A stretch of DNA of 64,000 nucleotides. Origin: a virus. Taxonomy: Duplodnaviria > Caudoviricetes. The notes beneath the pieces were generated by a model, which was not told the origin of the DNA, did not search any database, and saw nothing but the letters and a program-made list of their open reading frames with translations. This document shows positions 1-64,000 of the stretch, piece by piece. The stretch's first letter is position 1, and each line of letters starts with the position of its first letter. Position numbers and translations under genes: made by a program. The stretch spans positions 320,001 to 384,000 of IMG/VR virus record IMGVR_UViG_3300027740_000003. One strand, given 5' to 3'.

Positions 1-1060
1 ATGGCTCTGATTTGTTGAATGGCCGCTTTGTTTCGGCAGGTTCATCCGGAGGAGGGAAATAATCATCTTCTAAAATAGATTCACGAGATTGTGAAACCGG
101 AACGCCAGGAACAGCTTTTCCAGCCGGAGCACCAACTCCACCACTCTCAACAGAAGACTGTGGAACTGTTGGTTGTTTTTTTTGTTCTTGGTGTCTATGA
201 ACCATATCTAACATTAGATCTGCAAGAGCCTTTCCAGAAACATCTCTGCCTAATGTTTGAACTCTTTCATCTTGTTCGTTCTGTTTCGCAACATCAATTA
301 TTGGCTGAATAGCTGTAAATGCTTTTAATACGTCATTGCCATATTGTGGTTGCAGTTTAGCAATTTCATCCAATCCAGCAATCCAATCACCAATCATTCC
401 TTTGGTCCTTGCCATTCCCATTCTATCAAATATAGCAAGCATATTTGTGGCAAATTGCTCAGCTTTATTCACCGCGTTCTCTACCGGGCCCCGAAACTTC
501 TTTATCTCATTTTGCCAACTCTTCTGTAAAGGATCTCCAAACAAAGATCTATACATTCCTTGCAAAAACTGTGCTTCTTTCTTTATTTCCACACAGTTAT
601 CAGAAATTATTTCGGCAGCTTTCTGTTGTGATGCTTGGTGTCCTCTTAAAACCTCCATATAATCCATTGCTTGCGGATTATATTGTTTTCCATATTGCCT
701 ATATAATGCAGATCTAAGTGTTTTAACAACATCTGAGGAGCCTGCTAATATTTCTTGAGCAATTACGTTTACAACCGCTGCATAATATAAAGCATCAATT
801 AGTCTATTTTCTTTTAAAGCCTTTTTGGATTCAACAATAGCATCTCTAACACTAATATCTATAGCAGAATCTTTTCCAAGAGCTATTGCACGAACAACAT
901 CATCAGCTGCCCTTAGCTGTTCCATCATATCTTTATAATTGGAAAATAGCCATTCGGACACACCTCTTCCCGCACCGCTTAATGGATTAGTTAAATGTGT
1001 TCTCCACTTCTTATATTCCTGAGCATTTATAATTAAACCATTCCTGGCAAATTTTTCCAT
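1..1060 (-). CDS. Probable virion/morphogenesis protein, partial (runs off the window start); not in ORF track
   Basis: Read by hand: ATG at 1060 behind GGAGAG SD, open frame (MEKFARNGLIINAQEY...VEIKKEAQFL...) with no stop down to base 2; directly downstream of portal. Confidence 0.75.
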   Translation of the reverse strand, partial: MEKFARNGLIINAQEYKKWRTHLTNPLSGAGRGVSEWLFSNYKDMMEQLRAADDVVRAIALGKDSAIDISVRDAIVESKKALKENRLIDALYYAAVVNVIAQEILAGSSDVVKTLRSALYRQYGKQYNPQAMDYMEVLRGHQASQQKAAEIISDNCVEIKKEAQFLQGMYRSLFGDPLQKSWQNEIKKFRGPVENAVNKAEQFATNMLAIFDRMGMARTKGMIGDWIAGLDEIAKLQPQYGNDVLKAFTAIQPIIDVAKQNEQDERVQTLGRDVSGKALADLMLDMVHRHQEQKKQPTVPQSSVESGGVGAPAGKAVPGVPVSQSRESILEDDYFPPPDEPAETKRPFNKSEP

Positions 1061-1110
1061 AAGACTCTCCTACATATTAGACGAAAATAATACCAGGAAA
1101 AATTTGCTAA

Positions 1111-2955
1111 TTATACCGGTGGAGCAGGTGGACCTCCTGCTGGCGGACCGCCTAAACCTCCACCCCCTCCCATCGGTGGAGGAGACGTTAATCCTCCCCC
1201 TAATCCACCACCAAGGCCTCCTCCGCCTCCTAGTCCCATATCCATTCCACCACCTAATCCCCCAGCTCCACCAGGTGGTTGAACAGCTTGATCATATGCT
1301 GTCTCTCCAGGCAACGGACTATCTATAATCTCCTGAATCTCATCATCATCACCAATGCTTCGGAGATCATTAAGCCCCATCCTTTGAAGGGCCTCCATCT
1401 CCTTGGCCTGTATAATTAACTCTATATTCTCTCTTCGAATATGCCTTACCTCTTCCTCATACTCTAGTCCAAGAGATTTATACATTGTCTGCAACGAAAC
1501 TTTCCTAGGTTCCTGTTGAATTAAATTATATAAATTCTGAATATAATCACCCATATCAAATAATGACATGTGATTCCACTCAACATCAGGAACAATAAGC
1601 CTTTTCTGTCCATCAACAATATCATAGAAATCATTCATTTTAGATATTGGAGCAAATATTTTTCTGCGCAACCATGTGCTTAACATGTTTCTGAATTGCA
1701 TATATCTCTGTCTTAATACGTCTAAAGATACCCCTCCATTCGCATACGTCACGTCTGCCCCACCATCCATAATAACCTGTGGAACCATCAGTCCTATATA
1801 AATCAACTTAATAAGCCGTTCAATATCACCAGAAATATCATAAATGCCAGCACCAAAACCAACAGGCTCAACTGATACCGCATCATGTGTAAATATCTTA
1901 AAATCCTTAGAATAACTTGCCTCTTCGAATACTTGACGCCATGGTTCAAGATCTGCCGGTGTTGGTTTGTAATTTTCTCCACCACCACCTATCTTTATTA
2001 ATGTGAGCGGGTTGATAAACTGTGAAGCCTGTACATATTTTGACTCATAAAGCTGGTCAAAAAGCATTAAAGCTCTAAAACAACTTACTGGCAATCCGGT
2101 TCCTCTTACCTCATAAGGAGCTATCCTCCTAGCAATATGAGATACATAAAAATTGCTTAAAGGAATATTTTCTCCTTTTCTAACATGTTCTATAATGCTA
2201 GGGTCGATCTGTTGTCTCTGATATAAATCAGACGGCCTATTGCCAGTTATTATCTTCCTTAAATTCTCATCCGGCCTTAAAGACATAACCGGTTCACCAG
2301 CAATTACATTGCGCCTAACATCTATAAAATCAGGATTCTGAATTGTTATTCTACTCCATTTTGCAGTATTTTGATCTAATTCTGCATAAGGAAATGCTTC
2401 ACCTAGAGTCCAATATTCTTGTGCTATTTGCGTACATACATTCATTAAATCTATTTCATCAATCATATTTTCAAAAAATGCATTAACTTTAGAATTTTTA
2501 CATTTTATATTTAATTTAGATATAGGATAGGTAGAATGTAAAGAAATAGCATTTTGAACAATAGGATTTAATGCAAAAAAACTTCTACACCAAGCATTAA
2601 TTGTTGCTTTATCTCTTGGCAGGTTTAGGTTGCTAAGCAGCCAAAGAGGAGAATAAACCTCGGGCATCATTCTATCAGTGCCACCAGAACCACGATATCC
2701 AGATCCAGTTCCTGAATTTGAATCAAATACTCCCGCAGTTTTTACCCTAGATCCAAGAACTGTTCCTAATGTTGTTTTATTAAACTCATCTGTAAAATTT
2801 CTACCTACAGGATCCCCACGAAACTTTCCCGACTCAATTTCTTCCTCTAAAACTTCTCTACGATATTGAGATACAGAACGCGCCATCCTCTCTGTAGCCT
2901 GTGGAGATACTCCTTTCTTCTTTGCTAAATATTGCTCAGAATTTGTTTTGATCAT
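1111..2955 (-). CDS. Phage portal protein
   Basis: 614 aa, immediately downstream of terminase (apart from the TnpB insert); portal-like segment NPIVQNAISLHSTYP...IAQEYWTLGEAFPY and RGTGLPVSCFRALM; Gly/Pro-rich C-tail. Confidence 0.75.
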   Translation of the reverse strand: MIKTNSEQYLAKKKGVSPQATERMARSVSQYRREVLEEEIESGKFRGDPVGRNFTDEFNKTTLGTVLGSRVKTAGVFDSNSGTGSGYRGSGGTDRMMPEVYSPLWLLSNLNLPRDKATINAWCRSFFALNPIVQNAISLHSTYPISKLNIKCKNSKVNAFFENMIDEIDLMNVCTQIAQEYWTLGEAFPYAELDQNTAKWSRITIQNPDFIDVRRNVIAGEPVMSLRPDENLRKIITGNRPSDLYQRQQIDPSIIEHVRKGENIPLSNFYVSHIARRIAPYEVRGTGLPVSCFRALMLFDQLYESKYVQASQFINPLTLIKIGGGGENYKPTPADLEPWRQVFEEASYSKDFKIFTHDAVSVEPVGFGAGIYDISGDIERLIKLIYIGLMVPQVIMDGGADVTYANGGVSLDVLRQRYMQFRNMLSTWLRRKIFAPISKMNDFYDIVDGQKRLIVPDVEWNHMSLFDMGDYIQNLYNLIQQEPRKVSLQTMYKSLGLEYEEEVRHIRRENIELIIQAKEMEALQRMGLNDLRSIGDDDEIQEIIDSPLPGETAYDQAVQPPGGAGGLGGGMDMGLGGGGGLGGGLGGGLTSPPPMGGGGGLGGPPAGGPPAPPV

Positions 2956-4130
2956 GAACTATCCTTTGTTTTAAAACATAGATTACCTTTTGATATAATC
3001 TCAAGGCTTTTTAATTCGGACAATTCCTGACCGAATACTGTCTCTAATCCTTTTATCAATATATTCTTAGCTGCGTTTATATCTCTATCATGCAATGTTC
3101 CACATGTGGAACATTGCCATTCCCTATCAGAAAGAGATAACTCTTGATGAATCTTTCCACAAACATGACATCTCTTTGAACTTGGTTCAAATCGATTGAT
3201 TTGAACCAATGTTCTTCCATACCATTTTGCTTTATATTTCATCATTGCAACAAATTTGCTCCAAGAAACATCTCCGATGTTTCTTGACATTACTGAAGGA
3301 GATTTCTCCAAAAGAGATTTTACATTAAGATCTTCTAAACATATTACGTGGTTATTGTTAATAATATTAGAAGATAATTTATGTAAGAAATCATCTCTTT
3401 TATTGCAAATCTTTTCATGTAATAAAGCAATTCTTAGTTTTAGTTTGTTATAATTATTTGATCCTTTTATTTTGTTAGATAATAATTGTTGTAATCTTTC
3501 TAAATGTTTTAGTTCTTTATTATAGAATTTAGGATTATCTATTTTAGAACCATCAGAAAAAGTAGTAAAAGTTTTTATACCTAAATCTATTCCTATATAA
3601 TTTGGACCTAAAGTCTTTTCAGGAAGTTTATTTCCGTCCTCAACTAGAATAGAAATGAAATATTTATCAGTAGGTGTTTTAGAGACAGTACAAGTTTTAA
3701 TTTTTCCCTCAAATCTTCTATCAATTCTTGCTGCAATATTTTTAATTTTTGGCAATTTAATAATGTCTTTTGAGAAATTTACTTTAACTCCTTGAGGAAT
3801 TGAATAAGATTGTTTTAAATATTTATTTTTAAATCTAGGGAAAGAAGTTCTTTTCTCAAAAAATCCTTTATAAGCCCAACACATATGTCCAACCTCTTGT
3901 TGAAGAGCTTGCGATGAAACATCATATAACCAACTATATTCATTTTTAAGATCTTTTAAAAATCCAGAAATAATATCAAAACATGATAGGTTAATTTTAT
4001 TTTTATTATAAGTTTCTCGCTTGGCTTCTAAAGTTTTATTATAAACAAATCTACAACAACCAAAAGTCTTCGCAAAGAAAACTTTTTGTTCTTTAGTAGG
4101 ATAAAGTCTATATTTATAAGATTTTAACAT
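2952..4130 (-). CDS. tnpB: RNA-guided endonuclease TnpB (IS200/IS605 or IS607 family)
   Basis: N-terminal KSYKYRLYPTKEQ...FGCCRFVYN; RuvC motifs IGIDLG, ICLEDL, DRDINAAKNIL; Zn ribbon CHVC...CSTC. Confidence 0.95.
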   Translation of the reverse strand: MLKSYKYRLYPTKEQKVFFAKTFGCCRFVYNKTLEAKRETYNKNKINLSCFDIISGFLKDLKNEYSWLYDVSSQALQQEVGHMCWAYKGFFEKRTSFPRFKNKYLKQSYSIPQGVKVNFSKDIIKLPKIKNIAARIDRRFEGKIKTCTVSKTPTDKYFISILVEDGNKLPEKTLGPNYIGIDLGIKTFTTFSDGSKIDNPKFYNKELKHLERLQQLLSNKIKGSNNYNKLKLRIALLHEKICNKRDDFLHKLSSNIINNNHVICLEDLNVKSLLEKSPSVMSRNIGDVSWSKFVAMMKYKAKWYGRTLVQINRFEPSSKRCHVCGKIHQELSLSDREWQCSTCGTLHDRDINAAKNILIKGLETVFGQELSELKSLEIISKGNLCFKTKDSS

Positions 4131-4205
4131 TTTTTAAATTTTTACCAATTTATAGAAATATACAAAAATATTAATTATATAAATTTTGCACTTGGGGTTG
4201 ATCAT
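2956..4205 (-). mobile_element. Non-autonomous TnpB-only insertion element (no tnpA) on the portal start codon
   Basis: 8-bp direct repeat ATGATCAA (minus strand) at 4198-4205 and 2948-2955; removing the interval gives GAGG-catataatt-ATGATCAAAACA..., an intact SD plus portal start. Confidence 0.65.
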
Positions 4206-4233
4206 AATTATATGCCTCAATATCTATATAACA

Positions 4234-6108
4234 TCACCTGAACGGACAATAACCGACAATTGCAGGAATTTTCTCCGGCCCTCTCTTGTCAAATGGTCCT
4301 TTCTTATTATCAGAAAATCCTCCTGATACCCAGAATTTATATGCCAAATAAGCATTAACCAAAGCCATCATGCCGTCATTTGGCGTAGATCCTTTAATAA
4401 ATCTCCTAACAGGCTCGTTTACCACGTTAAATGTAGTTTTTACTTCCATTGAAGCACAATGGTCTATTAACCAAGATATCTTGTCATATCCAGAATTTTC
4501 CCCTCTAGCTCCACCCAATGGAAATCTTATTAACCCACGTTTCATTACATTAAATACTTCTTCAATATAATATTCTCTTTCTGCTTTTATTAAATGAGGA
4601 AATGAATCTGTATATAATTTAGCTTTACCAGTTAATTTCCCTGCAAGTTCACAACCAAGGAACCTGTCTCCATATTCTCTCTGCAAATCTTCTGTAAGTT
4701 CATGGGCAAATCCAATATCTCCTATGGCCTGGACTATACTGTATTTCCTCATAACTTCATGAATATAATTTCTTTTATATTCATTGTCATTTTTTTTAAC
4801 AATTCCAGCATAATCAATAACTAATCTTCCAGGACCGTCTTCTCTTAAAACAACACAAGTAGAATAAGATTGACCACCTGCTCTTCTTGCCTCTTCTTTC
4901 CCAACCTGATCTTCATCAGATCTCTTTCCCCAGTCAAATCCGGCAAATACTTTTGCTTCCTCAGACCTTGGTATAGTTGCCCGCATACATCTCTTCGAAT
5001 CTCCACATTTTTCAATAATTTCTTCTTTTGAAATCGGACCCATATCACCAGTATAAAATTCTCCCAAAACCTCATTCATATAAGCCCGCTCCGTGTTAAC
5101 AAGGCTTTTTTCCGGTTTTTCATCATCCATTGCTTCTCTGGTAAATCGAGGATTATAAAGCTGATTAATGTGATACCCAATCATAGAAACGTTAGGATCG
5201 TCATCGTCTCTGGTTCCTATCCATTTGCCCCTTTCTGCTGCTTCTCTTTTATCTTGAATATGATTGCATTCTGGACACTGAACCATAAATCCATAAATCC
5301 ATATCTTTTCCCAATCATTGCTTCCTGGTGTATAAAGTGGAAAATGTTTGCCACAATTTTCACAACCAAGATAATAATATTTCTGACTAGACTCTGTCCA
5401 CATTTTATAATAATGAGAGCTTTTGCTTCTTGGGGTACCAAAATAAACCTGTACTCCTTTTGTTGGCTTTCCATATTGAGCCTGAGTACACATCTTATTT
5501 ATATTCGCAATGGCAGTCTGCATGATTGACTGAATCTCATCAAAAAGAATAATATCAACGGTACCACCCATCAACCTGTCCCCATCAATTCCAGTAGACT
5601 CAATACGAACGAAATTACCACCTTCAAATTGTTTATACTGCAACGAATTATTTGTTGGAGACGTCTTGTCTAATTTGGATTCAATAATAGAAATAGACCT
5701 AGATCCTTTGGTTAAACCAGAAGGAATAGATCCTTTAATCATTGAATTGAATTTGGTTTTTGCATATAAATGAACGTGAACCAATGTTGGGAACAAATGA
5801 ATAACTCTTACTGGTGGCTTTCCTCCCCGGCCAAATATACCAGATGCCATAAAATAAAGTTCAAGTGCCGCGGCCATGGTTGTTGCTCCAACCTGCCGTC
5901 CCTTGACCAATATAATAGGTTTTGAATTAGCGCTTAGGGCACTTATGCCTATCTGCCTATAGATGTCTGCAAATGGCTTGTAGCCGTTCCCATGCACTCT
6001 GAATGGAAATCCGTCTAATGTAAGGTTCTGTTCACAGAACATAACAGGGTCTACACTTGAAATCCCTGATTTTAATTGTTCGAATACATTTATTTCTTTT
6101 TGTTGCAT
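4234..6108 (-). CDS. Terminase large subunit
   Basis: Walker A region KGRQVGATT, Walker B ILFDE, GTP coupling motif, CENC/CPEC Zn ribbon (GpA-like), nuclease AGFDWG and DGMMAL. Confidence 0.92.
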   Translation of the reverse strand: MQQKEINVFEQLKSGISSVDPVMFCEQNLTLDGFPFRVHGNGYKPFADIYRQIGISALSANSKPIILVKGRQVGATTMAAALELYFMASGIFGRGGKPPVRVIHLFPTLVHVHLYAKTKFNSMIKGSIPSGLTKGSRSISIIESKLDKTSPTNNSLQYKQFEGGNFVRIESTGIDGDRLMGGTVDIILFDEIQSIMQTAIANINKMCTQAQYGKPTKGVQVYFGTPRSKSSHYYKMWTESSQKYYYLGCENCGKHFPLYTPGSNDWEKIWIYGFMVQCPECNHIQDKREAAERGKWIGTRDDDDPNVSMIGYHINQLYNPRFTREAMDDEKPEKSLVNTERAYMNEVLGEFYTGDMGPISKEEIIEKCGDSKRCMRATIPRSEEAKVFAGFDWGKRSDEDQVGKEEARRAGGQSYSTCVVLREDGPGRLVIDYAGIVKKNDNEYKRNYIHEVMRKYSIVQAIGDIGFAHELTEDLQREYGDRFLGCELAGKLTGKAKLYTDSFPHLIKAEREYYIEEVFNVMKRGLIRFPLGGARGENSGYDKISWLIDHCASMEVKTTFNVVNEPVRRFIKGSTPNDGMMALVNAYLAYKFWVSGGFSDNKKGPFDKRGPEKIPAIVGYCPFR

Positions 6109-6118
6109 CTTTACCTGC

Positions 6119-6757
6119 TCACTTGGAAGCAGGCATCAAACTCATAAATGCATCGTCTTGTGGAACATCTTCCTTTCCTACATTCTTTCCTAGATAAGGA
6201 CTCTGAACCGCAGGTGATACCATTGACCTGGCTTCCAATATTAAATTACTTAGAAATTCTTCAACTTCTACCGTCCTGACATCAGACGGGTCTACCCTAA
6301 ATAAATGCTCAATATCATGCTGTAGTTGTGGAACTGAGGCCGATAATCCATGAACATTATCTATATAGTTCTTGATATATGTTATTATTGTATTAAAATC
6401 ATATTTTTTTAATGACTCTGGAACCTCATCTTCTTCCATTATCTGAGCTACAATCTTTTTAAATTTATTGCTATCATCCTGCTGTATTTTGCTAAGATAT
6501 GAATTTAACCCAGTCCTGTTCCTCATGTCTTCTACAGCATCATCTACAGTAGCATAGCGAGGTTTTGTTGCTTTTATATTGTTTATTTCACTAACAATAG
6601 ATTGACGGCTTCTAGCCTGTTCAACAGCGCTATGTTGCTGTCTAGCCATTTGATCAACAACTCGATGCATCCATGGTGTTAGATTATCATAGCTCTCTTT
6701 CTCATAGCCAGAATCTTCATCACTAATTCTATTTACTCCAGAATATCCTCTAGGCAT
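6119..6757 (-). CDS. Hypothetical protein, morphogenesis module
   Basis: 212 aa ORF co-oriented, abutting neighbours. Confidence 0.6.
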   Translation of the reverse strand: MPRGYSGVNRISDEDSGYEKESYDNLTPWMHRVVDQMARQQHSAVEQARSRQSIVSEINNIKATKPRYATVDDAVEDMRNRTGLNSYLSKIQQDDSNKFKKIVAQIMEEDEVPESLKKYDFNTIITYIKNYIDNVHGLSASVPQLQHDIEHLFRVDPSDVRTVEVEEFLSNLILEARSMVSPAVQSPYLGKNVGKEDVPQDDAFMSLMPASK

Positions 6758-6969
6758 TATAATTTCCTTAGTTTAAATTCAAAGTCCCTTGCTAATGCAT
6801 CCATCTTCCCGCCAGGAATGATCCCCAATCCCATTGTATCAATATATGGAAAAACACCTTCTCCCTCTGTATCAATTACATCACCTTCCAGCAATTGTTC
6901 AAATTGATCTAGGGTCATATTTTTTGCAGCAAGAATGTCTCCAACTGTAGTATCTTCTGTAATTCTCAT
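6757..6969 (-). CDS. Hypothetical protein
   Basis: 70 aa, TAATG overlap with downstream gene, GAGG SD. Confidence 0.55.
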   Translation of the reverse strand: MRITEDTTVGDILAAKNMTLDQFEQLLEGDVIDTEGEGVFPYIDTMGLGIIPGGKMDALARDFEFKLRKL

Positions 6970-6979
6970 AATTCCTCAA

Positions 6980-7858
6980 TTATGCATGATAGTTTGCATT
7001 CCAGTCATAGTTATCTGAACTGGTTATATCTACATCGTCATCCCTCAAATGTCCTCTGTCCATTCTCACAGCATAACCCATGTTATCTAACAATTCTAAT
7101 ACAGAAGCTTGTTCTCTAACATTTAGACCATATTTTTTAACCTGATCTTCAAAAATTCTTTCTATATCATGTCCTCCAGAAACCATACCATTGATACAAA
7201 CCTTAGCGATTCTGGCTAAAAGAATATCAACAGTGATTGTGGTCCTATTAACTCCAGAAATTTTCTGAGCCTCTTTAACTATCATATCCTGATACTCTGT
7301 AGAACTCTTTATCTTCTTTTTCTTTCCTCCAGCTGAAAGTCTTTCAAGCCGTTCTTTAAGTCTCTTCAAACCTTCTCTAATCTCTTTTCTGGCATTTTCT
7401 ACCTGAGATATATCTAACTCATCCTTTAAATCGCTTCTAACGGCTCTAGAAATAGCACTATCTAATCTTTCCAAGAAAGCAATTGCCCTTTCCACACCAG
7501 ACGTTTCATGTCCATGATATTTTGGAATAGAACCAAACATTCCTTGGAGCCAAGGTAAAAATTGAGCCAATCCGCCGGATTCCCAGTCCCATTTGTCTCT
7601 TTCAGCAACTTCAGCTTCGTCTTCTGCCTCTTCTACATCTATTTCCTCTTCAATTTCATCATCAAATTCTGCACCTGGAAGTTTTGGCAGAGAGAAATTG
7701 AATGTAATAGGCTCATCGTCATTTATTTGAAGCATTACTTGGCCTTCGCCATCTTCTATTTCATCTCCCACAGAAAGATCATTATCATCCACAAGAGATA
7801 CTTCTGGCTCGTCTTCCCAAATGTTTTCTTCTAATTGTGCTGTTTTTGCAAGGCTCAT
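6980..7858 (-). CDS. Acidic hypothetical virion/scaffold-like protein
   Basis: 292 aa, very acidic N-half, KTAQ and KEAQ motifs, in head module. Confidence 0.55.
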   Translation of the reverse strand: MSLAKTAQLEENIWEDEPEVSLVDDNDLSVGDEIEDGEGQVMLQINDDEPITFNFSLPKLPGAEFDDEIEEEIDVEEAEDEAEVAERDKWDWESGGLAQFLPWLQGMFGSIPKYHGHETSGVERAIAFLERLDSAISRAVRSDLKDELDISQVENARKEIREGLKRLKERLERLSAGGKKKKIKSSTEYQDMIVKEAQKISGVNRTTITVDILLARIAKVCINGMVSGGHDIERIFEDQVKKYGLNVREQASVLELLDNMGYAVRMDRGHLRDDDVDITSSDNYDWNANYHA

Positions 7859-7887
7859 TGTTTTCCCTAAATGTGGCTATTCTCTAA

Positions 7888-10812
7888 TTAATGCTGTATT
7901 ATGCCATTTACAAATTTAAAACAGATGTTGCCGGTCTGGCTTTCTTTTAGTATTATTACGGGTAATTTGTCCAACCCCAATCCAACAGCTAAACTAACTC
8001 TTCCCCTTCCATCTCCAATCATTGTTCCAGCTTCTAATGTATCTACCAAAATAATAGGAGGTATATCCTTCCAAGTTTTTACTAAATCTCCCCATCCGGG
8101 CCGGAATCTGTTCAATTCCCCTATAAAATCCTCATCTGCTATTTCTTTCAATTCTCCCGGGTCAAATTCTCCCCAGCTAGAATAATCATCCCAATTCAAT
8201 ATCTCCTTTAAATTCATAATTTTTTGTTCAACTATATCATAGCGGGCTTCCCCAGTAAAAGTACAGTCTTCTTGAAGGATTGCGTGTTGTACTGCGTCTT
8301 CTATGTCTTTAGACATTGCTGCTTTAAATAATGGCGTCGCAATATTGTCTTTGTCATATTTATTCAAATGATTATTTATTTCTTCTATTTCTTCTGGTTT
8401 TAAAGAAGACTCTTTTGCAACACGGAAAATTTCCTTTAATCTTTTTTCTCCCAATCTAGCATTATTATTATTGCCAATAAGATCTTTTACATTTCTTACC
8501 CAGATATCATCATCTGCCAGCTCTGGCAAAACCATATATTCTAATCCATAAAGACGCTTCTCTCTTTCCGCTTCCCTTAAAACATAATTAAGATCACTTC
8601 TTCTGTCTTCTGAAATGGTTCTAGATTGAACCAAACCATTAGTATTTTTTATTAATACACTTTCTGGAAGAACAAAAGGATCTGGTAGCCGTAGAATTAA
8701 ATCATACCATCCATAAAAACGCTCATACTTATCATAATTTTCTACAACTTTATCTATATTTTCTACGGCCCATTGTAATATTTCATTTTTAACTTTTCCA
8801 AAACTACCATTACTTAAAACGTCTAAATAAGCTTTATCATCCTTATATTCTGTAGAAATATAGTGTGATTTTATATCTGACATTGTTTTATTCAAAATGT
8901 TTGCATAATCAGAATACCCTTCCATCTTCCAAAGTCTTTCAATAATAAATTGTAAATTTGATATAATTTTATCATATTTTGTAAACCAATTATCTCCCTC
9001 AAACATATCTGATATGTTTCTTTTTAGATAATATATATCTTTCATAAGTTCATCATGAATAATATAATCTTTCCAGTTATCTCCATATTCTTTTTTATAT
9101 TTAATTTGTAATACTCTTTGATCTTTATTTAGTTTTGATAATATATTGTTTATTGTGGGTGCAATAAATTTCACCATTTCGGAAAGTTGTTCTGGATCTG
9201 TTTTTTCTTTATAGTGATGTGGCAAATGTGTTCCATAAGCAGGATAATATTCTATTTCTATAGGAACACTAGAAGATTTTTCCAACTTGTCTTTAATTTT
9301 TTGTGCGTCTGTCTCTTCTAGAGGATCTGATATAAAAATAACAATCTTTACTAAACTATCTTTAAATTCAAATGGCAAAGGTAATGCCCATTCTAGTTCA
9401 TATCTATAAATTTCACTGGTATAAGTGGGTTTTCCCCTTTCATAATTTTCAGTACCAGCAAATCCCCTGTTCATAATTTCTTCATCAGACAAATATTTAA
9501 CTTTCTTAACGCCTCGTCTTTGAAGCTTCCCAGCATCAAAAACAAATACAATTGCACCGAATTTACCAACGGCCCTTATATCACTAGTAAATGATACATT
9601 TGTAAAACTAGACGAAAGCCTATATATAGCTCTATTCTTTAACATAGAATATGCTTCTTCAACAGAATCAGTCGCATGATATAAATACTTTCCCAAGGCA
9701 GAAAATTCTTGTTTTGGTTTTGTTTTTAAACTTCTTTCCCAAGTTCTTCGTTCCGAAAATTCTCTTTTAACCCAAGACAATTCAGTGTATAATTTATAAA
9801 CCTTGCTCGCGTTGTCATATTCTTCAGCTATCATAAGAAATTTTCTTAATTCATATAATTCTTTAAGAACAATGTCTATCTCTTGTTCTTGCCAGGTCAT
9901 TGTATTTTTGTCCCATCCCATAGACAAAACTCTATCAAACAACTTTTCAATATCTTTAAATATTTCAGGTTCTTTTGATTTGCTTTTAATTTCAGAAATT
10001 TCTCTTCTTAAATAATCAAATCTATCTTTTTGGGACAATTTTAAAAAAGCCTGTTTTTTCATTGAAAAATTTATTACAACATCTTTTTCTTTCGTCCAAC
10101 CACCTTCGTCCATTTCTATAAGTTTTGCCGGAATTTTATCTAATTTATATTTTTTGCTCAATAATAATCTATGTCGGCCATCTTGAACAAATATCTCCCC
10201 AGGATGATCCGGATACATTATTAACTCAATTGGTTTTAATTCTTTAGGATATTCTCCCGAGCTATTACTAAAAATAGGCTTAAGATGCTTAAAACTTTCC
10301 TCTCTCAATCCTTTTGAATAAATATTTATATCATCGGCATAAATTTCTTCAACTGATGCTATTTTTTCTATACTATTTTCGGTACTTCCCTGGAGCGAAT
10401 AAATTCCATAGTAAGTATTTCTGCTGATATTATTATCTCCATACCAACCCATTGGATAAGAATATAATCCATCATAAGATGTTTGATCATAAACCCTAGT
10501 ATAATACTTAGAAGGCTCTAAATTATACGATCCCTCTCCGGGTGTATCGCTATCAAAATTACACTCAACAGCCTCCTTGTCCTCAATTATCTTTCCAGCA
10601 AATGGACATATCTGCCCATCTGATTGCAATATACAGAGTTTTCTATTTGCATTAATTAGAGCAACTATTTCTTCCTTCTCAGCGTCATCACCAAGAATAT
10701 CAATAGGAGCCATTCTGCGCACGCTATCTCCACAACTCTTGCAAGCCGTAGGTATATTGAGCCCAAATGGACACTCTTTGTCTTTGAGAATAGCCGCCAG
10801 TTTACACTTCAT
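7888..10812 (-). CDS. Large multidomain protein: Cys-rich N-domain, two ParB/Srx-like domains, possible ADP-ribosyltransferase-fold domain
   Basis: IFVQDGRHRLLLSKKYKLDKIPA and MIGDGRGRVSLAVGLGLDKLPV resemble ParB DGxHR motifs; YLYHAT...VSFTSD...YELEW resembles the H/S/ExE pattern of ART folds. Confidence 0.55.
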   Translation of the reverse strand: MKCKLAAILKDKECPFGLNIPTACKSCGDSVRRMAPIDILGDDAEKEEIVALINANRKLCILQSDGQICPFAGKIIEDKEAVECNFDSDTPGEGSYNLEPSKYYTRVYDQTSYDGLYSYPMGWYGDNNISRNTYYGIYSLQGSTENSIEKIASVEEIYADDINIYSKGLREESFKHLKPIFSNSSGEYPKELKPIELIMYPDHPGEIFVQDGRHRLLLSKKYKLDKIPAKLIEMDEGGWTKEKDVVINFSMKKQAFLKLSQKDRFDYLRREISEIKSKSKEPEIFKDIEKLFDRVLSMGWDKNTMTWQEQEIDIVLKELYELRKFLMIAEEYDNASKVYKLYTELSWVKREFSERRTWERSLKTKPKQEFSALGKYLYHATDSVEEAYSMLKNRAIYRLSSSFTNVSFTSDIRAVGKFGAIVFVFDAGKLQRRGVKKVKYLSDEEIMNRGFAGTENYERGKPTYTSEIYRYELEWALPLPFEFKDSLVKIVIFISDPLEETDAQKIKDKLEKSSSVPIEIEYYPAYGTHLPHHYKEKTDPEQLSEMVKFIAPTINNILSKLNKDQRVLQIKYKKEYGDNWKDYIIHDELMKDIYYLKRNISDMFEGDNWFTKYDKIISNLQFIIERLWKMEGYSDYANILNKTMSDIKSHYISTEYKDDKAYLDVLSNGSFGKVKNEILQWAVENIDKVVENYDKYERFYGWYDLILRLPDPFVLPESVLIKNTNGLVQSRTISEDRRSDLNYVLREAEREKRLYGLEYMVLPELADDDIWVRNVKDLIGNNNNARLGEKRLKEIFRVAKESSLKPEEIEEINNHLNKYDKDNIATPLFKAAMSKDIEDAVQHAILQEDCTFTGEARYDIVEQKIMNLKEILNWDDYSSWGEFDPGELKEIADEDFIGELNRFRPGWGDLVKTWKDIPPIILVDTLEAGTMIGDGRGRVSLAVGLGLDKLPVIILKESQTGNICFKFVNGIIQH

Positions 10813-12643
10813 TATATAATATCCTAGTTAATTCGTCCAACATTGCTAACTTCTTTCCCTTAGCTTTGTACCTACGCTTCCTTTGCTTCTTTATAAAATC
10901 TTTTATAGGTTTACCTCCATATGGCAATCCATTATTCTGGGAATATGGCCCCGAACCTAAATCTGGATTCTTTGATATCATTGGGCCATGTGGTCCAGGC
11001 CACTCCCTAACCTGCCCTCCTTCGTCCTTCTTCTGTTTCTTTTTGCCAGCTTGTTTATTTATTTTAATATATTGTCTGGCTATTTCTAAAGCTTCTTCCT
11101 TAGAAAGAGCTGGATTTTCAAGCAACTTATCATCAATTAACTTCATTATCTGCCCGATTATAGGCCCTTTTTTAATTCCAAGACCTATAATATCATTACC
11201 TGAAATGGGTCTGGCCATTACAGTTTGACCACCAGGCAAAGCTTTTCTTATATTATTTCTTAATGTTTCATATCTGCCCGTCTCAGAAGCAATTTGCTCT
11301 GGGCTCATTTTTTCCTTTCCTAAAGCATCTGCTGCCCCTAAATCTATACCATGTTCCCATTCGTCCCCTAATTCTCTGGTATACTTACGATAAGCTTTTT
11401 CACTTACTCCTTCGTCTAATAAACCATGTGTCCTCATATGAGAATCAATTAATAATTTTACTCTTTTTATTATGTCTTTAGGCGCTTTAAGCCTATTTAG
11501 AATGGTTTCTGCCAATTGTCCGGAAAGTTCTTCATGGCCATGATATGTTGTATGTCCTGATTCGTTGGTCCCATGAACACCTTGATATCTTTTACCAATA
11601 TCATGAAGAAGTCCGGCAAGATTTCTAACTAGATATGTTTCATATTCTTCTTTAATAGGCTGTTTTGTTTGGTCTACTAGATTTTTAACAACAGATAATG
11701 TGTGCCCCCAAATATTAAGATTATGATGAGGATTATTCTGTTCTGTATCCCAAGGGACCAGCTGTTCTGATAGACCCATATCTCTCATTTCTTCTTCTGT
11801 TGGATCAAATATTAGTTCTAATAGACCTAATTGTTTAAGCAAAGACATTGCTCCTGTCGGGTCTTGGCCAATTAATGCTCCCGGTTTCCACTTATCTCCT
11901 TCCTTTTTACCAGCAAGCTCTGCCCAAATCCTTTCTTGAGACATCTTCTTTTTAAATGCTTCCTTGACATCAGGATTATGTGCGGCATTAATAATTCCAG
12001 GATCTAACTTCAGACCATATCTTGCAGCAAACCTAACTGTTCTTAATATGCGCAAAGGATCATCAAGAAATGTTTGAACCGGATCCATTGGCGTTCTGGC
12101 AATCCCTGCTTTTAAATCTTTTAATCCACCAACAAAATCTTCTATCTCATCTGTGTTGATATTATAAAATAATGCATTAATTGTCAAATCCCTTCTCTTG
12201 GAATCCTCTTCTGGAGTTCCTGTCTCTATTTGAGGAATTCTACTATCTGCATATGTTTCTGTTCTCAAATTAACAAAATCAATAGGCAAACCAAATAATC
12301 TAACCATTGCTGTGGCTAAATGCTTGGACTGATCTGGGTTAGATTGAACAACAGAAATTTCATGTGTCTTTAATCCTTTTTCTCTCATATATTCATTAAC
12401 AATATTTGCAAACTTTTCTCCTGTCATATTACTAATTGCAACGTCTATATCATTGGATGTTTTGCCCATCAATTTATCTCTAATCCACCCACCGGCAACC
12501 CTCAAAATAGTATCAGGAGTTTTATTTTTAATAACCTCTTTCAATAAAGAAAATATATTATCTTCCGTACTTGTTAAAGAAATATTCGTGTTCATAGAAT
12601 ATTTTTCAAATAAAGAAGATAATTTAACAACCAAATCAATCAT
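10802..12643 (-). CDS. cca: CCA-adding tRNA nucleotidyltransferase (class II) with HD domain
   Basis: RVAGGWIRD, NDIDVA, DFVNLRTETY, RRDLTINA, DDPLRILR; HD region HHNLNIWGHT...LLHDIGK...YHGHE. Confidence 0.92.
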   Translation of the reverse strand: MIDLVVKLSSLFEKYSMNTNISLTSTEDNIFSLLKEVIKNKTPDTILRVAGGWIRDKLMGKTSNDIDVAISNMTGEKFANIVNEYMREKGLKTHEISVVQSNPDQSKHLATAMVRLFGLPIDFVNLRTETYADSRIPQIETGTPEEDSKRRDLTINALFYNINTDEIEDFVGGLKDLKAGIARTPMDPVQTFLDDPLRILRTVRFAARYGLKLDPGIINAAHNPDVKEAFKKKMSQERIWAELAGKKEGDKWKPGALIGQDPTGAMSLLKQLGLLELIFDPTEEEMRDMGLSEQLVPWDTEQNNPHHNLNIWGHTLSVVKNLVDQTKQPIKEEYETYLVRNLAGLLHDIGKRYQGVHGTNESGHTTYHGHEELSGQLAETILNRLKAPKDIIKRVKLLIDSHMRTHGLLDEGVSEKAYRKYTRELGDEWEHGIDLGAADALGKEKMSPEQIASETGRYETLRNNIRKALPGGQTVMARPISGNDIIGLGIKKGPIIGQIMKLIDDKLLENPALSKEEALEIARQYIKINKQAGKKKQKKDEGGQVREWPGPHGPMISKNPDLGSGPYSQNNGLPYGGKPIKDFIKKQRKRRYKAKGKKLAMLDELTRILYNEV

Positions 12644-13395
12644 AAAATACCTACATTGTGCGACATATAAGGTGCTATTTTATCAGAAACAGGAATATAT
12701 GGCCATAGTCCCATTTCGTCCAATAACTTCACTGAAATATCTGGGTTATATTCAAATGCTTTATTAATCTTTTTTGATACATATTCTTGACCACCATTGG
12801 CCGTAATTTTTTCGGGATATTGTTTGACCCATTTTATAATTTCTTGATCAACCTGAAACCCTAATTTGGCAGCCATATATACAACTCTAACAATTCTTCT
12901 ATTATCAGATCCAAGAGTTATTCTTGCTGGCAAACATGTTCTTAATTTTTTTTCCTTTATATCTTGTATTCCCAAACCAATTGGATCAAATATCTTTTTA
13001 AGATCCAATTTCATAAGCAATGCGTTGCAGGTAAAGTCTCTACTATACAATTCTTGTTGCATTGCTGTAGGATTTTTCATTCCCACCGAGGAAAGCATTT
13101 TTATTATTCCTGGCTCAATATAATTTGTTGAGAAATCTAGTTTTATCCCTGGGAAAATAAGCTGAGCATGACCGTCATTCATTTCTTTGAATGATGATTG
13201 TCCAGCCGTTTTGGTTGCCATTGTCTTGGCAAGTATATGAATTGAATTGTCTCCAGTAGTAATATCAATGTCTTCAATTGTCATGGGTTTACCCATAACT
13301 TTGTCTCTAGGAGTCCCTCCACAAATAAAAGGTGTAGCTGTCCCTAATTCTTGTGCCGTTTTGGACAATAAATCAAGTATCTCTTTTAATTGCAT
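12640..13395 (-). CDS. Second, short class II nucleotidyltransferase (CCA/poly(A) polymerase head and neck only)
   Basis: FICGGTPRD, EDIDIT, SRDFTCNA, DNRRIVR...AAKLGF; 251 aa, no HD or tail domain. Confidence 0.8.
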   Translation of the reverse strand: MQLKEILDLLSKTAQELGTATPFICGGTPRDKVMGKPMTIEDIDITTGDNSIHILAKTMATKTAGQSSFKEMNDGHAQLIFPGIKLDFSTNYIEPGIIKMLSSVGMKNPTAMQQELYSRDFTCNALLMKLDLKKIFDPIGLGIQDIKEKKLRTCLPARITLGSDNRRIVRVVYMAAKLGFQVDQEIIKWVKQYPEKITANGGQEYVSKKINKAFEYNPDISVKLLDEMGLWPYIPVSDKIAPYMSHNVGIL

Positions 13396-15215
13396 TATAC
13401 TCTAACTCCTGGTTGTTTTGGCGCCTCCACTTCCACCGGAGCTGCTAATTCTGGTGCCTCATTTGCCTTTGGAGGCTCCTCTGGGGCAACTTTAGGAGGA
13501 ACTGTTCCTGGAGCCCCTGGAACAGCCGGAGGGCCTCCTGGAGTCATATTAGCCTGCTCCTTTTGCTGACGCTTCTCGGAATCATTATCCTCTGCTGTCT
13601 CAAGTTTCTGTTTTAGAATATCAAGCTGGCCACTCTCTGCCGCCGAAGCTCCTCGCAACTTAGCCAATATGTCCTCGATACGTGTTAAAACATACTGATT
13701 CGAATCAAGTGCAGATTTGGTTGCCTCTGCCATATTTGGGAAATATGAAGATATTCCAACAGCATCCATCATTAAATCAACTATTGTTAATTCTCTTGCT
13801 AATGGCCTATTTTTATAAAGCTGAGTTAGTCCCTCTAATTTAAGAATAATATCTTTAATTGTAATATGCTTTAAAGCTTCTTCTATTACTTCATCTCCGT
13901 CTTTTGTAGTTGGGGTTATAGCGGAATCTGGAACAATAGGATCAGAGGCAGGTGGAACCTCTGGTATAGGCGCTTCCTGAGCCATCTTATACAAATCATA
14001 TTCTTCCTCTGAAACAACAAGATCATCAGCCTCGAACTTCTCTTCTTTTTCCTTATTCTTGTCCGGTTTTGCTCCCAAATTCTCCATAAACTCATTCATG
14101 GCAGCATCAGGGTCATTATCCGTCTCTCCTCCAGCACCTCCCATATCCGGCATATCAGGAGGAAGTTCCAAATCTCCACCACCTTCTCCAACAGGAGGAG
14201 GAGCAACTGGCGCACCCTGCGCCGTTTTTACCATAACATTTGTATCAACCAAACCAATAGCACTAACATATAATAATGCCACATCTGTCTTTGATCCATT
14301 ATTGATGCGCAATTTGTTGCCATATTTTATGACCAAGTCCTCTATAGTGGCCACATTCTGTATTGGTGCAGTTTGTAATTTCCTTTTTAATTGCTGTAAT
14401 GTTGCTAACCAAGCTTCATGTTCAGTTCCAAGCAATTTTCTAAAATCATCATTAAAAGCATATAATTTCTCGGCGGAAGTTAATCTTGCAACAATCTGTT
14501 GAACCAAATCTCTTATTGTTTTTTTCTTTTCTGCTTTACTTTGCACTTCTTCAGGTTCATCTTCTTGTGGCCCCATAGGAATCCTAGCTTTTGGAAAAGA
14601 TCCAATCGGAACCGGGGCGCCACCAAAATCATGGTAAACCTTCTCGCTTTCCGCAGCAAGTTTGTAAGATAAATGATTTCCACCTTCGTAGAATTTTAAC
14701 CAGTGTTCAAAGTCTCTTTTTTCCATGGTATCCCATTTTTCAGTAATTTTATCAATTGCTTGTTTTTGATTCAACCCTTTATATTTTAAAGCATAAATGC
14801 CTCGCATGGCTTGAACCCATTTCTCTAATTGACGTGGAGGCTGATAGAACCCTTGATCTGTCCCCTGTGGATATGCCATTTTCTTAATAGGTCCAATATC
14901 TTTTATTGCTGCCTCAACTGCCCTATAAAAATTAGTAATTGTATTTATTGGATTTTCTTCTCTTTTACCATAAACTACATGTGCTATTTTAGCCAATTCC
15001 TCTGTTTCTACATTCCCAACAATATCTTTTATTATCATTGGAACATAGGCCATTACATAAAAAAAATCTCGATAATCTTCCTCATTATCAACCCCCGCAG
15101 AACACATTGCTGAAAATGTGTCATGAAGCTCTGTTAATAATTCTTTTTTATCATTACCGGCATTTTTTTCAATAAAATCTATTCTTTCTTTTAACTTATT
15201 TATAATAAAACTCAT
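13395..15215 (-). CDS. Probable virion (internal head) protein
   Basis: 606 aa with multiple K-x-A motifs (KMAY, KLAA, KTAQ, KMAQ) followed by Pro/Gly/acidic linkers. Confidence 0.5.
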   Translation of the reverse strand: MSFIINKLKERIDFIEKNAGNDKKELLTELHDTFSAMCSAGVDNEEDYRDFFYVMAYVPMIIKDIVGNVETEELAKIAHVVYGKREENPINTITNFYRAVEAAIKDIGPIKKMAYPQGTDQGFYQPPRQLEKWVQAMRGIYALKYKGLNQKQAIDKITEKWDTMEKRDFEHWLKFYEGGNHLSYKLAAESEKVYHDFGGAPVPIGSFPKARIPMGPQEDEPEEVQSKAEKKKTIRDLVQQIVARLTSAEKLYAFNDDFRKLLGTEHEAWLATLQQLKRKLQTAPIQNVATIEDLVIKYGNKLRINNGSKTDVALLYVSAIGLVDTNVMVKTAQGAPVAPPPVGEGGGDLELPPDMPDMGGAGGETDNDPDAAMNEFMENLGAKPDKNKEKEEKFEADDLVVSEEEYDLYKMAQEAPIPEVPPASDPIVPDSAITPTTKDGDEVIEEALKHITIKDIILKLEGLTQLYKNRPLARELTIVDLMMDAVGISSYFPNMAEATKSALDSNQYVLTRIEDILAKLRGASAAESGQLDILKQKLETAEDNDSEKRQQKEQANMTPGGPPAVPGAPGTVPPKVAPEEPPKANEAPELAAPVEVEAPKQPGVRV

Positions 15216-15967
15216 TCTTCTCCCTCCTTTTCTAAAAGGGAGTTAACTTTAGTATTTAATATTTGAACCTCATTTATTCTTTTTTCAATTGATACGGTTT
15301 GTGGTTTAGGCTCCTCAAGCATTGGCATTTTTTCATTCATTTTTTCCATAAATAAAAATGCCATCTGAGGATCAACTTCTGCACACGTTTCCCTAATGGC
15401 ATCTTGAAGAAATATTGTATATTGTTGTGTTGCTTGAATATTTATATTATGCTGTACAACCATATCAGGTGCTTCATTTATAATCTTATTGGCTTTTTCA
15501 AGAGCATTTATAAGTACCTCAAACCATTTTATTAATCCATAATCTGGTTTCAAATTAGAAGGATTCTCCTGCATCTTATCAAAGTATTGCTCAACCCTAG
15601 ACTCCATTAAAAAAATCAATTTTGTTAATGTTTTCTTAAGATCAATCTCGTTATCTGCTAACTCATTTATTCTTTCTCTATAAGTTTTATTATTTCTCAA
15701 AGAAGCAGCAATTTCTTTATTTAAATTCTGCCCATTCTTTATTCCAGAAATGTCCTGTTGGATCTGTTTATTCAGATCCATAACTCCGTCATTATCCGCA
15801 AATTCCTTCAACAAAGCGGCTGAAAGACGCAGATGACTCTGTTCCTTTTCAGGATATTTTAACTTAAGCCAATCGGCAACATCCTTAGATCGGATGCCGG
15901 TCATCAATTTGCTTATTATCTCATCCTTATTTGGGTGAGAAAGAATCTTACTAAAATCTGCAACCAT
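15212..15967 (-). CDS. Hypothetical protein (possible small terminase-like: HTH-like N-end plus helical oligomerisation region)
   Basis: 251 aa; functional guess from architecture and location only. Confidence 0.35.
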   Translation of the reverse strand: MVADFSKILSHPNKDEIISKLMTGIRSKDVADWLKLKYPEKEQSHLRLSAALLKEFADNDGVMDLNKQIQQDISGIKNGQNLNKEIAASLRNNKTYRERINELADNEIDLKKTLTKLIFLMESRVEQYFDKMQENPSNLKPDYGLIKWFEVLINALEKANKIINEAPDMVVQHNINIQATQQYTIFLQDAIRETCAEVDPQMAFLFMEKMNEKMPMLEEPKPQTVSIEKRINEVQILNTKVNSLLEKEGEE

Positions 15968-15981
15968 TTATTCTCCGCAAA

Positions 15982-16707
15982 TTAGCCCCGATTTAGGACC
16001 TCTTCACGGGAACTAAAGTTCATGCTGTCTTGGGCCCTGAATCCGAGCTGTGCTGTTTGGTTGGATACATCACTTCCTGGTACAACATTGCCCTTCGCTG
16101 TGGTATATCCTGCTTTAAAATCATATATCTTCTTAGTTATTGGACATTGCCAAATTCCTTCACCAATTCTAACTAAACTTACACCAGGCATGTCCGGACT
16201 ATATCTAGTGCTTAATGATGCCTCCATTGGCCTATATTTCTTTACCTTTGCATCAATTTCTTTTATTGCATCATTTACATTAATTTCTTTTTTAAACTGC
16301 TCCCTGCCTTTTGTATATTCATCACGGTTTGTATCACGATATTTTGCCCGAAGTCTGTCTATCTCATCTTCCTGGGCCTTCTTGAAGGCCCCTTGCGCTT
16401 TTGGGTCAGCACCTATGGTAAGCAGTATCTCGTCCATTACTGATGCCTGCTTCTGTAAGAATTCATCTCCGCTCTCATCAAACGCCTGTGCTAATATAGC
16501 AAATTCGTCCAAATCTTGAGCTTTTAATCCTTCTTTTTCACCCAGTATACTTGTGGCTATTTTTAAATGTTCTGCCGCTTCTTGTAAAGCCGAAACAAAT
16601 AAAACCAAATCTTCATCATTTAATAGTTGCTCAGCCTCTTTTAAAAAAGAACTGTCCGGCAAAGAACATTCATTAACTAATTTTGCAAATTTTTCTATTA
16701 ATTTCAT
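15982..16707 (-). CDS. Hypothetical protein, morphogenesis module
   Basis: 241 aa, GGAG SD, KFAK/KQAS motifs. Confidence 0.55.
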   Translation of the reverse strand: MKLIEKFAKLVNECSLPDSSFLKEAEQLLNDEDLVLFVSALQEAAEHLKIATSILGEKEGLKAQDLDEFAILAQAFDESGDEFLQKQASVMDEILLTIGADPKAQGAFKKAQEDEIDRLRAKYRDTNRDEYTKGREQFKKEINVNDAIKEIDAKVKKYRPMEASLSTRYSPDMPGVSLVRIGEGIWQCPITKKIYDFKAGYTTAKGNVVPGSDVSNQTAQLGFRAQDSMNFSSREEVLNRG

Positions 16708-18335
16708 TATAGCCCCATTATGATTTTTGCGTTCATAAATCCACCAGCGGCAACTTCATCTGTCTTTTCAGCATATTGTCTGCTCTTCAACTGAACTTGA
16801 CCATATTCATCAATATATACCTTGTCAGCAGGTAGTCCGGTTGTAGCCTCAACAACATTACCTCCAATCTTAATTGTCTTCATCCTTGGAGTAGCTTTTG
16901 CTTCTTTCTTAACTCCATTTAATGCTTCCATGTAAAGATCAAACGCATACTTTGTAGCCGTCTCATCACCTGTGGCCGCTAATGCTTTAAACGCATCTCC
17001 TGCCCTAACAATGTCCCCAACCTCACATGCCGCCTGAACCTCTTTTATAAGACCAGCTGGATTAGTTAAATCATATCCTAAAGCCATCGATGATGAATTA
17101 ATATCATTGGCTCCAAGAGCACTTCTAATTCCATCCTTATCAAAATTCTCTGGACCAGATGCTGTCAATACCATTCTAGGAGGCATCGCCCTACCATTAT
17201 CTACCTTAACCGGAACTTTAAATCCACTTCCCGCAACTGACACAGCATAAATAATTGAGTCATCATTAATGTTCGCAACCTTAACCTGAACATTGCTATA
17301 TCCAAGAGCCTCTAAACCATTCTGAACCCAATATCTGCCCATTCCAACAGCCTTTTGTCCAAATACAAACTCGGCCTGGCCTGCCACTGACCCTAACTGC
17401 TCAGCAAATGTTCTCGTCTGCTTGCTCTCTGGAAGTTGAACTGCCTTTGTCTCAGCATCTACCTTCTGATATAGAATCCCTTCGGGTGTAAGGTTGTTTC
17501 CACCTGTCTTTGCTTTAAAAGACATTACAGCTGCATCTACTGCGTCTAAACCTTCTGTGTCCGGCTCACCAGCCGCTATTGCTTTTGCTTTTTTGATAAT
17601 ATTGAATATCTGTTCTGAATTAACTCTATAATTCTTTCCGGCAGTCCTAACAACATGATCTTCAATTAATTTGTGATTAAGATTCTCAAATCCTGCTGGA
17701 GTAAGAAAAACAGTTGGAATCAACGCATTTTTATTAATAACCTCAACTGGAATCAATACCGAAGATTTGCCTCTAGGAGTCTCATAAGTTGCCTGGCAAA
17801 GAACAGCATAATCCCTGCCATCAACCGTCTGAACCACAGGATCTCCTGGTAGAGACGCGGCTACAAGTTTTTCTGCTTTCTTTGCAACTGTAGGATCATA
17901 TGCTTTATATGTGGTATTTTTATCAAAAGCCGCTTCTAATTCAGCTACCAAACCCTGATCAGCATGACGAGAATAAAGGTCTTCTATTGTCTGCCCTTCT
18001 TTTGCACTACGTCTGGTTTGTGCAGGTTCCGGAAGATTATGAGCTTTTAATCCAAGCTCTTCTTCTAGATATGCGGCACATTTTGTATTGCTGGTATAAA
18101 GGCTGTTGTATACATCAGCTAATTCTGCTCTGGTTATTAAATGACCACCGGGAGCATTTGATCTTCGACTAAGAAAATTAGCCATCTGAACAATTGTTTG
18201 ATCTTGTCCATTTTGCTGTGCTGCTTTTGTTAAACGCGAGGCCAGTCTGGCTGTAAAAAATCTATCAGCAGCAGCCATCTTGTTGCTCAGCTCAGATACA
18301 AAGTTTCTAAAATCCTGTATGCTTCTGGGGTCCAT
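16707..18335 (-). CDS. Probable virion structural protein
   Basis: 542 aa, Ala-rich, in head module, TAATG overlap with next gene. Confidence 0.5.
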   Translation of the reverse strand: MDPRSIQDFRNFVSELSNKMAAADRFFTARLASRLTKAAQQNGQDQTIVQMANFLSRRSNAPGGHLITRAELADVYNSLYTSNTKCAAYLEEELGLKAHNLPEPAQTRRSAKEGQTIEDLYSRHADQGLVAELEAAFDKNTTYKAYDPTVAKKAEKLVAASLPGDPVVQTVDGRDYAVLCQATYETPRGKSSVLIPVEVINKNALIPTVFLTPAGFENLNHKLIEDHVVRTAGKNYRVNSEQIFNIIKKAKAIAAGEPDTEGLDAVDAAVMSFKAKTGGNNLTPEGILYQKVDAETKAVQLPESKQTRTFAEQLGSVAGQAEFVFGQKAVGMGRYWVQNGLEALGYSNVQVKVANINDDSIIYAVSVAGSGFKVPVKVDNGRAMPPRMVLTASGPENFDKDGIRSALGANDINSSSMALGYDLTNPAGLIKEVQAACEVGDIVRAGDAFKALAATGDETATKYAFDLYMEALNGVKKEAKATPRMKTIKIGGNVVEATTGLPADKVYIDEYGQVQLKSRQYAEKTDEVAAGGFMNAKIIMGL

Positions 18336-18377
18336 ATTAATAAATCCTATTAGGTGTTCTAAAATAATGCATAGATA

Positions 18378-18836
18378 TTAGCTTCCCACAAGTTCCGGAA
18401 ACTTATTCAATAATTCCGCTTTTTCTGCTGCCCCAACTTCTCCAAGCAACAGCGCTCTAAATTCTGTATCCTTTTCCAACCTTACAGACGCATTTTTACA
18501 AAATGCAGATAACTCTCCTTCTGGAGCTGCCAGTCTAACAACAGGCTCGCCCTTATAGAAGATATTCATTGTTTTGCCTCTTGCATCAGGAACCACGTCC
18601 CATGAAGACATAGAGGTCATTTTTGGATTGTCATAATCATATTTGGCAACAATAACATCCCCATCATCCGTGTTCTGAATCTCCCAAAGACCATCAATGT
18701 CCTCAGATGCATCCATAAAACGAACTACGTTGAAAGCTACCTTCTCTAATCTATGCTCTACATCTTTTAGAAGAAATGCTTTTGGTGCCGTTAAATTCTT
18801 TTCTAACTCTGTATAATCAATAGAATATTTATTCAT
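18378..18836 (-). CDS. Hypothetical protein
   Basis: 152 aa, AGGTGA SD. Confidence 0.55.
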   Translation of the reverse strand: MNKYSIDYTELEKNLTAPKAFLLKDVEHRLEKVAFNVVRFMDASEDIDGLWEIQNTDDGDVIVAKYDYDNPKMTSMSSWDVVPDARGKTMNIFYKGEPVVRLAAPEGELSAFCKNASVRLEKDTEFRALLLGEVGAAEKAELLNKFPELVGS

Positions 18837-18942
18837 TAATTCACCTGGTTCTAGCTAGCTATAATTTATATGCCAATTAAGTAGTTATGTATTATCTATA
18901 TCTTTTTCTTCGATTTAATATATGCTCTTTCCTTATTAAGGA

Positions 18943-19452
18943 TTAAAAATCATTAACTTCTCGAAGTTTTTTTAGAATAATTTGAATTTGTTCATCTTCC
19001 TCCGCAGCACGGGATAGCTTTTTTTTTGAACCACCATAGTTAATACGATTACCATTTTTCCCGTCTTTTCCTTTATTTTCATCTTTTCCTTTATTATAAT
19101 CGCAATTACCGTTCATACTTTTAGTTATTGAACTCTGGTTAACAGATAACAATTTTGCAATCTCAGTCTGGGTTAGTTTCTGACAATAAAGAGTAATTAC
19201 TTCTTTTTGCCTGCTTGTTAATTTTGTATCAACAAGTCTCCAGAAAGCTAGTCTTAATTCCTCTTTCAGTTCCTCCTCTTCTTCATTATAAGCAAATGGA
19301 TTAAGCATAGAGGCCATACCATCATCTTCCATTGCCCTAGTAATCACTTCAGGCGAAACACTAATTTCCAGCAAATTGCTTTGGTAATGATCTGATCTAT
19401 TTTTTGTTCTATCTATGTGTTGTGGGAAATCTGCTCTGAATTTTTTTTCCAT
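18943..19452 (-). CDS. Sigma-70 region 4-like HTH protein
   Basis: LTSRQKEVITLY...LTQTEIAKLLSVNQSSIT matches the sigma4/LuxR-type HTH; no clear region 2. Confidence 0.7.
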   Translation of the reverse strand: MEKKFRADFPQHIDRTKNRSDHYQSNLLEISVSPEVITRAMEDDGMASMLNPFAYNEEEEELKEELRLAFWRLVDTKLTSRQKEVITLYCQKLTQTEIAKLLSVNQSSITKSMNGNCDYNKGKDENKGKDGKNGNRINYGGSKKKLSRAAEEDEQIQIILKKLREVNDF

Positions 19453-20246
19453 AAACTCTCCCGAAATAAGTTGTGTTCCTTATCCTTGCAAAGATATATA
19501 TCCACATCTTTGTATTCTTGTGGCAAAGAAATAGTTTTTATCTCAGCCTTGTCTACAAATCGTTTTATTATTTTACTGCTACTGTTCTGTCCAGCAAAAT
19601 CATTATCTAATAACAAGTATATATTATTCGTATATCTTTTCAATAAATATAAATGATATTTTGTAAAAGCAGATCCTCCCAAAGCAACAACGTTCCTATA
19701 TCCAAATCTATGGCAAGAAATGCAGTCAAATTGCCCTTCAACAATAATTACATAATCTTCCTCCAATATATATTTCTTTGCTTCATATAATCCAAATAAA
19801 TTAATTCCTTTAATTATAGAAGTGTTTTTATATTTAGATATTTTTAATTCCTTCATTTCTTTGTCTGGCAAAAAAGTTCTGCCTACGAGCCCAATAATAT
19901 TACCATAAACATCTTTATAAGGCATAATAAGATTATGATTTTTCAATTTGCCACAATATACCATTTCAGGTTGGCCAGAATCATAAACGCATTTTTTGTA
20001 TATTACACCAAGTTTTTCTAATTCTTCTGGTTTAATATAATAGAATAATTCGTTTAATTGATCATTGGTAGGAAAGTATCCAAATTGAAAACCTTGGATA
20101 AAAAAAGAGGGAACGCGAGATTTTAGGTAATCCCGGGTTCCCTTAGCAATATCAGAGTGTTGGAGAATAGTATAGCAAGCAGACATCAATTCTGCAAATT
20201 TTTCTGAATTTTGCAGATTAAGTTTATATAAGTCTCGAATATCCAT
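19413..20246 (-). CDS. dnaG: DnaG-type primase catalytic core (TOPRIM), lacking zinc-binding domain
   Basis: MPYKD..GNIIGLVGR, KYKNT, LFGL..AK, IIVEGQFD, VVALGGSA, LLLDNDFAG, KDVD. Confidence 0.9.
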   Translation of the reverse strand: MDIRDLYKLNLQNSEKFAELMSACYTILQHSDIAKGTRDYLKSRVPSFFIQGFQFGYFPTNDQLNELFYYIKPEELEKLGVIYKKCVYDSGQPEMVYCGKLKNHNLIMPYKDVYGNIIGLVGRTFLPDKEMKELKISKYKNTSIIKGINLFGLYEAKKYILEEDYVIIVEGQFDCISCHRFGYRNVVALGGSAFTKYHLYLLKRYTNNIYLLLDNDFAGQNSSSKIIKRFVDKAEIKTISLPQEYKDVDIYLCKDKEHNLFRESLWKKNSEQISHNT

Positions 20247-20484
20247 TGATTCCGCTTTCTATATGCCAACCTCCTTCTGGGCACGCATCTCGAAATTTAA
20301 AAACAACCAACTTGTTATTCTGATCGTGGCCGGCAGCAATTTCTTTAGAGATCCGATGTAGGCCACAAGAACAGTGGTTCACCTCGTAATTGACTCCTTT
20401 ATGTTTTCCACCACAATGATGCACTTCATGTTTCCCATTAATATGATGAATATGATGGAAAAACCATAATATATCCGTGTTCAT
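20224..20484 (-). CDS. Small His/Cys-rich protein
   Basis: 86 aa with HHIHHINGKHEVHHC...HCSCGLH. Confidence 0.55.
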   Translation of the reverse strand: MNTDILWFFHHIHHINGKHEVHHCGGKHKGVNYEVNHCSCGLHRISKEIAAGHDQNNKLVVFKFRDACPEGGWHIESGINGYSRLI

Positions 20485-20505
20485 ATTTAAATCTATAACT
20501 CTTGA

Positions 20506-21102
20506 TTATTCAATGATATCCTTTATCATCATATTGTCTAGTATCTCTTGTTCAAATTCTTTCCAATCAGGACATAATGCTATTACGGCTATATTATATC
20601 CAGATTGTTCTATTGCAGTTTTTTGAAGTTCTTTTGAAGGGTTCTTTATAAATTGAACAGAATTTCCGTTCTGTTTAACTGCTTCTAATTGTACTTCTTC
20701 GGGAGGATTCTTTATAAATCGAATAGAATTTCCATTTTGTTTAACCGCTAATAATTGCATTTCCTTTGAAGGGTTCTTTATAAGTTGAATAGAATATCCA
20801 TATTGTTTAACTGCTTCTAATTTTATTTCTTTAGAAGGGTTCTTTATATATTGAATAGAATTTCCATTTTGTCTAACTGCTTCTAATTTAGCTTCTTCTG
20901 AAGGATTCTTTATATATTGAATAGAATATGCATTTCGTTTAACCGTTAATAATTGCATTTCCTTTGAAGGATTTTTTATATATTGAATAAAATATACGTT
21001 TTGTTTAATTGCCTTTAAACAACCTGCTTCATTTTCAGGATCAAAACCAATAACTTTTATAATTTCCTTTTTAAGATCCATTTTACTCTTTACTTCCGCC
21101 AA
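20506..21102 (-). CDS. 22-aa tandem-repeat protein (DUF4116-like) with IKDIIE tail
   Basis: Repeats IQYIKNPSxExxLEAVxQNG; ends DNMMIKDIIE. Confidence 0.75.
   Translation of the reverse strand: MAEVKSKMDLKKEIIKVIGFDPENEAGCLKAIKQNVYFIQYIKNPSKEMQLLTVKRNAYSIQYIKNPSEEAKLEAVRQNGNSIQYIKNPSKEIKLEAVKQYGYSIQLIKNPSKEMQLLAVKQNGNSIRFIKNPPEEVQLEAVKQNGNSVQFIKNPSKELQKTAIEQSGYNIAVIALCPDWKEFEQEILDNMMIKDIIE
20799..20930. repeat. 132-bp exact direct repeat, copy 1 (copy 2 at 21747-21878)
   Basis: Identical stretch catattgtttaactgc...gaatagaatatg compared by eye in both repeat-protein genes. Confidence 0.8.
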
Positions 21103-21421
21103 GGTTCAGTCTTAGCATTTGAGCAATGGGAGGAGGAAGATGCGTCATCTCCACGCCACAAGGGCACATGATAGCTCCATTCCTTGCTATAGACGGTTTC
21201 ACGGTCTGCCCACACCGTTGGCACTGCACAGTGAAAGCTTTGTTTACAGGCCTGTTATGAGCCGTTTGGCCCATTGATTTCATCGACACCTTCATGAAAT
21301 GAGTGACGCCTTTTATTACCTTGCCACATGAGCCACAAATTACCTCATTAGTTGCTGTATTTAAAAGGTGTTCCCCCGATTCAAAGCAACCCTTGTTATC
21401 ACACGTTATTAAGATTCCCAT
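21083..21421 (-). CDS. Double zinc-ribbon protein
   Basis: CDNKGC, CGSC, CQRC, CPC; AGGAG SD. Confidence 0.65.
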   Translation of the reverse strand: MGILITCDNKGCFESGEHLLNTATNEVICGSCGKVIKGVTHFMKVSMKSMGQTAHNRPVNKAFTVQCQRCGQTVKPSIARNGAIMCPCGVEMTHLPPPIAQMLRLNLGGSKE

Positions 21422-21453
21422 GTTTTTCTCCTACATAATATATATCAGAAATT

Positions 21454-22041
21454 TTATTCGATTATATCCTTTATTATCATGTTGTCTAAAATTTCTTCAG
21501 CAAATTCTTCCCAATCTGGACATAACATTATTATTTTAATATCATATTTAGATTGTTCTATTGCTAATTTTTGAACTTCTTTAGAAGAATTCCTTATAAA
21601 TCTAATAGAATTTCCGTTCTGTTTAACTGCTTCTAATTGTACTTCTTCGGGAGGGTTCTTTATAAAAAAAACAGAATCTCCTCTTTGTCTAACAGCTGCT
21701 AATTGTACTTCTTTAGAAGGATTTTTTATATATTGAATAGAAAGCGCATATTGTTTAACTGCTTCTAATTTTATTTCTTTAGAAGGGTTCTTTATATATT
21801 GAATAGAATTTCCATTTTGTCTAACTGCTTCTAATTTAGCTTCTTCTGAAGGATTCTTTATATATTGAATAGAATATGTATTTCGTTTAACCGCTTCTAA
21901 TTGCATTTCCTTTGAAAGATTTTTTATATATTGAACACAATTACCATTTCGATTAATAGCTTCAAAACAAGATAATTCATTATCAGGATCAAATCCTATA
22001 ATTTTTATATACAATTTTTTCAATTTATCTTTAGCTAACAT
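21454..22041 (-). CDS. 22-aa tandem-repeat protein (paralog of 20506-21102) with IKDIIE tail
   Basis: Same repeat unit; ends DNMIIKDIIE. Confidence 0.75.
   Translation of the reverse strand: MLAKDKLKKLYIKIIGFDPDNELSCFEAINRNGNCVQYIKNLSKEMQLEAVKRNTYSIQYIKNPSEEAKLEAVRQNGNSIQYIKNPSKEIKLEAVKQYALSIQYIKNPSKEVQLAAVRQRGDSVFFIKNPPEEVQLEAVKQNGNSIRFIRNSSKEVQKLAIEQSKYDIKIIMLCPDWEEFAEEILDNMIIKDIIE
21747..21878. repeat. 132-bp exact direct repeat, copy 2
   Basis: Matches 20799-20930. Confidence 0.8.
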
Positions 22042-23011
22042 TGTTTTCTTTTTCTAATAGTTCAATCAATTTAGAACAATCATCTGGATAATTTACATTT
22101 ATATTAAATATATGGCTGTTTTGATTGCCAGGCCCATATCCTTTCATTCCCATTTTTGTTCCATTTTTAGTCCCGGGATGAATCTTTAAAACTCTCTCTC
22201 CTTTAATTGTTTTTACCTTAACAGACTTTCCTTTTAAAGCTTCCAACAAAGAAATACTAATATTGGTCTCAATATTTTCCCCATCATCATCTAATCGCAT
22301 ATCCGGATCTTCCTCGACATGAACCAATACCTTTAAAGGACCATAATGATCTTGGTATCTTCCATTAATAAATCCCTGTGATGATCCTAGATAATTTCCT
22401 GCGCCATCAGCTGCAACAACAAACTTGTCTCGTAATGGGAAAGGAAGTTCAAAATCAATTGATACAGATTGTTTAACAGACCCGCCTCCATTACATTTAT
22501 CACAATCTATATTTTCTTTACCAGATCCTCCGCAGAAATTGCATACAATCATTTGTTGCATATTTCCTCTTTGGAATATTTTTCCTCCTTTACCATCACA
22601 ATGTGTACATTTGTTATTTCCTTTATGGTTTCCTTGCCCATTACAAGCGCTGCACTTTACATATTTATCATATGACACAGATCTCTTTGCCCCAACCATT
22701 GCTTCTATAAAAGTAAGACTAACTTCAACAACAGGATCTGGATATCTCTTTGGCCCACGGCTTTGATGAAACGAAGATATATTAATAAAATCTGCTATAT
22801 CTACCGGAAATCCGCCAAAATTACGTTCTGGTCTAGGATTTTCTAGAGTGGTTTTGGCTTCATTTATTTTTTTAAACTTCGCTTCTGCATCTGGAGATTT
22901 GTTTTTATCCGGATGCCATTCTTTTGCAAGTCTACGAAATGCTTGATTAATATCCTCCTTGCTTGCGCCGGGGGAAATACCAAGTTCTGAATATGCTTCT
23001 TCTGGTGTCAT
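22031..23011 (-). CDS. dnaJ: DnaJ chaperone
   Basis: J domain with HPD, four CxxCxGxG repeats, C-terminal substrate-binding domain. Confidence 0.93.
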   Translation of the reverse strand: MTPEEAYSELGISPGASKEDINQAFRRLAKEWHPDKNKSPDAEAKFKKINEAKTTLENPRPERNFGGFPVDIADFINISSFHQSRGPKRYPDPVVEVSLTFIEAMVGAKRSVSYDKYVKCSACNGQGNHKGNNKCTHCDGKGGKIFQRGNMQQMIVCNFCGGSGKENIDCDKCNGGGSVKQSVSIDFELPFPLRDKFVVAADGAGNYLGSSQGFINGRYQDHYGPLKVLVHVEEDPDMRLDDDGENIETNISISLLEALKGKSVKVKTIKGERVLKIHPGTKNGTKMGMKGYGPGNQNSHIFNINVNYPDDCSKLIELLEKENNVS

Positions 23012-23012
23012 A

Positions 23013-23679
23013 TTACCAATTGCCCTTCATCCAATTCTTTAAACTCCATATTTTTCCAGTTTTATGATCTACTACATTATCATCTTTTTCTCGATATGTT
23101 CTAACTTTATCTCCACGCATTCCAGAACCAACTTGGTTCTTCCTATTAGCGTTTCTATTATTAACTAATTCTTCTTTTTTTATAGCTTCTATTTTTTGAG
23201 ACAAAATAGCCAATGCTAATCTTTTACTCTGATATTGAGACTTTTCGTCTATTTTAACAGATATGCCTGTTGGAATATGTGTAGCAACAATACAACTATT
23301 TGTTGTATTTCTGTGTTGACCTCCAGGACCAGAACCTCGCTGATCTCTAATATCTATTTGGGACATATCAAGATTATTGATATTAAACTCTAATGGTTCC
23401 AAAACAGCCACAGTTATTGTTGATGTGTGAATTCTTCCTTTTTTATCTGTTGGAGAGCTTCTTTGGAACCTATGCCCTCCTGATTCATTTTTAAATATTT
23501 CTTTTACATTATTGCCAGAAAACAAAACAGATATAAAACCAGATTTTTTATCTAATAAAGAATAGTCAAAGACGCTCCCGCACTGCAACTTTCACATATA
23601 CTCCAAGCATATCTTCAACTAAGAGTTTTGCATCATCTCCGCCTTCTGCTGCTTTTATTTCTATTACTATCGATTGCAT
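23013..23679 (-). CDS. Class I peptide chain release factor lacking domain 1, expressed through a +1 programmed frameshift (about 221 aa)
   Basis: ATG 23679 with AGGAG SD gives MQSIVIEIKAAEGGDDAKLL...RERL-stop (37 aa, RF-like EIRAGTGGDEA motif); +1 frame continues DYSLL...ESGGHRFQRSSPTDKKGRIHTST...GPGGQHRN...KVRTY. Confidence 0.88.
23565..23580 (-). promoter_or_regulatory. prfB-type +1 ribosomal frameshift site (internal SD, CTT TGA C)
   Basis: Minus strand CGG GAG CGT CTT TGA C; same layout as AGG GGG TAT CTT TGA C of E. coli prfB. Confidence 0.85.
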
Positions 23680-23693
23680 ATTGGTCTCCTACC

Positions 23694-23909
23694 TTATTCT
23701 ATTATATCCTTTATCATCAGATCAATTTCAGACAATTTTTCAAAACAACCATCGTTAACCAATACGCGAAAATATTCAATATCTCTTAGATGTCTAACAT
23801 AATTAAATTCTCTAAATTTATATTCAAACTCATAAAATCTACCAAAATTTGTTAGTTTATACAATATACCTTGATGAAAAGGTATGAAAAAACATATTAT
23901 TAACATCAC
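23694..23909 (-). CDS. Small protein with IKDIIE tail
   Basis: Ends EKLSEIDLMIKDIIE. Confidence 0.6.
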   Translation of the reverse strand: MMLIICFFIPFHQGILYKLTNFGRFYEFEYKFREFNYVRHLRDIEYFRVLVNDGCFEKLSEIDLMIKDIIE

Positions 23910-23945
23910 AACAACACTTTTGTTTGCATAAATAATATTCTGGCT

Positions 23946-24248
23946 TCACTCAATAATATCCTTTATCATCAAGTTATCTAATATCTCTTGTTCAAATTCT
24001 TCATCAAAATTTTGCCAATCTGGGCACATAAAAACAACCCAACAATCATATTTACTTTCTCTAATTAATGATTTTTGAAAATTAATTGACGGATTTTTAA
24101 TTCCCATACCCCTACCACCTATATATGTGCTAGTAATAGAAATTCCATAAACATTTTTCTTTTTTAAACGATCTTCATAAGTAGATTCTGCCCAAGTCTT
24201 ACATAATTTGTTTTTTACCACTTGTTTTAGTTTTTCTGACATTTCCAA
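23946..24248 (-). CDS. Small protein with IKDIIE tail, related to the repeat proteins
   Basis: Ends CPDWQNFDEEFEQEILDNLMIKDIIE; contains IKNPS. Confidence 0.65.
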   Translation of the reverse strand: MEMSEKLKQVVKNKLCKTWAESTYEDRLKKKNVYGISITSTYIGGRGMGIKNPSINFQKSLIRESKYDCWVVFMCPDWQNFDEEFEQEILDNLMIKDIIE

Positions 24249-24777
24249 TATCCAATGCGGCTTGAGCTAACGCAACGGCTATAGAATCAGCCATATCATA
24301 ATTCTCATCAGCCGGCTTTCCTTTTTTATTCAATTTCCAAGGAAAATCTGTTTTTAAAATCGCTGCCACTACTAAAGGTACATCTTCTTTTGCCAGCTTA
24401 CCAGAATAGTCTTTTGGTCGAAGTATGCTTCTTGCGGTGTTTACGTTAACCATCACCGGTGGCTTTTGCAAGGCCTCGTACACCGTTAGGCCCACCATCC
24501 TATTATAAGTTGCCAATTTTATTATCGTTTTAGATGTACTCCTCCCAGGTGCAAAAAATTCAGCAATCTCTTCAATCGCCACTACATCAGGATTCCATTC
24601 TTTTAATAATTCAATAATATATTTTTTTGTTTTAGATAAGCTTTCAAATAAATCACATTTCTTATCTGGTTTATAATATTTGCAATCTTTTAATTCAAAT
24701 AAACCGTTGTCAGATTGAATTAATGATAAGCCAATTGTTGTACTAGAACAGTCTATGCCTAAATAAAGTTTCGCCAT
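24199..24777 (-). CDS. RuvC-like Holliday junction resolvase
   Basis: Likely start MAKLYLGIDCSSTTIG; PDVVAIEE; DMADSIAVA. Confidence 0.8.
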   Translation of the reverse strand: MAKLYLGIDCSSTTIGLSLIQSDNGLFELKDCKYYKPDKKCDLFESLSKTKKYIIELLKEWNPDVVAIEEIAEFFAPGRSTSKTIIKLATYNRMVGLTVYEALQKPPVMVNVNTARSILRPKDYSGKLAKEDVPLVVAAILKTDFPWKLNKKGKPADENYDMADSIAVALAQAALDIGNVRKTKTSGKKQIM

Positions 24778-24872
24778 ATACATATATATAACATATGTAG
24801 TTCCGTGTTGATTAATAACAACAAGGGAGAACATAATTATGCTCTCCCTCATTATCATTTGTTCAATTTTAT

Positions 24873-25547
24873 TTACTTAGCATCAGACCCATCAACTGAA
24901 GGAAAATCAGTATCTTCCTCTTCAGTCGTTTTGCTTGTTCCAGCTGCTTCAGGAGCATTACTCTCAGCCTGTGCCTTCGTATCTACTGCCTTCATTCTTT
25001 CCTCCACCTGCTCCGCAGTAGGGGGCGTACAACGCCTCTTAAGATCATCCAAATCAACCTGTTGCTTGAGTTCCAAGTCTCCTGCTGTCAGGGCCTTCTT
25101 AGGCTTTGGAATAATTGTATAGTAATTAGCCGGAACGGCCTGTTTATCAACCTTGATGTTGATATCATACTGACTTGGATCTCCCCAATCCTCCTCCCTA
25201 ACTAATTCTTGAATTCCACGAAAAGCACCAGGAGAAAGATCTAGAATCTTGAAAGCTTGTGTTTTTCGATCAATTATTCCAACTAACCAACGTTTCTGAG
25301 ACTTGAAACCTTTATCCTTTAAAGGATCTCTATCAGATCCTAGCGGTGCCAGGATCCTTACTCCGTATCCCGGATCGTCTTTATTTGTCTTGTACTTATA
25401 GACGGTGAATTCATGAGGCTTCGTAATAATACGAATCACGTTATCACCATTTCCCAACTTCATATACAAGTCTGTGCGGCCTGCATTTTGATTTGGTCTC
25501 TTAAGCTCTACTTCATCCCAATTTGTTAAACCGTATTGTACAGTCAT
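24873..25547 (-). CDS. Single-stranded DNA-binding protein (gp32-like)
   Basis: GDNVIRII, WGDPSQYDINI, YYTIIP; acidic C-tail; located next to recA and the resolvase. Confidence 0.7.
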   Translation of the reverse strand: MTVQYGLTNWDEVELKRPNQNAGRTDLYMKLGNGDNVIRIITKPHEFTVYKYKTNKDDPGYGVRILAPLGSDRDPLKDKGFKSQKRWLVGIIDRKTQAFKILDLSPGAFRGIQELVREEDWGDPSQYDINIKVDKQAVPANYYTIIPKPKKALTAGDLELKQQVDLDDLKRRCTPPTAEQVEERMKAVDTKAQAESNAPEAAGTSKTTEEEDTDFPSVDGSDAK

Positions 25548-25549
25548 TG

Positions 25550-25918
25550 TTAACTCCTATTTTTATGCTTGTATGTTATATTTTCGATGCTAACTATTTT
25601 TGTCCAGGGAACCCTCATGTTAACTACCTTAACGGATCCCTTTTCGACATAATTAACAACATCCTCAAACGAATTAATAGCATTTATTTGAGTCTTGCCT
25701 GCTTTGAATCCAAAAAAATCACATAGTATTGAATTTTCTTCTCTTACTTGTTTTAAAAGTAAGTAAGTTGCAACACCTGTTTTTTCTGATGGATCCTCCA
25801 CACGAAGTGTATATACTGGTCCACTGACCACTTCTTTCATTCTTGCATTAGCAAGAGCTAATGCAGTTGCTTCTTGAGGTTTTTCCTCTATCACCTCTTT
25901 GTTCTTTATCAATTTCAT
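25550..25918 (-). CDS. Hypothetical protein
   Basis: 122 aa co-oriented, GGGAAG SD. Confidence 0.55.
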   Translation of the reverse strand: MKLIKNKEVIEEKPQEATALALANARMKEVVSGPVYTLRVEDPSEKTGVATYLLLKQVREENSILCDFFGFKAGKTQINAINSFEDVVNYVEKGSVKVVNMRVPWTKIVSIENITYKHKNRS

Positions 25919-25981
25919 CTTTCTTCCCTTCTAAAATAGCCGCCCAATTCTGATTGTTGAAAACTCACCTCCGATTATGAA

Positions 25982-27148
25982 TTAGGCGGGTTGATCTTCT
26001 TCCTCATCTAATTTGCCAATAACAGCGGCTTGTTCTTCCTTCTTCTTAGCTCTTTCTGTCTCTCTTGCTTTATCTATATCGGTAATTAGAGAGTCTGCTA
26101 ATTTTTTATCTTCTTTAATTGCGTCTAGAGTTTTCGGTTTACCTGTCCATTTTAATTCGCCATACTCATAAGTTTTCTCTGTAGGCTTCTTTAGAATGTT
26201 GTACTTGCAAGCAAGCTCGAAAATTTCTTCCTCAATATTAACAATTCCAACCCGGAAATCTACAGTAAATTCACACTTGCGGGGCCAAGGACCAAATTTA
26301 GACTTCTCCACCGTTGCTAGAATTACTCCGCCAATCTTTTCCTCATTTTCATCAAACAACGTTTTGTCCTTTGATTTAGACATTTTGAAATACACATTGC
26401 AGCTCAATGTGTGGTTCAACGTATTTCCGCCTGAAAATGTATGATCTGCTCCATACGGATCCATACTGTCTTTTTTATGGTTAATTATAATAAATGGAAT
26501 ATCAGCCCTATTAACTTCAAGAACTAATCTTTTAAGCTCTTTTGTCAAGAATCTGGCCATAAGACCAAAATTCATCTTGCCAACGGGAGCTGTATCTTCT
26601 CCAGGTGGAATAAGTTGTCCAAGAGAATCTAGAACAATTAAGTTAAAATTAAGTTCACCGCTAGCAATTTTATCTAACAGACCTTCTGTTTTCTTTCCTT
26701 TATACGCATGTGTTTTTGCATCTTCTTTTGGTTCTCCCAAAAGCATTGTAAAACAGCGTCTGCCATTAGCAGCTTGTTCACCATCAACAATAACAACTTT
26801 TCTTGGGTCTATTCCTAGCTGAATTGCCCAGTCTTGCGAATATGTTTGTTCAGCATCTATGAATATTTGCCTTGCTTTAGGATCTTCTTTTTGTGCCTGT
26901 TTTATCGCAAGCATAGACAAAAGAGTTTTGCCACAGCCACTTTCGCCATAATATTGAATAACTCTTCCCTTAGGAAGACCCCCGGATGATAAGGCATCAT
27001 CAAGTGCTAACGATCCCGTTCTTATCACTGGTAATTTGTCATATAATATTGCGTCTGAAAAATGGAAATTTATCTCTCCATCTATCTCTGCGAATCCTTG
27101 AAAAAATGCAGAAACTTTATCATTTATATTGTTTTTCTTTGTTGCCAT
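25982..27148 (-). CDS. recA: RecA/UvsX recombinase
   Basis: TGSLALDDAL..GGLPKGR, Walker A GESGCGKT, FIDAE, IVLDS, GGNTL, KSKFGP. Confidence 0.95.
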   Translation of the reverse strand: MATKKNNINDKVSAFFQGFAEIDGEINFHFSDAILYDKLPVIRTGSLALDDALSSGGLPKGRVIQYYGESGCGKTLLSMLAIKQAQKEDPKARQIFIDAEQTYSQDWAIQLGIDPRKVVIVDGEQAANGRRCFTMLLGEPKEDAKTHAYKGKKTEGLLDKIASGELNFNLIVLDSLGQLIPPGEDTAPVGKMNFGLMARFLTKELKRLVLEVNRADIPFIIINHKKDSMDPYGADHTFSGGNTLNHTLSCNVYFKMSKSKDKTLFDENEEKIGGVILATVEKSKFGPWPRKCEFTVDFRVGIVNIEEEIFELACKYNILKKPTEKTYEYGELKWTGKPKTLDAIKEDKKLADSLITDIDKARETERAKKKEEQAAVIGKLDEEEDQPA

Positions 27149-27161
27149 ATTTCACCTTTAT

Positions 27162-27668
27162 TTAATCTGCGGACCCATTATACCCAACCATGGTCTTTCT
27201 TAGTCCTGCTGCGATATCTTTGTAATGATGGTGTGCTTTAATTATTATATCATACTTTTTTTCCAACAGAGTTTTAGCGCCTTTGACTTTTGCCAGTTCT
27301 ATCTCAATATCAAGAACTTCTTGGCTTGCTTCGCCGGCCATTTTTCTCAGTTCTATGGAAACTCGTTTATCATCCGAAGATGTATAATCTAATGCGATTT
27401 TATTCCTTACTGAAGACACTTTTGCTTCCAAATAATTCATTATTTTATGAACTTTTGCTAAATGCTCCGAGAGTACATCTGCCCCTCTCAAAGCCTCCTG
27501 ACAAAGCCTCTCAGCTTGAGCTAATGTTGGCACATCCTCGCTTTGCAATTTAGAGACAACCTCTTGAACTTCCGTTAAATCAAACTCAAAAACGGCATCA
27601 TCTAAACTGTCTCCAACTAAATCTTTTACTTTAATTATATCAGGCTTAACAACTTCCCAATCTGACAT
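27162..27668 (-). CDS. Coiled-coil protein (possible UvsY-like mediator)
   Basis: 168 aa helical protein adjacent to recA; function inferred from position only. Confidence 0.4.
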   Translation of the reverse strand: MSDWEVVKPDIIKVKDLVGDSLDDAVFEFDLTEVQEVVSKLQSEDVPTLAQAERLCQEALRGADVLSEHLAKVHKIMNYLEAKVSSVRNKIALDYTSSDDKRVSIELRKMAGEASQEVLDIEIELAKVKGAKTLLEKKYDIIIKAHHHYKDIAAGLRKTMVGYNGSAD

Positions 27669-28057
27669 ATTACTTTATTTCCTACTTTGCACACAAAAAT
27701 CTTTATTTTTCTATCTATTGGAATTGAAGGGAAATAGATATATTCTAAACTTTTATAATCACCATTTAAAATCTGACCATTGTTGATAAATTCTTCTCCG
27801 ACAAACTTCCACCCATCCACCATAAAAAACGTATTATTTTCAAATTTGTTATGTTCACCACGAATCGGGAAAGTGGCACATCCAATTAGATTTTTATTTA
27901 ATGGATCAAAATACCACTGTTCTTTCAAAAAGGAATAAAGAACCCTGGGATGAGACACCTCAGTATAAAGGTAAACTATGCGATTAGTGCTATCAATAAA
28001 TGCTTCTGATTTATTTGGCACCATAGCATCATGAATTAAAGAACAATCAGAAATCAT
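27635..28057 (-). CDS. Hypothetical protein
   Basis: 140 aa, ATGA overlap with upstream gene. Confidence 0.5.
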   Translation of the reverse strand: MISDCSLIHDAMVPNKSEAFIDSTNRIVYLYTEVSHPRVLYSFLKEQWYFDPLNKNLIGCATFPIRGEHNKFENNTFFMVDGWKFVGEEFINNGQILNGDYKSLEYIYFPSIPIDRKIKIFVCKVGNKVICQIGKLLSLI

Positions 28058-28353
28058 TTTTTCAACTCTGCCAAGGCTTCTTTTATTTCCTTCATTGCTT
28101 CGTCATGTTCTTTATATATCCTTCGAAGATGTTGATGAAGCATAAGATTTTGAAGAAAAACAATTATTTCTAAACTGAACTTCTTCTGAGGAGCAACTAG
28201 ATATACTATGATCCCATCATCATCTGACTCGAACAATCCTTTGAATAAGTCTTTCCCATACGGCTGGTGGGCAGAACAAATATTCTCGTACATGCTCCAC
28301 TCATCCTGGGTCATTTCAAGTTTTTTGTTATCAACAAGCCTTATCTTTTTCAT
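28054..28353 (-). CDS. Hypothetical protein
   Basis: 99 aa, TAATG overlap. Confidence 0.55.
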   Translation of the reverse strand: MKKIRLVDNKKLEMTQDEWSMYENICSAHQPYGKDLFKGLFESDDDGIIVYLVAPQKKFSLEIIVFLQNLMLHQHLRRIYKEHDEAMKEIKEALAELKK

Positions 28354-29201
28354 TAAGACCTCTTAATTTTCCCTATTTCCCCACCATAAGCCAATTCTTG
28401 CTGCTTCCTTAATCTTTCCATTCTCAACGCTTGCAATGCTGGCGAGCCTGGTTCTTCACCATTTCCAAAATCAATTCCCCCTCCTTCTGCCATTGCTCGC
28501 ATCTGTTCCCTAGTTATTCCACCATTCATTGCAGATAATGCTTTTTGTGTATATTCTGGGTCCAATGATTCTTCCATATAGTTTTCAGAATAATCCGTCG
28601 GATATCCTCCTTGACCCTGATATCCTGGCTGTGGATAACCTTGTGGAGGATAACCTTGCGGATACCCTTGTTGTGGAGGATAGCCTTGATACGGCATTTC
28701 TCCAGCTAATGCTAATTGTTTAGCAACTATTGGGTTCATAGGCTGCCGAGGCATGTTGCCATAATCTGTTCCACCTTGACCACTCTGAATTTGTTGAGCA
28801 ATTGCACTATATTGGTCCTTGCTCTTTATTCCAGCGCTTTGATAAAATTGTTGTAGTTTATTCGGAGCAATCATTGGTCTATTTCTAAGCTGGTCTTCTT
28901 TATTTCCTAATCCAGAATTGGCCATATGTTGCTGTGGCATATACCCTTGTTGCATTTGGTGTGGATTAAAAAACTGAACCGGCTCAGCCGAGCCAATTTT
29001 TCTCATCTCATAATTGGATAAAAGCCATCCTGCCAACCCATCCGGATCATTTGGCATCTTTTTTAATGCTTCCTTAATTTCATCAAGAAGTTCTAGTGCA
29101 GGATCAGACATAATTGGGCCATTGCAGCCCGGACAAAGGTTGTTTTGAATAGCGCTCCTAAAAGTAGGAGAAATTTCAACGCCACATGACATGCACTTCA
29201 T
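28353..29201 (-). CDS. Zn-ribbon protein with Q/P/G/Y low-complexity region
   Basis: CMSC...CPGC at N-end; YPPQQGYPQGYPPQGYPQPGYQGQGGYP. Confidence 0.6.
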   Translation of the reverse strand: MKCMSCGVEISPTFRSAIQNNLCPGCNGPIMSDPALELLDEIKEALKKMPNDPDGLAGWLLSNYEMRKIGSAEPVQFFNPHQMQQGYMPQQHMANSGLGNKEDQLRNRPMIAPNKLQQFYQSAGIKSKDQYSAIAQQIQSGQGGTDYGNMPRQPMNPIVAKQLALAGEMPYQGYPPQQGYPQGYPPQGYPQPGYQGQGGYPTDYSENYMEESLDPEYTQKALSAMNGGITREQMRAMAEGGGIDFGNGEEPGSPALQALRMERLRKQQELAYGGEIGKIKRS

Positions 29202-29210
29202 AAATTTACC

Positions 29211-32200
29211 TCATCTGAATTCCGTATTATTATCTTCTTCATCATCAAGGTCTGCATGACCAGATTCTATCAATTCTTCTTCTAGTTCATCAAGTAGAAC
29301 AGTTGTTTCAGAAGACTCTTCTGTTGTATTGTTCTTTTTTGTTCTACTAGATGGTAATTTCACTTTTTTAGCCTGCAAATTGGTGGGCAAAGGTGGTTGC
29401 GGAGAAAATTTCGCCAAATCATCAAAAATCACAGAAAGTTCACCATTGTACCAATTTAGATTACCATTTATATATAACCCCACTCCAGGCTCAATTTTAT
29501 TTTTATTATTAGACAATTCAGATACACGATTTTGGAAACGAACCCAACTATCCGGAAAACAAGTCATAACCAATTGATTTCCATGAGGATCTTCTAATTT
29601 AACCTTGGCCATTACTTCGCCTTTAAATTTCGAATCCTCCTTCTTAATTTTGAATTCAAAGATGTTCTTAACCTCTCCCTGCAATAAAGTAATACGTTTC
29701 GTGTATTTCTTATGTTCTGCTGGAGTAAAAGTATCTGGTGGAGGGGGAAAAATCTTTGACAAACTAGCAAAAGAAGGTGCTCCATAAGTAAAGAAACCAT
29801 TAAATTCCTGAACTTTATTTCCGCTTAAACTTTCTCCTATATATTTTTTCTCTAATGCACATTTTTCCGCAATTGTCCAATCTCCCTCATCAGGCCATGG
29901 ATAATTAAACGAAACCCCGACATTCTTCTTTTTCTTTAAATGTTCTCCTAATTTCTTTTTATAATCAGCGGCGTATAAAAACATTAATTTCCTAGACATA
30001 CCAAAAGAATCAAGGCAACCAGAAGCGGCAAGTGCCTGAATTGAAGGAGCACAAACTTTGCTTCCATCAATCTTTGTTAAAAAGTCTTCAAAACTTGTGA
30101 AAGGACGCTTGGCAATAATTTCAGGAATTGCATTCTTTCCCATATTTTTAAGAGCATCAAATCCAGTGAGCAACGTATGGTCATCTATAATTGTATAAGT
30201 TGTTTCGGACTTGTTTAAATCAGGAGGTATTATGTTAACCTTTAGTCTACGAATTTCCTCTTTGATTTTTGCTATATTATCTTTGGCAATTTTTGCATTG
30301 GAACCAACTTCATGTTTAAGGTTTGAAACAAGAAATTCAAGAGGATAATGTGCTTTAAGCCATGCTGTATGAAAAGAAATCATTGAATAAAGCACAGCAT
30401 GGGACTTATTAAATGAATATTTTCCAAAAGGCTCTATAACTTTTTCAAATATATCTTCCGCTTGTTTTTGCGTAAGATTATTTTTCATTGAATCTGAAAT
30501 AAAATCTTCTTTAATCTTTTTTGCTTTTTCTGGATGTTTTCCTTTTGCTTTTGTAAATTTTCTTAAACCATCAGCTTTTTGCAAATCCCAATTAGCAACA
30601 TCGTTTGTAAGTATAAGCAACGATTCGTCAAAAAGCGCAAATCCAAAAGTATTTTTAAAAGCATTTTCCAATAAAGGATGCAATAATTTTACTTCTAATT
30701 CTCCATTTTTTGTTTTAATATAATCTGCCCTAATTTCTTGTGCTGCTGGACGGGCTAAAGTTGTAATAATAGCTAAATCTTCTATGTTTTTTGGTATATA
30801 TTTTTTACACAAATCTATAGTCCCACCACTAGTTCCAAACTGGAACACACCAAATGTGTCTCCTCTAGAAATAAGATCATATGCTGGTTTATCATAAGAA
30901 TGATAATCGAATTTTTCTAAAACTTTTCCAGACTTTTTAATCAGATTATATGTGTCTGTAATAATATCTAAAGTGGATAATCCTAAAATGTCCATCTTAA
31001 CGCCACCAACCGCTTCACATCTTTCTTTTTCCAACTCAATAGATATTTTCCCTTCTTTATCTCTTCTAAGTGGAATAAGTCCTCTAAGTGGTCTTTTATT
31101 TATTACTATACCTGCCGCATGAGTAGAAATGGCAACAATTTGCCCGCCAATATCTTTGGCATAATCTTTAAGTTCTGTATACCCGCCACCATTGTCTGCC
31201 ACCGGCTTTGCATATTCGGCAAATAATGCCGCTTTCTCCAAAGCTTCTACTACTTTGTGTATATCATCTGGTATGGCGTCAGCTAACGCAGTTCCTACTT
31301 TAACAGCTGTTTTACGATCTCCTCCATACATAAAAGCCCTAGCAATTGCTCTTGCATAAACTTTTGGAGTCATCGTATTATAATTGCTTATTGCCGCCAC
31401 ACTGTCTTGCCCATATTTTTTTACAATATATTCAATAACTTTATCTCTGTTTCTTGTTGAAAAATCTATATCTAAATCTCCATAGTCAATTTTAGACTTA
31501 TTAATAAACCTTTCCGCAACTAAACCATATTTAATTGGATCTGCTTCCTGTATTCCCAATAAATAATTTATTAGAAAACCGCCACCGCTACCTCTTCCCG
31601 GACCTACAGCAATATCATTTTTTTTACACATGTCTATAAAATCATAAACAATTAATAAATAACTAGATATTCCACAATAATATGATATATCTAATTCTTT
31701 TTCCATTCTAGCCCTATATTCGGGCTTATTCGGAAACTCTTTCTCTATAGCTATTTCGCATTTGTATCTTAAATATTGTTTGTCTTCTTCTAAATTATTA
31801 TATTGTTCGTTGCACTTTAACCATTCTTGAAATTCACCATAATCTTCCTGGTCTTTTACCGGAAACTCAGGTAGCTCCTTTCCACTTGGATTGGAATACT
31901 TAGGATCAATCCATTCCGGAAATTCACACTTGTCAGCAAAATATTTCGTATTTTCAATGCACTTCTGCGCAAATTCAGGATCCTTTCTACCAAATTGCCT
32001 GTTCAGCTTATTATATACTTCCTCCCCACTCTTCAAATAAAAATCATCTAAAATTCCATTGGCACCAGAATACTTAAGCCTATTCCCCGAATCCACTGGA
32101 GAACCAGAGGCTATTGCTAATAATACATCATGCGCCTTTGCTTGTTCTGGGTTTAGATAGTGAACATCCGTTGACACAACACATTTAATATCTAGTTCTA

Positions 32201-32807
32201 TAGCTATTTCTCTTAATCTATCATTGGTAAATTGTTGGTCAATTTCTCCAGAATATGCGTTATTTGCTCTCTTTAATGCATGAGCTTGAAGCTCTATTCC
32301 TAAATCATCTCCAAATATCTTTTTTAATTTAATTGCATTGTCTTTTGCTTCATCATATTTTTTCTGATTGATGAGTTGTCCTAGGATGCCATTAGAGCAG
32401 GCTGTTAGGCAAATTAAACCATCTGCATACTTCTCTAGTATCCTCCAGTCAACCCGAGGCATAACCCTTTTAAAAAGCACTATAGAATTATCATAGCCCT
32501 CTGCCGAAGCTTCCAACAAATGTCTATATCCAATCTCATTCTTTGACAACAATATAACATGACGCATTCTGGCGTCTTTATCTGCCACATCATCAACAAA
32601 GTAGAATTCACATCCTGGAATAAGCTTTACACCAGTTGACTTGGCTTCTTTTAAAGAATCCCACATTGCGGCCAATGTGCCATGGTCTGTGATGGCAATT
32701 GCTGTTTGACCAAGCTCTTTGGCTCTTTTGAATAAATCAGCAGGCTTAACAAGACTATCTAGAATTGAGAATGTTGTGTGATTATGTAATGATACATATT
32801 CGTTCAT
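29211..32807 (-). CDS. dnaE: DNA polymerase III alpha subunit
   Basis: PHP domain SLHNHTTFS, AITDHG; GPGRGSGGG; DLDIDF; HAAGIVI; KMDILGL; FNKSHA; OB fold. Confidence 0.97.
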   Translation of the reverse strand: MNEYVSLHNHTTFSILDSLVKPADLFKRAKELGQTAIAITDHGTLAAMWDSLKEAKSTGVKLIPGCEFYFVDDVADKDARMRHVILLSKNEIGYRHLLEASAEGYDNSIVLFKRVMPRVDWRILEKYADGLICLTACSNGILGQLINQKKYDEAKDNAIKLKKIFGDDLGIELQAHALKRANNAYSGEIDQQFTNDRLREIAIELDIKCVVSTDVHYLNPEQAKAHDVLLAIASGSPVDSGNRLKYSGANGILDDFYLKSGEEVYNKLNRQFGRKDPEFAQKCIENTKYFADKCEFPEWIDPKYSNPSGKELPEFPVKDQEDYGEFQEWLKCNEQYNNLEEDKQYLRYKCEIAIEKEFPNKPEYRARMEKELDISYYCGISSYLLIVYDFIDMCKKNDIAVGPGRGSGGGFLINYLLGIQEADPIKYGLVAERFINKSKIDYGDLDIDFSTRNRDKVIEYIVKKYGQDSVAAISNYNTMTPKVYARAIARAFMYGGDRKTAVKVGTALADAIPDDIHKVVEALEKAALFAEYAKPVADNGGGYTELKDYAKDIGGQIVAISTHAAGIVINKRPLRGLIPLRRDKEGKISIELEKERCEAVGGVKMDILGLSTLDIITDTYNLIKKSGKVLEKFDYHSYDKPAYDLISRGDTFGVFQFGTSGGTIDLCKKYIPKNIEDLAIITTLARPAAQEIRADYIKTKNGELEVKLLHPLLENAFKNTFGFALFDESLLILTNDVANWDLQKADGLRKFTKAKGKHPEKAKKIKEDFISDSMKNNLTQKQAEDIFEKVIEPFGKYSFNKSHAVLYSMISFHTAWLKAHYPLEFLVSNLKHEVGSNAKIAKDNIAKIKEEIRRLKVNIIPPDLNKSETTYTIIDDHTLLTGFDALKNMGKNAIPEIIAKRPFTSFEDFLTKIDGSKVCAPSIQALAASGCLDSFGMSRKLMFLYAADYKKKLGEHLKKKKNVGVSFNYPWPDEGDWTIAEKCALEKKYIGESLSGNKVQEFNGFFTYGAPSFASLSKIFPPPPDTFTPAEHKKYTKRITLLQGEVKNIFEFKIKKEDSKFKGEVMAKVKLEDPHGNQLVMTCFPDSWVRFQNRVSELSNNKNKIEPGVGLYINGNLNWYNGELSVIFDDLAKFSPQPPLPTNLQAKKVKLPSSRTKKNNTTEESSETTVLLDELEEELIESGHADLDDEEDNNTEFR

Positions 32808-32846
32808 GATTGATGAAGATATGGATCTAGAATGGCTCGAATGGAA

Positions 32847-33155
32847 CTAGAGTCTTCTTGGTTTGTTGCCACCTGGCTCATTTTCTATTGCCCTGAGGAC
32901 AGCTTCGAATTCATTAATGATATTATCACAATTTGCACCATTACAACGTACATTAACATTACAGATACCAAAAGTACAAGTTCCTATGAAATTTTCTTTT
33001 TTAGCATAAAGAAGACCAGCTTTAATGTAATTGTCTGGACAAATAAACCCAGCTTGTTGGAATAGTATAACATGATTATTTCTTACTGGACGCAAAGTAG
33101 TCATCACAATCGACTTTCTTCCACAACAACCTTTTGTAATTCTTCGTTCTACCAT
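32847..33155 (-). CDS. Small Cys-rich hypothetical protein
   Basis: 102 aa, AAGGT SD. Confidence 0.55.
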   Translation of the reverse strand: MVERRITKGCCGRKSIVMTTLRPVRNNHVILFQQAGFICPDNYIKAGLLYAKKENFIGTCTFGICNVNVRCNGANCDNIINEFEAVLRAIENEPGGNKPRRL

Positions 33156-33162
33156 GATACCT

Positions 33163-33456
33163 TTATTCTATTATATCCTTAATGATTAGTTCTTCATTTG
33201 ATAACTTTTTAATATATTCTCCCACAAACAATTTGGGCAATATTTCCCACCAATAACGAATTAAAACTGAGCCTGACTTTTTATATTCTTCAATGTAAAC
33301 AAACCAAATACCATTAGTATACATATCTGTGTTGCCATCAATGTTTTTAACAAATCCAATAACATAACAATTGTTTTCCTCAAAAGAAATCGGGCCTCCT
33401 ATATTATAAGTTTTATTACAATAATAAACTCCCCCTAACTCTGGACCCAATATCAT
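33163..33456 (-). CDS. Small protein with IKDIIE tail
   Basis: Ends KKLSNEELIIKDIIE. Confidence 0.65.
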   Translation of the reverse strand: MILGPELGGVYYCNKTYNIGGPISFEENNCYVIGFVKNIDGNTDMYTNGIWFVYIEEYKKSGSVLIRYWWEILPKLFVGEYIKKLSNEELIIKDIIE

Positions 33457-33731
33457 TCAATTATATCCTTAATCATTACTTCTTCATCCGAAAGTTTTTC
33501 CAACACTCCAGATTCTATTAATTGGTTTAATATCCATTGAGTTGTCGTAAAACAATAACAGCTATTTTCTTCTGTTAATATACAATATAGCTCGTCATCC
33601 TCCCAATGGGTTTCTATATAACATTCATTTTCTATCAAAGTCATATTTAAATTAGACTTTAGACACAAGTAAACATTATAAAAATAGGCCTGAACTTCCC
33701 CAGAAAGAATATTCAGGCCCATCTTTTTCAT
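33453..33731 (-). CDS. Small protein with IKDIIE tail
   Basis: Ends EKLSDEEVMIKDIIE. Confidence 0.65.
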   Translation of the reverse strand: MKKMGLNILSGEVQAYFYNVYLCLKSNLNMTLIENECYIETHWEDDELYCILTEENSCYCFTTTQWILNQLIESGVLEKLSDEEVMIKDIIE

Positions 33732-33732
33732 T

Positions 33733-34062
33733 TTACAGCGACTTCTTTATAAACACACAATATCTTGCTTTAGCCTCATTAACTTTAATTCCATCCTTGT
33801 AAACCCTCGCCGCATCCTGATACACTTCCTTCTTTTCCTGCAAATCAGTATCAGCATCCATGTCTTTTTCAAAATCAGCAATATTCTCACTGTATTTTAC
33901 AATCATGCCATTTAAGTCTTCTTTATTTGCCTGCTGAGCTACGTCTAGAAAATCATCTGCTTTTCCAGATCCGTCATCATTTAAACAAAGCTTCTCTAAT
34001 ACTGTCCTCCACTTCTTTGGAAAATTATCTAACCTGGGATCTGTTGCTTTCTTTTTTGCCAT
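33733..34062 (-). CDS. Hypothetical protein
   Basis: 109 aa, AGGAG SD. Confidence 0.6.
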   Translation of the reverse strand: MAKKKATDPRLDNFPKKWRTVLEKLCLNDDGSGKADDFLDVAQQANKEDLNGMIVKYSENIADFEKDMDADTDLQEKKEVYQDAARVYKDGIKVNEAKARYCVFIKKSL

Positions 34063-34066
34063 TTTA

Positions 34067-35293
34067 TTATACTCCTACAATCTTTGTATTATCTACCAGC
34101 CACTGCAATGTATAGTCTACTTTTGCTTTAGCAATTAGGCCTATTAATGTTCCGTCCTGTGATGCTCTCTGTATCCAAGCATCAACATTCTGTATTCCCC
34201 TTTGGGCTAATGTCTGTTTTAGCATAGACACTGCCTCCAATTCAGAAATTACAGTCTCTGGTTCAGCTTTATTAATAGAATCAAGAATTAAAGTAAACTT
34301 AACGTTGTCTTTTCCTCTAGCAAGGTATGCAGTTTTAATATCTTCTTCTATTGTCTCCCAAAGTTTAAATCCTTCCATCATTGACATATGTTGAGCTTCC
34401 ATTAATACAGACCATGTTGGAGGCTCAAAATCATGTGAAGAAACCAATGTTGCCTTTATCTGCTCAGCAATCAATGAATCTCTATTTGATTTAAATTGGT
34501 TTTGAGCAATTGTTTTTGCCGTATTAAATAATTCTTCCAAACTATTCAAACCAACTTTTTTAGCCAATTCATCGTCAAGCGGAGCAGCAACCTGCTTCAT
34601 TCCCATATGAAAATTAACTTTACATGAAGTTTTCTTTCCATTAATATCCAACTCAAACTCTCGTGTTTCACCAGGAGACATTCCAAACAAGTTTTCATCA
34701 AATTCAGGATAGATCTTCTGCCCAACTTGATATAACTGACCCTCTTTTGTTTCTTCTCCTACAGTGTAGTCTAATGTGATTCTGTCTCCAGCTTGGATAA
34801 AATCACCGTCGCCATATGGAGTTATATCAGAATGTTGTGTTCTAACGCCTTGAACGATCTGCTCTGCCATTTCGTCCACTGTTTTAGGAGAATGTGGTTC
34901 TGGAACCTCAATTCCTTTATACTGTTTCAATTCAAAATCTGGTTTCTTAAGATAAACCAACTGACAAGAGAATTCATTGCCTTTTAATGAATGTTTTTCT
35001 ACTTGTGGTTGACCAAGAGGAGTCATTTTTGTTTCATAAATGACATCATCATTGGCTTGATTGAGCATTTCTCTTTCAACCCATTGCTTGATCTTATCTT
35101 TGAAATGAACTTTAATAGCAACATCTGTTGCTTTTCCTGGTCTAAAACCAGGAACCGGCAGCTTCTTAAGGTTATAAATTGCTTCCTTATTCTTTTCGGA
35201 AACCACCTTAGAATCTGCCGTGTAATTAACTCTAACTTTACAATATTCAATTTCTTCTGTTGATACTTGTAGTTCTGACATATTTTTTACCAC
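34067..35293 (-). CDS. tig: Trigger factor
   Basis: Ribosome-binding signature VPGFRPGKA; reduced FKBP-like middle (GDRITLDY, FDENLFGMSPGETREF); helical C-domain. Confidence 0.88.
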   Translation of the reverse strand: MVKNMSELQVSTEEIEYCKVRVNYTADSKVVSEKNKEAIYNLKKLPVPGFRPGKATDVAIKVHFKDKIKQWVEREMLNQANDDVIYETKMTPLGQPQVEKHSLKGNEFSCQLVYLKKPDFELKQYKGIEVPEPHSPKTVDEMAEQIVQGVRTQHSDITPYGDGDFIQAGDRITLDYTVGEETKEGQLYQVGQKIYPEFDENLFGMSPGETREFELDINGKKTSCKVNFHMGMKQVAAPLDDELAKKVGLNSLEELFNTAKTIAQNQFKSNRDSLIAEQIKATLVSSHDFEPPTWSVLMEAQHMSMMEGFKLWETIEEDIKTAYLARGKDNVKFTLILDSINKAEPETVISELEAVSMLKQTLAQRGIQNVDAWIQRASQDGTLIGLIAKAKVDYTLQWLVDNTKIVGV

Positions 35294-36132
35294 TCCGTTT
35301 CACCAAACTTTTTTGAAGTTCCTGACTTTTTGTTTTTTCTTTCTTCGGCTTGTTTAATCCATTTCAAACCATCTGGACAATGTTCTGAATAATCACAATA
35401 AGGACAAAGAGGCCCAGTGTCTGGCCTAAATAATTTTTCTGCTGCTATCTCGGCAGTATAATCTCGAAAATCTTGTTCTATAGACATTACATTCTCTCGA
35501 CTAAATTCAAACTTAATTTCTTCAAAATCAAGCTTGAGCATAATATAAGATCCCCGAACTTTTTCTAATTTAGGATCCTCCAAACACATAGCATAAGCAT
35601 ATGTCTGTAATTGTAAATAATCCTTTTTTAGATACAAACCAGTTTTGCTTGTTTTATAATCATCTAGATGCAAAACTCCATCTGCATCCAATTTAACCAA
35701 ATCAATAAATCCATTCAATAAAACATTATCGCCAATATCTATTGTAAACTCTTTTTCCGCCGCAATTGGAACATAATTATATGTAATTCTTTTTTTCAAA
35801 TATGAGCAAAGAATATCAAAAGCTTCTTTTTTTTGTTCCTGTGTTATTTGTGGCCAATTTTTCAATGCATTGGCAAAAATTGCTTTCATTAAAATATGAT
35901 ATTTTTCTTTATTCCCTGCAATAATGGCCTTTTCAAATTTTTCTAAACACTCATGAAGAAATTTTCCAAAAACCTGGAACTCCCATTCCTTTTTCGGCAA
36001 TTTCTTAATATAATTAAATAGATACTTAGCTTTGCATTGTTTAAATGTTTTTGCTTTGCTTACGGATAGATGAAAATAATTACGTCTATCCTGTGGCAGG
36101 ACCGTTAACAACTTACCTTGATTTTTTATCAT
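35287..36132 (-). CDS. PD-(D/E)XK exonuclease (RecB/Cas4-like)
   Basis: SVSKAKTFKQC, FGKFLHECLE, GFIDLV, DDYKTS, LQTYA, CPYCDYSEHC. Confidence 0.85.
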   Translation of the reverse strand: MIKNQGKLLTVLPQDRRNYFHLSVSKAKTFKQCKAKYLFNYIKKLPKKEWEFQVFGKFLHECLEKFEKAIIAGNKEKYHILMKAIFANALKNWPQITQEQKKEAFDILCSYLKKRITYNYVPIAAEKEFTIDIGDNVLLNGFIDLVKLDADGVLHLDDYKTSKTGLYLKKDYLQLQTYAYAMCLEDPKLEKVRGSYIMLKLDFEEIKFEFSRENVMSIEQDFRDYTAEIAAEKLFRPDTGPLCPYCDYSEHCPDGLKWIKQAEERKNKKSGTSKKFGETEW

Positions 36133-37115
36133 CTGTATACAGATCTCTTAAATGGAATCCACTTAAATACTTTACCAGAACTAACCTGGCGTGGAAAAAG
36201 AACATCACTCATTGCACTAACCGTAGTGGATTGTCTAACCGGCTCAATCGACATTATCCACCGATTTGTTTCTGAGTCCCTGTAGTAGAACGTATAAGTG
36301 TTATCTTTTTCATTGTACTGAGGTCTTAATAATGACCCCGTGTTTCCATTTCCTTCAAATGCAGTCGTGTTATACATTATTCCATTTCGAAGCCTTTCCT
36401 GATCCCCAAGAGAAAAGAATTGCCTGTTTATTAATGGATTAACCGGATTTTCATTTTCCTCCCTACCATCCTGAATAATCACTAAAGCCCTAGCGTCAAA
36501 TAATCTACTATTTGCATCCGACATTGTAGGTGGAGGTGGTCTTTGAAGAATAACCACATGGGCAGGTAAATTTCCTATATTTCTTCCTGTTTCACCTTTC
36601 CAATTAGATTCAGAATACTTTATATCATAATTAGTTCTATGATATGACTCTAATGGCTCAACAACAACAGTTCCGGTAGCTGTTCCATCATATCCATCAG
36701 GAACACCAACAACACCTTCTTTTTCTACAATTACACCGGCCGTATTGCCATAACTTACATGTATGTTAGGAAATCCCGAACCAAATGCTTTATTATCTGT
36801 GTATGTGCTCGCCGGATCTAAACCTATCACAACATCATGAGCCTGACGCAAACCAGACCATGTATGTCCATATGTATATGTAATTACTGGTCCGATATCA
36901 ATCCCGTCAGTAGCAAACAATTTTAAATTAACAGTATTTTGATCTGTAGGTAAAGTTATTGGTCCCACAGATATATCTGAATCAAAAGTTGGGTTAGTTC
37001 CATCAGTAGTATAATACACAGTTGCAGGTATATTAGTGCCAATAACAATAGTTTTAGGAATACCAGCAATAACCTGGATAGGGCTGTCTGTAATTGTAAT
37101 AAGGACTACTGCCAT
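36129..37115 (-). CDS. Protein with chitobiase/FN3-like Ig domain (virion-like)
   Basis: ATVYYTTDGTNPT...LKLFATD motif. Confidence 0.55.
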   Translation of the reverse strand: MAVVLITITDSPIQVIAGIPKTIVIGTNIPATVYYTTDGTNPTFDSDISVGPITLPTDQNTVNLKLFATDGIDIGPVITYTYGHTWSGLRQAHDVVIGLDPASTYTDNKAFGSGFPNIHVSYGNTAGVIVEKEGVVGVPDGYDGTATGTVVVEPLESYHRTNYDIKYSESNWKGETGRNIGNLPAHVVILQRPPPPTMSDANSRLFDARALVIIQDGREENENPVNPLINRQFFSLGDQERLRNGIMYNTTAFEGNGNTGSLLRPQYNEKDNTYTFYYRDSETNRWIMSIEPVRQSTTVSAMSDVLFPRQVSSGKVFKWIPFKRSVYR

Positions 37116-37421
37116 TTAACCAACCATATGCAAAAACTTCTCGGAAGTTTTCTTATTTTCATTAAGTTTTAATAATCTACGATAAACAGTATGAGCGGCT
37201 CTTCGGAATACCTTTCCTAATTCAAAATAACCCTCTTCTCCGGAGCCTCTATATAAAGCAAAAAATGATTCAGAAACAAGAAGCATATCTAAATCCGGAT
37301 TTGCTCCTGGAGTTATTCCTTTAAGAAGTCCATCTCCAATTAACTCAGAATACACCCCGTCTCTTCCTTTTGCTTTGAGGAGATTGGTATAGTGGTTTAG
37401 GGTTGTGTTTTTGAGTTTCAT
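37116..37421 (-). CDS. Hypothetical protein
   Basis: 101 aa co-oriented. Confidence 0.55.
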   Translation of the reverse strand: MKLKNTTLNHYTNLLKAKGRDGVYSELIGDGLLKGITPGANPDLDMLLVSESFFALYRGSGEEGYFELGKVFRRAAHTVYRRLLKLNENKKTSEKFLHMVG

Positions 37422-37436
37422 TATGTATTTATACCA

Positions 37437-38249
37437 TTATATACCTATGGTTTTTAACACTTTAGTTTTAAGATCATCTAAAGTTCCATTATTTTCAACC
37501 ACATAATCCCAGGGCGAATTCGGATCATTTGTCTTGTATTTGTTTAAATCGTTTTCGCTTATATGATCTAAATTTGGTCCGGCAGGCAGTTTTTCTACAG
37601 GTCTAACTATTAATAATATTTTCCCGCCATTTGATCTGATACAACTTATTTCATTAAAAAACCTTACATCACTAAATACAACGTTTTCCGTCCTATAATT
37701 TTTAGCTAGATTTTGTGGTTCTGAAACTCCTTTAATTTGATTATATCGAGAATACGCTTTTCCTATATACCTTTCTTCTGGTCCAGAATAAAATTTAGGT
37801 TGTACATAAACGTATTCATGAGGAACGCCGTCTATTAATTGTTTTGCAATATTCATTGCGAAATTGGCCCAAGTATCAGTATAACAGTCTCTGCCCCAAT
37901 CTGTCCCAAGCTGTTGTATTGCATATCTTGGTGTAAGATAACATTGTGGTATTTCTGCATTATGCTTTATAATTTCATATCCGCAACATTTGCATTTTCT
38001 AAACTCATTAAATGAATGTTCTCTTGGATACCTTTTATCTAATTCATTTCTTTTTTCTGACGGTCCCCATAATTGATCTTCAGAAAATCCATAAACTTTT
38101 ACACAAATTCTTTTTATTTCATCTGCCAAAGTAATTTTTGTGAACCTATATTGTTCAACCAAAATATCTGTTGCTTTATCTTTTCCTGTGCCCATAGAAC
38201 ACATATTACCATTTGGGTCAACAGATCTTCCTATAATACCAAGAATCAT
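37437..38249 (-). CDS. Deoxynucleoside monophosphate kinase (T4 gp1-like)
   Basis: Likely start MILGIIG; GTGKD; LADEIK; PRYAIQQLGTDWGR; VVFSDVRFFNE; HISE; VENNGTL. Confidence 0.85.
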   Translation of the reverse strand: MILGIIGRSVDPNGNMCSMGTGKDKATDILVEQYRFTKITLADEIKRICVKVYGFSEDQLWGPSEKRNELDKRYPREHSFNEFRKCKCCGYEIIKHNAEIPQCYLTPRYAIQQLGTDWGRDCYTDTWANFAMNIAKQLIDGVPHEYVYVQPKFYSGPEERYIGKAYSRYNQIKGVSEPQNLAKNYRTENVVFSDVRFFNEISCIRSNGGKILLIVRPVEKLPAGPNLDHISENDLNKYKTNDPNSPWDYVVENNGTLDDLKTKVLKTIGI

Positions 38250-38599
38250 ATCCAATCCTCCGGAATTTTTTCTGGGAAATACCACCTAACTGGTTTACCT
38301 GTCCTAACAGCATGTTTTATCTCTCTTCTTGTACTTTCGCCAATATAACCATCTTTATTTATAACAAGGATTTCGCCTGCCAAATCTATTTTTTGAAGAT
38401 GTAGTTTGTCCAGCATCTCTTTCTGTTCATCAGAGCATCCAACGTGTTGGCCGTGTGTTTTTTCTGAAGAATGCATGAAAAAACCAACAGAAAGAACTAT
38501 ATTCCCCAGCATAGTTTCTTCATAATTAGCCTTCATAAAATCTTCATAGAACTTAGTCGAACCGCACAAACAAACTATTTTTGGTTTCTTTTCTATCAT
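38246..38599 (-). CDS. Nucleoside 2-deoxyribosyltransferase-like protein
   Basis: IVCLCGSTKF...KIDLAGEILVIN..GYIGESTRREI. Confidence 0.6.
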   Translation of the reverse strand: MIEKKPKIVCLCGSTKFYEDFMKANYEETMLGNIVLSVGFFMHSSEKTHGQHVGCSDEQKEMLDKLHLQKIDLAGEILVINKDGYIGESTRREIKHAVRTGKPVRWYFPEKIPEDWI

Positions 38600-40749
38600 A
38601 TGTTCACCAATTTACCTGTTGCCCCGTCGCTATCTTTCTCGACCACAATTGCATAATTAAATTTATCCTTCAGCCTGTTGTCATGAGTTATAACAAGAAT
38701 TTTATACTTTTTCTGATATTTTTTCACAATTTCAACAAAAGCATCTTTTCCTTCTTCATCCAAAGGTTGATCTATTTCGTCAAACTCTAGTAATTTAATA
38801 TCTACAGAAAGCCTGTTATAAATTACTTTTGACATTCCTAAACGTAAAGCAAATGAAATATATGCCTTCTGTCCTCCAGAAAGCTGATTATATTCTAATT
38901 CCACCCCATTGTCATTATAAGAAATATCAAGTATATCTTTGTCTTCTTTTTCAATAAGAAATCTTAAAGATAGTTCTGGCCTTATATCTTGAAGTATTTT
39001 ATTCGCTTCTAATTGAAGATCGTCTAGAATAGTATGTATAATCATTGTTGGTATTCCAGAAGAAGAAAATGCTTTAACTACTCTGGACCATTTTCTTACA
39101 CCATTTTCTAAACCTACCAACTGACCATTTAATATTTCTAATTGACAATAATCATCTTCTTTTTTTCTTTTTCTCTCATCTAAAATACCTTTTTGCGTAC
39201 TATTATTAGAAAGATCTTTTATTAATTTATTGTCCTGATCTTCTGCAACTATAATATTTTGCTTTATTTTTACAAGTTCAGAATTTATATCAGCAAAATT
39301 GAACTTTTCAGCTTTCTTATTTAGTTCCTTTTCTTGTTTTTCCAAATCTAATAAATCATTAGAACACACCTTAACATCATTTAAAAGCTTTTTCGCTAAT
39401 TCTTCAACTTTGTTTAGGTATTGCTTGTTCTGATCTATTTTTGTTTCAATAGAAGATACAACAGATTCTAGTTGTTTTACTTGATGTTTATGTTCCAATA
39501 TAACATTCTTCTCAGAATTAAAACCAGTTCTCTTAGTATGTAATGTTGTAAGTTTCTTTTTAGAAATCTCTAGTTGTTTTTGAGCTTCTTCCGCCTTTTT
39601 TGCGTTTTCTTTTGAAACTTTTTCTCTATATTCATCATTAAGTTCATTAAAACACACCTCACATTCTGCTCCTGTTGGCAGAACTTTACTCCATTTGTTA
39701 TAATTTACTTGAATTGATGCTACATATTCATTTCCTTTCTTTATTTTTGTATCAACTTCTTCTACATCTTTTTGTATTTCCGTTTCTTCTCTTATCTTTT
39801 TCTCTAATAAATTTTTATATTTAGATTTATTTTCTTCTAAAGATTTGTTTAACTCAACAATTTGAGAGTTATATTTATTTATTTCGTTTTTATATTGTAA
39901 AGCTTGTTGTTGCAGCCTTACAATGGCATCTTTTTTATTTTTCTTTTGATTATTTATTTCAACAATCTTTTCAGATATCTTTGCATCATCAGATGATAAT
40001 AAATTTTCTAGTTCAGAACATTTTTTTCTATTTTCTTCTAACAGTTTCTTTATTTGCTGCCTGTTATTTTCAGTTGTCTTTATAAAATTTTCTATATCTT
40101 TAGAAGCTGTATCAATAGCTTTGATATCTTCTTGTGGATTTCCTAAAGTATCAATAATGGTTTTTATTTTATTATATTCTTTTTCTACTTCGGAGTGTTT
40201 TACTTTAGCAGTTTTCTCAAATTTAGAATAAATAGCAAGAGAAAGAGGCTCTTTGAACAAATCTCTTCTCTTTCCTTCCGTTGCTTCCGCTATTTCAGAA
40301 AATGATCCTTGAGAAAACAAAACAGAATTAGTAAATGATTTATAGTTTATTTTTATTAAATCTTTTATATCTTCTTCCATTTGAGAAGAAGTTCTAGTGT
40401 CATCTTTTTTCCACTCACCGTTATCTAAATGTTTAAGAAGAACTTCTTTGGTTGTTTTATTATTTCTTTTCCTAGAAATCTGCCAATCTATACCGTCTTG
40501 TTCAAATTCATAAATTACTTCACATATTTTCTGACCATTTTTAACAAGTTTGCTTACTGATTTTAAATTGGTTTCATTAAATAAAACCCAAGATATGGCG
40601 TCATATATTGTTGTTTTGCCTGTAGCGTTAGATTTTCTTGGATTAGATTTATATTGACCAATAATAAGACAAGAATCAAATTTAGAAAAATCAATAATTG
40701 TCTCTTTATGGCCTTTAAAGTTCCTTATTATTAATTTTTTTGGTAGCAT
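38596..40749 (-). CDS. sbcC: SbcC/Rad50/gp46-like ATPase
   Basis: NFKGH, NATGKTT, long coiled coil with CEVC hook, LSGGQK, FDEIDQPLD, VITHD. Confidence 0.92.
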   Translation of the reverse strand: MLPKKLIIRNFKGHKETIIDFSKFDSCLIIGQYKSNPRKSNATGKTTIYDAISWVLFNETNLKSVSKLVKNGQKICEVIYEFEQDGIDWQISRKRNNKTTKEVLLKHLDNGEWKKDDTRTSSQMEEDIKDLIKINYKSFTNSVLFSQGSFSEIAEATEGKRRDLFKEPLSLAIYSKFEKTAKVKHSEVEKEYNKIKTIIDTLGNPQEDIKAIDTASKDIENFIKTTENNRQQIKKLLEENRKKCSELENLLSSDDAKISEKIVEINNQKKNKKDAIVRLQQQALQYKNEINKYNSQIVELNKSLEENKSKYKNLLEKKIREETEIQKDVEEVDTKIKKGNEYVASIQVNYNKWSKVLPTGAECEVCFNELNDEYREKVSKENAKKAEEAQKQLEISKKKLTTLHTKRTGFNSEKNVILEHKHQVKQLESVVSSIETKIDQNKQYLNKVEELAKKLLNDVKVCSNDLLDLEKQEKELNKKAEKFNFADINSELVKIKQNIIVAEDQDNKLIKDLSNNSTQKGILDERKRKKEDDYCQLEILNGQLVGLENGVRKWSRVVKAFSSSGIPTMIIHTILDDLQLEANKILQDIRPELSLRFLIEKEDKDILDISYNDNGVELEYNQLSGGQKAYISFALRLGMSKVIYNRLSVDIKLLEFDEIDQPLDEEGKDAFVEIVKKYQKKYKILVITHDNRLKDKFNYAIVVEKDSDGATGKLVNI

Positions 40750-41303
40750 TATTTAACCAATGAGTGAAAAACTTCTAAAAACATCTTTTCTGCTTGCTTT
40801 TGAGTCCAAGGTTCTATTTTAGACTTTAAAGGTTTTACATTAAAATTAATATGATTATTATTCATCAAATCTCTTATCTCAGTAGCTCTAACAATAAGGT
40901 CATATTTTAAAACTTCTTCTGGCTCTTTTTCTGGCAATCCGTACTTTTTGCATATACATTTAAGAACTTTATCCTCCATTATTTTATAAGCTAGCAATTC
41001 CATTTTTATTGGTGCTGGCAAATCAGATACATATGCTTCTGCTGAATCATGCAGTAAACCCCATAACCTATTCTTTTTTGAACATTCAGCAGCAACCCTA
41101 ACACAATGCTCAGCAACTGATGAAAATATATCCAAATGTCCATTAAACCTACACTGCATTGATAAAGAATGAGCAATATCTATTATATTTATCTCGTCTT
41201 CTCTCGGATCCATGGGCCAAAAAGTAATGCCCGTATAAGTTATTATAGCTCTGCCTTTTCTAACTTTATCTTTAAAACCATTTATGTCTTTAGCTGTGTT
41301 CAT
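40749..41303 (-). CDS. HD-domain 5'-deoxynucleotidase (YfbR/YfdR-like)
   Basis: DIAHSLSMQCRFNGH, SVAEHC, LLHDSAEAYVSD. Confidence 0.85.
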   Translation of the reverse strand: MNTAKDINGFKDKVRKGRAIITYTGITFWPMDPREDEINIIDIAHSLSMQCRFNGHLDIFSSVAEHCVRVAAECSKKNRLWGLLHDSAEAYVSDLPAPIKMELLAYKIMEDKVLKCICKKYGLPEKEPEEVLKYDLIVRATEIRDLMNNNHINFNVKPLKSKIEPWTQKQAEKMFLEVFHSLVK

Positions 41304-42447
41304 TTACCACCTCAATGCAAGCAGAAATAAACTCATCCCGTTCATCATCAGGAAAGTCCTGTTTGCTAGCCCAGAGTTTTACTGCCGCTTTAGGCTCTAT
41401 AGCTTGCCACTCTTCTTGTTTATCATCAGATATTATTCTGCTAGACCTGGACTCAGAAAAACCACTCACATAATAAGCTCCTAATTTATATAATCTATTT
41501 ACTATCTTATCTCTGTCTATTTCAACAGCATTAGGATCAATTAGTTTTATTTCAATTTTAACAATTGCATCATTAAATGATTGTTTATTTATTTCATTTA
41601 ATAAACAATCTGTTGGATTTTCTTCTTTTGGAATATCTAAACGAATCCTTTTTAAAGGCCTTGTTGGTAATTTTATTTCCTCAAAACCATCACTATCAAA
41701 TAAAACAACAACCTTTTCTTGTTCGGTTTCGCCAAAATCTGAAATATCAATACTTCCTATATGAGCAATATAAGGTTTCTTGCTAAAAACTTGAGGTTTA
41801 TGCACATGTCCCATCCAAACATAATCATATCCTTCAAAAGAAGGAAGCGGCACCATTATTTCATTAGTAAGATCGTCTATTTCATCTGTCCAAAATGATT
41901 TTTCTATAGCCAAATGACCAATAAGAACCTTTGTTTTTGATATTGATGTTGATTCAAAAGACAATAATATATTAATTTTATCTATTGCCTCATCTATTGT
42001 ATTAGCATCTAACGATCTTCTGTCCCTAAATGGAAAAAATGTAAAACTCGCATCCTCAGTATGCAAAGTATACACCCTATTATAGATAAAAATGTTCTCT
42101 AATTCGGCAGCTTCAATAATGTTTAATATTGAGGTATATCTGTTTCCTATACGCTTAAGATCATGATTGCCAAAAATTATATGAACATCAAGCCCGTAAT
42201 CTTGACAATGCTTTAACCAATCCATAAAAATAACGACCATATTGGCGTCTGGTTTCAACTCATCAAAAACATCTCCAGTAATAATAATTCTCGAAGCATC
42301 TTTAGAAATAGCTAAGTCTAAACACCAATTAAGCAGCCTAATTTGATCGGCCAGCCTGCTATTTAAAGATCCGTCAATAGATGGTCTGCCAATAGACAGG
42401 CCTTTTCCTAAATGAAGGTCTCCAACTATTAATGTTCTATCTGCCAT
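41290..42447 (-). CDS. sbcD: SbcD/Mre11/gp47-like nuclease
   Basis: GDLHLG, TGDVFD, GNHD, GHL, MGHVH metallophosphoesterase motifs. Confidence 0.9.
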   Translation of the reverse strand: MADRTLIVGDLHLGKGLSIGRPSIDGSLNSRLADQIRLLNWCLDLAISKDASRIIITGDVFDELKPDANMVVIFMDWLKHCQDYGLDVHIIFGNHDLKRIGNRYTSILNIIEAAELENIFIYNRVYTLHTEDASFTFFPFRDRRSLDANTIDEAIDKINILLSFESTSISKTKVLIGHLAIEKSFWTDEIDDLTNEIMVPLPSFEGYDYVWMGHVHKPQVFSKKPYIAHIGSIDISDFGETEQEKVVVLFDSDGFEEIKLPTRPLKRIRLDIPKEENPTDCLLNEINKQSFNDAIVKIEIKLIDPNAVEIDRDKIVNRLYKLGAYYVSGFSESRSSRIISDDKQEEWQAIEPKAAVKLWASKQDFPDDERDEFISACIEVVNEHS

Positions 42448-43111
42448 ATTCCTGCAATCTTAACTTTAATTTGCGTAATCTCTCAGCTAAGTTTGTCTCG
42501 TCAATGGTTCCGCTCGGCAGATGCTTCTGAATGTAAATATCCAGCATCTCTGTTGTCCTTTCTACAAAGGATAGACCAACAGAACCATTGTTGTTTTTTA
42601 TAAAATCGTGCACGTAATTGGAAAAATCCAAGAGCAGATCTTCTATTTTTGAATTGCTATCTTCGCCAGTCTCAATATAGAGGTCAATTGAGACATTGGC
42701 ACTATTAAGAAGGATTTCGGCAGCATCAGAGAAAGTAATATTCTCCATATAAGAGACAAATTGAACAGATCTGCCCCCTTTATTGCATCCGAAACAAAAG
42801 AATCTATCTTCTTCTTTGTTATAATGGAAAGATGGAGTAGAGTCTCTATGGTTTGGGAAAGGACAACTCCTTACAAAGGACCAACCACTTGGACTATATC
42901 TTTCCTCAAAATCTATTTTATACCTATTTTTGAATAAAGTTTCTAATGGAACTTTTTTAGAAGCAAATTCAATAAGCTCTTTTGTTATTTTAAACTTCTC
43001 GCTTGGGAAAGAAGTTTCTGTTTCCCAGCCAGAAATTTCTCCAACAGATCCACTCTCGTTTTCGAGACTGCAATAGCCGTCGGATCCGGAGTTATCAAAA
43101 ACCTTGAACAT
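42437..43111 (-). CDS. Stand-alone primase CHC2 zinc-finger protein
   Basis: CPFPNHRDSTPSF...FFCFGCNKGG..VQFVSYMENITFSDAAEIL. Confidence 0.85.
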   Translation of the reverse strand: MFKVFDNSGSDGYCSLENESGSVGEISGWETETSFPSEKFKITKELIEFASKKVPLETLFKNRYKIDFEERYSPSGWSFVRSCPFPNHRDSTPSFHYNKEEDRFFCFGCNKGGRSVQFVSYMENITFSDAAEILLNSANVSIDLYIETGEDSNSKIEDLLLDFSNYVHDFIKNNNGSVGLSFVERTTEMLDIYIQKHLPSGTIDETNLAERLRKLKLRLQEYGR

Positions 43112-43183
43112 AACGAGATATACTTATTTATCGCTTCCTTCTCTTCAGTTAGAAGCTCAACAATGTCATCTCTAGAATGTGGC

Positions 43184-43705
43184 TCAAGAACCATCCTCGG
43201 CATCTTCGTCAATAGCTTTCTTGATATCAGACAAAACCTTCTTCATTTGAACTACCTGATAAGCAAGGTCATTTATTGTATCTCTTTGGATTAAAATTGC
43301 TCTAAATAATAGATTGTTAAGACCAATTGATCCTAATCCCTCTGGCTGGCTCTGATCATTATTCATCCTTAAACCAACATCACATAGTTGATTTATTAAT
43401 TCGCTTTCATAATCCTTCTTAATTGGACCTTTATTTTCTTCTAAAGTCCTGTCTTTTAATGTTGATTTAAATTTTCCAGATAACTCCATTACCCTTTGTC
43501 TAATATCATTTTCATTCTTTTGATGATTTATAACCTCTTTATCAAAATCTATAGCTGTCTTCTTAACAGGCGCATCATCATCTTTCGCGAATCTAGATTT
43601 CTTTACCAGATTTTCTTTCAAATTAGCTTTTGGAGGAGCTGCGTCTGTCTGATCATCTGTAAATGCATTATAATTTATCTTTTCTGGCTTATTCATTTTA
43701 TTCAA
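43184..43705 (-). CDS. Hypothetical protein
   Basis: 173 aa co-oriented. Confidence 0.55.
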   Translation of the reverse strand: MNKMNKPEKINYNAFTDDQTDAAPPKANLKENLVKKSRFAKDDDAPVKKTAIDFDKEVINHQKNENDIRQRVMELSGKFKSTLKDRTLEENKGPIKKDYESELINQLCDVGLRMNNDQSQPEGLGSIGLNNLLFRAILIQRDTINDLAYQVVQMKKVLSDIKKAIDEDAEDGS

Positions 43706-44081
43706 TATCCAATATTACTGCTCCCGAATCTTCACCTGGGAGTTTAGGTTCACAGGATCCTATATCACCAGATACGCCTGCTGCTTTACGAATATTATCA
43801 ACAATCTCATTTTCAAAATAATCTACAATACTTTGAGCTTTTTCTGAAGAAATATACATTCCATGGAAATCAGCTGTTCTAATAACTAAATTCCATAAAG
43901 AATCCTGGATATCCTGTTTAAAATCAGATACAGGATAAGTATAAGAAGCTGACGCTTCTCTTACAGGATTTTTTTCAACCTGCCTCGTAATATTTTCAGC
44001 AAGTTTGGTTAATTGAAGTTTATCGGCTTCATCTGCTTCTGCTACTAACCTGTCCCTATAAATCTCTGATATTGTTCTCAT
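43698..44081 (-). CDS. Hypothetical protein
   Basis: 127 aa co-oriented. Confidence 0.55.
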   Translation of the reverse strand: MRTISEIYRDRLVAEADEADKLQLTKLAENITRQVEKNPVREASASYTYPVSDFKQDIQDSLWNLVIRTADFHGMYISSEKAQSIVDYFENEIVDNIRKAAGVSGDIGSCEPKLPGEDSGAVILDIE

Positions 44082-44083
44082 TT

Positions 44084-44296
44084 TTAACCCTTGTTTACTT
44101 CGTGTTGCTCTGCATAACCATAATTGCTAGTATTTCTTTCTGTTGGAGAATAATATTCACGCCTAGCTCCACCAAGAGGATTTGATAAATATAAATCAGA
44201 ATTATCTTTATTATTAAATAATGAATTGATTATTTTATTTAATAATATTCTGCGTAATTTTCTCCTACGTTTTCTTTTTTCAAAATCCTCATCCAC
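44084..44296 (-). CDS. Small basic hypothetical protein
   Basis: 70 aa, KRKRRRKLRR. Confidence 0.45.
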   Translation of the reverse strand: MDEDFEKRKRRRKLRRILLNKIINSLFNNKDNSDLYLSNPLGGARREYYSPTERNTSNYGYAEQHEVNKG

Positions 44297-44310
44297 AGAG
44301 AAATACGAGA

Positions 44311-44808
44311 TTATTCATCATCATCTTTCTCTAATTTCCCGGAAAGCATTTTTGAATTCATAATTTCTTGTTTCAAAGCGGTTTCAATATCGTTATCATT
44401 CATATCCAGGTCGGAATCTTCTTCATCATCTTCGTCCTCGAAATTGCCCATTAGAATCATTTTCTGGCTAGCCTGCTGTGCCAGTGCTAGACGCCTTGAA
44501 AACTCTTCTGGGGAGACCTCAGTAGGCTGCAAAAGGGGTTGTGGTGTTTTATCGTCCTCTCCAGCCCTTCGGAACATTTTTCCTTTTGGCTTTAGGGCTG
44601 TTTTTGGATCTGCTGTAGATGCCGCAAAAATAATCTTTCTTGCGGTAAATTCTTGCTCAAGAAAATCTAATATGCCCTCAACTGGACTTTCTCCAGCTAA
44701 TATTTCATAAATTTTCTGTTTATATTGCTCTCTATCAGATTTGTCAAATTTAAATGCTTTTTCCGTTAATCTGTGCAGCGTAAAATAGTCAATATCAACT
44801 TCACTCAT
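44311..44808 (-). CDS. Hypothetical protein with acidic tail
   Basis: Likely start MSEVDIDYF at 44808 behind AAGGA SD. Confidence 0.55.
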   Translation of the reverse strand: MSEVDIDYFTLHRLTEKAFKFDKSDREQYKQKIYEILAGESPVEGILDFLEQEFTARKIIFAASTADPKTALKPKGKMFRRAGEDDKTPQPLLQPTEVSPEEFSRRLALAQQASQKMILMGNFEDEDDEEDSDLDMNDNDIETALKQEIMNSKMLSGKLEKDDDE

Positions 44809-44818
44809 GATTATTTCC

Positions 44819-45442
44819 TTAAATAGTAATCCAACAATTAGAAGAACAAGAGTTTCTAGAATCAGGCAATATTGCCTCACAAAATTCACTGAACCCTTCA
44901 ATTGACACAGAATCATCATTAATTAATGATTCTGCATATTCTTTTATTATATTTCCCGGCTCCCGACCATCTTTTACTTTATTATGTAGTTCTTTATTAT
45001 ATGAATTCAAATCATAAAATATTACAGATATATTAGAATTATTTTCATAATGTTCCATAATCAAATTGATTATTTTTTCGTCCTTTTTAGTAATAACTCC
45101 ACAATAATTATGATCCTCTACCTGAATAGAATAACAAAGATACTTTGTTGGCCTTGATGTAGATTTTGAAACAGATTTTAAATTTTTCAAAATCATATTT
45201 AATTTTTTATTCAAATCATCATCCAATATTGACAGAAAAACACCCTCTTTAATATCAAACATTCTATATGCTTTATTAAGAAACGTATTTAATAAATCAA
45301 TATTATTTTCTGCTTTCTCCGTATTTTTTCTAAATACAGACCAGAGAGTATTTGATAACTTTCCACTAGGAATAGAAATGCTATCTACAACAGCTTTGCG
45401 TATTTCATCAAGAAACTCTTTTTCTGTATCAAAATTCAACAT
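44819..45442 (-). CDS. Hypothetical protein
   Basis: 207 aa co-oriented. Confidence 0.5.
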   Translation of the reverse strand: MLNFDTEKEFLDEIRKAVVDSISIPSGKLSNTLWSVFRKNTEKAENNIDLLNTFLNKAYRMFDIKEGVFLSILDDDLNKKLNMILKNLKSVSKSTSRPTKYLCYSIQVEDHNYCGVITKKDEKIINLIMEHYENNSNISVIFYDLNSYNKELHNKVKDGREPGNIIKEYAESLINDDSVSIEGFSEFCEAILPDSRNSCSSNCWITI

Positions 45443-45886
45443 TTACCTAAAACCTCTTATCTTATTTAATTTAACTTTGGTTTTCTTTATATTACTTTTA
45501 GCAACTATTTTTATTTGTTTTTCTTCTAATTGTTTTGATTCTTCTTGCGTCAATAATAATTTTAAATACAAGCCACAAGATTTGTGTTCAAGCAAGAATT
45601 TTTGAAATAATTGTATTTTTTGTTCCGACCACAAATGCCTACTAGAAACAACCTGATCGAATTTATTCTGCATATTTTGAAGAATATGTCTTATTGCATT
45701 AAAATCCAGTGCTGCTTTCGAAAACAACTCACAATTATCTAAATAATCCATAATTTCATTATAGTTGTCTAACCCCGAATGCACCAATAGTATTCTGTTT
45801 TCGCAGGAGCTACAGCTTATAAAACCATCATCAGACCTGCCAAAACAACCTAACACTAAATATAGTTGTTCTGTTTCAGAAACCAC
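45443..45886 (-). CDS. Hypothetical protein
   Basis: 147 aa with CSSC and CGL. Confidence 0.5.
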   Translation of the reverse strand: MVSETEQLYLVLGCFGRSDDGFISCSSCENRILLVHSGLDNYNEIMDYLDNCELFSKAALDFNAIRHILQNMQNKFDQVVSSRHLWSEQKIQLFQKFLLEHKSCGLYLKLLLTQEESKQLEEKQIKIVAKSNIKKTKVKLNKIRGFR

Positions 45887-45899
45887 ATGGACTTATATA

Positions 45900-46268
45900 T
45901 CAGAGAAGTTTCTTCCTGAGTATTTTCTCAACTTTTCCTCTACGCTGATAATAAACATAATCATCATCAGCTACTGGTACCGTTTCAACCCGCTCCACAG
46001 TAATAAAACCACCATCTGTAGCGTTTACAGTATATTTGCTTCCAATAGCACTTCCTAAAGATGCTATTACTGCCTGAGATTTTGGCTTAAGAAAAAGCAC
46101 ATCACCAGGAACAGGCTTCATTTCTACATGGTTTCTTACTGTTTGATCGGCTAAAGCGTACATGTCAATTGGAAGATCCTTGATTTCTTTCCAAATCTTT
46201 CCAGCAACTCCCAGCTTTTCACAAAGTTCTTCCTCTGATACGGTCTTTTTTGTTTCTTTCTCGGTCAT
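45900..46268 (-). CDS. Hypothetical protein
   Basis: 122 aa, GAGGG SD. Confidence 0.55.
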   Translation of the reverse strand: MTEKETKKTVSEEELCEKLGVAGKIWKEIKDLPIDMYALADQTVRNHVEMKPVPGDVLFLKPKSQAVIASLGSAIGSKYTVNATDGGFITVERVETVPVADDDYVYYQRRGKVEKILRKKLL

Positions 46269-46295
46269 GATATCCCTCTTGCTATGGTATATATC

Positions 46296-46607
46296 TTAAG
46301 CTGCTAACAATTCTCTAAAAACTTTCCTCATCGGCTCGATAAGTGTCATTCCATTAATTCTTTTTACCTCTTCCCCATCTTTTAATAAAATCACCGAAGG
46401 AAGACTCTTAACTTTAAATCTTTGAACAATCTCTGGAGCTTGTTCTATTTCTACAGAAATAAATTTTATATCTGGAAATTCTTCTTCTAATTTCAACATT
46501 GATGGGTGCATTTGTTTACAAGGCCCGCACCAGGTTGCCCAAAACTTTACGGCAATAAATTTTCCATCAGAAACATTAAATTCATTAGAATCAAGAATTG
46601 GTTGCAT
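46296..46607 (-). CDS. trxA: Thioredoxin
   Basis: VKFWATWCGPCK, VKSLPS. Confidence 0.93.
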   Translation of the reverse strand: MQPILDSNEFNVSDGKFIAVKFWATWCGPCKQMHPSMLKLEEEFPDIKFISVEIEQAPEIVQRFKVKSLPSVILLKDGEEVKRINGMTLIEPMRKVFRELLAA

Positions 46608-46620
46608 ATTACCTCTTTAT

Positions 46621-46656
46621 ATAAGAAACGGACCCAATCGACAAAATTGGACCCGT
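46621..46656 (-). terminator. Candidate intrinsic terminator
   Basis: Minus strand ACGGGTCCAAT-tttgtcg-ATTGGGTCCGT (11-bp stem, 2 G-U) followed by TTCTTAT. Confidence 0.55.
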
Positions 46657-46671
46657 TGAAGTTATTTCAGT

Positions 46672-46866
46672 TTACTGCAAGACTTTGTTATGTTTCTGCT
46701 CCGAAATCATTTGTTCCATAAGTTTCTGGAACTCATTTGCTGAACCCTTTAATGACTCAACATAATCCTCTTTTGTTATTACCCCTTTGTCAATAAGTAC
46801 CTTCTCCAAGGATGATAATCTTAAAAGAATATCTGCTAACGTTTCAAAAACTTTATCTTGCATCAA
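46672..46866 (-). CDS. Hypothetical protein
   Basis: 64 aa, GGAGAG SD. Confidence 0.55.
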   Translation of the reverse strand: MMQDKVFETLADILLRLSSLEKVLIDKGVITKEDYVESLKGSANEFQKLMEQMISEQKHNKVLQ

Positions 46867-46889
46867 TGATATCTCTCCATATGCCTATA

Positions 46890-47405
46890 TTATTTTCCAC
46901 AACACTTTTTGCTCTTAATTCCCGATCCACAAGGACATAAATCATTAGGCCTAACCTTGTTTTTCTTTACAACATCTTCTTTAATCGCAACGTCAGGCAA
47001 AAGAACTCCTCTTAAATGATCAGATTCGTGTTGTACTACAACAGCAAGCATATCTGTTGCAACAAAACCGTTAGGATAACATCCGTTAATTACATGAATT
47101 TCATTATATCTTCTAGTCTTTTCTCTCTTGCCAGGAAAAGAGAGACACCCTTCGCCATCAACAATTTTTAAATCAAACTGCTTTTCAATTATTGGATTAA
47201 CTAAATCAATTGATATCTTTCCCGGCCTAATAATTGCCATCTTTTTATAGATACCAATTTGAGGCGCCGCTAAGCCAACCCCCTCATTGCCTCTTTCTCC
47301 AGATAGCTTTAGTTCTTTTTCTAAAGCAACACGTATTTCTTCTACTTCTTCTGGTAAAACATCTTCACATTTTATTCGAAGAAGTTTTTCATCGGTTATA
47401 ATCAT
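46890..47405 (-). CDS. def: Peptide deformylase with C-terminal SEC-C motif
   Basis: GVGLAAPQIG, EGCLS, QHESDHL; tail PNDLCPCGSGIKSKKCC. Confidence 0.93.
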   Translation of the reverse strand: MIITDEKLLRIKCEDVLPEEVEEIRVALEKELKLSGERGNEGVGLAAPQIGIYKKMAIIRPGKISIDLVNPIIEKQFDLKIVDGEGCLSFPGKREKTRRYNEIHVINGCYPNGFVATDMLAVVVQHESDHLRGVLLPDVAIKEDVVKKNKVRPNDLCPCGSGIKSKKCCGK

Positions 47406-47406
47406 A

Positions 47407-47655
47407 TTATTCTTTCTTCAGAAATGTTCTATAAGTTAACATTTCTCTATCACCACTAGATTTTGAAGATTGTATAAAATCATTTTCACTTAAAATGAGT
47501 TTAAGCTCTTTTTCAGAAACGTCTATTTCTAAACAATTATAATCAACTAAAGTGTCATCAACAATATCGACATAATTAAATAATTTGGATACAACAAAAT
47601 CTTTATAATCTTGATCTTGCAAATACGGAAATTTTATATTTAGCTTATACCACAT
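47407..47655 (-). CDS. Hypothetical protein
   Basis: 82 aa co-oriented. Confidence 0.5.
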   Translation of the reverse strand: MWYKLNIKFPYLQDQDYKDFVVSKLFNYVDIVDDTLVDYNCLEIDVSEKELKLILSENDFIQSSKSSGDREMLTYRTFLKKE

Positions 47656-47878
47656 CTTGTTTTAATTCCACTTCACAATCAATATCAGTAAATCTTTTGG
47701 CCAACTCATCTGCTTCCGGTCTTGACAAATCAGATCCCACACAAATTGGCAATTTTGTCAACATACTAAATGCATCTGGCGTCTTCACTCCCAATACGTC
47801 CCTAAGAAGCTTCATTGTTTCAAATTTTTCATCAAATGACGTCAAATAACATTTGTAAGAACTTAGTTCATCAGTCAT
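47645..47878 (-). CDS. Ribosomal protein L7/L12 C-terminal-domain-like protein
   Basis: KFETMKLLRDVLGVKTPDAFSMLTKLP...LSRPEADELAKRFTDIDCEVELK parallels the bL12 CTD pattern. Confidence 0.55.
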   Translation of the reverse strand: MTDELSSYKCYLTSFDEKFETMKLLRDVLGVKTPDAFSMLTKLPICVGSDLSRPEADELAKRFTDIDCEVELKQDVV

Positions 47879-48360
47879 TTATTATCCTTTATGTTTTTTA
47901 TTAACCACACCATTGATGGAAGATTTTTTGATATTTCTTCGGAAATATCATCTCCTTTACTAACAAATTCTATAACAGAATGGAAAGATCCGTCTTTCAA
48001 CCTTTCCTCAAATAATCTAAATTCAACAGGCTCATAACTATTTGTTTTCAACCCTACATTTGTTTTATAAGTCAACGAAACATTAACTAACGGATTTTGT
48101 CTAAATGTTTTAGTGTTTAAACCAGACTTAATTAATTTTTCTTTCAAATTCTCTAAATGAGACTGGGTTTGTTTTAATTCTTCTTTCAAAGAATTTGATT
48201 TTTTTAAATAGCACTCATTACATAGCCACATTGTTCCCCAACCCAAACCACCACCAAGCAAAACTGGAAACGTTTGTTGTTGCTCATGTAGTGTTTTAGG
48301 ATCATCACAAAGCTCACATAAACCACAATTATCTTCTAATGAAGAAAACGCTTTCGTCAT
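47875..48360 (-). CDS. Zn-finger plus coiled-coil hypothetical protein
   Basis: CELC...CNEC; 161 aa. Confidence 0.5.
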   Translation of the reverse strand: MTKAFSSLEDNCGLCELCDDPKTLHEQQQTFPVLLGGGLGWGTMWLCNECYLKKSNSLKEELKQTQSHLENLKEKLIKSGLNTKTFRQNPLVNVSLTYKTNVGLKTNSYEPVEFRLFEERLKDGSFHSVIEFVSKGDDISEEISKNLPSMVWLIKNIKDNK

Positions 48361-48914
48361 GATGCCTTTGCTTCCTTTTTCTTACCAAGAGTTGCAGAAA
48401 GAACCTTTCCCTGCATTGAAGGCACATCTAGAAATTCAGCATTTGGAATCATTTCCAAAAACTTGTTCAAAGTCTGCATTCCAACTTCCCTGTGAGTAAT
48501 CTCCCTGCCTCTGAAAATAATGAATACCTTGACCTTGTCCCCATCGGCTAAAAACTCAGAAGCTTTATTTGCCTTGGTCCTAAGATCATTAATATCTGTT
48601 GTCGGTCGGAATTTAAGCTCTTTAATCTTTATAACAGCTTCCCTGTTCTTTTTTTCGGACTCTTTACGCTTTTTTGTCTGCTCATACTTGAATTTGCCAT
48701 AATCTAATATTTTACAAACCGGAATTCCTTGCTGACCATCAGCAATAAGAACAAGATCTAGTTCTTGCTCCTTTGCTTTATTTATAGCCTCTTCCTTGGT
48801 TAGTGTCCCAAGGTTATTACCATCCTTATCTATGCAAACAACTTGTGTTGCCCTAATTCGGTAATTAATCGGTTTGTCCTTATCTGTCCTATTAAAATTT
48901 TTGTTATATACCAT
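48357..48914 (-). CDS. infC: Translation initiation factor IF-3
   Basis: INYRIRA, LDLVLIA, PVCKILDYGKFKYE, KELKFRP, DKVKV.IIFRGRE. Confidence 0.95.
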   Translation of the reverse strand: MVYNKNFNRTDKDKPINYRIRATQVVCIDKDGNNLGTLTKEEAINKAKEQELDLVLIADGQQGIPVCKILDYGKFKYEQTKKRKESEKKNREAVIKIKELKFRPTTDINDLRTKANKASEFLADGDKVKVFIIFRGREITHREVGMQTLNKFLEMIPNAEFLDVPSMQGKVLSATLGKKKEAKAS

Positions 48915-48936
48915 ATACTTAACTTATTTCTCCTGT

Positions 48937-49089
48937 TTAAAACAGTTCAATTATTACAACTCCTCTTTCTGAGGGTTTTTCCTTTTTATCTTCTTTTTCT
49001 ATTGGTTCTAACGGATATTCCTCAATTTGAAGTTGTTCCTGAATGAAACTTTCTTTTTTCTTGCCCGGATTTGTTGGGAAAGGAAACAT
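48937..49089 (-). CDS. Small 50-aa protein, not in ORF track
   Basis: AGGAG SD; MFPFPTNPGKKKESFIQEQLQIEEYPLEPIEKEDKKEKPSERGVVIIELF. Confidence 0.65.
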   Translation of the reverse strand: MFPFPTNPGKKKESFIQEQLQIEEYPLEPIEKEDKKEKPSERGVVIIELF

Positions 49090-49137
49090 TTTAGCTCCTA
49101 TGTGAATGCCTCAATATAACCATTCCCGCCGGTTCTG

Positions 49138-50112
49138 TCAAAGCCCAAATCTCACCCCTAGCATTACAGCCACATCACCCTTTAGACTTGTTGAAACAGT
49201 CGGTCCCAAAAATACATTATTAACTAATGGCAACGGATGACCAATATTATAATTCACAGGACTAACCACAAATACAAATCTGTCCTGTACCGCTTCGTAG
49301 CCCCCACCAAGCCCTAGGAAGGTCCAATTAGGGTCAGGCCTAGTCCTGCCAAAAGAAAGCAAAGACAGCTCTAGGCTGGGAGTAAACGCCACCGAGGGTT
49401 CTGTAAAGTATGCCCCAACATCTGCTCCCGCATACAAACGAGGATCCCAACGAAACTTAGCTTTTGGATACTGCTCCACAAACTTTGCTTCATTCACCTT
49501 AAGATCATACTTCTTTCCATCTACTGTTATAGAAAACTTATTATATACATAATGTCTTCCTTCTTCGTCTTGGCCAAGAACATTTACTACACCATATTCT
49601 CTCTTGTCTATCTCAAGATCCCAAGGCTTATCCTTCCAAGCAGAGAAGCCTACAGAACCAAATGGAACAGCTTTGTCAGCAAAAGGTTCAGTTAAAGCTA
49701 ATTCTTGCCTTTTCGCATTATATTCAAATGGATCTGGATTAGTAGGATCGATAGGAGTTGGGTTGTCATTAGGAGTAGTTGTAGTAGAAGGAAGATTTGT
49801 TCCAGAATAACCGGAAGAAATAACCTGAACAGTTGATATCCCTTCTATCTTTGCCCCGAGTTTCTTTAAATCTTCCTGAATTGGTTTTAAATCAATATCC
49901 GACTTTTTTGCGAAAACTTCTAAATCTTTCTTCTGAATATAATAAGACTGAGCTCGAATGATATCATCTGACAATTGCTTCTGGGCAACAACAGACTTTT
50001 CTATTGTTTGAAGTTTATCCATCTGATCATTTTGACATTTAATAACACATAACAGGCTTGCTATAACGGCAGCAATTCCCGTTCCAACACCAACTTTTTC
50101 TTTCCAGTTCAT
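49138..50112 (-). CDS. Membrane-anchored protein with beta-strand-rich C-terminus
   Basis: N-terminal hydrophobic segment, coiled coil, alternating aromatic/hydrophobic strands ending MLGVRFGL. Confidence 0.5.
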   Translation of the reverse strand: MNWKEKVGVGTGIAAVIASLLCVIKCQNDQMDKLQTIEKSVVAQKQLSDDIIRAQSYYIQKKDLEVFAKKSDIDLKPIQEDLKKLGAKIEGISTVQVISSGYSGTNLPSTTTTPNDNPTPIDPTNPDPFEYNAKRQELALTEPFADKAVPFGSVGFSAWKDKPWDLEIDKREYGVVNVLGQDEEGRHYVYNKFSITVDGKKYDLKVNEAKFVEQYPKAKFRWDPRLYAGADVGAYFTEPSVAFTPSLELSLLSFGRTRPDPNWTFLGLGGGYEAVQDRFVFVVSPVNYNIGHPLPLVNNVFLGPTVSTSLKGDVAVMLGVRFGL

Positions 50113-50408
50113 AGTTCCATGTCCTTATCTATATCTCGTATAGCTTGTTCAACTTTTTCTATAATTTCTTTATGCTTTGCTTCAGGTTCTCTCGAAAAAA
50201 GAATTATCAATTGACCATATTCTTGTCCGACCGATTTGATTAAATCCGAACACCTAAATTTGCCAAGCATTTCGTCAATTAAAACAATCCAAGCAACCGG
50301 AATATTAGATATACAAACAGATGGATATCTTTCTCTTATGACATCCGTCTCGGATTCATTAAACTCATGACGGGAATCAAATATCTTTTTGTATTCAAAT
50401 AGAGTCAT
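50109..50408 (-). CDS. Hypothetical protein
   Basis: 99 aa, ATGA overlap. Confidence 0.5.
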   Translation of the reverse strand: MTLFEYKKIFDSRHEFNESETDVIRERYPSVCISNIPVAWIVLIDEMLGKFRCSDLIKSVGQEYGQLIILFSREPEAKHKEIIEKVEQAIRDIDKDMEL

Positions 50409-50991
50409 AGTATTTTATGAATGAAAGAACTGTTGCTAAATCTTTTGCTGCATCAACTTTTGCCGCTGGATTACGTAATAGGTATGATGGGTGATAGACG
50501 GGGAAAACAGAAACGTCCCAATCCTCAGACGCACCATTATCTATTTTTGTTGTAAATCTCTGACCGTGTCTTTTGGTTATACCTTCTCCGGGACCAATTA
50601 GAGCCTCCATAGCTGTTCCACCAAGAGCAACAATACATATTGGTTGGATTACCTGAAGCTGCATTTTTAAATAAGGCAAACATAATTCTATTTCATCTGG
50701 TTCCGGTTTTCTGTTGTCTGGAGGACGACAATGAACCGTATTGCTTATAAAAACATCTTCCCTTTTCAATCCCATGTTTGCAATCATCTTATCAAGTAAT
50801 TTGCCTGCTCGGCCTACAAAAGGCCGGCCAGAAATATTTTCATCGGCACCGGGCCCTTCGCCCACCATAGCAATCTTTGCATTAGGATTCCCCTCTCCAG
50901 GAACAGTTAAGGTTCTTCCTTCACATAATTTACACTTCTCACATTGAGAAATATCTATTGCTATTAAATCAAGAAGGTTTTGTTTTATCAT
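50395..50991 (-). CDS. Uracil-DNA glycosylase family 4
   Basis: CEKCKLC, VGEGPG..E, GRPFVGRAG, NTVHCRPP, YHPSYLLR. Confidence 0.93.
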   Translation of the reverse strand: MIKQNLLDLIAIDISQCEKCKLCEGRTLTVPGEGNPNAKIAMVGEGPGADENISGRPFVGRAGKLLDKMIANMGLKREDVFISNTVHCRPPDNRKPEPDEIELCLPYLKMQLQVIQPICIVALGGTAMEALIGPGEGITKRHGQRFTTKIDNGASEDWDVSVFPVYHPSYLLRNPAAKVDAAKDLATVLSFIKYYDSI

Positions 50992-51512
50992 TGGTCCTCT
51001 TTGTTATATTCGGGGACATATACGAATCTACTAATTTTTCCTTTAAAATTCATTTCAACACCAATTCTTCCCCAGTCGTCTTCGCACCCAACCAATCCAT
51101 TTAAAACACCCAAGAAACCAATTCGTGGGTTTATATTATTTCCATCACAATCTTTATCAACTATAACAGTTAAATCTTCATTATTTGCCAAATCCCAATT
51201 AATTGAAACTCTTTCATTAACTAAACCTTTTATTGCCTCGGGATCTTTTTCAAGAAGATCATTGAAAAAATCTATTATTGGTTGAGGATCTGCTTTGTTG
51301 TTATCATATGGAGCTTCTGTTGAGGTCATTCCAGCCAAGGCCCCGAATATTGTTAATTTATCGTCATAAAAATGAATTGTAGGATGTTGACGCAGATCAT
51401 TATTAACTGGTACTTTAATTAATAAAATCTTCTCTGTTGCTTCTGGATCTAACCTTCGCATTGTATCCAAAAGATCTGCTACATATTGAGGATGAATTAC
51501 CGGATTATCCAT
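50988..51512 (-). CDS. Hypothetical protein
   Basis: Likely start MDNPVIHPQ at 51512 behind GGAG SD. Confidence 0.5.
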   Translation of the reverse strand: MDNPVIHPQYVADLLDTMRRLDPEATEKILLIKVPVNNDLRQHPTIHFYDDKLTIFGALAGMTSTEAPYDNNKADPQPIIDFFNDLLEKDPEAIKGLVNERVSINWDLANNEDLTVIVDKDCDGNNINPRIGFLGVLNGLVGCEDDWGRIGVEMNFKGKISRFVYVPEYNKEDQ

Positions 51513-51513
51513 A

Positions 51514-52038
51514 TTACTTATCTCCACTTGACCCAAAACCGGCCCTATTGCCAGTTCTTTCAGAACAAAGTTTTTCAAACTCTTCAGTTGATATTATCAA
51601 TATATGCATCTCTTGCCGTTTTACTGGAATTATTTGTCCAATACGTTCTCCAAAATCTATCTTTAACTCATTATCATTAAAATATTCTTCTAAATCAGAA
51701 GAAACAATATCATTTGGCCCACCAAAATGGAATATTGGCGGGATCCATTGAACGGCAAGTTTCCAATTGTAAGAAAACGTTTCATCAATTGTACCATAAA
51801 GACAATGCAATGATTTCTTTGCAAATGTAGAAGATCTCGGTTTTAATTCCGCCCACCATTCATTTGGCGCAAAAGCTCTAAACCCAAGATTTATTAATGC
51901 TTTATCAAATGGTCGAAGAACAACACCATTCTTTTCTGCACATCTTACATCCCAACCAGTAGCATTAGGTTCACTTCTAGTAGGAAGAAAACTATTATCT
52001 AATCCTTCGTCAAGAACAAATTTAAAGTATGGAATCAT
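51514..52038 (-). CDS. dut: Trimeric dUTPase
   Basis: ATGWDV, PRSS, GTID, ERIGQII, RAGFGSSG. Confidence 0.88.
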   Translation of the reverse strand: MIPYFKFVLDEGLDNSFLPTRSEPNATGWDVRCAEKNGVVLRPFDKALINLGFRAFAPNEWWAELKPRSSTFAKKSLHCLYGTIDETFSYNWKLAVQWIPPIFHFGGPNDIVSSDLEEYFNDNELKIDFGERIGQIIPVKRQEMHILIISTEEFEKLCSERTGNRAGFGSSGDK

Positions 52039-52439
52039 AGTTTTGTCTCACAGCTGGCTATGATAGCATCTGTATAGTTGTGAATGTTTATTTGGAATTC
52101 ATTATAATCTGGAGCTTCATATTTACATGTTAAAGAATAGTTTACTACAGTTCCTGGCTTAACACAAGTAATCCACCTAAGCACATGGGCGGTAGTTGTA
52201 GTCTTTGTTCCAGAATATTCACAAAACCATCCAAAAGGAGGATTATACACTATACCAGGAGGATCATTATATCCAATTATTTGGTCATTAATTATCCAAG
52301 TAGTATCATAATAATTCCATGCCGAAGTTGCTGGGATTGGAGCCCCTTGTTGATAATAGGTATATTCATGACAACTTGTTAATGCTAGAGACGCTATTAT
52401 TGCCGCTAATATCTTTTTCATTTCTTTCCTCTTTTTCAA
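52035..52439 (-). CDS. Putative lipoprotein
   Basis: MKKILAAIIASLALTSC lipobox. Confidence 0.6.
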   Translation of the reverse strand: MKKRKEMKKILAAIIASLALTSCHEYTYYQQGAPIPATSAWNYYDTTWIINDQIIGYNDPPGIVYNPPFGWFCEYSGTKTTTTAHVLRWITCVKPGTVVNYSLTCKYEAPDYNEFQINIHNYTDAIIASCETKL

Positions 52440-52966
52440 ATCTGAAAATCAAGTATATTTTCTTCCAAATCATTTAACCTAATACTCACAACAGACCCTG
52501 GAACCATAAACTTGTGGCTTAAAGTACAAATGTTTTTATTACAAGCATAAGCTTCTTTTAAGAAAACTGTTTTTGGCATTAAAAATGCCCAAGCCCACCA
52601 ATTTGCTTCCCATTCAACTCTATTATTCCCACCATATCTATCGGCTTCTACTTCTAGTTTTCCACGCTTACTATGGAGTACATAATGAGCAAGATCATGA
52701 GTTAAACTAGTATTGTCTCTAGACAAAGAGAAACAATCCAAAATATTAATAACAAACTCCGTTTTTGAAAATACCCTTAATGATGGTGTATTTTCATATT
52801 CTTCTTTATTTGTGCATCTGGGATTAAAATATTCAACTTTCCCACCTAATCTAGAAATAACCAAATTAACATTGACAGGAATATAACATTCCATTTCCTT
52901 GTGGAAATCTTCAGCTAATTCCTGAATTTCAGCTTTAGATAGGTTAGTTGGTTTAACTTTTTCCAT
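52436..52966 (-). CDS. ImmA/IrrE-family metallopeptidase-like protein
   Basis: LTHDLAHYVLH, EWEANWWAWAFLMP, FMVP..VV.IRL. Confidence 0.75.
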   Translation of the reverse strand: MEKVKPTNLSKAEIQELAEDFHKEMECYIPVNVNLVISRLGGKVEYFNPRCTNKEEYENTPSLRVFSKTEFVINILDCFSLSRDNTSLTHDLAHYVLHSKRGKLEVEADRYGGNNRVEWEANWWAWAFLMPKTVFLKEAYACNKNICTLSHKFMVPGSVVSIRLNDLEENILDFQI

Positions 52967-52975
52967 CTTTTATTT

Positions 52976-53278
52976 TCAACCATGTATTATTTCTAATTTC
53001 TCACAAGGAACCAGTGCTTGTGGTCCATGTCCCCGATGGTGGCATTCCGTCCAAACAAAACACAAATTTTTATTAATATCTTTTACATAAAAAGTACAAG
53101 AATCAATTCTTTCCACCACTTCCCATCCTTGAGGAAGATTTAACCTTCCAAAAGGCACACAATAGTTAGGCAAAATATTTGGATTATCAGGCTTTGGTTC
53201 TTGCTCAACTAGAGAAGTAGGATCTGGTTCGCACCCAACTAGACAGATCAATAAACAAAATAGTTTTATGAAATTCAT
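52976..53278 (-). CDS. Putative lipoprotein
   Basis: MNFIKLFCLLICLVGC lipobox. Confidence 0.55.
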   Translation of the reverse strand: MNFIKLFCLLICLVGCEPDPTSLVEQEPKPDNPNILPNYCVPFGRLNLPQGWEVVERIDSCTFYVKDINKNLCFVWTECHHRGHGPQALVPCEKLEIIHG

Positions 53279-53281
53279 ATT

Positions 53282-53656
53282 TCAATCCCACCAAAATCTA
53301 AATTCGCCCGTTTTTGCATTAAATTTAAGTTCATCCGCCCCAAGACCAAGTAATTTTATAGTATATGAAAACCATTCTCTTAATTGCTTTTTGGAATAAT
53401 TAGAAGGTAATATTCCATATACAGTATCTATCGAGTCTCCTTCATTCAACCCAACATAAACAAATGGAAATTTCTTCATATATAAAAGTAAATCTTCGCC
53501 AGGCCTATTATTCGTCTCCCACTCTAATTTCAAGCCTTTTTTAATATATTTGTTAAGTAATTTATAGTCTATATCAATTTCTTTTTCAGAAATTTCATCA
53601 TACAACATATCAGAAAGCTTTTTTGAGAAAAGCTCTTTTTCTTTTCTATTTCTCAT
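53282..53656 (-). CDS. Hypothetical protein
   Basis: 124 aa co-oriented. Confidence 0.5.
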   Translation of the reverse strand: MRNRKEKELFSKKLSDMLYDEISEKEIDIDYKLLNKYIKKGLKLEWETNNRPGEDLLLYMKKFPFVYVGLNEGDSIDTVYGILPSNYSKKQLREWFSYTIKLLGLGADELKFNAKTGEFRFWWD

Positions 53657-54475
53657 TTATCCCTCGTCAATCAAAAGTTCTCTCTGCAAATTGCTATACA
53701 ACACATCGGGGTCATTTTCTGAAATTCCTGACATCGTTCCGTCATTCAACTCGATAACAATCCAATCACCTTTAACCGGCTTCGCCACATCAATTACATA
53801 ATACACAGGAGGCTCCGACAATTCTGTATTTTGAATTGTATCAATTACTGTTTCTAAAAACTCAATCGGCACCTCTTCTACATTAATCTGACCAGCAAGT
53901 TCCTCGACATGTGAGGACCAATAAAAGCCTCCAGACAGTATCTTCCGTTTATAAACAAAAAACCGATACTCGCGGCTTATTGGCAATCCTTGCAGCCCAT
54001 CTGCCAATTTCTCCAATGGCACATACTCTCTTACATAGATTTTTTGATACTGTAGCAAACTGTCTTGCAACAATCTACTCTCTACAGCAATGGCTTCTTT
54101 TTTATCCCTGGCAAAGAAATGGCTGTTCCATAAAAACTTCTTTGAATTAGTTTCTCCCTTTAGTATAAATTGTTTTCCTTCTGGCAAATAAACTGTGCTG
54201 TCCCAAGTCTTCGGAGTAAATTTCTCTAAATCCTGATACCAGTTGCCTAAATCAGCAATATACCTGTGTTGTTCATAACTATTTATTAGTTTTGCGCCAA
54301 TATATTTAACATCATCCTCTAATTCTTTAAAGAATGGCAACGCGGAAAATCTTGGGATAACTAAATCATTGGATTTAATTTCCATTCGTGAAGAGATACA
54401 TGGAAAATATTTCCTAACTATATTGGATTCTTGTCGCCAATCGACATCATCTCTAAATAGAATTACCGGTCTCAT
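53657..54475 (-). CDS. ATP-grasp domain protein
   Basis: FILKG, IYVREYV, EYRFFV, YVIDVA, WIVIELNDG..SG. Confidence 0.75.
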   Translation of the reverse strand: MRPVILFRDDVDWRQESNIVRKYFPCISSRMEIKSNDLVIPRFSALPFFKELEDDVKYIGAKLINSYEQHRYIADLGNWYQDLEKFTPKTWDSTVYLPEGKQFILKGETNSKKFLWNSHFFARDKKEAIAVESRLLQDSLLQYQKIYVREYVPLEKLADGLQGLPISREYRFFVYKRKILSGGFYWSSHVEELAGQINVEEVPIEFLETVIDTIQNTELSEPPVYYVIDVAKPVKGDWIVIELNDGTMSGISENDPDVLYSNLQRELLIDEG

Positions 54476-55215
54476 ATATTGATCTTGTCAAAAGTTGGTT
54501 TGTGTCCTTCTACAAAAACAAATTTTCTGCCCAATTTATCAGCAACTTTACTGACATTTGCTGTTCCAGCAAACAAATCAAGCACTGTATCTCCTAGATT
54601 AGTATGTGTTTCAACCATAATTTCGCTTAATCTTTTTGGTTTTTCACATTTATGTGTTTTTCCTCGTAGAATTTCCGTAATATCCGTCCAAACGTTAGTT
54701 CTTCTTTTGTATTCGCTTTTAGCGGGATGTTTCTTATCATATCCATCATAACCACGTTTTTCATTCAACAAAGGAATGTTAAACACTAATGGTTTATCTC
54801 CTTTTACTAGCCAGGCTATTTCTTCTCTGGTAAAGAGATAATCGTCTTTCTTACCATAAGCTCTCTTTTTATTCCATGTAATGACATTTTTTAATGTCAA
54901 AGACGTTTGTTCTTCTACTTCAGAAAGGAATTTAAAAAATTGTCTATTATGTTTTGTTCCAATTCCTCCCCAAATATAGGCACTTCCACCATTGCACAGG
55001 AGATCTTCACATAATTCTGCTAGTTTTATATAGTTTTCCCATGTCCATGACCTGTCCCAATTATCAGAGACAATGCCACCATAAGGAGGATCTGCAATAA
55101 GTAGTTTATATTCTTCTAATTCTTTAAAAAGATCTTCATCAAATACATCACAGCAGTATCCTGTGCCATTTGCAAATTGTTTCTTTTCTAACATGTCCTC
55201 TTCTTTCTGTGGCAA
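54472..55215 (-). CDS. DNA N6-adenine/N4-cytosine methyltransferase (beta class)
   Basis: IADPPY precedes VLDLFAGTA; HKCEKP. Confidence 0.88.
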   Translation of the reverse strand: MPQKEEDMLEKKQFANGTGYCCDVFDEDLFKELEEYKLLIADPPYGGIVSDNWDRSWTWENYIKLAELCEDLLCNGGSAYIWGGIGTKHNRQFFKFLSEVEEQTSLTLKNVITWNKKRAYGKKDDYLFTREEIAWLVKGDKPLVFNIPLLNEKRGYDGYDKKHPAKSEYKRRTNVWTDITEILRGKTHKCEKPKRLSEIMVETHTNLGDTVLDLFAGTANVSKVADKLGRKFVFVEGHKPTFDKINI

Positions 55216-55514
55216 TCAAAGAAGTCTTTTGCAAAATGCCATTTGTCATCGAGTCTTTCTTTTTTAGTAATTCGTAAATCTCTTGCCATATTCTTCAATC
55301 TAACCTCTGTTAGAAAATCAGAATTTGTAGAAAAATTCATCCTGTCCAAAAAACCATCCGAAAATAAAGACATGAAAAATGGAAGATTTATAATGTCTTT
55401 ATTCTTCCAACCACATTCTTTTGCAGCAATCATTATATGAATTGCTTTTAACGCGGCCAATTCAGATTTGAAATCTTTTACAAATGGAGGATTGCCTTTC
55501 ATTTTATTACCCAT
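55188..55514 (-). CDS. Hypothetical protein
   Basis: 108 aa co-oriented. Confidence 0.45.
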   Translation of the reverse strand: MGNKMKGNPPFVKDFKSELAALKAIHIMIAAKECGWKNKDIINLPFFMSLFSDGFLDRMNFSTNSDFLTEVRLKNMARDLRITKKERLDDKWHFAKDFFDCHRKKRTC

Positions 55515-55600
55515 CTTTTTTTATGCACACACCAAAAAAAACAACTGTCTGTGAAGTTCTATAGAGACTTCAACAAATTCGTAATCAGAGCCGTACACAA

Positions 55601-56785
55601 TTATGCCTCTTCTTTTTGAATTACTTCCATCAAAACATCCATAATAAAATCTCTTAAAGATGAAAGCTGATGAATTCCAACTTCATATTTAAATGCCTTA
55701 TTGATCATTTGTGCTGGTTTTGCTATTACAACCTCTTTAGAAGCTACACCAACAAAGTTCAATCTTCGCTGGCCTCCCAAGCAATCTGCATCACCTTCAC
55801 GCAAAACCAGACCGTACATATTAAAATCTTCATGGCCTTTATTAACTAATAGATTACAAAGCCTACCAGATTCTTTTCTTCGAGTCTTCATATCAAGACG
55901 AGTAGTTCCGTATTTAAAATCTCCAGAATCTCCCATGCCCGTATAATGTTTTCTATCTGGATCTTCTCTCCTATCAAACCCCAGATGATCATATATCGGA
56001 TTCATAAGATAAGCAAACATAGCTTCTCCATCTATTGTATCCAACCTAGACCCCCTATGATTTCTCTCCATAACAATTTGATTATGATCTTTGTTTTCTT
56101 TAGAATCAGGTTCAATTAACATAGAGAAAGTAATAAACCCATCATTTGCTATATTAATTTCTTTATTTTGAAGATCTTTAAAGATTCTGTGAAGCTGATT
56201 GTCAAAATCTAAAATGAAATTCTTTAGATTTTCTTTCCTTTGCTCTAAAGGAATAGATGGTTTTTTTGGAGCAGCAGGAATCTCTGGGGCCAGCTTTGCT
56301 ACAAATTTTTGTTTTTCCGCAGCAACGAGAGCTTTTAAATCATCAAATTCACTTGGTTTTGAAGGTATAGGAAGTGGAACGGGGGACCAGGTTGCTTTGT
56401 TATTGTTTTCGCAAGGAAGAAAAGTAAACCCAAGCATTCCATGTGCTTGTCTGCTTTCTTTGCCAGACTTGTATTGTATAAGATCTTCATCAATTGGAAT
56501 AAACTCATCTGAATCTTTTAACCACAACTCTGTTATGTTATTTTCATCAAGTGTAAACTTTGCTTCAGTATTAGCGTGGGTTTTTAAAAATTCTATTTGT
56601 TCCTCGGTAAGTTTGTCTAAAGAATAAGACGACACAGAAAATTTCTTTCCAAGCATCTTAATAGACCAATGATATCCAAATTGGTTTTTAGAAACAGTTA
56701 ATTTATCAGTAATATAATTTTCCGTTTTATAATAAATATTATCAGCGACTAGATCTAGTTCAGAAAGAAGATTAGTTTGATTCAT
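55601..56785 (-). CDS. Hypothetical protein
   Basis: 394 aa, GGAG SD; no recognised motif. Confidence 0.6.
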   Translation of the reverse strand: MNQTNLLSELDLVADNIYYKTENYITDKLTVSKNQFGYHWSIKMLGKKFSVSSYSLDKLTEEQIEFLKTHANTEAKFTLDENNITELWLKDSDEFIPIDEDLIQYKSGKESRQAHGMLGFTFLPCENNNKATWSPVPLPIPSKPSEFDDLKALVAAEKQKFVAKLAPEIPAAPKKPSIPLEQRKENLKNFILDFDNQLHRIFKDLQNKEINIANDGFITFSMLIEPDSKENKDHNQIVMERNHRGSRLDTIDGEAMFAYLMNPIYDHLGFDRREDPDRKHYTGMGDSGDFKYGTTRLDMKTRRKESGRLCNLLVNKGHEDFNMYGLVLREGDADCLGGQRRLNFVGVASKEVVIAKPAQMINKAFKYEVGIHQLSSLRDFIMDVLMEVIQKEEA

Positions 56786-56885
56786 CCAATATCTCCAACG
56801 TCATGAAACAGTTTTGTACCTGTCCTTTTGATATTGAAGATACACATCTAAGGTCTCTCGATTATTGAGATTCCTTTCTTGATAT

Positions 56886-57263
56886 TCAAAACCACATCCG
56901 GTGAAGGTTTTTAGCAAGCAACAGTGTGGCTTTTTCAAACCTAATTCGATCACAATCTTCTACCAGAGCATCACACTCGATTGTCTTTTCTAGCATCCAC
57001 ACTATTTCTTTAAATGCCTCTATGGCTTCCGGCCGACTAAACGGATCTATTTTGATAAGCCTTTTTAACCTTGGCAACATAAATTTAGCAACAGTAATGT
57101 CTAAACTCCACAGCTCATCATCTGAGAATCCTCGAGTCAATTTTTGTTTCCATAATTGTAAACGACGTTTCAAAAGTCCAATGTCCAAACAGGGCCATCT
57201 TATTGATAAATTAAATCCTTTTATAAAATCAAACTCTCCTATCAAACCATATGGAAAAATCAT
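56886..57263 (-). CDS. Hypothetical phage protein
   Basis: 125 aa, RGFSDDELWSLD. Confidence 0.55.
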   Translation of the reverse strand: MIFPYGLIGEFDFIKGFNLSIRWPCLDIGLLKRRLQLWKQKLTRGFSDDELWSLDITVAKFMLPRLKRLIKIDPFSRPEAIEAFKEIVWMLEKTIECDALVEDCDRIRFEKATLLLAKNLHRMWF

Positions 57264-57589
57264 TTTTCTTTGCTTTCTTCTAACTGTTTTTCTGCAATTT
57301 TGCGCAGAGTTTTATATATTTCTTCGTATTGCTTAAATTGACCCTCTGTATTATTGCCTTTTCCCCAGATATTATGAAACTGATCATGACATATTTTACA
57401 AAGAGACACGCCATTTACTAGTAAATATCGTTTTTCAGGATAAGCATTCCAGGCCCAAACATGATGACTTTCTAAATAAACATCCTTTGCCAAACAAATT
57501 GCACATTGGAAATTACCGGCAGTTTTTACTGCTCTTGACCATTGTTTATACTTTTCATCATTATCTCTGTCATCTGACATACATTTCAC
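57260..57589 (-). CDS. HNH endonuclease family protein
   Basis: CAIC...LESHH...NGVSLCKICHDQFH. Confidence 0.8.
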   Translation of the reverse strand: MKCMSDDRDNDEKYKQWSRAVKTAGNFQCAICLAKDVYLESHHVWAWNAYPEKRYLLVNGVSLCKICHDQFHNIWGKGNNTEGQFKQYEEIYKTLRKIAEKQLEESKEK

Positions 57590-57819
57590 TTCACATTTTT
57601 GCTTATCTTAGCGCCTCGGAAGATAATCACCGGATCCCTTCCTTGTGCAGCCCTAACTTTAATTTCTGTATTATATTTGTCATCTAGATATACTAGTCTG
57701 CTCCAATCATCATGGCCCAAATCAGTAAAATCATTGATTATTACAATTACTCCGTTGCTTTCATCATATTCAGCAACAGCAATTACTCCACCAACACTAG
57801 CAAAAATATCTTCTATCAT
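57586..57819 (-). CDS. Hypothetical protein
   Basis: 77 aa, ATGA overlaps. Confidence 0.5.
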   Translation of the reverse strand: MIEDIFASVGGVIAVAEYDESNGVIVIINDFTDLGHDDWSRLVYLDDKYNTEIKVRAAQGRDPVIIFRGAKISKNVK

Positions 57820-58271
57820 TTCAACAAATCCTGTAATCTTCCTTTATTTTGTTCAATCCATTGAGAAACTTTTTGTTCCTCAGATTCGGCCGGACTTTCT
57901 CCTCCAACAAATCCTTGATCCTGATTATAAGATTTCGTGTGCGCAGCTTCATGAGCCACTGTTAATGCTGCCTGAATAATTGCCTCTGGCCCTTGTCCTA
58001 ATCCTTTTATTTTACCAATATTTATATTTAGAATAGCAGGATCTTTGTTTGGACCTGATTGCACAAATCCATAATACATAGATGCCGGAGAAACTTGAAT
58101 CTGCCTTATTCCTTTGAAATAAGTCGGGTCCATTCTCTTAAGAAGTTCTACCGCTTTATTTATTGTTGGTTCCATTGGTTGAACAACAACATTGGGAGAT
58201 TCTAACGCTTGGTCTATAATTTGACCATATTTTGCTAAAAAATACTTGGCCAATATATTAATTTTGCTCAT
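57816..58271 (-). CDS. HExxH metallopeptidase-like protein
   Basis: VAHEAAH with downstream E (PAESEE). Confidence 0.6.
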   Translation of the reverse strand: MSKINILAKYFLAKYGQIIDQALESPNVVVQPMEPTINKAVELLKRMDPTYFKGIRQIQVSPASMYYGFVQSGPNKDPAILNINIGKIKGLGQGPEAIIQAALTVAHEAAHTKSYNQDQGFVGGESPAESEEQKVSQWIEQNKGRLQDLLK

Positions 58272-58285
58272 GTATATATGTTATT

Positions 58286-58570
58286 TTATTCTATTATATC
58301 TTTAATCATCATTTCTACACAAAGCAAAACGTCATTATTCCCATAATATGAACCCTTGTAAATATAATAAAAAGGATATTTTGTTGACATTGGCCTTAAC
58401 TGAGATATAATCTGAAAAAATTCTATATCAGTATCAGTATCAGAATGATTAATACAACGCATACCACATTTTTTACAATTATAAACTCTCGATTCGTTAG
58501 AATTATCTAAAGGTTTATAATTGTCGTCTATGATAAATTCATGATCCTTCTTTGCTTCTTCCGGCAGCAT
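58286..58570 (-). CDS. Small H/CxxC/C zinc-binding protein with IKDIIE tail
   Basis: DHEF...CKKC...LCVEMMIKDIIE. Confidence 0.7.
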   Translation of the reverse strand: MLPEEAKKDHEFIIDDNYKPLDNSNESRVYNCKKCGMRCINHSDTDTDIEFFQIISQLRPMSTKYPFYYIYKGSYYGNNDVLLCVEMMIKDIIE

Positions 58571-58794
58571 TATTCTATTATATCCTTGATAATATATTCG
58601 TCATATCTAAGACACGGATAATAATCATCTAACAAAAGCCAGTCAGCAATCTTTAATCTTCTCAATACATCTCCTTGATTTTGATCTAAAGAATTTAATA
58701 AAAGAGCATAAAATTTTCCACAATGTATACATTTCCCATCAATAAAACGATGTCTTATTCTGTCTCCCGTTATTTCTATTCTGTTATTTTTCAT
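58570..58794 (-). CDS. Small H/CxxC/C zinc-binding protein with IKDIIE tail
   Basis: RHRF..CIHC...YYPCLRYDEYIIKDIIE. Confidence 0.7.
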   Translation of the reverse strand: MKNNRIEITGDRIRHRFIDGKCIHCGKFYALLLNSLDQNQGDVLRRLKIADWLLLDDYYPCLRYDEYIIKDIIE

Positions 58795-58803
58795 CTAAAT
58801 TCA

Positions 58804-59097
58804 TTATTCTATTATATTTTTTATAATTATCTCATCACAAGAAAGCTCCTGTAATTCATAAGACGTTTCCCATAAAATTGGTTTTCCATATCCAACATAA
58901 AACCCTTGATCTAAAGCTTTCATGTTGTATATGTTTTCTTGCCAATCGTTTTCATTTTTATAAAGACGTAAAACTAAACCACATTTTTTACATTTATAAT
59001 TGATAAAATCAAAATCATAAGCTCTATTACCTAGGGAAAAACCTTGATCATAAAAAATTACAAATTCGTGATCCTTCTTTCCTTCTTCCAGCAACAT
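58804..59097 (-). CDS. Small H/CxxC/C zinc-binding protein with IKNIIE tail
   Basis: DHEF...CKKC...LSCDEIIIKNIIE. Confidence 0.7.
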   Translation of the reverse strand: MLLEEGKKDHEFVIFYDQGFSLGNRAYDFDFINYKCKKCGLVLRLYKNENDWQENIYNMKALDQGFYVGYGKPILWETSYELQELSCDEIIIKNIIE

Positions 59098-59384
59098 TAT
59101 TCTATTATGTCCTTTATAACCATATCAATACACGACATTTGTTGAGCTTCATATGAAAGTTTATATGTTCTAAAATCATAATACCAGCCCTGTTCATATG
59201 CCAAACTGTTATATACATTTTTAATACACAATTCCGGATTTTCAATTACACATAATGTAATTTTACATTTGCTGCATCTATAATAATGCATGTCAGAATT
59301 TTTACATTCGGGAAGATCATATCTTTCAGTTGAAATGAAAACAAAATTATGATCAGCAATGGCACTTTCAGGAATTGGTCTCAT
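59097..59384 (-). CDS. Small H/CxxC/C zinc-binding protein with IKDIIE tail
   Basis: DHNF...CSKC...MSCIDMVIKDIIE. Confidence 0.7.
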   Translation of the reverse strand: MRPIPESAIADHNFVFISTERYDLPECKNSDMHYYRCSKCKITLCVIENPELCIKNVYNSLAYEQGWYYDFRTYKLSYEAQQMSCIDMVIKDIIE

Positions 59385-59614
59385 TCAATAATGTCCTTTA
59401 TCATTGCTTCACTCTCTGTTAAACATGGATAATATTTGTCTAAAACGGAATCTATAATATCAAATGTTTGTCCGAAAGAACGACTATATTCTTTTTCATG
59501 TTCTTTTTTTAATTTGTTCAATAACAAAAAATAACTTTTCCCGCAAATTCTGCACCCATATCCATTTTGGTTTTGAAAATGAACAAACCTATGATTCATT
59601 CTCTTTTCTGGCAT
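59381..59614 (-). CDS. Small H/CxxC/C zinc-binding protein with IKDIIE tail
   Basis: NHRF...CRIC...YYPCLTESEAMIKDIIE. Confidence 0.7.
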   Translation of the reverse strand: MPEKRMNHRFVHFQNQNGYGCRICGKSYFLLLNKLKKEHEKEYSRSFGQTFDIIDSVLDKYYPCLTESEAMIKDIIE

Positions 59615-59867
59615 TTAAATCTCTTTTTAATTCTTCTTTAAATTCCTCTGTAAAATATCTACAATATCCCATTATTAGTCCAAAACACCTCTTGCAAACA
59701 TAATTCGTGGCCGGATGTCTTGCATATTTTACCCATTCGTCAGAATACATCTCCGGAGAAGGATATGGCCAAACAATCTCTTCAGAAATCTTCACCTCAG
59801 CAGAAGTTGTTTTTCCAAATAAATTCCTGCATAATGAACAAGTTTCTCCAGTACATTCATCTGTCAT
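59589..59867 (-). CDS. Small zinc-finger protein
   Basis: CSLC...CKRC; GAGG SD. Confidence 0.55.
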   Translation of the reverse strand: MTDECTGETCSLCRNLFGKTTSAEVKISEEIVWPYPSPEMYSDEWVKYARHPATNYVCKRCFGLIMGYCRYFTEEFKEELKRDLNARKENES

Positions 59868-60030
59868 TCTCTACCTCGTTTAATCTTTTAATACATTCAT
59901 CCGCAATCTGTTGGTGCCTGGCATCATCAAGCTTTGCCTGCATATATGCATCCATCCAAAATAAAGCCTTATATGATGTAAACATCAAACATAATAGAAT
60001 AAATACCAAAAATATATAATATTGTTTCAC
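59857..60030 (-). CDS. Small membrane protein (57 aa), not in ORF track
   Basis: GTG start overlapping upstream TGA; [29 protein letters not shown]... Confidence 0.55.
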   Translation of the reverse strand: MKQYYIFLVFILLCLMFTSYKALFWMDAYMQAKLDDARHQQIADECIKRLNEVENDR

Positions 60031-60356
60031 TTGTCTTCTCCAAAATATTCATCAACTATTTTTAAAGCATCAACCTCTTGCTGCTTCGTCATTCCGTTGC
60101 TTCTTTGATCATAAATTAAATTACAATGAATGTTTTTCAAAGTTTCCCGATCAACATAAAAATATAACAAATGAATCCATCCAAAAAACACCAGGGCCAA
60201 TATAGACAATATTGTGTCTTTAATAGACAGTTTTTCATAATTGCCAGTTGTACTAATTGTTTTCTGAATATCAAAACTCAGCTTGGCAGAATTCCAAACC
60301 GATGTAATTGTAAACATTATATATATTAAAACAAACAAACAAATATAAAATATCAA
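60027..60356 (-). CDS. Membrane protein
   Basis: Two hydrophobic segments; ATGA overlap. Confidence 0.55.
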
Positions 60357-60805
60357 GGTATTTTTCCTCCGTTGCTATCAATTATATTTTCAAGCCCTAA
60401 AAACCATGGTTTAGGAATTTCGTCTCTTTTTACCCATCTCCACTCTTCACATTTATTAGGCTCCATAATTTTAGCAAAAACCCTATTAACAAGAATACAC
60501 TTCATAAACAAATTAATATATCTTTTATCATCTGAAAATTCGTCTACAGTAAACCCTACTTCTTTACAACTACTACTATCTATAGCAATTCCTGTCTCTT
60601 CAGCAAGTTCCCTAACAGCCGCAACATTAGGCAATTCTCCAGGCTCCATATGCCCTCCTGGAAATGCCCAGGTTCCTGCTCCATGAGATCCTTTCCTTAA
60701 ACCAACAAGAACATGTCCATCATGCTCTAAAATTAAAGAAACCCCAAGTTTAAATGGGGATGCCGCTTTAGGAAAATTACTACCTCTAGTCGTCATCATA
60801 TACAA
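60353..60805 (-). CDS. Nudix hydrolase
   Basis: Nudix box [24 protein letters not shown]. Confidence 0.92.
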
Positions 60806-60811
60806 ACTCCT

Positions 60812-61186
60812 TTAAAACCATTTGTCCCACTTTTCATCGCATCCACCATCATAATCTTCCCAATCATCAACATTTGTACCATATTTTTTCAGAGCTTCTA
60901 AAACTCTTTTTCCTTTTTGTGTCAGCCAATAATAGCTAATTGCCCCGCCATGATCAATTAATCTAATGTGGTCTAAATAATAAGCGAACGCCCACCAATA
61001 TGACATATGCTCATCTGGAAGATCTTTAGGAAAACTCTTTGTTTCTCCACCCTCTAACCAAATTAGTAATAATTTCGAAACAGAATCCGGATCCCCACAT
61101 CCACAAAAATGTTGGGAAAACCACTCAGACAAATATCCGCTAGGTGGAATTTCTTCTTCATTCATCATTGTATTCTCCTTCGTCAT
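60812..61186 (-). CDS. Hypothetical protein
   Basis: 124 aa, FCGCGDP. Confidence 0.55.
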   Translation of the reverse strand: MTKENTMMNEEEIPPSGYLSEWFSQHFCGCGDPDSVSKLLLIWLEGGETKSFPKDLPDEHMSYWWAFAYYLDHIRLIDHGGAISYYWLTQKGKRVLEALKKYGTNVDDWEDYDGGCDEKWDKWF

Positions 61187-61373
61187 TGGTAAACATTGAT
61201 ATTATAATCTCTGGTTTAATACCTTTTAGAGAATTATCATCTGAAAATTTTTCCACGAGAGGCCCTAAAACTTTTGCTAATATAGATCCTGTTGGAAAGA
61301 TAACCTTCTCAATTTCCTTCTTATCTTCCTCAGAAGCCGTTTTCAGCCACTCTAATACATCATACAACTCCAT
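61158..61373 (-). CDS. Hypothetical protein
   Basis: 71 aa co-oriented. Confidence 0.5.
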   Translation of the reverse strand: MELYDVLEWLKTASEEDKKEIEKVIFPTGSILAKVLGPLVEKFSDDNSLKGIKPEIIISMFTNDEGEYNDE

Positions 61374-61407
61374 AGCTGTACCAATCTAATCATCTACACG
61401 GCCTCTG

Positions 61408-61914
61408 TCAAGCCTGGCCCAAATAGACCTGCCACTCGGGATGAATATCATTAATCAAATATAACTCGCCTGCCAAATCAGAATTTGGCACCGTAGGCTG
61501 TTTTAATATTTTCATTCCTGCTTGCTCTGGAGTTCTATCTCCTTTTTTGCTATTACATGAATAACAAGAACAAACACAGTTCTGCCAACTTAAATGTCCT
61601 CCCTGGCTTTTTGGGAGAATATGATCTATTGTTAACTCACTTGTTTTAAACTGCCCCCCGCAATACATACATATAAATCTATCTCTTTTAAATAGACCAA
61701 TTCTGTTAAATCTGCTCTTTTTTGGGATCCACTTAACATAATATAACAAACGAACTATTGCTGGGAAATTAATTTCTCCACTTCCCCAGCGTAGTATTTC
61801 GTTGTCCCAACTTGATACTATCTCTACTTTTTTCTTAAAAAATAGCCTTATTGCTCTTCTTTCATTAAGAAAAGCAATTGGTTGATATGTTGAATTTAAT
61901 AGAAGGACTTTCAC
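61408..61914 (-). CDS. HNH endonuclease
   Basis: RD.F.CMYCG, LTIDHILPKSQGG..SWQNCV.SC..CN..KG. Confidence 0.9.
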   Translation of the reverse strand: MKVLLLNSTYQPIAFLNERRAIRLFFKKKVEIVSSWDNEILRWGSGEINFPAIVRLLYYVKWIPKKSRFNRIGLFKRDRFICMYCGGQFKTSELTIDHILPKSQGGHLSWQNCVCSCYSCNSKKGDRTPEQAGMKILKQPTVPNSDLAGELYLINDIHPEWQVYLGQA

Positions 61915-61929
61915 TGAACTAGGTTCTTT

Positions 61930-62721
61930 CTATGCTTTTCCGTCAATTTTATTTTTAAGAGCTGACCATTGTTCCATACTTAAAAGAGTAATGTCTGCTT
62001 CTGGATACTTACTAAATACCTCAAGATATTTTGTTGGAGACTTTGTATATTCTATAGGAAGCTTTCCTGTATCAATATGACCAATAATTTTTTGAATTGT
62101 ATTTAGTGTATTTGCAACTGATTGTCTCATTGCAACTTCTTCTTGAGGATTACGTGGATTCCTCTTGAATAGAGAAATTAATTCTTTTCTCTGTGAATAA
62201 GCAAATAATCTACGATAAAGCTGTGTAAAATAATTCTGTAATCCGGTTTTTAATTCAATTGTCAAAGTAATTGCATTTGATGCATTTTGTGTAGCAGTAG
62301 GTTGTGCAAACGTTGAAGCTGGCTTTGGAGCCTCTTCAGGTTCCGGAGTAGTTTTCGGCTTCGCAGCGGGTTTGTCAAGATACTGAACCATAGCTTGTGC
62401 AGAAGGGCCCTCTGTATCTGCTGAGTTTATATTTTTAGTCAATTCTTTCCATGATTTATATGATTCTACATAATCAAGAGTATCTGTTCTTGCCGCAGCA
62501 ATTCCTCTTTTATACGCTTCTTGATTAAATCCTTCCGGCAAAATATTTTTTAGTGGTGGAACTCCAACTGTTGCCGCATGATATCCTAAATAAAACGAAT
62601 TCCATGGTTCTCTAGTAAGTTCTGCTGATTTTGCGGCCTTTGCCTCTTCTTCGGCCGAAAGCTGAGCTTGTTTTATCATCCCACGATAAATTGTCTTGAA
62701 AATATAATCTAGTTTGTCCAT
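61930..62721 (-). CDS. Hypothetical protein with KQAQ motif
   Basis: 263 aa; MIKQAQL near N-end; Pro/Ala-rich linker. Confidence 0.55.
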   Translation of the reverse strand: MDKLDYIFKTIYRGMIKQAQLSAEEEAKAAKSAELTREPWNSFYLGYHAATVGVPPLKNILPEGFNQEAYKRGIAAARTDTLDYVESYKSWKELTKNINSADTEGPSAQAMVQYLDKPAAKPKTTPEPEEAPKPASTFAQPTATQNASNAITLTIELKTGLQNYFTQLYRRLFAYSQRKELISLFKRNPRNPQEEVAMRQSVANTLNTIQKIIGHIDTGKLPIEYTKSPTKYLEVFSKYPEADITLLSMEQWSALKNKIDGKA

Positions 62722-62742
62722 AACCGAATGTCCAAAAAGTAG

Positions 62743-63438
62743 TTATTGATTTTTAAATTTTTCTAAAGCTTCCCTTATATCTAGCCCATCAATATCATTT
62801 CCTAAAACTTCCCATCCTTTTCTAGGTCTTCTACCAAATAATTCAAGCTTTACTATACTTTCGCCCGGAAACATAATATCTAACCTGTCTTGCAACTCCT
62901 CCGGCTTTTGTGAGTGTTTTGATAAAGCGGGTCCAATATATACAGATCTTTGAGAACGATTCTTTAATAATTTCGTATACTTACCTTTGGTTGCAACCAA
63001 AGCAATCTCATGAGTTTGTCGGAAACAATGTCCCATAAAGAAATTTAAAACATCGCTAATATCAAATTCCTCTATTTTTTCTGAAATAAGTTTTTTAAAA
63101 TCGTTCTTATCTTCTTTTTTTAGAATTTTATATATGTCTTTTCCTAGGTTAACCAATGGATTTTGTTTAGTTTTTACCCAAATAAAAGTTTGAGAAACAG
63201 TAAATCCCCATTTATTACAGCATTCTATACCAACTTCAATTTTAGAAGAAGGAACCCATAATACAAGTACACACTCAGACGCACACACGCCTGGAACATC
63301 TAGATTTATAATATCTTTATCCGTCATTACGGAATAATTACTTTCAGCTCCCCTTTTTGTTGCGGACATAAGGAGACGGTCCGAAAAACTCCACGCAGGA
63401 TCACAAGCAATTACGTTAGCTTTCACCAAAATCTCCAC
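62743..63438 (-). CDS. MT-A70-family N6-adenine methyltransferase
   Basis: IACDPAWSF, LVLWV, FIWVK, RQTHE, HSQKPEE, LELFGR..R.GW...GN. Confidence 0.88.
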   Translation of the reverse strand: MEILVKANVIACDPAWSFSDRLLMSATKRGAESNYSVMTDKDIINLDVPGVCASECVLVLWVPSSKIEVGIECCNKWGFTVSQTFIWVKTKQNPLVNLGKDIYKILKKEDKNDFKKLISEKIEEFDISDVLNFFMGHCFRQTHEIALVATKGKYTKLLKNRSQRSVYIGPALSKHSQKPEELQDRLDIMFPGESIVKLELFGRRPRKGWEVLGNDIDGLDIREALEKFKNQ

Positions 63439-63725
63439 CAGGGCTTTTTAAACTCTACCCCTGTATTTCCCTCAATTGGTCTAAGATCAATTAATCTTCT
63501 TGATAACCTGCCTAATAAATTATTTAAAACAAACATGTGATATTTTTCCGGCAAAGAATCAAATTGATCGGCATTTAATAGAATATCACATTTCCATTCT
63601 GAACCATCTTCCAAAATAACAGTTAACACATCAGTTATTTTAAAACAGTCAGTTTTAATAGTCATCCCCCCGTTTGTAGTAAAACTTATACCGCTACTCA
63701 TCTTCTTTCTCTCCAAGAATATCAA
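63423..63725 (-). CDS. Hypothetical protein
   Basis: 100 aa ending KKPWWRFW. Confidence 0.5.
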   Translation of the reverse strand: MIFLERKKMSSGISFTTNGGMTIKTDCFKITDVLTVILEDGSEWKCDILLNADQFDSLPEKYHMFVLNNLLGRLSRRLIDLRPIEGNTGVEFKKPWWRFW

Positions 63726-63984
63726 TCAAGGCCTCTATTTTTGTTTGCAATAAATCAATATAAACAACTTTTGATTTTGCCACCAATTCCTCTTTGCTCT
63801 CAATTGCTTCCAGGGCCTTTTTTCTCAACTCTCCTGCTTGCAACACATCTCTAAACTGGGTTTTCTTCACTCGACCGAATTTTTCTACATCAATCAAATC
63901 CCTTATCGACTCAATTGATAAATCTTGAATCGTTCCCTCATTCATCTTTATGTTCTTTGCAGCTGTTAAATAATTATTCGACAA
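63694..63984 (-). CDS. Hypothetical protein
   Basis: 96 aa co-oriented. Confidence 0.5.
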   Translation of the reverse strand: MSNNYLTAAKNIKMNEGTIQDLSIESIRDLIDVEKFGRVKKTQFRDVLQAGELRKKALEAIESKEELVAKSKVVYIDLLQTKIEALIDILGEKEDE

Positions 63985-64000
63985 CCTACTAACTTCATCA

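What the first reader, a model, noticed from the sequence alone, without database searches (positions are those of the whole stretch)
2948..4215. TnpB cassette inserted precisely on the portal start codon and rebuilding it
Seen: minus-strand ATGATCAA occurs at both ends of the cassette (4198-4205 and 2948-2955). The upstream copy follows a GAGG SD at 9 nt but leads nowhere. The downstream copy is the portal start, overlaps the tnpB TGA, and gets a new AAGGA SD from the tnpB tail. All three RuvC catalytic residues are intact and there is no tnpA. Known: IS200/IS605 right ends often finish in TCAA, and the omega-RNA guide derives from the flank just beyond the right end. Inference: the guide would be the portal 5' sequence (AACAAATTCTGAGCAATA...), so TnpB would cut element-free portal alleles of co-infecting relatives. 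That makes it a homing-endonuclease-like or phage-competition element that is harmless in an essential operon.
Basis: partly seen in the sequence, partly recalled or inferred. Interest (0 to 1): 0.75.

Follow-up and report, generated by a model that had tools for sequence, protein, structure and literature searches.

The report
TnpB transposon at phage portal start
A 1,250-base selfish element carrying an RNA-guided nuclease (TnpB) sits exactly on the start codon of the portal gene of a 435-kb phage and rebuilds that codon from its own end. Sister phages still carry the uninterrupted site its guide RNA would specify (one base off), so it is a good natural candidate for RNA-guided homing between phages, though no cutting or expression has been shown.

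Summary
Window 4203..2954 (minus strand, 1,250 bp, GC 0.27 against 0.37-0.39 in the flanks) is a TnpA-less IS200/IS605-type tnpB element lying between the large terminase and portal genes.

- **Insertion:** None of 79 related phage loci has it. With the cassette removed, the window aligns without a gap at the junction to the closest relative (L007, 92% portal identity).
- **Ends:** Relatives of the element show that the right end is TTCAT (the TTCAC/T transposon-encoded motif), not TCAA. The target motif beside the left end is TTAT.
- **Start codon:** Both motifs end in AT. Insertion at TT-AT|G therefore restores the portal ATG automatically.
- **Repeat:** The 8-bp repeat is 2 nt of motif overlap plus a 6-nt direct repeat, GATCAA. 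The canonical mechanism does not explain that repeat.
- **Nuclease:** TnpB keeps D182/E266/D350 and its zinc finger. The guide-RNA scaffold shows covariation.
- **Extra scaffolds:** Two gene-less scaffold copies lie elsewhere in the genome. One sits in front of a head-protease-like gene, and a sister phage has TTAT plus a perfect target at that spot.
- **Relic start:** The upstream ATG opens a 23-codon reading frame that ends 3 nt before tnpB.

Homing or competition is the best reading, but it is inferred. It is a new variant of a known kind.

The parts
4234..6108 (-). large terminase gene (624 aa), upstream neighbour
   Evidence: phrog_675 E 1e-54 and GpA_ATPase
4215..4218 (-). original portal ribosome-binding site, GAGG, 9 nt before the relic ATG
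   Evidence: relatives have AGGG at the same spacing before their portal ATG
4204..4207 (-). TTAT, the transposon-adjacent motif (TAM) directly 5' of the left end. Its last two bases are the AT of the relic portal start.
   Evidence: The same element in two different flanks (L105, L113) shares sequence from TTAT onward. TTTAT precedes the left end in L143, L144, L156, L126, L110 and L115. PMC10055086 reports TAM TTTAT for ISGst2.
2954..4203 (-). the inserted element, 1,250 bp: non-autonomous, tnpB-only, IS200/IS605 type
   Evidence: Absent from 79 relatives. With the cassette removed, the window aligns to L007 without a gap at the junction, 83.5% identity over 407 columns. GC 0.266.
4134..4205 (-). 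relic portal start opening a 23-codon upstream reading frame (MINPK..VKI, stop TAA 4136..4134), ending 3 nt before the tnpB ATG
   Evidence: translational coupling to tnpB is inferred, not shown
4198..4203 (-). direct repeat copy 1 (GATCAA), the first six bases of the left end
   Evidence: analogous repeats directly after the TAM occur in L110 (10 nt), L137 (10 nt) and L115 (about 9 nt)
4131..4203 (-). left end. It keeps the conserved GTGCAA core (4191..4186) but has no GC-rich subterminal hairpin.
   Evidence: Folded as DNA: -4.2 kcal/mol, z 0.33, against -12.5 and -11.7 kcal/mol (z -3.1 and -2.0) for relatives L101 and L110
2952..4130 (-). tnpB, 392 aa, with RuvC D182/E266/D350 and zinc finger C321/C324/C340/C343
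   Evidence: Pfam; ISDra2 TnpB structures 8EXA and 8H1J at E 4e-63; invariant columns; residues read directly
2954..3058 (-). guide-RNA (omega RNA) scaffold, lying wholly inside the tnpB 3' coding region and ending at the right end
   Evidence: Covariance model R1 scores it 83.7 bits, E 1e-16. 13 of 24 consensus pairs covary across 10 copies. Stems A and B fold well in this copy; the last stem is weak.
2962..2966 (-). AAGGA, a new ribosome-binding site for portal, supplied by the 3' arm of the last stem of the right end
   Evidence: related elements mostly carry a G-rich tract (GGAG, GAGG, AGGG, TGGG) at this position
2954..2958 (-). TTCAT, the transposon-encoded motif (TEM) and the last bases of the right end. 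It gives the AT of the portal ATG and the T of the tnpB TGA.
   Evidence: Family-wide right end ..TAGTTCA(C/T) followed by unrelated flanks. L135 and L154 have the same flank with C or T at the last position.
2948..2953 (-). direct repeat copy 2 (GATCAA), phage flank: the G of the portal ATG plus codon 2 and two bases of codon 3
2934..2953 (-). predicted 20-nt guide and target, GATCAAAACAAATTCTGAGC (portal codons 1-7)
   Evidence: Inferred from the position directly 3' of the scaffold end. The sister phage has TTAT followed by the same sequence with one mismatch at position 4. There is no other TTAT-flanked near-match in the window.
1111..2955 (-). portal gene (614 aa); its start codon is rebuilt across the right-end junction
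   Evidence: phrog_16240. Its N-terminus aligns from residue 1 to L007, L008 and L009.

Best explanation
**What is shown**
- A non-autonomous IS200/IS605-family element carrying tnpB only was inserted 3' of a TTAT motif whose last two bases are the first two bases of the portal start codon (TT-AT|G).
- The element's own terminal motif is TTCAT, so the junction reads ..TTCAT|G and the ATG is restored.
- The 3' arm of the last stem of the right end supplies AAGGA as a ribosome-binding site.
- The tnpB stop (T|GA) overlaps the portal ATG.
- The original portal ribosome site and ATG now head a 23-codon frame that stops 3 nt before tnpB.
- Terminase, leader frame, tnpB and portal thus form one tightly packed co-oriented run, which would explain why the insertion is tolerated in an essential late operon.

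**What is inferred**
- TnpB, with an intact RuvC site, binds the guide-RNA scaffold encoded in its own 3' end (3058..2954).
- The guide runs on into portal codons 1-7.
- In a cell co-infected by a relative with the uninterrupted site (TTAT followed by the guide match), the complex would cut that genome. Repair from the element-bearing genome would copy the cassette in (non-restorative transposon homing), or the rival would simply lose out.
- The phage's own copy is spared because the target there follows TTCAT rather than TTAT.
- Two gene-less scaffold copies elsewhere in the genome could give the same TnpB two further guides in trans.
- With no TnpA in the genome and no left-end hairpin, spread by classical peel-and-paste transposition is unlikely now.
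For: **Insertion and boundaries**
- tnpB is absent from all 79 related loci.
- With the cassette removed, the window aligns to L007 without a gap at the junction. A second sample holds the same empty allele.
- The right end is defined by identical elements sitting in different flanks. The left end and TAM are defined by L105 against L113 and by four TTTAT-flanked copies.
- TAM TTTAT and TEM TTCAC match the experimentally studied ISGst2 (PMC10055086).

**Nuclease competence**
- Domain architecture, similarity to ISDra2 TnpB at E 4e-63, and D182/E266/D350 plus the zinc finger.

**Guide RNA**
- The scaffold is conserved, with compensatory changes in 13 of 24 pairs.
- There are three copies in the genome and none in the relatives' terminase-portal loci.

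**Targets exist in nature**
- The sister phage has TTAT plus a perfect match of at least 30 nt at the site of the orphan scaffold in front of the head-protease-like gene.
- It has TTAT plus a 19-of-20 match at the portal site.

**The same geometry recurs**
- In L115, TTCAT|G rebuilds the ATG of a 273-aa AAA-ATPase gene, and a repeat follows TTTAT.
- In L105, the next gene's ATG starts directly after TTCAC.

**Concept**
- Homing into co-infecting phages is already proposed in theory (PMC13565253).
Against: - No RNA data, cleavage data or population data exist for this phage. The guide RNA, its ends and its activity are all inferred.
- The last scaffold stem is thermodynamically weak in this copy (-2.9 kcal/mol, z -0.8). 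This copy also scores lower on the model (84 bits) than the two orphans (112 and 106 bits).
- The only empty portal alleles found differ from the guide at position 4, next to the TAM, where by general knowledge of TnpB mismatches are poorly tolerated. No perfectly matching empty allele was found in IMG/VR or the JGI metagenomes.
- The scaffold and guide overlap the portal ribosome site and start. Guide-RNA formation and portal translation should therefore compete on the same transcript.
- A 6-nt direct repeat is not expected from the canonical mechanism, which leaves no target duplication.
- tnpB may be kept open merely because portal translation is coupled to it.
Confidence: 0.6

Rival explanations
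1. Stranded passenger. The element landed once, mobilised by a TnpA supplied in trans, and survived only because its TTCAT end happens to restore the ATG. It is now immobile and functionally silent. tnpB stays open because portal translation depends on ribosomes reading through it.
For: - No TnpA is present.
- The left-end hairpin is gone and the last right-end stem is weak.
- There is a single tnpB copy.
- No element-free or recombinant alleles appear in the source sample's contigs.
- The nearest TnpB is only 61% identical, so there is no sign of recent spread.
- The ATGA overlap makes coupling plausible.
Against: - All catalytic and zinc ligands are kept over 392 codons.
- Scaffold stems A and B are kept.
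- Two further scaffold copies are kept without a gene, about 93% alike by my count from the aligned sequences. One exactly matches a TTAT-flanked site in the sister phage, which is hard to explain for junk.
- GC of 0.27, below the phage's 0.37-0.39, argues against long neutral residence.
Confidence: 0.22
2. Domesticated anti-competitor system. The phage keeps one TnpB and three guides mainly for its own benefit, to destroy genomes of related phages at the starts of head genes (superinfection exclusion). Copying of the element is a side effect.
For: - There is one nuclease gene and three scaffolds.
- Two of the three guides cover translation starts of head-morphogenesis genes: portal, and a protein of at least 1,301 aa with a head-protease-like domain.
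- The orphan has lost its TAM, left end and tnpB yet keeps a well-folded scaffold.
- The sister phage carries both target sites.
Against: - The position at gene starts is equally explained by survivorship. TTAT is common in AT-rich ribosome-site-to-ATG spacers, and insertions elsewhere kill the phage.
- The third scaffold lies among small genes of unknown function, and its empty site could not be found.
- There is no evidence that the orphans are transcribed.
- The portal guide mismatches the known sister allele.
Confidence: 0.13
3. One reading: the right end finishes in TCAA, insertion occurred after ATGATCAA, and the guide is AACAAATTCTGAGC. A variant is that the 8-bp repeat is a target-site duplication made by a different, cut-and-paste transposase.
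For: - The 8-bp repeat allows any cut point within it.
- IS608 ends in TCAA (general knowledge).
- ATCAA resembles the TEM core TCA.
Against: - All 10 scaffold copies aligned, and dozens of more distant ones, end at ..GTTCA(C/T) and diverge right after it. None carries a TGATCAA extension.
- The TAM is TTAT or TTTAT wherever it can be defined.
- No other transposase is present.
- The repeats vary in length (6, about 9, 10 and 10 nt) and are absent from most copies, which is unlike a transposase duplication.
Confidence: 0.05

Closest known systems
ISGst2-type IS200/IS605 elements of Geobacillus stearothermophilus (Meers et al. 2023, PMC10055086)
   Same: - TAM (T)TTAT beside the left end and TEM TTCAC/T as the last bases of the right end.
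- A guide RNA encoded in and after the tnpB 3' end.
- TnpB cuts the TAM-flanked empty site, while the TEM-flanked occupied site is spared.
- Gene-less mini-elements exist alongside full elements.
   Different: - No TnpA anywhere in the genome, and the left-end hairpin is lost.
- The host replicon is a 435-kb lytic-type phage.
- Insertion is on a start codon, which is restored.
- A 6-nt direct repeat follows the TAM.
- The whole scaffold lies inside the tnpB reading frame.
- Homing would be between co-infecting genomes, not restoration after excision.
ISDra2 TnpB of Deinococcus radiodurans (PDB 8EXA, 8H1J, 8BF8)
   Same: The same domain order, the RuvC D-E-D triad and the zinc ribbon. Sequence match E 4e-63 over residues 3-361.
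   Different: - ISDra2 has TAM TTGAT (from memory) and a TnpA partner.
- Activity of the phage protein has not been tested.
Free-standing homing endonuclease genes of T-even phages (SegB, SegF, SegG, Mob; intronless homing and localized marker exclusion)
   Same: A selfish nuclease gene wedged between conserved phage genes. It is expected to cut the rival allele in co-infection and be copied in, together with its flanks.
   Different: - Recognition would be RNA-guided, and presence or absence of the insert itself distinguishes self from non-self.
- The nuclease is unrelated (RuvC-type rather than GIY-YIG or HNH).
IStrons (IS605/IS607 fused to a group I intron; PMC10690162)
   Same: A tnpB element that manages to sit in or at an essential gene without destroying it, with a built-in conflict between guide-RNA formation and host gene expression.
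   Different: - There is no intron here (no Rfam match).
- Harmlessness comes from restoring the start codon and ribosome site and from translational coupling, not from splicing.
Stand-alone guide-RNA loci and palindrome-associated mini-elements (PATEs) of IS200/IS605
   Same: The two orphan copies are gene-less derivatives that keep the right-end scaffold and a flank-derived guide.
   Different: - They lack a left end and, at the one site that could be checked, the TAM.
- They are therefore not mini-transposons with two ends.
- Both start at the same scaffold position.

Membership tests
TnpB (RNA-guided nuclease of IS200/IS605 and IS607) | HTH, OrfB_IS605 (RuvC) and TNB zinc-ribbon domains in this order | tested here: met
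   PF12323 at 1-45, PF01385 at 168-274 and PF07282 at 290-357, all above their cut-offs; phrog_506 E 5e-126
TnpB (RNA-guided nuclease of IS200/IS605 and IS607) | RuvC catalytic triad D-E-D and CxxC..CxxC | tested here: met
   D182 (IGIDLG), E266 (CLEDLN), D350 (HDRDINAA), and C321/C324/C340/C343
TnpB (RNA-guided nuclease of IS200/IS605 and IS607) | structured guide-RNA scaffold overlapping the 3' end of the gene and ending at the right end | tested here: met
   10-copy alignment in which 13 of 24 pairs covary; model hit at 83.7 bits. Transcription and processing were not tested. No curated Rfam family matches.
TnpB (RNA-guided nuclease of IS200/IS605 and IS607) | RNA-guided cleavage of TAM-flanked DNA | not testable with these tools
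   Needs an interference or in vitro assay
IS200/IS605 insertion sequence | TAM directly 5' of the left end and a related TEM as the last bases of the right end | tested here: met
   TTAT at 4207..4204 and TTCAT at 2958..2954; boundaries set from relatives and from the empty sites
IS200/IS605 insertion sequence | subterminal imperfect hairpins at both ends (TnpA binding sites) | tested here: not met
   The left end of this copy has no significant hairpin (z 0.33), whereas relatives have CCCCTGCC..GGCAGGGG. The right-end hairpin is weak. This copy looks like a decayed, non-mobilisable member.
IS200/IS605 insertion sequence | Y1 HUH transposase TnpA, in the element or in trans | tested here: not met
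   No PF01797 match in the 435-kb record, while the control genomes do match. A host-encoded TnpA cannot be excluded.
IS200/IS605 insertion sequence | insertion without target-site duplication | tested here: inconclusive
   A 6-nt GATCAA repeat follows the TAM and the TEM. Similar repeats occur in 3 other elements out of about 54, and most have none.
IStron | group I intron fused to the element | tested here: not met
   No Rfam family reaches its threshold anywhere in the window
TldR (nuclease-dead TnpB-like transcription factors) | inactivated RuvC site | tested here: not met
   The triad is intact

The most novel reading that the evidence does not exclude
This would be a TnpA-independent, RNA-guided gene drive living in giant phages. 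One TnpB would serve three guide RNAs, two of them placed at the translation starts of head-morphogenesis genes. It would cut sister phages in co-infection and copy itself, or exclude them. The variable-length direct repeats that follow the TAM in some copies (6-10 nt; window, L110, L137, L115) would then be molecular scars of such homing or re-insertion events. The TTCAT end together with the G-rich last stem would be an adaptation that lets the element occupy start codons of essential genes.
Probability: 0.3. Interest if true: 0.8.

Novelty: new variant of a known kind. Interest (0 to 1): 0.55.

Why it matters
TnpB is known to act as a homing nuclease that restores its transposon after excision in bacteria. 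Homing into co-infecting phages has so far only been proposed in theory (PMC13565253).

This locus gives a concrete natural test case. It has an intact TnpB in an essential phage operon, exactly defined ends, a predicted guide, and sister phages from the same metagenomes that still hold the TAM-flanked targets. One target matches perfectly (the orphan guide) and one differs by a single base (the portal guide).

It also shows a simple rule for how such elements can sit harmlessly on start codons. The TAM and TEM both end in AT, and the right end brings its own ribosome-binding site. This may explain why several of the phage-borne copies examined abut the start of the next gene.

All of this can be tested in E. 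coli without the unknown host.

Tried and rejected
- **Rfam:** A scan of the whole window found no family at gathering threshold.
- **Reference phages:** A DNA search found only tnpB fragments and no relatives of the flanks. Relatives were then found through the portal protein.
- **Exact scaffold word:** GCCTTGAGATTATATCAA gave 0 hits in IMG/VR and 7 unexamined single hits, in taxonomically scattered organisms, in genomes.
- **Sequencing runs:** No RNA holder is listed. The two DNA runs, from one sample that is probably the source, are contigs only and show no joint skipping the cassette and no variant.
- **Empty portal allele:** An exact search in IMG/VR and the JGI metagenomes found only the ATT (one-mismatch) sister allele, in two samples.
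- **Orphan's empty site:** An exact search in IMG/VR found nothing. The site was found instead through the neighbouring 210-aa protein.
- **Third orphan:** Its empty site could not be determined. The closest homologous loci have no DNA held or a different gene order.
- **Hotspot idea:** I tested whether the terminase-portal junction is a hotspot for homing endonucleases. The larger gaps in relatives hold a PIN-PhoH gene on the other strand or unknown ORFs, not endonucleases.
- **Promoter and terminator scan:** Not above shuffles and not informative.
- **Repeat counting:** A count-based test for direct repeats (4 of 54 with 7 nt or more, against about 5% in a null inflated by related flanks) is not significant on its own. 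The case rests on exact position after the TAM and on the two 10-nt repeats.
- **L115 correction:** The first automatic match, at -47, was a chance match inside the element. The real repeat follows TTTAT further upstream.
- **Whole-scaffold fold:** The single-sequence fold differs from the consensus structure, so the consensus was used.


Full report
**1. What is there**

The window is bases 320001-384000 of a 435,004-bp virus record rated complete. On the minus strand the order is as follows.
- Large terminase, 6108..4234 (GpA_ATPase; phrog_675).
- A 392-codon ORF, 4130..2952.
- Portal, 2955..1111 (phrog_16240, E 8e-53).

The middle ORF is a TnpB. It has the HTH_OrfB_IS605, OrfB_IS605 and TNB zinc-ribbon domains, all above their cut-offs. 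It matches the solved ISDra2 TnpB at E 4e-63 over residues 3-361.

D182, E266, D350 and the four zinc cysteines are present. They are invariant among 20 relatives.

ATGATCAA occurs at 4205..4198 and 2955..2948. The tnpB TGA overlaps the portal ATG. GAGG lies 9 nt before the upstream ATG and AAGGA lies 6 nt before the portal ATG.

The cassette has GC 0.266, against 0.388 for portal and 0.373 for terminase. No Y1 transposase is encoded anywhere in the record, and this is the only tnpB.

**2. It is a precise insertion**

The portal protein retrieved 79 related loci from IMG/VR. None has a tnpB between terminase and portal, and none has the guide-RNA scaffold.

In the closest relatives, terminase and portal are about 30 nt apart. 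L007 (92% portal identity) reads ..GGGTATTATATTATGATTAAAACAAATTCTGAGCAATATTTAGC. The same allele occurs in a second sample (L200).

When 4203..2954 is removed from the window, it aligns to L007 without a gap at the junction, at 83.5% identity over 407 columns. The insert is therefore exactly 1,250 bp. The portal N-terminus (MIKTNSEQYLAKK) is the ancestral one.

**3. Where the element really ends**

The 8-bp repeat leaves the cut point ambiguous, so I used relatives of the element. The nearest TnpBs are only 58-61% identical. The ones whose contigs I fetched mostly sit in contigs with phage-like gene content, several from the same metagenome as the sister phages.
- **Right end.** In all of the closer relatives, and in most of 80 more distant phage-borne copies, the conserved sequence ends in ..(G/C/T)AG(T/C)TCA(C/T) and unrelated flanks follow immediately. 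Identical elements in different loci (L143, L144, L149, L156, L162) diverge right after GTTCAC. L135 and L154 share a flank and differ only by C or T at the last position.
- **Left end.** The same element in two different contexts (L105, L113) shares sequence from TTAT|CGATATCGTGCAAAG onward. Four copies of another subgroup are all preceded by TTTAT.
- **Published match.** These are the TAM (TTTAT) and TEM (TTCAC) shown experimentally for ISGst2 (PMC10055086).

For the window this gives:
- TAM TTAT at 4207..4204;
- element 4203..2954;
- TEM TTCAT at 2958..2954.

The explanation for the rebuilt start codon is simple. TAM and TEM both end in AT, so TT-AT|G becomes ..TTC-AT|G. The T of the TEM plus GA of the flank also makes the tnpB stop.

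The same geometry occurs in an unrelated phage contig, L115. There TTCAT|G restores the ATG of a 273-aa AAA-ATPase gene. In L105 the next gene's ATG begins directly after TTCAC.

In related elements, the 3' arm of the last right-end stem is mostly G-rich (GGAG, GAGG, AGGG, TGGG) about 6 nt from the end. It acts as a portable ribosome-binding site.

**4. The guide-RNA scaffold and two orphan copies**

The last roughly 105 nt of the element (3058..2954) are repeated at 76-78% identity at two other places in the genome that have no tnpB.

An alignment of the three copies with seven relatives gives a three-stem consensus in which 13 of 24 pairs show compensatory changes. A covariance model built from it finds exactly these three sites in the 435-kb genome, at 112, 106 and 84 bits. 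In every copy the conserved part stops at TTCA(C/T) and the downstream sequence is unique, as expected for a scaffold followed by a flank-derived guide.

There are caveats for the window copy.
- The whole scaffold lies inside the tnpB reading frame.
- Stems A and B fold well, but the last stem is weak.
- This copy scores lowest on the model.

One orphan (G000 313414-313519, minus strand; L196:3915-4020) lies directly before a gene of at least 1,301 aa with a head-maturation-protease-like domain. L201 and L202 (91% neighbour identity) read ..GGACATACAATTAT|TGGAGTAATATGAATAG. That is TTAT followed by a perfect match of at least 30 nt to the sequence after the orphan's TTCAT.

In the window's genome the 7 nt CAATTAT are replaced by the scaffold. 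The TAM, the left end and tnpB are therefore gone there.

Both orphans begin at the same scaffold position (..CATAATAAAAGG). This remains unexplained. The empty site of the third copy (L197:3457-3563) could not be found.

**5. What remains odd: the 6-nt repeat**

After the AT shared by TAM and TEM is set aside, GATCAA is still present twice: as the first six bases of the left end and as the flank after the right end. Peel-and-paste transposition makes no duplication (PMC10055086).

The same arrangement, TAM then repeat then left-end core, with the repeat again after the TEM, occurs elsewhere.
- L110: TCTGGTGGTG, 10 nt.
- L137: TTAATCAAAT, 10 nt.
- L115: about 9 nt.

Most elements have none. 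Elsewhere the few bases between the TAM and the conserved left-end core travel with the element (L105 = L113) but vary between near-identical elements (L143, L144, L156).

Two mechanisms could produce this.
- (a) The flexible boundary choice of TnpA seen by Meers et al. The transposase cuts downstream of the native TEM and captures a few flank bases. If the circle is then opened at the native TEM, those bases end up at the left end. A repeat results when the element re-enters the same or an allelic site.
- (b) A repair scar. After a TnpB cut in an empty allele, the TAM-side end keeps the first n bases of the target before copying starts in the donor's left end.

Either way the repeat would mark movement between allelic sites. 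This is speculation, and I could not test it.

**6. Expression logic (inferred)**

The relic portal ribosome site and ATG open a frame of 23 codons that stops 3 nt before the tnpB ATG. tnpB has no ribosome-binding site of its own. tnpB then ends in ATGA with portal.

Terminase, leader, tnpB and portal could thus be translated as a coupled chain. This would both feed TnpB and keep portal expressed. The price is a conflict, because scaffold and guide cover the portal ribosome site and start.

**7. Mobility**

The genome has no TnpA. The left end has lost the GC-rich hairpin that relatives keep. Classical transposition of this copy is therefore unlikely. If it still spreads, it would be by nuclease-triggered recombination between co-infecting genomes, or simply vertically.

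**8. Known or new**

- TnpB genes are known to be frequent in phages (PMC12607003; a cyanophage example).
- The homing role of TnpB is established in bacteria (PMC10055086).
- Its extension to co-infecting phages is proposed only in theory (PMC13565253).
- In the literature searches I ran, I found no description of a tnpB element sitting on, and regenerating, the start codon of an essential phage gene. Nor did I find one TnpB with extra gene-less guides at head-gene starts.

I file it as a decayed, non-autonomous member of IS200/IS605 with an intact TnpB. As a system it is a new variant of a known kind.

**9. Verdict**

- That this is a precise IS605-type tnpB insertion with TAM TTAT and TEM TTCAT is close to certain.
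- That TnpB with this guide, and with the orphan guides, actually cuts rival phages is the best-supported function, at about 0.6 including the selfish and the beneficial shades of it. It rests on sequence logic only.
- The main rival is an inert passenger kept open by translational coupling, at about 0.2.

Noticed in passing
L196:3915-4020 (-) = G000:C1:313414-313519, 6.5 kb before the window start: Gene-less copy of the TnpB guide-RNA scaffold (106.5 bits), ending in TTCAT 10 nt before the ATG of a gene of at least 1,301 aa with a head-protease-like domain. Sister phage L201/L202 has the empty site TTAT|TGGAGTAATATG.. with a perfect match; in this genome the TAM (CAATTAT) is replaced.
   Followed up: yes
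L197:3457-3563 (+) = G000:C1:394956-395062, 11 kb after the window end: Second gene-less scaffold copy (112 bits), ending in TTCAC, on the strand opposite to its small neighbouring ORFs. Its last roughly 38 nt overlap the 3' end of a 75-aa ORF. Its empty site in relatives was not found.
   Followed up: partly
L196 and L197 orphans, left boundary: Both orphans begin at the same scaffold position (..CATAATAAAAGGATTAG) and carry an extra 5' hairpin, GGATTAGAAATAATCC, that the full-length elements lack. The shared boundary suggests either one deletion derivative that was copied, or a boundary set by the RNA's 5' end.
   Followed up: no
L110:1400-1480 and 2646-2680; L137 and L115: Direct repeats of 10, 10 and about 9 nt lie directly after the TAM and again after the TEM in three other phage-borne tnpB elements. 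This is not expected for IS200/IS605, and most copies lack such repeats.
   Followed up: partly
L115:3198-4028: A second case of start-codon restoration in an unrelated 25-kb phage contig: the right end ..GGGTAGTTCAT|G forms the ATG of a 273-aa IstB/AAA-like ATPase gene, and the relic TTTATG.. remains at the left end.
   Followed up: partly
L023:3008-5914, also L026, L055, L062, L076: In several relatives the terminase large subunit is a single ORF of 967-982 aa with an in-frame insert of about 1 kb near residue 181-186. In L023, the one scanned, the insert has a LAGLIDADG domain. This is probably an intein in the ATPase domain.
   Followed up: partly
L014, L015, L017, L019, L025 between terminase and portal: A PIN-PhoH gene (430-484 aa) on the opposite strand occupies the terminase-portal gap in some relatives. 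L064 and L080 have unknown ORFs of 371-400 aa there. The junction varies in content but holds no endonuclease.
   Followed up: partly
L101 versus L102: The same tnpB element with the same upstream flank has different sequence after GTTCAC in two assemblies. This suggests a rearrangement, or recombination between copies, at the right end.
   Followed up: no
(samples 3300037067, 3300035208, 3300014204): The closest TnpB relatives (58-61%) lie in contigs of up to 463 kb whose gene content looks phage-like (MT-A70, HNH, dUTPase, RtcB, thioredoxin, LAGLIDADG). They come from the same metagenomes as the sister phages. One such contig is labelled as a Pacearchaeota archaeon in NCBI, which may be a binning error.
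   Followed up: no
window 6119-6757 (-): The 212-aa protein directly upstream of the large terminase has only a weak TnpV match below the cut-off (E 6e-5). By position it may be the small terminase subunit.
   Followed up: no

Follow-up and report, generated by a model that had tools for sequence, protein, structure and literature searches.

The AAA+ protease adaptor SspB is tethered to its protease by a C-terminal peptide (XB) that docks on the N-domain of ClpX. The adaptor proteins of poxviruses and giant viruses carry an element by which they dock to a single hub of the host. Sorting signals are read in a comparable manner, KDEL/HDEL by the KDEL receptor, which has a PQ-loop fold, and the PTS1 signal -SKL by PEX5. 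To our knowledge, poxviruses, giant viruses and eukaryotic sorting all provide examples of a constant handle placed on many payloads, and phages do not. Here we analyze a C-terminal peptide, IK[DN]IIE, in an uncultured soil megaphage of 435,004 bp (referred to as G000), starting from a window of 64,000 nucleotides (the whole stretch of DNA under study), in which eleven minus-strand ORFs end with this tag.

The tag in the window

Six-frame translation of the window gives eleven matches to I[KR][DN]II[ED], all eleven directly followed by a stop, which bears out the original prediction of eleven ORFs ending in the tag, each at the predicted position. Ten of them read IKDIIE, and the ORF at 58804..59097 reads IKNIIE. 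The codons vary synonymously, as had also been noticed (ATA/ATT/ATC, AAG/AAA, GAT/GAC, GAA/GAG, and TAA/TGA at the stop). The same prediction had divided the proteins into three families with unrelated bodies: the bodies are indeed unrelated, but once the tag is removed they form six BLASTP groups (E<1e-3) rather than three.

The first group consists of DUF4116 repeat proteins. Two members score above the gathering cut-off of PF13475 (24.9 bits): a 198-aa alpha-solenoid at 20506..21102 (70.4 bits, E 9e-20; ending ...ILDNMMIKDIIE) and a 195-aa protein at 21454..22041 (66.3 bits, E 2e-18; ending ...ILDNMIIKDIIE). The third, a short member of this DUF4116/CPDW group at 23946..24248 (100 aa, ending ...ILDNLMIKDIIE), has no Pfam match and was placed here by BLASTP (cluster 0). 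Two further groups have zinc-protein signatures. The H-CxxC-C family, for which an alignment was made, comprises 58286..58570 (94 aa, ending ...LLCVEMMIKDIIE), 58804..59097 (97 aa, ending ...LSCDEIIIKNIIE, with the D to N variant) and 59097..59384 (95 aa, ending ...MSCIDMVIKDIIE), and a second zinc group (HRF...CxxC...YYPC) comprises 58570..58794 (74 aa, ending ...YDEYIIKDIIE) and 59381..59614 (77 aa, ending ...TESEAMIKDIIE), whose stop overlaps the next start. The remaining three ORFs are singletons with orphan bodies, which have only an LSxxE cap and the tag in common: 23694..23909 (71 aa, no Pfam family, ending ...KLSEIDLMIKDIIE), 33163..33456 (97 aa, ending ...KLSNEELIIKDIIE) and 33453..33731 (92 aa, ending ...KLSDEEVMIKDIIE), the last with a stop/next-start overlap GAATGA.

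The tag across the whole genome

Six-frame translation of the complete genome gives 74 copies of IKDIIE, all 74 directly before a stop, when 0.002 would be expected from residue frequencies; the excess of the tag at C-termini is far beyond chance. The strict pattern I[KR][DN]II[ED] has 87 matches, of which 86 precede a stop. Together with near spellings, the tag is carried by about 120-128 ORFs, or approximately one gene in six, and its last residue may be E, Q, T, L or K.

With the tag removed, these ORFs fall into about 83 BLASTP groups. The proteins have a median length of 96 aa and are nearly all orphans. No Pfam family was above threshold in ten of the larger ones, and when the last 40 residues of one tagged protein served as query in a word-indexed protein search, only that protein itself was retrieved. 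CxxC motifs occur in 40% of tagged versus 14% of untagged small proteins, and a TM-like segment in 4% of the tagged ones, and the bodies are predicted to be soluble, cytoplasmic and often zinc-binding. Among 39 related records, DUF4116 repeats are present in G000 only, where they bear the tag, and the solenoids were grafted into the tagged set in this genome alone. The 83 groups and the tagging of these G000-specific bodies uphold the proposal of a modular tag on unrelated bodies. Several tagged arrays lie directly downstream of sigma-70-like promoters (cTTGACA-N16-17-TTAnnnT), which are presumably early.

Selection on the peptide

Codon differences within the tag are synonymous in 241 cases and non-synonymous in 59, although only 17% of the possible single changes would be synonymous. 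Likewise, of 327 nucleotide differences from the consensus, 259 affect the third base of a codon, and conservation of the motif's upstream half is confined to the amino-acid level. In 89 of 119 tags the next start abuts the tag stop, 70 of these 89 by an ATGA overlap. The peptide is retained in the 30 uncoupled tags, defined by the absence of a start within -4..+6 of the tag; the loss of the tag where no downstream gene is coupled, which would have spoken for a DNA-level signal, was thus not observed. It is the peptide, rather than the DNA, that is under selection, as originally proposed.

A secondary role in translation had been suggested as well, and the codon usage agrees with it. The share of AAG/AGG is 56% in coupled tags but 30% in uncoupled ones and 25% over the whole genome, which supports the view that the lysine codon AAG may double as a Shine-Dalgarno (SD) element for a coupled next gene. 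The lysine codon is AAA in 37 coupled tags, which therefore carry no SD, and the SD frequency is 58% at tagged junctions and 54% at untagged ones.

Distribution and spelling among related phages

All genomes with the tag belong to a single clade of uncultured megaphages, and 30 related large phages do not carry it. Spelling is specific to each genome: IKDIIE in G000, I[KR][ED]II[EKT] in G001, IKNIIE in G007, and KEII-stop in G004. Few tagged proteins have homologues in other genomes; those homologues all follow the local spelling, and none are present in tagless genomes. Such a shift of spelling by genome across unrelated families matches what would be predicted for a shared trans-acting reader. 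Two tagged genes are also present in G005, a complete phage of 36.9 kb that lacks all clade-specific candidates for such a reader. An FQIIN ending in G007 was considered as a second multi-family tag and discarded, all 22 carriers belonging to one paralogue family.

Bacterial and archaeal genomes scanned for the pattern gave only scattered single matches, none of them being enriched in the tag, and we could not find any near-DNA match to the region in the GenBank phage collection. The only full match among the sequencing runs searched was a soil metagenome, from which this DNA may itself derive, and no RNA run was listed. In the literature, we found no paper describing the tag (the string 'IKDIIE' occurs in one unrelated paper), nor anything relevant on huge phages and C-terminal motifs or on DUF4116.

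A terminal amphipathic helix

The hexapeptide makes up the last two turns of a C-terminal amphipathic helix of ~13 residues, L-[ST]-x-[DE]-[DE]-h-h-IKDIIE-COOH, with a hydrophobic stripe at positions -1, -2, -5 and -6 in the logos. In AF2 models of two unrelated families, the tag lies within a terminal helix. The solenoid at 20506 is modelled with a pLDDT of 95 and a last helix at residues 180-197, in which the last 8 residues fall to 68, against 94-98 in the body, as expected of an exposed end. In the model of the zinc protein at 58804 (pLDDT 69), the tag is a helix at residues 87-96 that begins at the invariant Cys87. Since this residue is a zinc ligand and the helix has the same confidence as the core, it may belong to the fold in this family. 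Fold searches retrieved only weak WRKY-like matches for the zinc-family model (E 0.1, TM 0.4-0.5), and only designed and armadillo-type repeats for the solenoid.

These data lead us to lean towards a portable docking helix, recognized in trans and carried by ~120 small, fast-evolving accessory proteins. Through the constant helix, the variable bodies, together with anything they bind, would all be tethered to the same partner. The hydrophobic face of the helix (I-5, I-2, I-1 and the two preceding residues) would fit into a groove, with K-4 and D-3 giving specificity, while the lysine codon would supply an SD element to the next gene when coupled. A precise carboxylate clamp is unlikely, as the tag varies in its last residue and stops at II in one lineage. 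The payloads may be early host-takeover or anti-defence proteins tethered to the hub, a role favoured by the position of several arrays just downstream of sigma-70-like promoters; an adaptor-like function is likewise favoured over that of late virion cargo. From this pattern we infer the existence of a single reader, the docking of the helix and the outcome of docking.

Search for a reader

We profiled genes that G000, G001 and G007 share and that the tagless G008 lacks. This gave ClpP, a 439-aa YjoB/Cdc48-like AAA ATPase, an AAA_5 protein and a GHKL ATPase, yet phyletic profiling of tagged versus tagless relatives did not reveal a tag-specific reader. The AAA ATPase is present in all tagged genomes and also in 29 tagless large contigs, which rejects it as tag-specific; no homologue was found in the GenBank phage collection. 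ClpP and the AAA_5 protein both occur in the tagless G028, the GHKL ATPase is present in many tagless genomes, and IF3 has nucleotide-level matches in tagless records. A 151-aa protein with a HEAAH motif (57816-58271), which adjoins the zinc array of the window, is shared by the four large tagged records, but was rejected because it also occurs in two tagless fragments and has no tags next to it in G001 or G007. The DUF4116 solenoids are confined to G000 and were likewise set aside. Finally, we could not find any ClpX/ClpA-type AAA_2 module in G000. For the proposed address system, peptide selection, modularity and genome-specific spelling stand. The hub, be it a protease/adaptor, clamp, chaperone, compartment or virion, is putative, the phage AAA+ ATPase, ClpP and GHKL ATPase being present in many tagless relatives as well.

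One gene does follow the tag. A PQ-loop gene (PF04193) is present in the four large tagged records and in none of the 30 tagless ones, and lies inside tagged arrays in all four. It would be tempting to see in its product the reader of a KDEL-receptor-like system that evolved independently and gathers more than 100 K-[DE]-I-I(-E) proteins at the membrane, but we consider this very improbable. The tagged genomes are all of one clade, so that the co-distribution of this or any other gene counts as a single evolutionary event. Moreover, the protein (92 aa, 3-TM SemiSWEET type) looks like an ordinary SemiSWEET, with the usual sugar-pocket W/N in three of the four genomes. A complex prediction of two copies with a zinc-family tagged protein scored 0.01, which speaks neither for nor against. 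The presence of the tag in G005 without clade-specific candidates suggests that the tag may be read by a protein of the host, or may act with no reader at all.

Alternative explanations

The latter case is that of a cis-acting cap, a helix that would stabilize small proteins of marginal stability or hide their C-termini from host proteases that recognize such tails, with no dedicated reader. The spacing of E(-8), K(-4) and E(0) suits i/i+4 salt bridges, [ST]xx[DE] would fit an N-cap, one family has the helix anchored to its zinc site, and both the failure of the phyletic search among relatives and the tags of the small phage G005 agree with this view. We nevertheless find it unlikely, because a cap would tolerate many sequences, whereas 74 proteins from dozens of unrelated groups share an identical hexapeptide under strong purifying selection. 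Furthermore, the spelling changes by genome across families, and thirty related megaphages do without any such cap.

Alternatively, tags may bind each other to give mixed oligomers or a common assembly, the tag being its own reader. Self-association would also produce concerted conservation throughout a genome, and the amphipathic helix with its stripe at -1, -2, -5 and -6 lends itself to it. Two to three turns are, however, short for a stable helical bundle, and the heptad does not continue upstream, where D/E occupy -8 and -9, making this option quite unlikely.

A degron through which a host or phage AAA+ protease removes early proteins at a set time would account for the strictly C-terminal position and the seemingly early tagged genes in a phage that encodes ClpP and an AAA ATPase. 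It is decidedly unlikely in view of the tail itself, which is acidic and helical (-DIIE with variants Q/T/K/L, and an acidic upstream half) and unlike the non-polar, -LAA-like tails of ssrA type; degrons are also usually loosely specified, ClpP and the AAA gene are shared with 29 tagless relatives, and a ClpX/ClpA-type AAA_2 module is missing from the genome.

Packaging into the head for injection, as with T4 internal proteins or encapsulin cargo, seems very improbable: although the payloads are small or rod-like (median 96 aa), the I-I-E ending resembles the I/L-x-E site of T4-type head proteases and encapsulin cargo peptides are likewise C-terminal, several arrays lie behind presumably early sigma-70-like promoters, structural genes are common to tagless relatives, and the terminal E is dispensable. 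Least credible of all is a nucleotide-level signal (translation-initiation cassette, promoter or recombination joint) that merely translates as the tag, since as a primary cause it could invoke the abutting starts, the ATGA overlaps and the AAG enrichment in coupled tags, but is largely refuted by the synonymous, period-three variation, the coupled tags without SD, the uncoupled tags that keep the peptide, the similar SD frequencies at tagged and untagged junctions, and an upstream half conserved only as amino acids.

Significance and comparison with known systems

If one partner reads the docking helix, this would be a proteome-scale address system in a bacterial virus, with a 13-residue handle and more than 100 interchangeable, fast-evolving payloads. 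It would also give a name to a whole category of phage 'dark matter', since every sixth gene here is an orphan with the tag as its sole readable feature. The tag could then be used as bait for the hub, and the bodies for their targets, and a compact natural docking pair for engineering could follow.

The putative docking helix resembles the SspB tether in that a variable binding body is linked to a single machine by a short peptide at its very C-terminus, in a phage that encodes ClpP and an AAA ATPase. It differs in its unrelated sequence, in having more than 100 carriers instead of a single adaptor, and in that this genome lacks a ClpX-type module and shares AAA and ClpP with tagless relatives. 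With the ankyrin/PRANC proteins of poxviruses and the F-box/BTB proteins of giant viruses it has in common large, fast-evolving paralogue sets in which a variable target-binding part is combined with a constant C-terminal docking element. However, PRANC, with ~40 residues, is a folded domain of F-box-like type and binds Skp1, whereas the element found here is a helix of 13 residues, the virus infects bacteria, and most of the tagged bodies are unrelated to each other. The RxLR, PEXEL and Dot/Icm C-terminal E-block signals similarly place one short motif on hundreds of diverging small proteins, but they serve secretion, while here no export machinery is evident and few carriers (4%) have a TM-like segment. 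T4 capsid targeting and encapsulins also use a short portable peptide to bring unrelated proteins into a shell of HK97 fold. In T4, the signal is N-terminal and cleaved off, in contrast to a tag at the extreme C-terminus with nothing downstream to cleave; encapsulin peptides are extended and Gly/Ser/Leu-rich, and the tagged genes here look early from their promoter class. Finally, KDEL and PTS1 share with the tag a strict C-terminal position on many unrelated carriers (here, a free C-terminus in all 74 IKDIIE copies and 83 body groups), as well as a K-[DE]-x-x core (G004 ends K-E-I-I-COOH), and a PQ-loop gene co-distributes with the phage tag, within one clade. Those signals belong to the eukaryotic endomembrane system, however, and the PQ-loop protein of the phage is of the 3-TM SemiSWEET type.

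A shared C-terminal peptide on unrelated small proteins

The eleven ORFs named in the original prediction all lie on the minus strand and end in IKDIIE directly before the stop codon, or in IKNIIE in the case of 58804-59097. Six-frame translation of the window gave 11 copies of I[KR][DN]II[ED], every one of them in a named ORF and followed by a stop. The sharing of this tag was thus borne out, whereas the proposed division of its carriers into three families was not, as BLASTP separated them into six groups. These are a set of DUF4116 repeat proteins (20506, 21454 and 23946; Pfam PF13475), a zinc family with an H-CxxC-C pattern recognised by alignment (58286, 58804 and 59097), a second zinc group recovered by BLASTP (58570 and 59381), and three singletons having only an LSxxE cap and the tag in common.

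The window spans positions 320001-384000 of one 435,004-bp contig of 35% G+C from a soil metagenome (hereafter G000). In its six frames IKDIIE occurs 74 times, always directly followed by a stop, where residue frequencies predict 0.002. Near spellings (IKDIIQ, IKNIIE, IRDIIE, IKDIIT, IKDLIE and others) bring the number of tagged ORFs of 40 aa or more to 119-128, about one sixth of the ~680 predicted genes, and most of them lie in tandem arrays. The TAG stop is rarer in tagged ORFs (4/119) than among all genes (62/662; p = 0.03).

Tagged proteins have a median length of 96 aa, and their bodies, once the tag is removed, fall into 83 BLASTP groups, 69 of which are singletons. Only 4% have a transmembrane-like segment, and 40% contain CxxC, as compared with 14% of untagged small proteins. 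Pfam searches on ten of the larger tagged proteins gave no family. Among 39 related records, DUF4116 repeats are present in G000 only, and they appear to be the clearest case of a tag added to an imported domain.

Interspersed with the tagged genes of the window are six proteostasis or translation genes, all on the minus strand (22031-23011, 23013-23588, 34067-35293, 46296-46607, 48357-48914 and 50395-50991). Three are a thioredoxin, IF3 and a uracil-DNA glycosylase according to Pfam, and the other three, recognised from sequence alone, we take to be DnaJ-like, release-factor-like (191 aa, with GGQ) and trigger-factor-like. A distinct motif, L[AS]xxFx[KR]x[AY], occurs seven times in G000 against 0.5 expected from shuffles (131025, 140390, 143149, 152578, 158387 and 298166), mostly no further than residue 25 of an untagged protein; on visual inspection the protein of 131025-131909 resembles a kinase.

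Distribution and local spelling

DNA pattern scans and fetched genomes showed the tag in a complete relative of 458,729 bp (G001; ~110-145 carriers, with the looser spelling I[KR][ED]II[EKT]), in a 131-kb fragment (G007; IKNIIE), in a 115-kb record (G004; K-E-I-I-stop, lacking the final E, with 34 matches versus 0 in the control), and in several smaller fragments. G007 also has a family of 22 paralogues ending in ...TDEEW[IL]IFQIIN (e.g. 44331, 85314, 113006-114392 and 118245-123194), which keeps the helix skeleton of the tag and has F, Q and N in place of its K, D and E. Two complete relatives (G008 and G028) lacked any enriched C-terminal peptide, both spellings stood at control level in 28 further large contigs, and none of the bacterial and archaeal genomes scanned for the pattern was enriched for it. 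A phylogeny of the AAA ATPase that they share unites all tag-bearing records in a single clade, with G004 at its base. Homologues could be detected for few tagged G000 proteins; they lie only in tagged genomes, and all have the local spelling.

The tag also occurs in a complete small phage of 36,869 bp with a 123-bp terminal repeat (G005; IMG/VR 3300014205_000153), where two genes, 13627-13995 (-) and 17734-18075 (+), end in ...MIKDIIE. It also has tail-fibre-like genes with 64-67% identity to G000 196837-201621, which suggests that this phage and the megaphage share a host and have exchanged genes.

A predicted terminal helix

The logo of the tag extends upstream of the hexapeptide, as L(-12)-[ST](-11)-x-[DE](-9)-[DE](-8)-h-h-I-K-D-I-I-E, and can be read as an amphipathic helix with an N-cap, a stripe of hydrophobic residues at -1, -2, -5 and -6, and E/K/E at i/i+4. 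In the zinc families the cap position is a Cys, the last metal ligand, within an invariant set H10, C36, C39 and C87. AF2 models of two unrelated families place the tag in the terminal helix: residues 87-96 of the zinc protein (pLDDT 69), and the last helix, 180-197, of the DUF4116 solenoid (pLDDT 95). In the latter pLDDT falls to 68 over the final 8 residues, which suggests that the tag there extends past the folded part of the protein. In the model of 58804-59097, the four-stranded sheet of the H-CxxC-C zinc family is a weak match to zinc DNA-binding domains of the WRKY/FLYWCH type (Foldseek E ~0.1, TM 0.4-0.5). Such a helix might act in cis, as a cap that stabilises its own protein or shields it from proteases, a reading we consider doubtful; that tags associate with one another through it is unlikely.

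Search for a reader

The search for a common partner covered genes that tagged genomes share and tagless ones lack. First to emerge were ClpP, a YjoB/Cdc48-like AAA ATPase, an AAA_5 protein and a GHKL ATPase, all of which are also present in many tagless genomes and are therefore not tag-specific, though any of them could be an older hub later exploited by the tag. A ClpX/ClpA-type module is absent from G000, and a role of the tag as a degron is distinctly unlikely. Among relatives of G000 386265-387584 (P0008, P0021 and P0034), some copies of this conserved megaphage AAA ATPase contain Hint/homing-endonuclease (intein) domains, and in distant relatives the gene belongs to a conserved block with HU, a DksA-like protein, two ClpP, an FtsK-like protein, topoisomerase I and ribosomal protein S21.

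A 151-aa HEAAH protein was likewise set aside, as it is shared by the four large tagged records and by two tagless fragments. This orphan (57816-58271, minus strand of the window) directly follows the five-gene zinc array, has acidic residues ~20 positions downstream of HEAAH, shows 45-56% identity in tagged genomes and both tagless fragments and matches no Pfam family; it is possibly a mini-metallopeptidase.

The sole tested candidate with a perfect pattern is a 92-aa PQ-loop/SemiSWEET-like gene outside the window (G000 151522-151800, minus strand; PF04193, E 1e-12), present in 4/4 large tagged records and 0/30 tagless ones, and enclosed by tagged arrays in all four. These genomes belong to a single clade, and the usual sugar-pocket W/N is kept in three of the four proteins, so that we treat this gene as a lead only. 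Some 15 further small orphans are clade-specific candidates. Beside the PQ-loop gene, a shortlist of clade-specific genes comprises window ORFs 32847-33155, 33733-34062, 43698-44081, 45443-45886, 45900-46268, 50109-50408, 50988-51578 and 57816-58271, and G000 383694-384541 and 415029-416091.

Promoters and timing

We identified in G000 ~25-30 copies of a promoter class, cTTGACA-N16-17-TTAnnnT, whose N16-17 stretch is G+C-rich in an A+T-rich genome, several of them directly upstream of tagged arrays. These promoter-like sites are concentrated in accessory regions, often ahead of tagged arrays (examples lie upstream of 4097-6322, 10695-12626, 123946-124380, 157578-157796, 176658-177683 and 406218-407219). 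SD-like sites at -13 to -8 precede 37% of G000 genes versus 6% of background. The position of the promoters suggests early transcription of tagged arrays by a sigma-70-type host polymerase, in a host that would use SD sites. Targeting to the capsid is a very improbable function for the tag.

Selection on the peptide

Across 119 tags, third codon positions account for 259 of the 327 nucleotide differences from the consensus and have an entropy of 0.9-1.5 bits, compared with 0-0.44 bits at the first two positions. Of the codon differences, 241 are synonymous and 59 non-synonymous, although just 17% of the single changes open to these codons would be synonymous. In its upstream half the motif shows conservation only at the level of amino-acid class. 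It follows that selection acts on the tag peptide; a purely nucleotide-level signal is extremely improbable.

The next start abuts 89 of the 119 tags (-4 to +6), 70 of them through an ATGA overlap, which accounts for the over-representation of GAA and TGA. The secondary Shine-Dalgarno role raised in the original prediction finds support in the lysine codon, which is AAG or AGG in 56% of coupled tags, 30% of uncoupled ones and 25% genome-wide (Fisher p = 0.019), and which places AAGGA nine bases before the next ATG in coupled tags. SD frequency is equal at tagged (58%) and untagged (54%) junctions, and 37 coupled tags use AAA. Nor is the tag lost where no downstream gene is coupled, the outcome that the prediction had set against itself: 30 uncoupled tags keep the peptide.

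A proposed docking helix and its analogues

The best explanation, which we favour with modest confidence, is that a single partner recognises the tag in trans as a docking helix, because an identical hexapeptide stands on dozens of unrelated bodies, strictly at the terminus, under strong purifying selection, and with a genome-specific spelling across families. Docking would tether early accessory proteins to a common hub. A literature search found no paper describing the tag. The tag could be assigned to none of the known systems it was compared with, and the likeness is one of working principle: the tag would work as do the XB adaptor tethers of SspB, the adaptor families of poxvirus PRANC proteins, C-terminal sorting signals such as KDEL and PTS1, and cargo-loading peptides.

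Follow-up and report, generated by a model that had tools for sequence, protein, structure and literature searches.

A domain-1-less RF1-lineage release factor in a soil phage, very probably expressed through a prfB-type +1 frameshift

The window, that is, the whole 64-kb stretch of DNA analysed here, covers positions 320001-384000 of a 435,004-bp IMG/VR virus record from a soil metagenome that is rated 100% complete by CheckV. A same-strand run of genes on its minus strand comprises a RuvC-like gene, two small ORFs, a release-factor gene, a DnaJ gene, and a gene for a DUF4116 protein. No second gene with a release-factor domain is found in the 435-kb genome. The DnaJ gene (22031-23011, minus strand) is full length, with a J domain, a CXXCXGXG zinc finger, and a C-terminal domain, and it starts one base past the stop codon of the release-factor gene, to which it is probably translationally coupled. 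This adjacency is peculiar to the present phage (1/83 loci), being seen in none of the 82 related loci. A promoter and terminator scan of the run revealed no terminator-like site and promoter-like sites no commoner than chance.

The release-factor gene spans 23679-23013 on the minus strand and, as read directly from the sequence, is split across two frames. An earlier note on this DNA had described a Shine-Dalgarno (SD) sequence, a 37-codon ORF ending in CGG GAG CGT CTT TGA C, and a continuation in the +1 frame; all of these elements are present on the minus strand and are listed below, the initiation SD, the start codon, and the 0-frame TAA having likewise been read directly.

23690-23686, minus strand: initiation Shine-Dalgarno sequence AGGAG, 6 nt 5' of the ATG
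23679-23677, minus strand: start codon ATG
23679-23569, minus strand: ORF1, in the 0 frame, ATG plus 36 codons, residues 1-37 (MQSIV...RERL)
23646-23632, minus strand: EGGDD, the tip of the helix that ORF1 encodes along with the first strand, aligning with the U1-reading element Gly116/Glu119 of RF1
23579-23575, minus strand: internal SD-like GGGAG, 3 nt 5' of the slip codon
23574-23572, minus strand: spacer CGT, between GGGAG and CTT
23571-23569, minus strand: slip codon CTT, the proposed P-site codon
23568-23566, minus strand: 0-frame stop TGA, followed by C at 23565, which equals the UGA-C context of prfB
23567-23013, minus strand: +1 frame, 184 codons plus TAA (23015-23013), residues 38-221, with GAC (23567-23565) as its first codon
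23550-23548, minus strand: 0-frame TAA, five codons past the TGA
23456-23448, minus strand: Ser-Pro-Thr codons, residues 75-77, at the site of the RF1 PxT / RF2 SPF tripeptide
23324-23316, minus strand: GGQ catalytic motif, residues 119-121

In translation, ORF1 carries EIKAAEGGDDA, while the +1 frame, which includes ESGGHR, holds the remainder of domain 2, domain 3 with the GGQ motif, and domain 4. Read-through of the TGA cannot give the factor because the 0 frame meets the TAA five codons later; both halves of the factor are joined instead by the prfB-style +1 cassette put forward previously, namely an SD, three nucleotides, and CTT TGA C. The motif alone is weak evidence, given that GGAG-N3-CTTTGA occurs once in the 64-kb window against an expectation of 0.13. 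What goes beyond chance is the position of the motif at the junction of two collinear protein halves, together with its conservation in relatives. The GGGAG-CGT stretch is written in codons that this AT-rich phage uses sparingly, CGG and CGT making up 5% and 11% of the arginine codons, and GAG 28% of those for glutamate.

When CTT is joined to GAC, the product is a 221-aa class-I release factor. Pfam detects the RF-1 domain and a PCRF domain that is matched only at positions 101-194 of its 194-position model, and the sequence matches in the PDB begin at residue 107 of Thermus RF1, both of which bear out the earlier claim that domain 1 is absent. Every NCBIfam score falls under its cut-off, with 187 bits for RF1, 110 for RF2, and 90 for PrfH; the RF1 model NF001859, with a cut-off of 400, is covered only at positions 104-330. 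An AlphaFold (AF2) model made from 36 relatives, with a pLDDT of 90.3, superposes on ribosome-bound RF1 with a TM-score of 0.92-0.93 and an rmsd of 1.6-2.0 Å. On the strength of the Pfam and NCBIfam scores, the PDB alignment, and the AF2 superposition, the factor is of the RF1 lineage, not that of RF2, and consists of domains 2-4 without domain 1. This RF1-type nature is the point that was missing from the earlier note.

Bacterial RF1 (prfA) is the best match in both sequence and structure. It shares with the phage factor the GGQ motif, the third-base pocket residues (the Gln of HRFQR and the His-Thr of RIHTS), and the GG(D/E)(D/E) helix tip that reads U1, present here as EGGDD and encoded in ORF1. 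Differences from RF1 lie in the absence of about 105 N-terminal residues (domain 1), in scores far under the equivalog cut-offs, and in the tripeptide loop, which is SPT where RF1 has PxT; most relatives carry PPT. Throughout the short-factor family, conservation extends to domain 2 and to the residues with which RF1 reads codons. The shift site, at codon 38, corresponds to about residue 140 of RF1 and lies in domain 2, past the long helix and ahead of the strand that follows it. Its placement within domain 2 had been claimed before, and the site does fall after the helix bearing the U1-reading tip, not at codon 26 as in prfB. Domain 1 is the RF3-contacting domain of a release factor. It is needed for RF3-stimulated recycling but dispensable for release, and a truncated RF1 works in vivo (PMC1586002), from which it is inferred that the product should terminate at stop codons without RF3.

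Relatives were gathered by an alignment-based scan of viral contigs, which found them encoded on 385 contigs; a single-protein pattern search of viral contigs had given no matches. The two-frame layout is present in 32 of the best 80 viral-contig relatives, amounting to 30 distinct nucleotide contexts on contigs with a G+C content of 0.32-0.64 and with the consensus C-GGAGG-GGT-CTT-T(GA/AG). Within these 30 contexts, CTTT is invariant (30/30), positions -9 to -4 read C-GGAGG in 21-28, the stop codon is TGA in 26 and TAG in four but never TAA, and the following base is C in 16 and G in nine. The SD is not obligatory, since a good one is missing at 4/30 of these sites. A scan of metagenomes, which gave 318 loci, yielded about 38 further distinct sites, every one of them CTT-T(GA/AG); a metagenome relative of 88% identity reads GGGAG TGT CTT TGA C. 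The total stands at about 70 distinct frameshift-type loci on viral and metagenome contigs, with protein identity down to about 45%, and TAA occupies the shift site at none of about 68 sites from the two sources. At 43% protein identity, LR745208.1, a GC-rich 485-kb uncultured phage in GenBank, has a 37-codon ORF1 followed by GGAGG-GGT-CTT-TGA-C.

In a tree with bacterial RF1 as the root, the short factors form one clade with a support of 100, over several deep branches of which the frameshift sites are spread, and the gene of the window falls in a supported 18-member clade. Over the four positions that precede the site column, non-frameshifting relatives vary in both residue and codon, and none of them has GGAGG there. 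Both protein halves are under protein-level conservation. One refutation set out in the earlier note called for contiguous homologs without the motif together with a 1-bp sequencing error. The outcome favoured the note: the motif persists in homologs, and an independent study of groundwater supplied a 1772-bp contig that matches the gene at 86% identity, differing by 99 substitutions but by no indel within it, this independent assembly being free of any 1-bp difference.

In a number of relatives no frameshift is needed, and an in-frame TAG or TGA occupies the very column that holds the stop in frameshift-type genes (L007, TAT TAG A; L020, CTA TGA C; L023, CTC TGA C). A large cluster, L044-L083 (GGC TGA), has a single TGA one codon earlier, at the Trp of the RF1 'GW' motif. 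For the relatives with in-frame stops, ORF-coverage statistics and the merging of same-frame ORFs, applied to 3-kb loci and to stretches of 40 kb, left undecided the choice between code 4/15 and regulated read-through. Two contigs from metagenome-assembled genomes (MAGs), one of Hydrogenophilales (L086) and one proteobacterial (L096), encode frameshift-type short factors in which CTT TGA C is preceded by GGGGG or GGAGC; both contigs probably represent DNA of phages or prophages within bacterial bins. The other cellular matches number 78 and were not all classified singly, those examined resembling ordinary full-length RF1.

The expectation that annotation pipelines would call a truncated gene was met, the database protein being a 191-aa, TTG-started call in the +1 frame. 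Dozens of relatives are stored in the protein database as calls of 165-219 aa that start with the +1-frame signature ..GGVFD/E.., and at least 55 of the best 120 database proteins are truncated calls whose first residues are the cassette read in the +1 frame (..GGVFD/E.., ..FS..). Systematic shortening of these genes by gene callers leaves phage termination factors wrongly recorded in databases.

The cassette is the same as that of prfB, in which an internal SD about 3 nt before CUU and an in-frame UGA followed by C precede a remainder in the +1 frame, the whole being conserved among homologs. The two genes differ in that the phage factor is RF1-type and without domain 1, and has its site at codon 38 in domain 2, where prfB has it at codon 26 in domain 1. 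The stop of the prfB site is TGA in 98.6% of cases or else TAA, and never TAG (PMC12421855), as opposed to about 15% TAG and no TAA in the phage family; prfB also regulates itself, which has not been established for the phage factor.

A prfB-type programmed +1 frameshift is held to be very probable here, with the reservation that no data from proteins, ribosome profiling, or reporters bear on it directly and that the locus is contained in no RNA run. In the prfB case, the peptidyl-tRNA-Leu can slip from CUU to UUU when termination at UGA is slow, aided by an SD:anti-SD duplex three bases upstream (PMC12421855). By analogy, translation would begin at the ATG at 23679 and, after 37 codons, would bring CUU into the P site and UGA-C into the A site, with the internal GGGAG, three bases upstream, pairing with the anti-SD of 16S rRNA. 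Were the UGA to be read, a 37-residue peptide would be released; were the peptidyl-tRNA-Leu to slip from CUU to UUU, reading would resume at GAC and produce the full factor. The yield of factor would then rise as UGA termination slows and, with ordinary release factors, would depend on RF2 activity. Actual shifting by the ribosome is inferred, and the tracking of RF2 activity by factor yield is an inference from the known prfB mechanism that is plausible but untested. SD-like cores stand before 42% of the first ATGs in the phage, compared with 12% at an in-ORF control position; as the phage genes are SD-led, the internal SD should be visible to the host ribosome. The genetic code of the phage is the standard one, with one-strand ORFs of at least 100 codons covering 361 of the 435 kb; TGA closes 41% of the long ORFs, on which grounds UGA is taken to be a working stop in the host. 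The preferred reading, that of a domain-1-less RF1-lineage factor gated by a prfB-type +1 frameshift with its output set by the rate of UGA termination, is considered likely.

Whether the factor acts on its own site is a separate matter, and strict autoregulation is doubtful. On current knowledge, factors with a PxT loop, including PPT, read UAA and UAG, not UGA. Most relatives with a UGA shift site nevertheless carry PPT, a plain PxT, and at least eight exchanges of TGA and TAG at the site came without a consistent change of loop. The label 'autoregulatory' given in the earlier note is therefore unproven, seeing that UGA, the stop at the factor's own site, is not a codon that an RF1-type reader would recognise, and that TGA and TAG were exchanged without a matching loop change. 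In the pooled frameshift-type loci of both scans, SPT loops accompany 13 TGA and 5 TAG sites, and P-first loops 42 TGA and 5 TAG sites. A link between SPT and TAG was suggested by the viral set, in which 3/4 of the TAG sites had SPT (Fisher 0.011) and 3/4 of the independent pairs agreed, but it failed in the metagenome set (SPT, TGA 11 and TAG 2; P-first loops, TGA 20 and TAG 4).

It remains possible, if unlikely, that the SPT factor reads UGA and, once abundant, turns off the frameshift, which would be true negative autoregulation of the RF2 kind. The loop opens with Ser-Pro, as in RF2, and both the stop usage of the phage, in which TGA ends 41% and TAG only 8-9% of the long ORFs, and its tRNA(CUA) amber suppressor would suit a factor that reads UGA while avoiding UAG. 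The sequence and fold, on the other hand, are RF1-type overall with the third-base pocket kept, and the same UGA site goes with PPT in most relatives. The repeated switching between TGA and TAG also speaks against this, for TAG was never found in the prfB motif of 8,164 motif-bearing genomes, a fact taken as the signature of self-regulation (PMC12421855). In an RF2 background, moreover, the change of SPF to SPT abolishes termination (PMC6881298), and the notion of SPT as an omnipotent tripeptide finds no support in view of that report. Omnipotent or altered codon specificity nonetheless cannot be excluded, least of all for SPT, and the reading of the site as an RF2 sensor depends on the assumption that the product does not read UGA, the specificity of SPT being unknown. 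A sensor of one host factor's activity fits better than a strict feedback loop, because RF1-type factors with PPT loops have UGA sites, TGA and TAG have been interchanged, and TAA, the stop read by both host factors, is never used at the roughly 68 sites.

That last observation also weighs against a fixed-ratio attenuator, in which the cassette would do no useful sensing and would hold the factor at a low and more or less constant level, any excess being harmful. B. subtilis does lose fitness when RF2 is over-expressed, and less strongly so when RF1 is (PMC12421855), and the drift of the stop between TGA and TAG would be in keeping with such a role. The lack of TAA and the favouring of a weak UGA-C/G context point, however, to selection for a site read by one host factor, and a shift site made of a stop codon would be kinetically responsive to the termination rate in any case. 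Attenuation without sensing is accordingly judged unlikely. A codon-independent ribosome-rescue factor of the PrfH or ArfB kind, with the frameshift gating its rescue activity, appears more improbable still. PrfH (RFH) likewise has about 200 residues, a GGQ motif, and domains 2-4 only, so the lack of domain 1 is a shared trait, and the genome also encodes a tmRNA. PrfH genes, however, pair with RtcB and are not frameshifted, and no RtcB match is found anywhere in the 435-kb genome. The phage factor reaches only 90 bits with the PrfH model TIGR03072 (cut-off 166.65) and has an RF1-like recognition region; its AF2 model superposes on PrfH structures with a TM-score of 0.72, against 0.93 for RF1, and the family-wide conservation of domain 2 and the RF1 codon-reading residues does not suit codon-independent rescue. 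That there is no recoding at all, the gene being a pseudogene, translated as two separate polypeptides, or an artefact of sequencing or assembly, is very unlikely. Gene callers do return the TTG-started 191-aa ORF, but the one-base break is found, always at one and the same column, in some 70 distinct loci and again in a sample of independent origin; both halves are conserved at the protein level, no start codon of the +1 frame is conserved near the site, and the C-terminal piece alone would be without the U1-reading helix tip.

No account of frameshifting in a release factor of phages or of the RF1 type was found in the literature. The prfB frameshift has until now been described only for RF2; in a 2025 survey covering over 12,000 bacterial genomes, prfA was free of programmed frameshifts and the motif never contained TAG (PMC12421855). 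The present family has the known cassette in viruses, within a different lineage of release factors and at a different place in the gene, and includes variants with TAG. As such, it is a natural experiment on what the cassette requires in order to work, on whether a site of this kind can sense the activity of another factor instead of that of its own product, and on what a release factor without domain 1 does for a phage. The class-I factor of Mimivirus and Megavirus is also a viral termination factor that needs recoding at internal stops and follows a bacterial-style regulatory logic; it differs in being an eRF1/aRF1-type protein of eukaryotic viruses that employs both frameshift and read-through at other signals, with the recoding shown experimentally (PMC3521657). 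Lak, crAss-like, and Jade phages similarly bear RF1 or RF2 beside suppressor tRNAs (bioRxiv 10.1101/2021.08.26.457843), but frameshifting is nowhere mentioned in that preprint on recoded phages, and the phage studied here follows the standard code for nearly all of its genes.

Further genes that bear on stop codons lie elsewhere in the genome, which has 20 tRNAs, among them a well-formed tRNA(CUA) amber suppressor, one odd tRNA-like call, and a tmRNA. Three of these, all outside the window, are as follows.

c[148687-148760]: tRNA(CUA)
c[79260-79333]: tRNA-like gene
c[97812-98149]: tmRNA

The tRNA-like gene is called by ARAGORN with a two-base anticodon, and the tag of the phage tmRNA is ANDNADLTAAAA. 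The tRNA(CUA) is present despite the standard code and the low share of long ORFs that end in TAG. Five genomes of relatives have tRNA(CUA), tRNA(UUA), or two tRNA(UCA), often with a tmRNA. The closest viral-contig relative (G005, the record of L005) has a tRNA(UUA) ochre suppressor at c[451588-451662]. In G010, the record of L076, two tRNA(UCA) of ordinary length and a tmRNA are found at 139122-139296 and 141433-141807; this genome has a PPT factor with a UGA shift site, and TGA ends 57% of its long ORFs. These phages bring several tools that act on stop codons. No connection could be established between the suppressor tRNAs or tmRNA and either the loop type or the codon of the site; tRNA(CUA), tRNA(UUA), and tRNA(UCA) occur alike in SPT, PPN, and PPT genomes.

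A joint reading of these elements, in which huge phages run a termination system of their own, is speculative and rather unlikely to hold as a whole. If it were true, a short, RF3-independent factor, with the loop variants PPT, SPT, and PPN differing in codon specificity, would be switched on by a stop-codon sensor of the failure of one host release factor, and the factor, suppressor tRNAs, and tmRNA would together re-set the working stop codons during infection. On the same tentative reading, the SPT factor would read UGA and spare the UAG that is decoded by the phage's amber suppressor.

Two further observations concern neighbouring genes. In L082, a 72-aa ORF resembling IF-1 (infA) lies directly 3' of the short release-factor gene. 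In the window itself, nine genes end, on the minus strand, with near-identical 24-nt stretches that encode (M/I)IKDIIE plus a stop codon, where none would be expected by chance. The positions of these tails are given below.

20506-20529, minus strand: 24-nt tail
21454-21477, minus strand: 24-nt tail
23694-23717, minus strand: 24-nt tail
33163-33186, minus strand: 24-nt tail
33453-33476, minus strand: 24-nt tail
58286-58309, minus strand: 24-nt tail
58570-58593, minus strand: 24-nt tail
58804-58827, minus strand: 24-nt tail
59097-59120, minus strand: 24-nt tail

The genes look like a multi-copy family with a fixed C-terminal tail; one member has DUF4116 repeats, and two members flank the pair formed by the release-factor and DnaJ genes.
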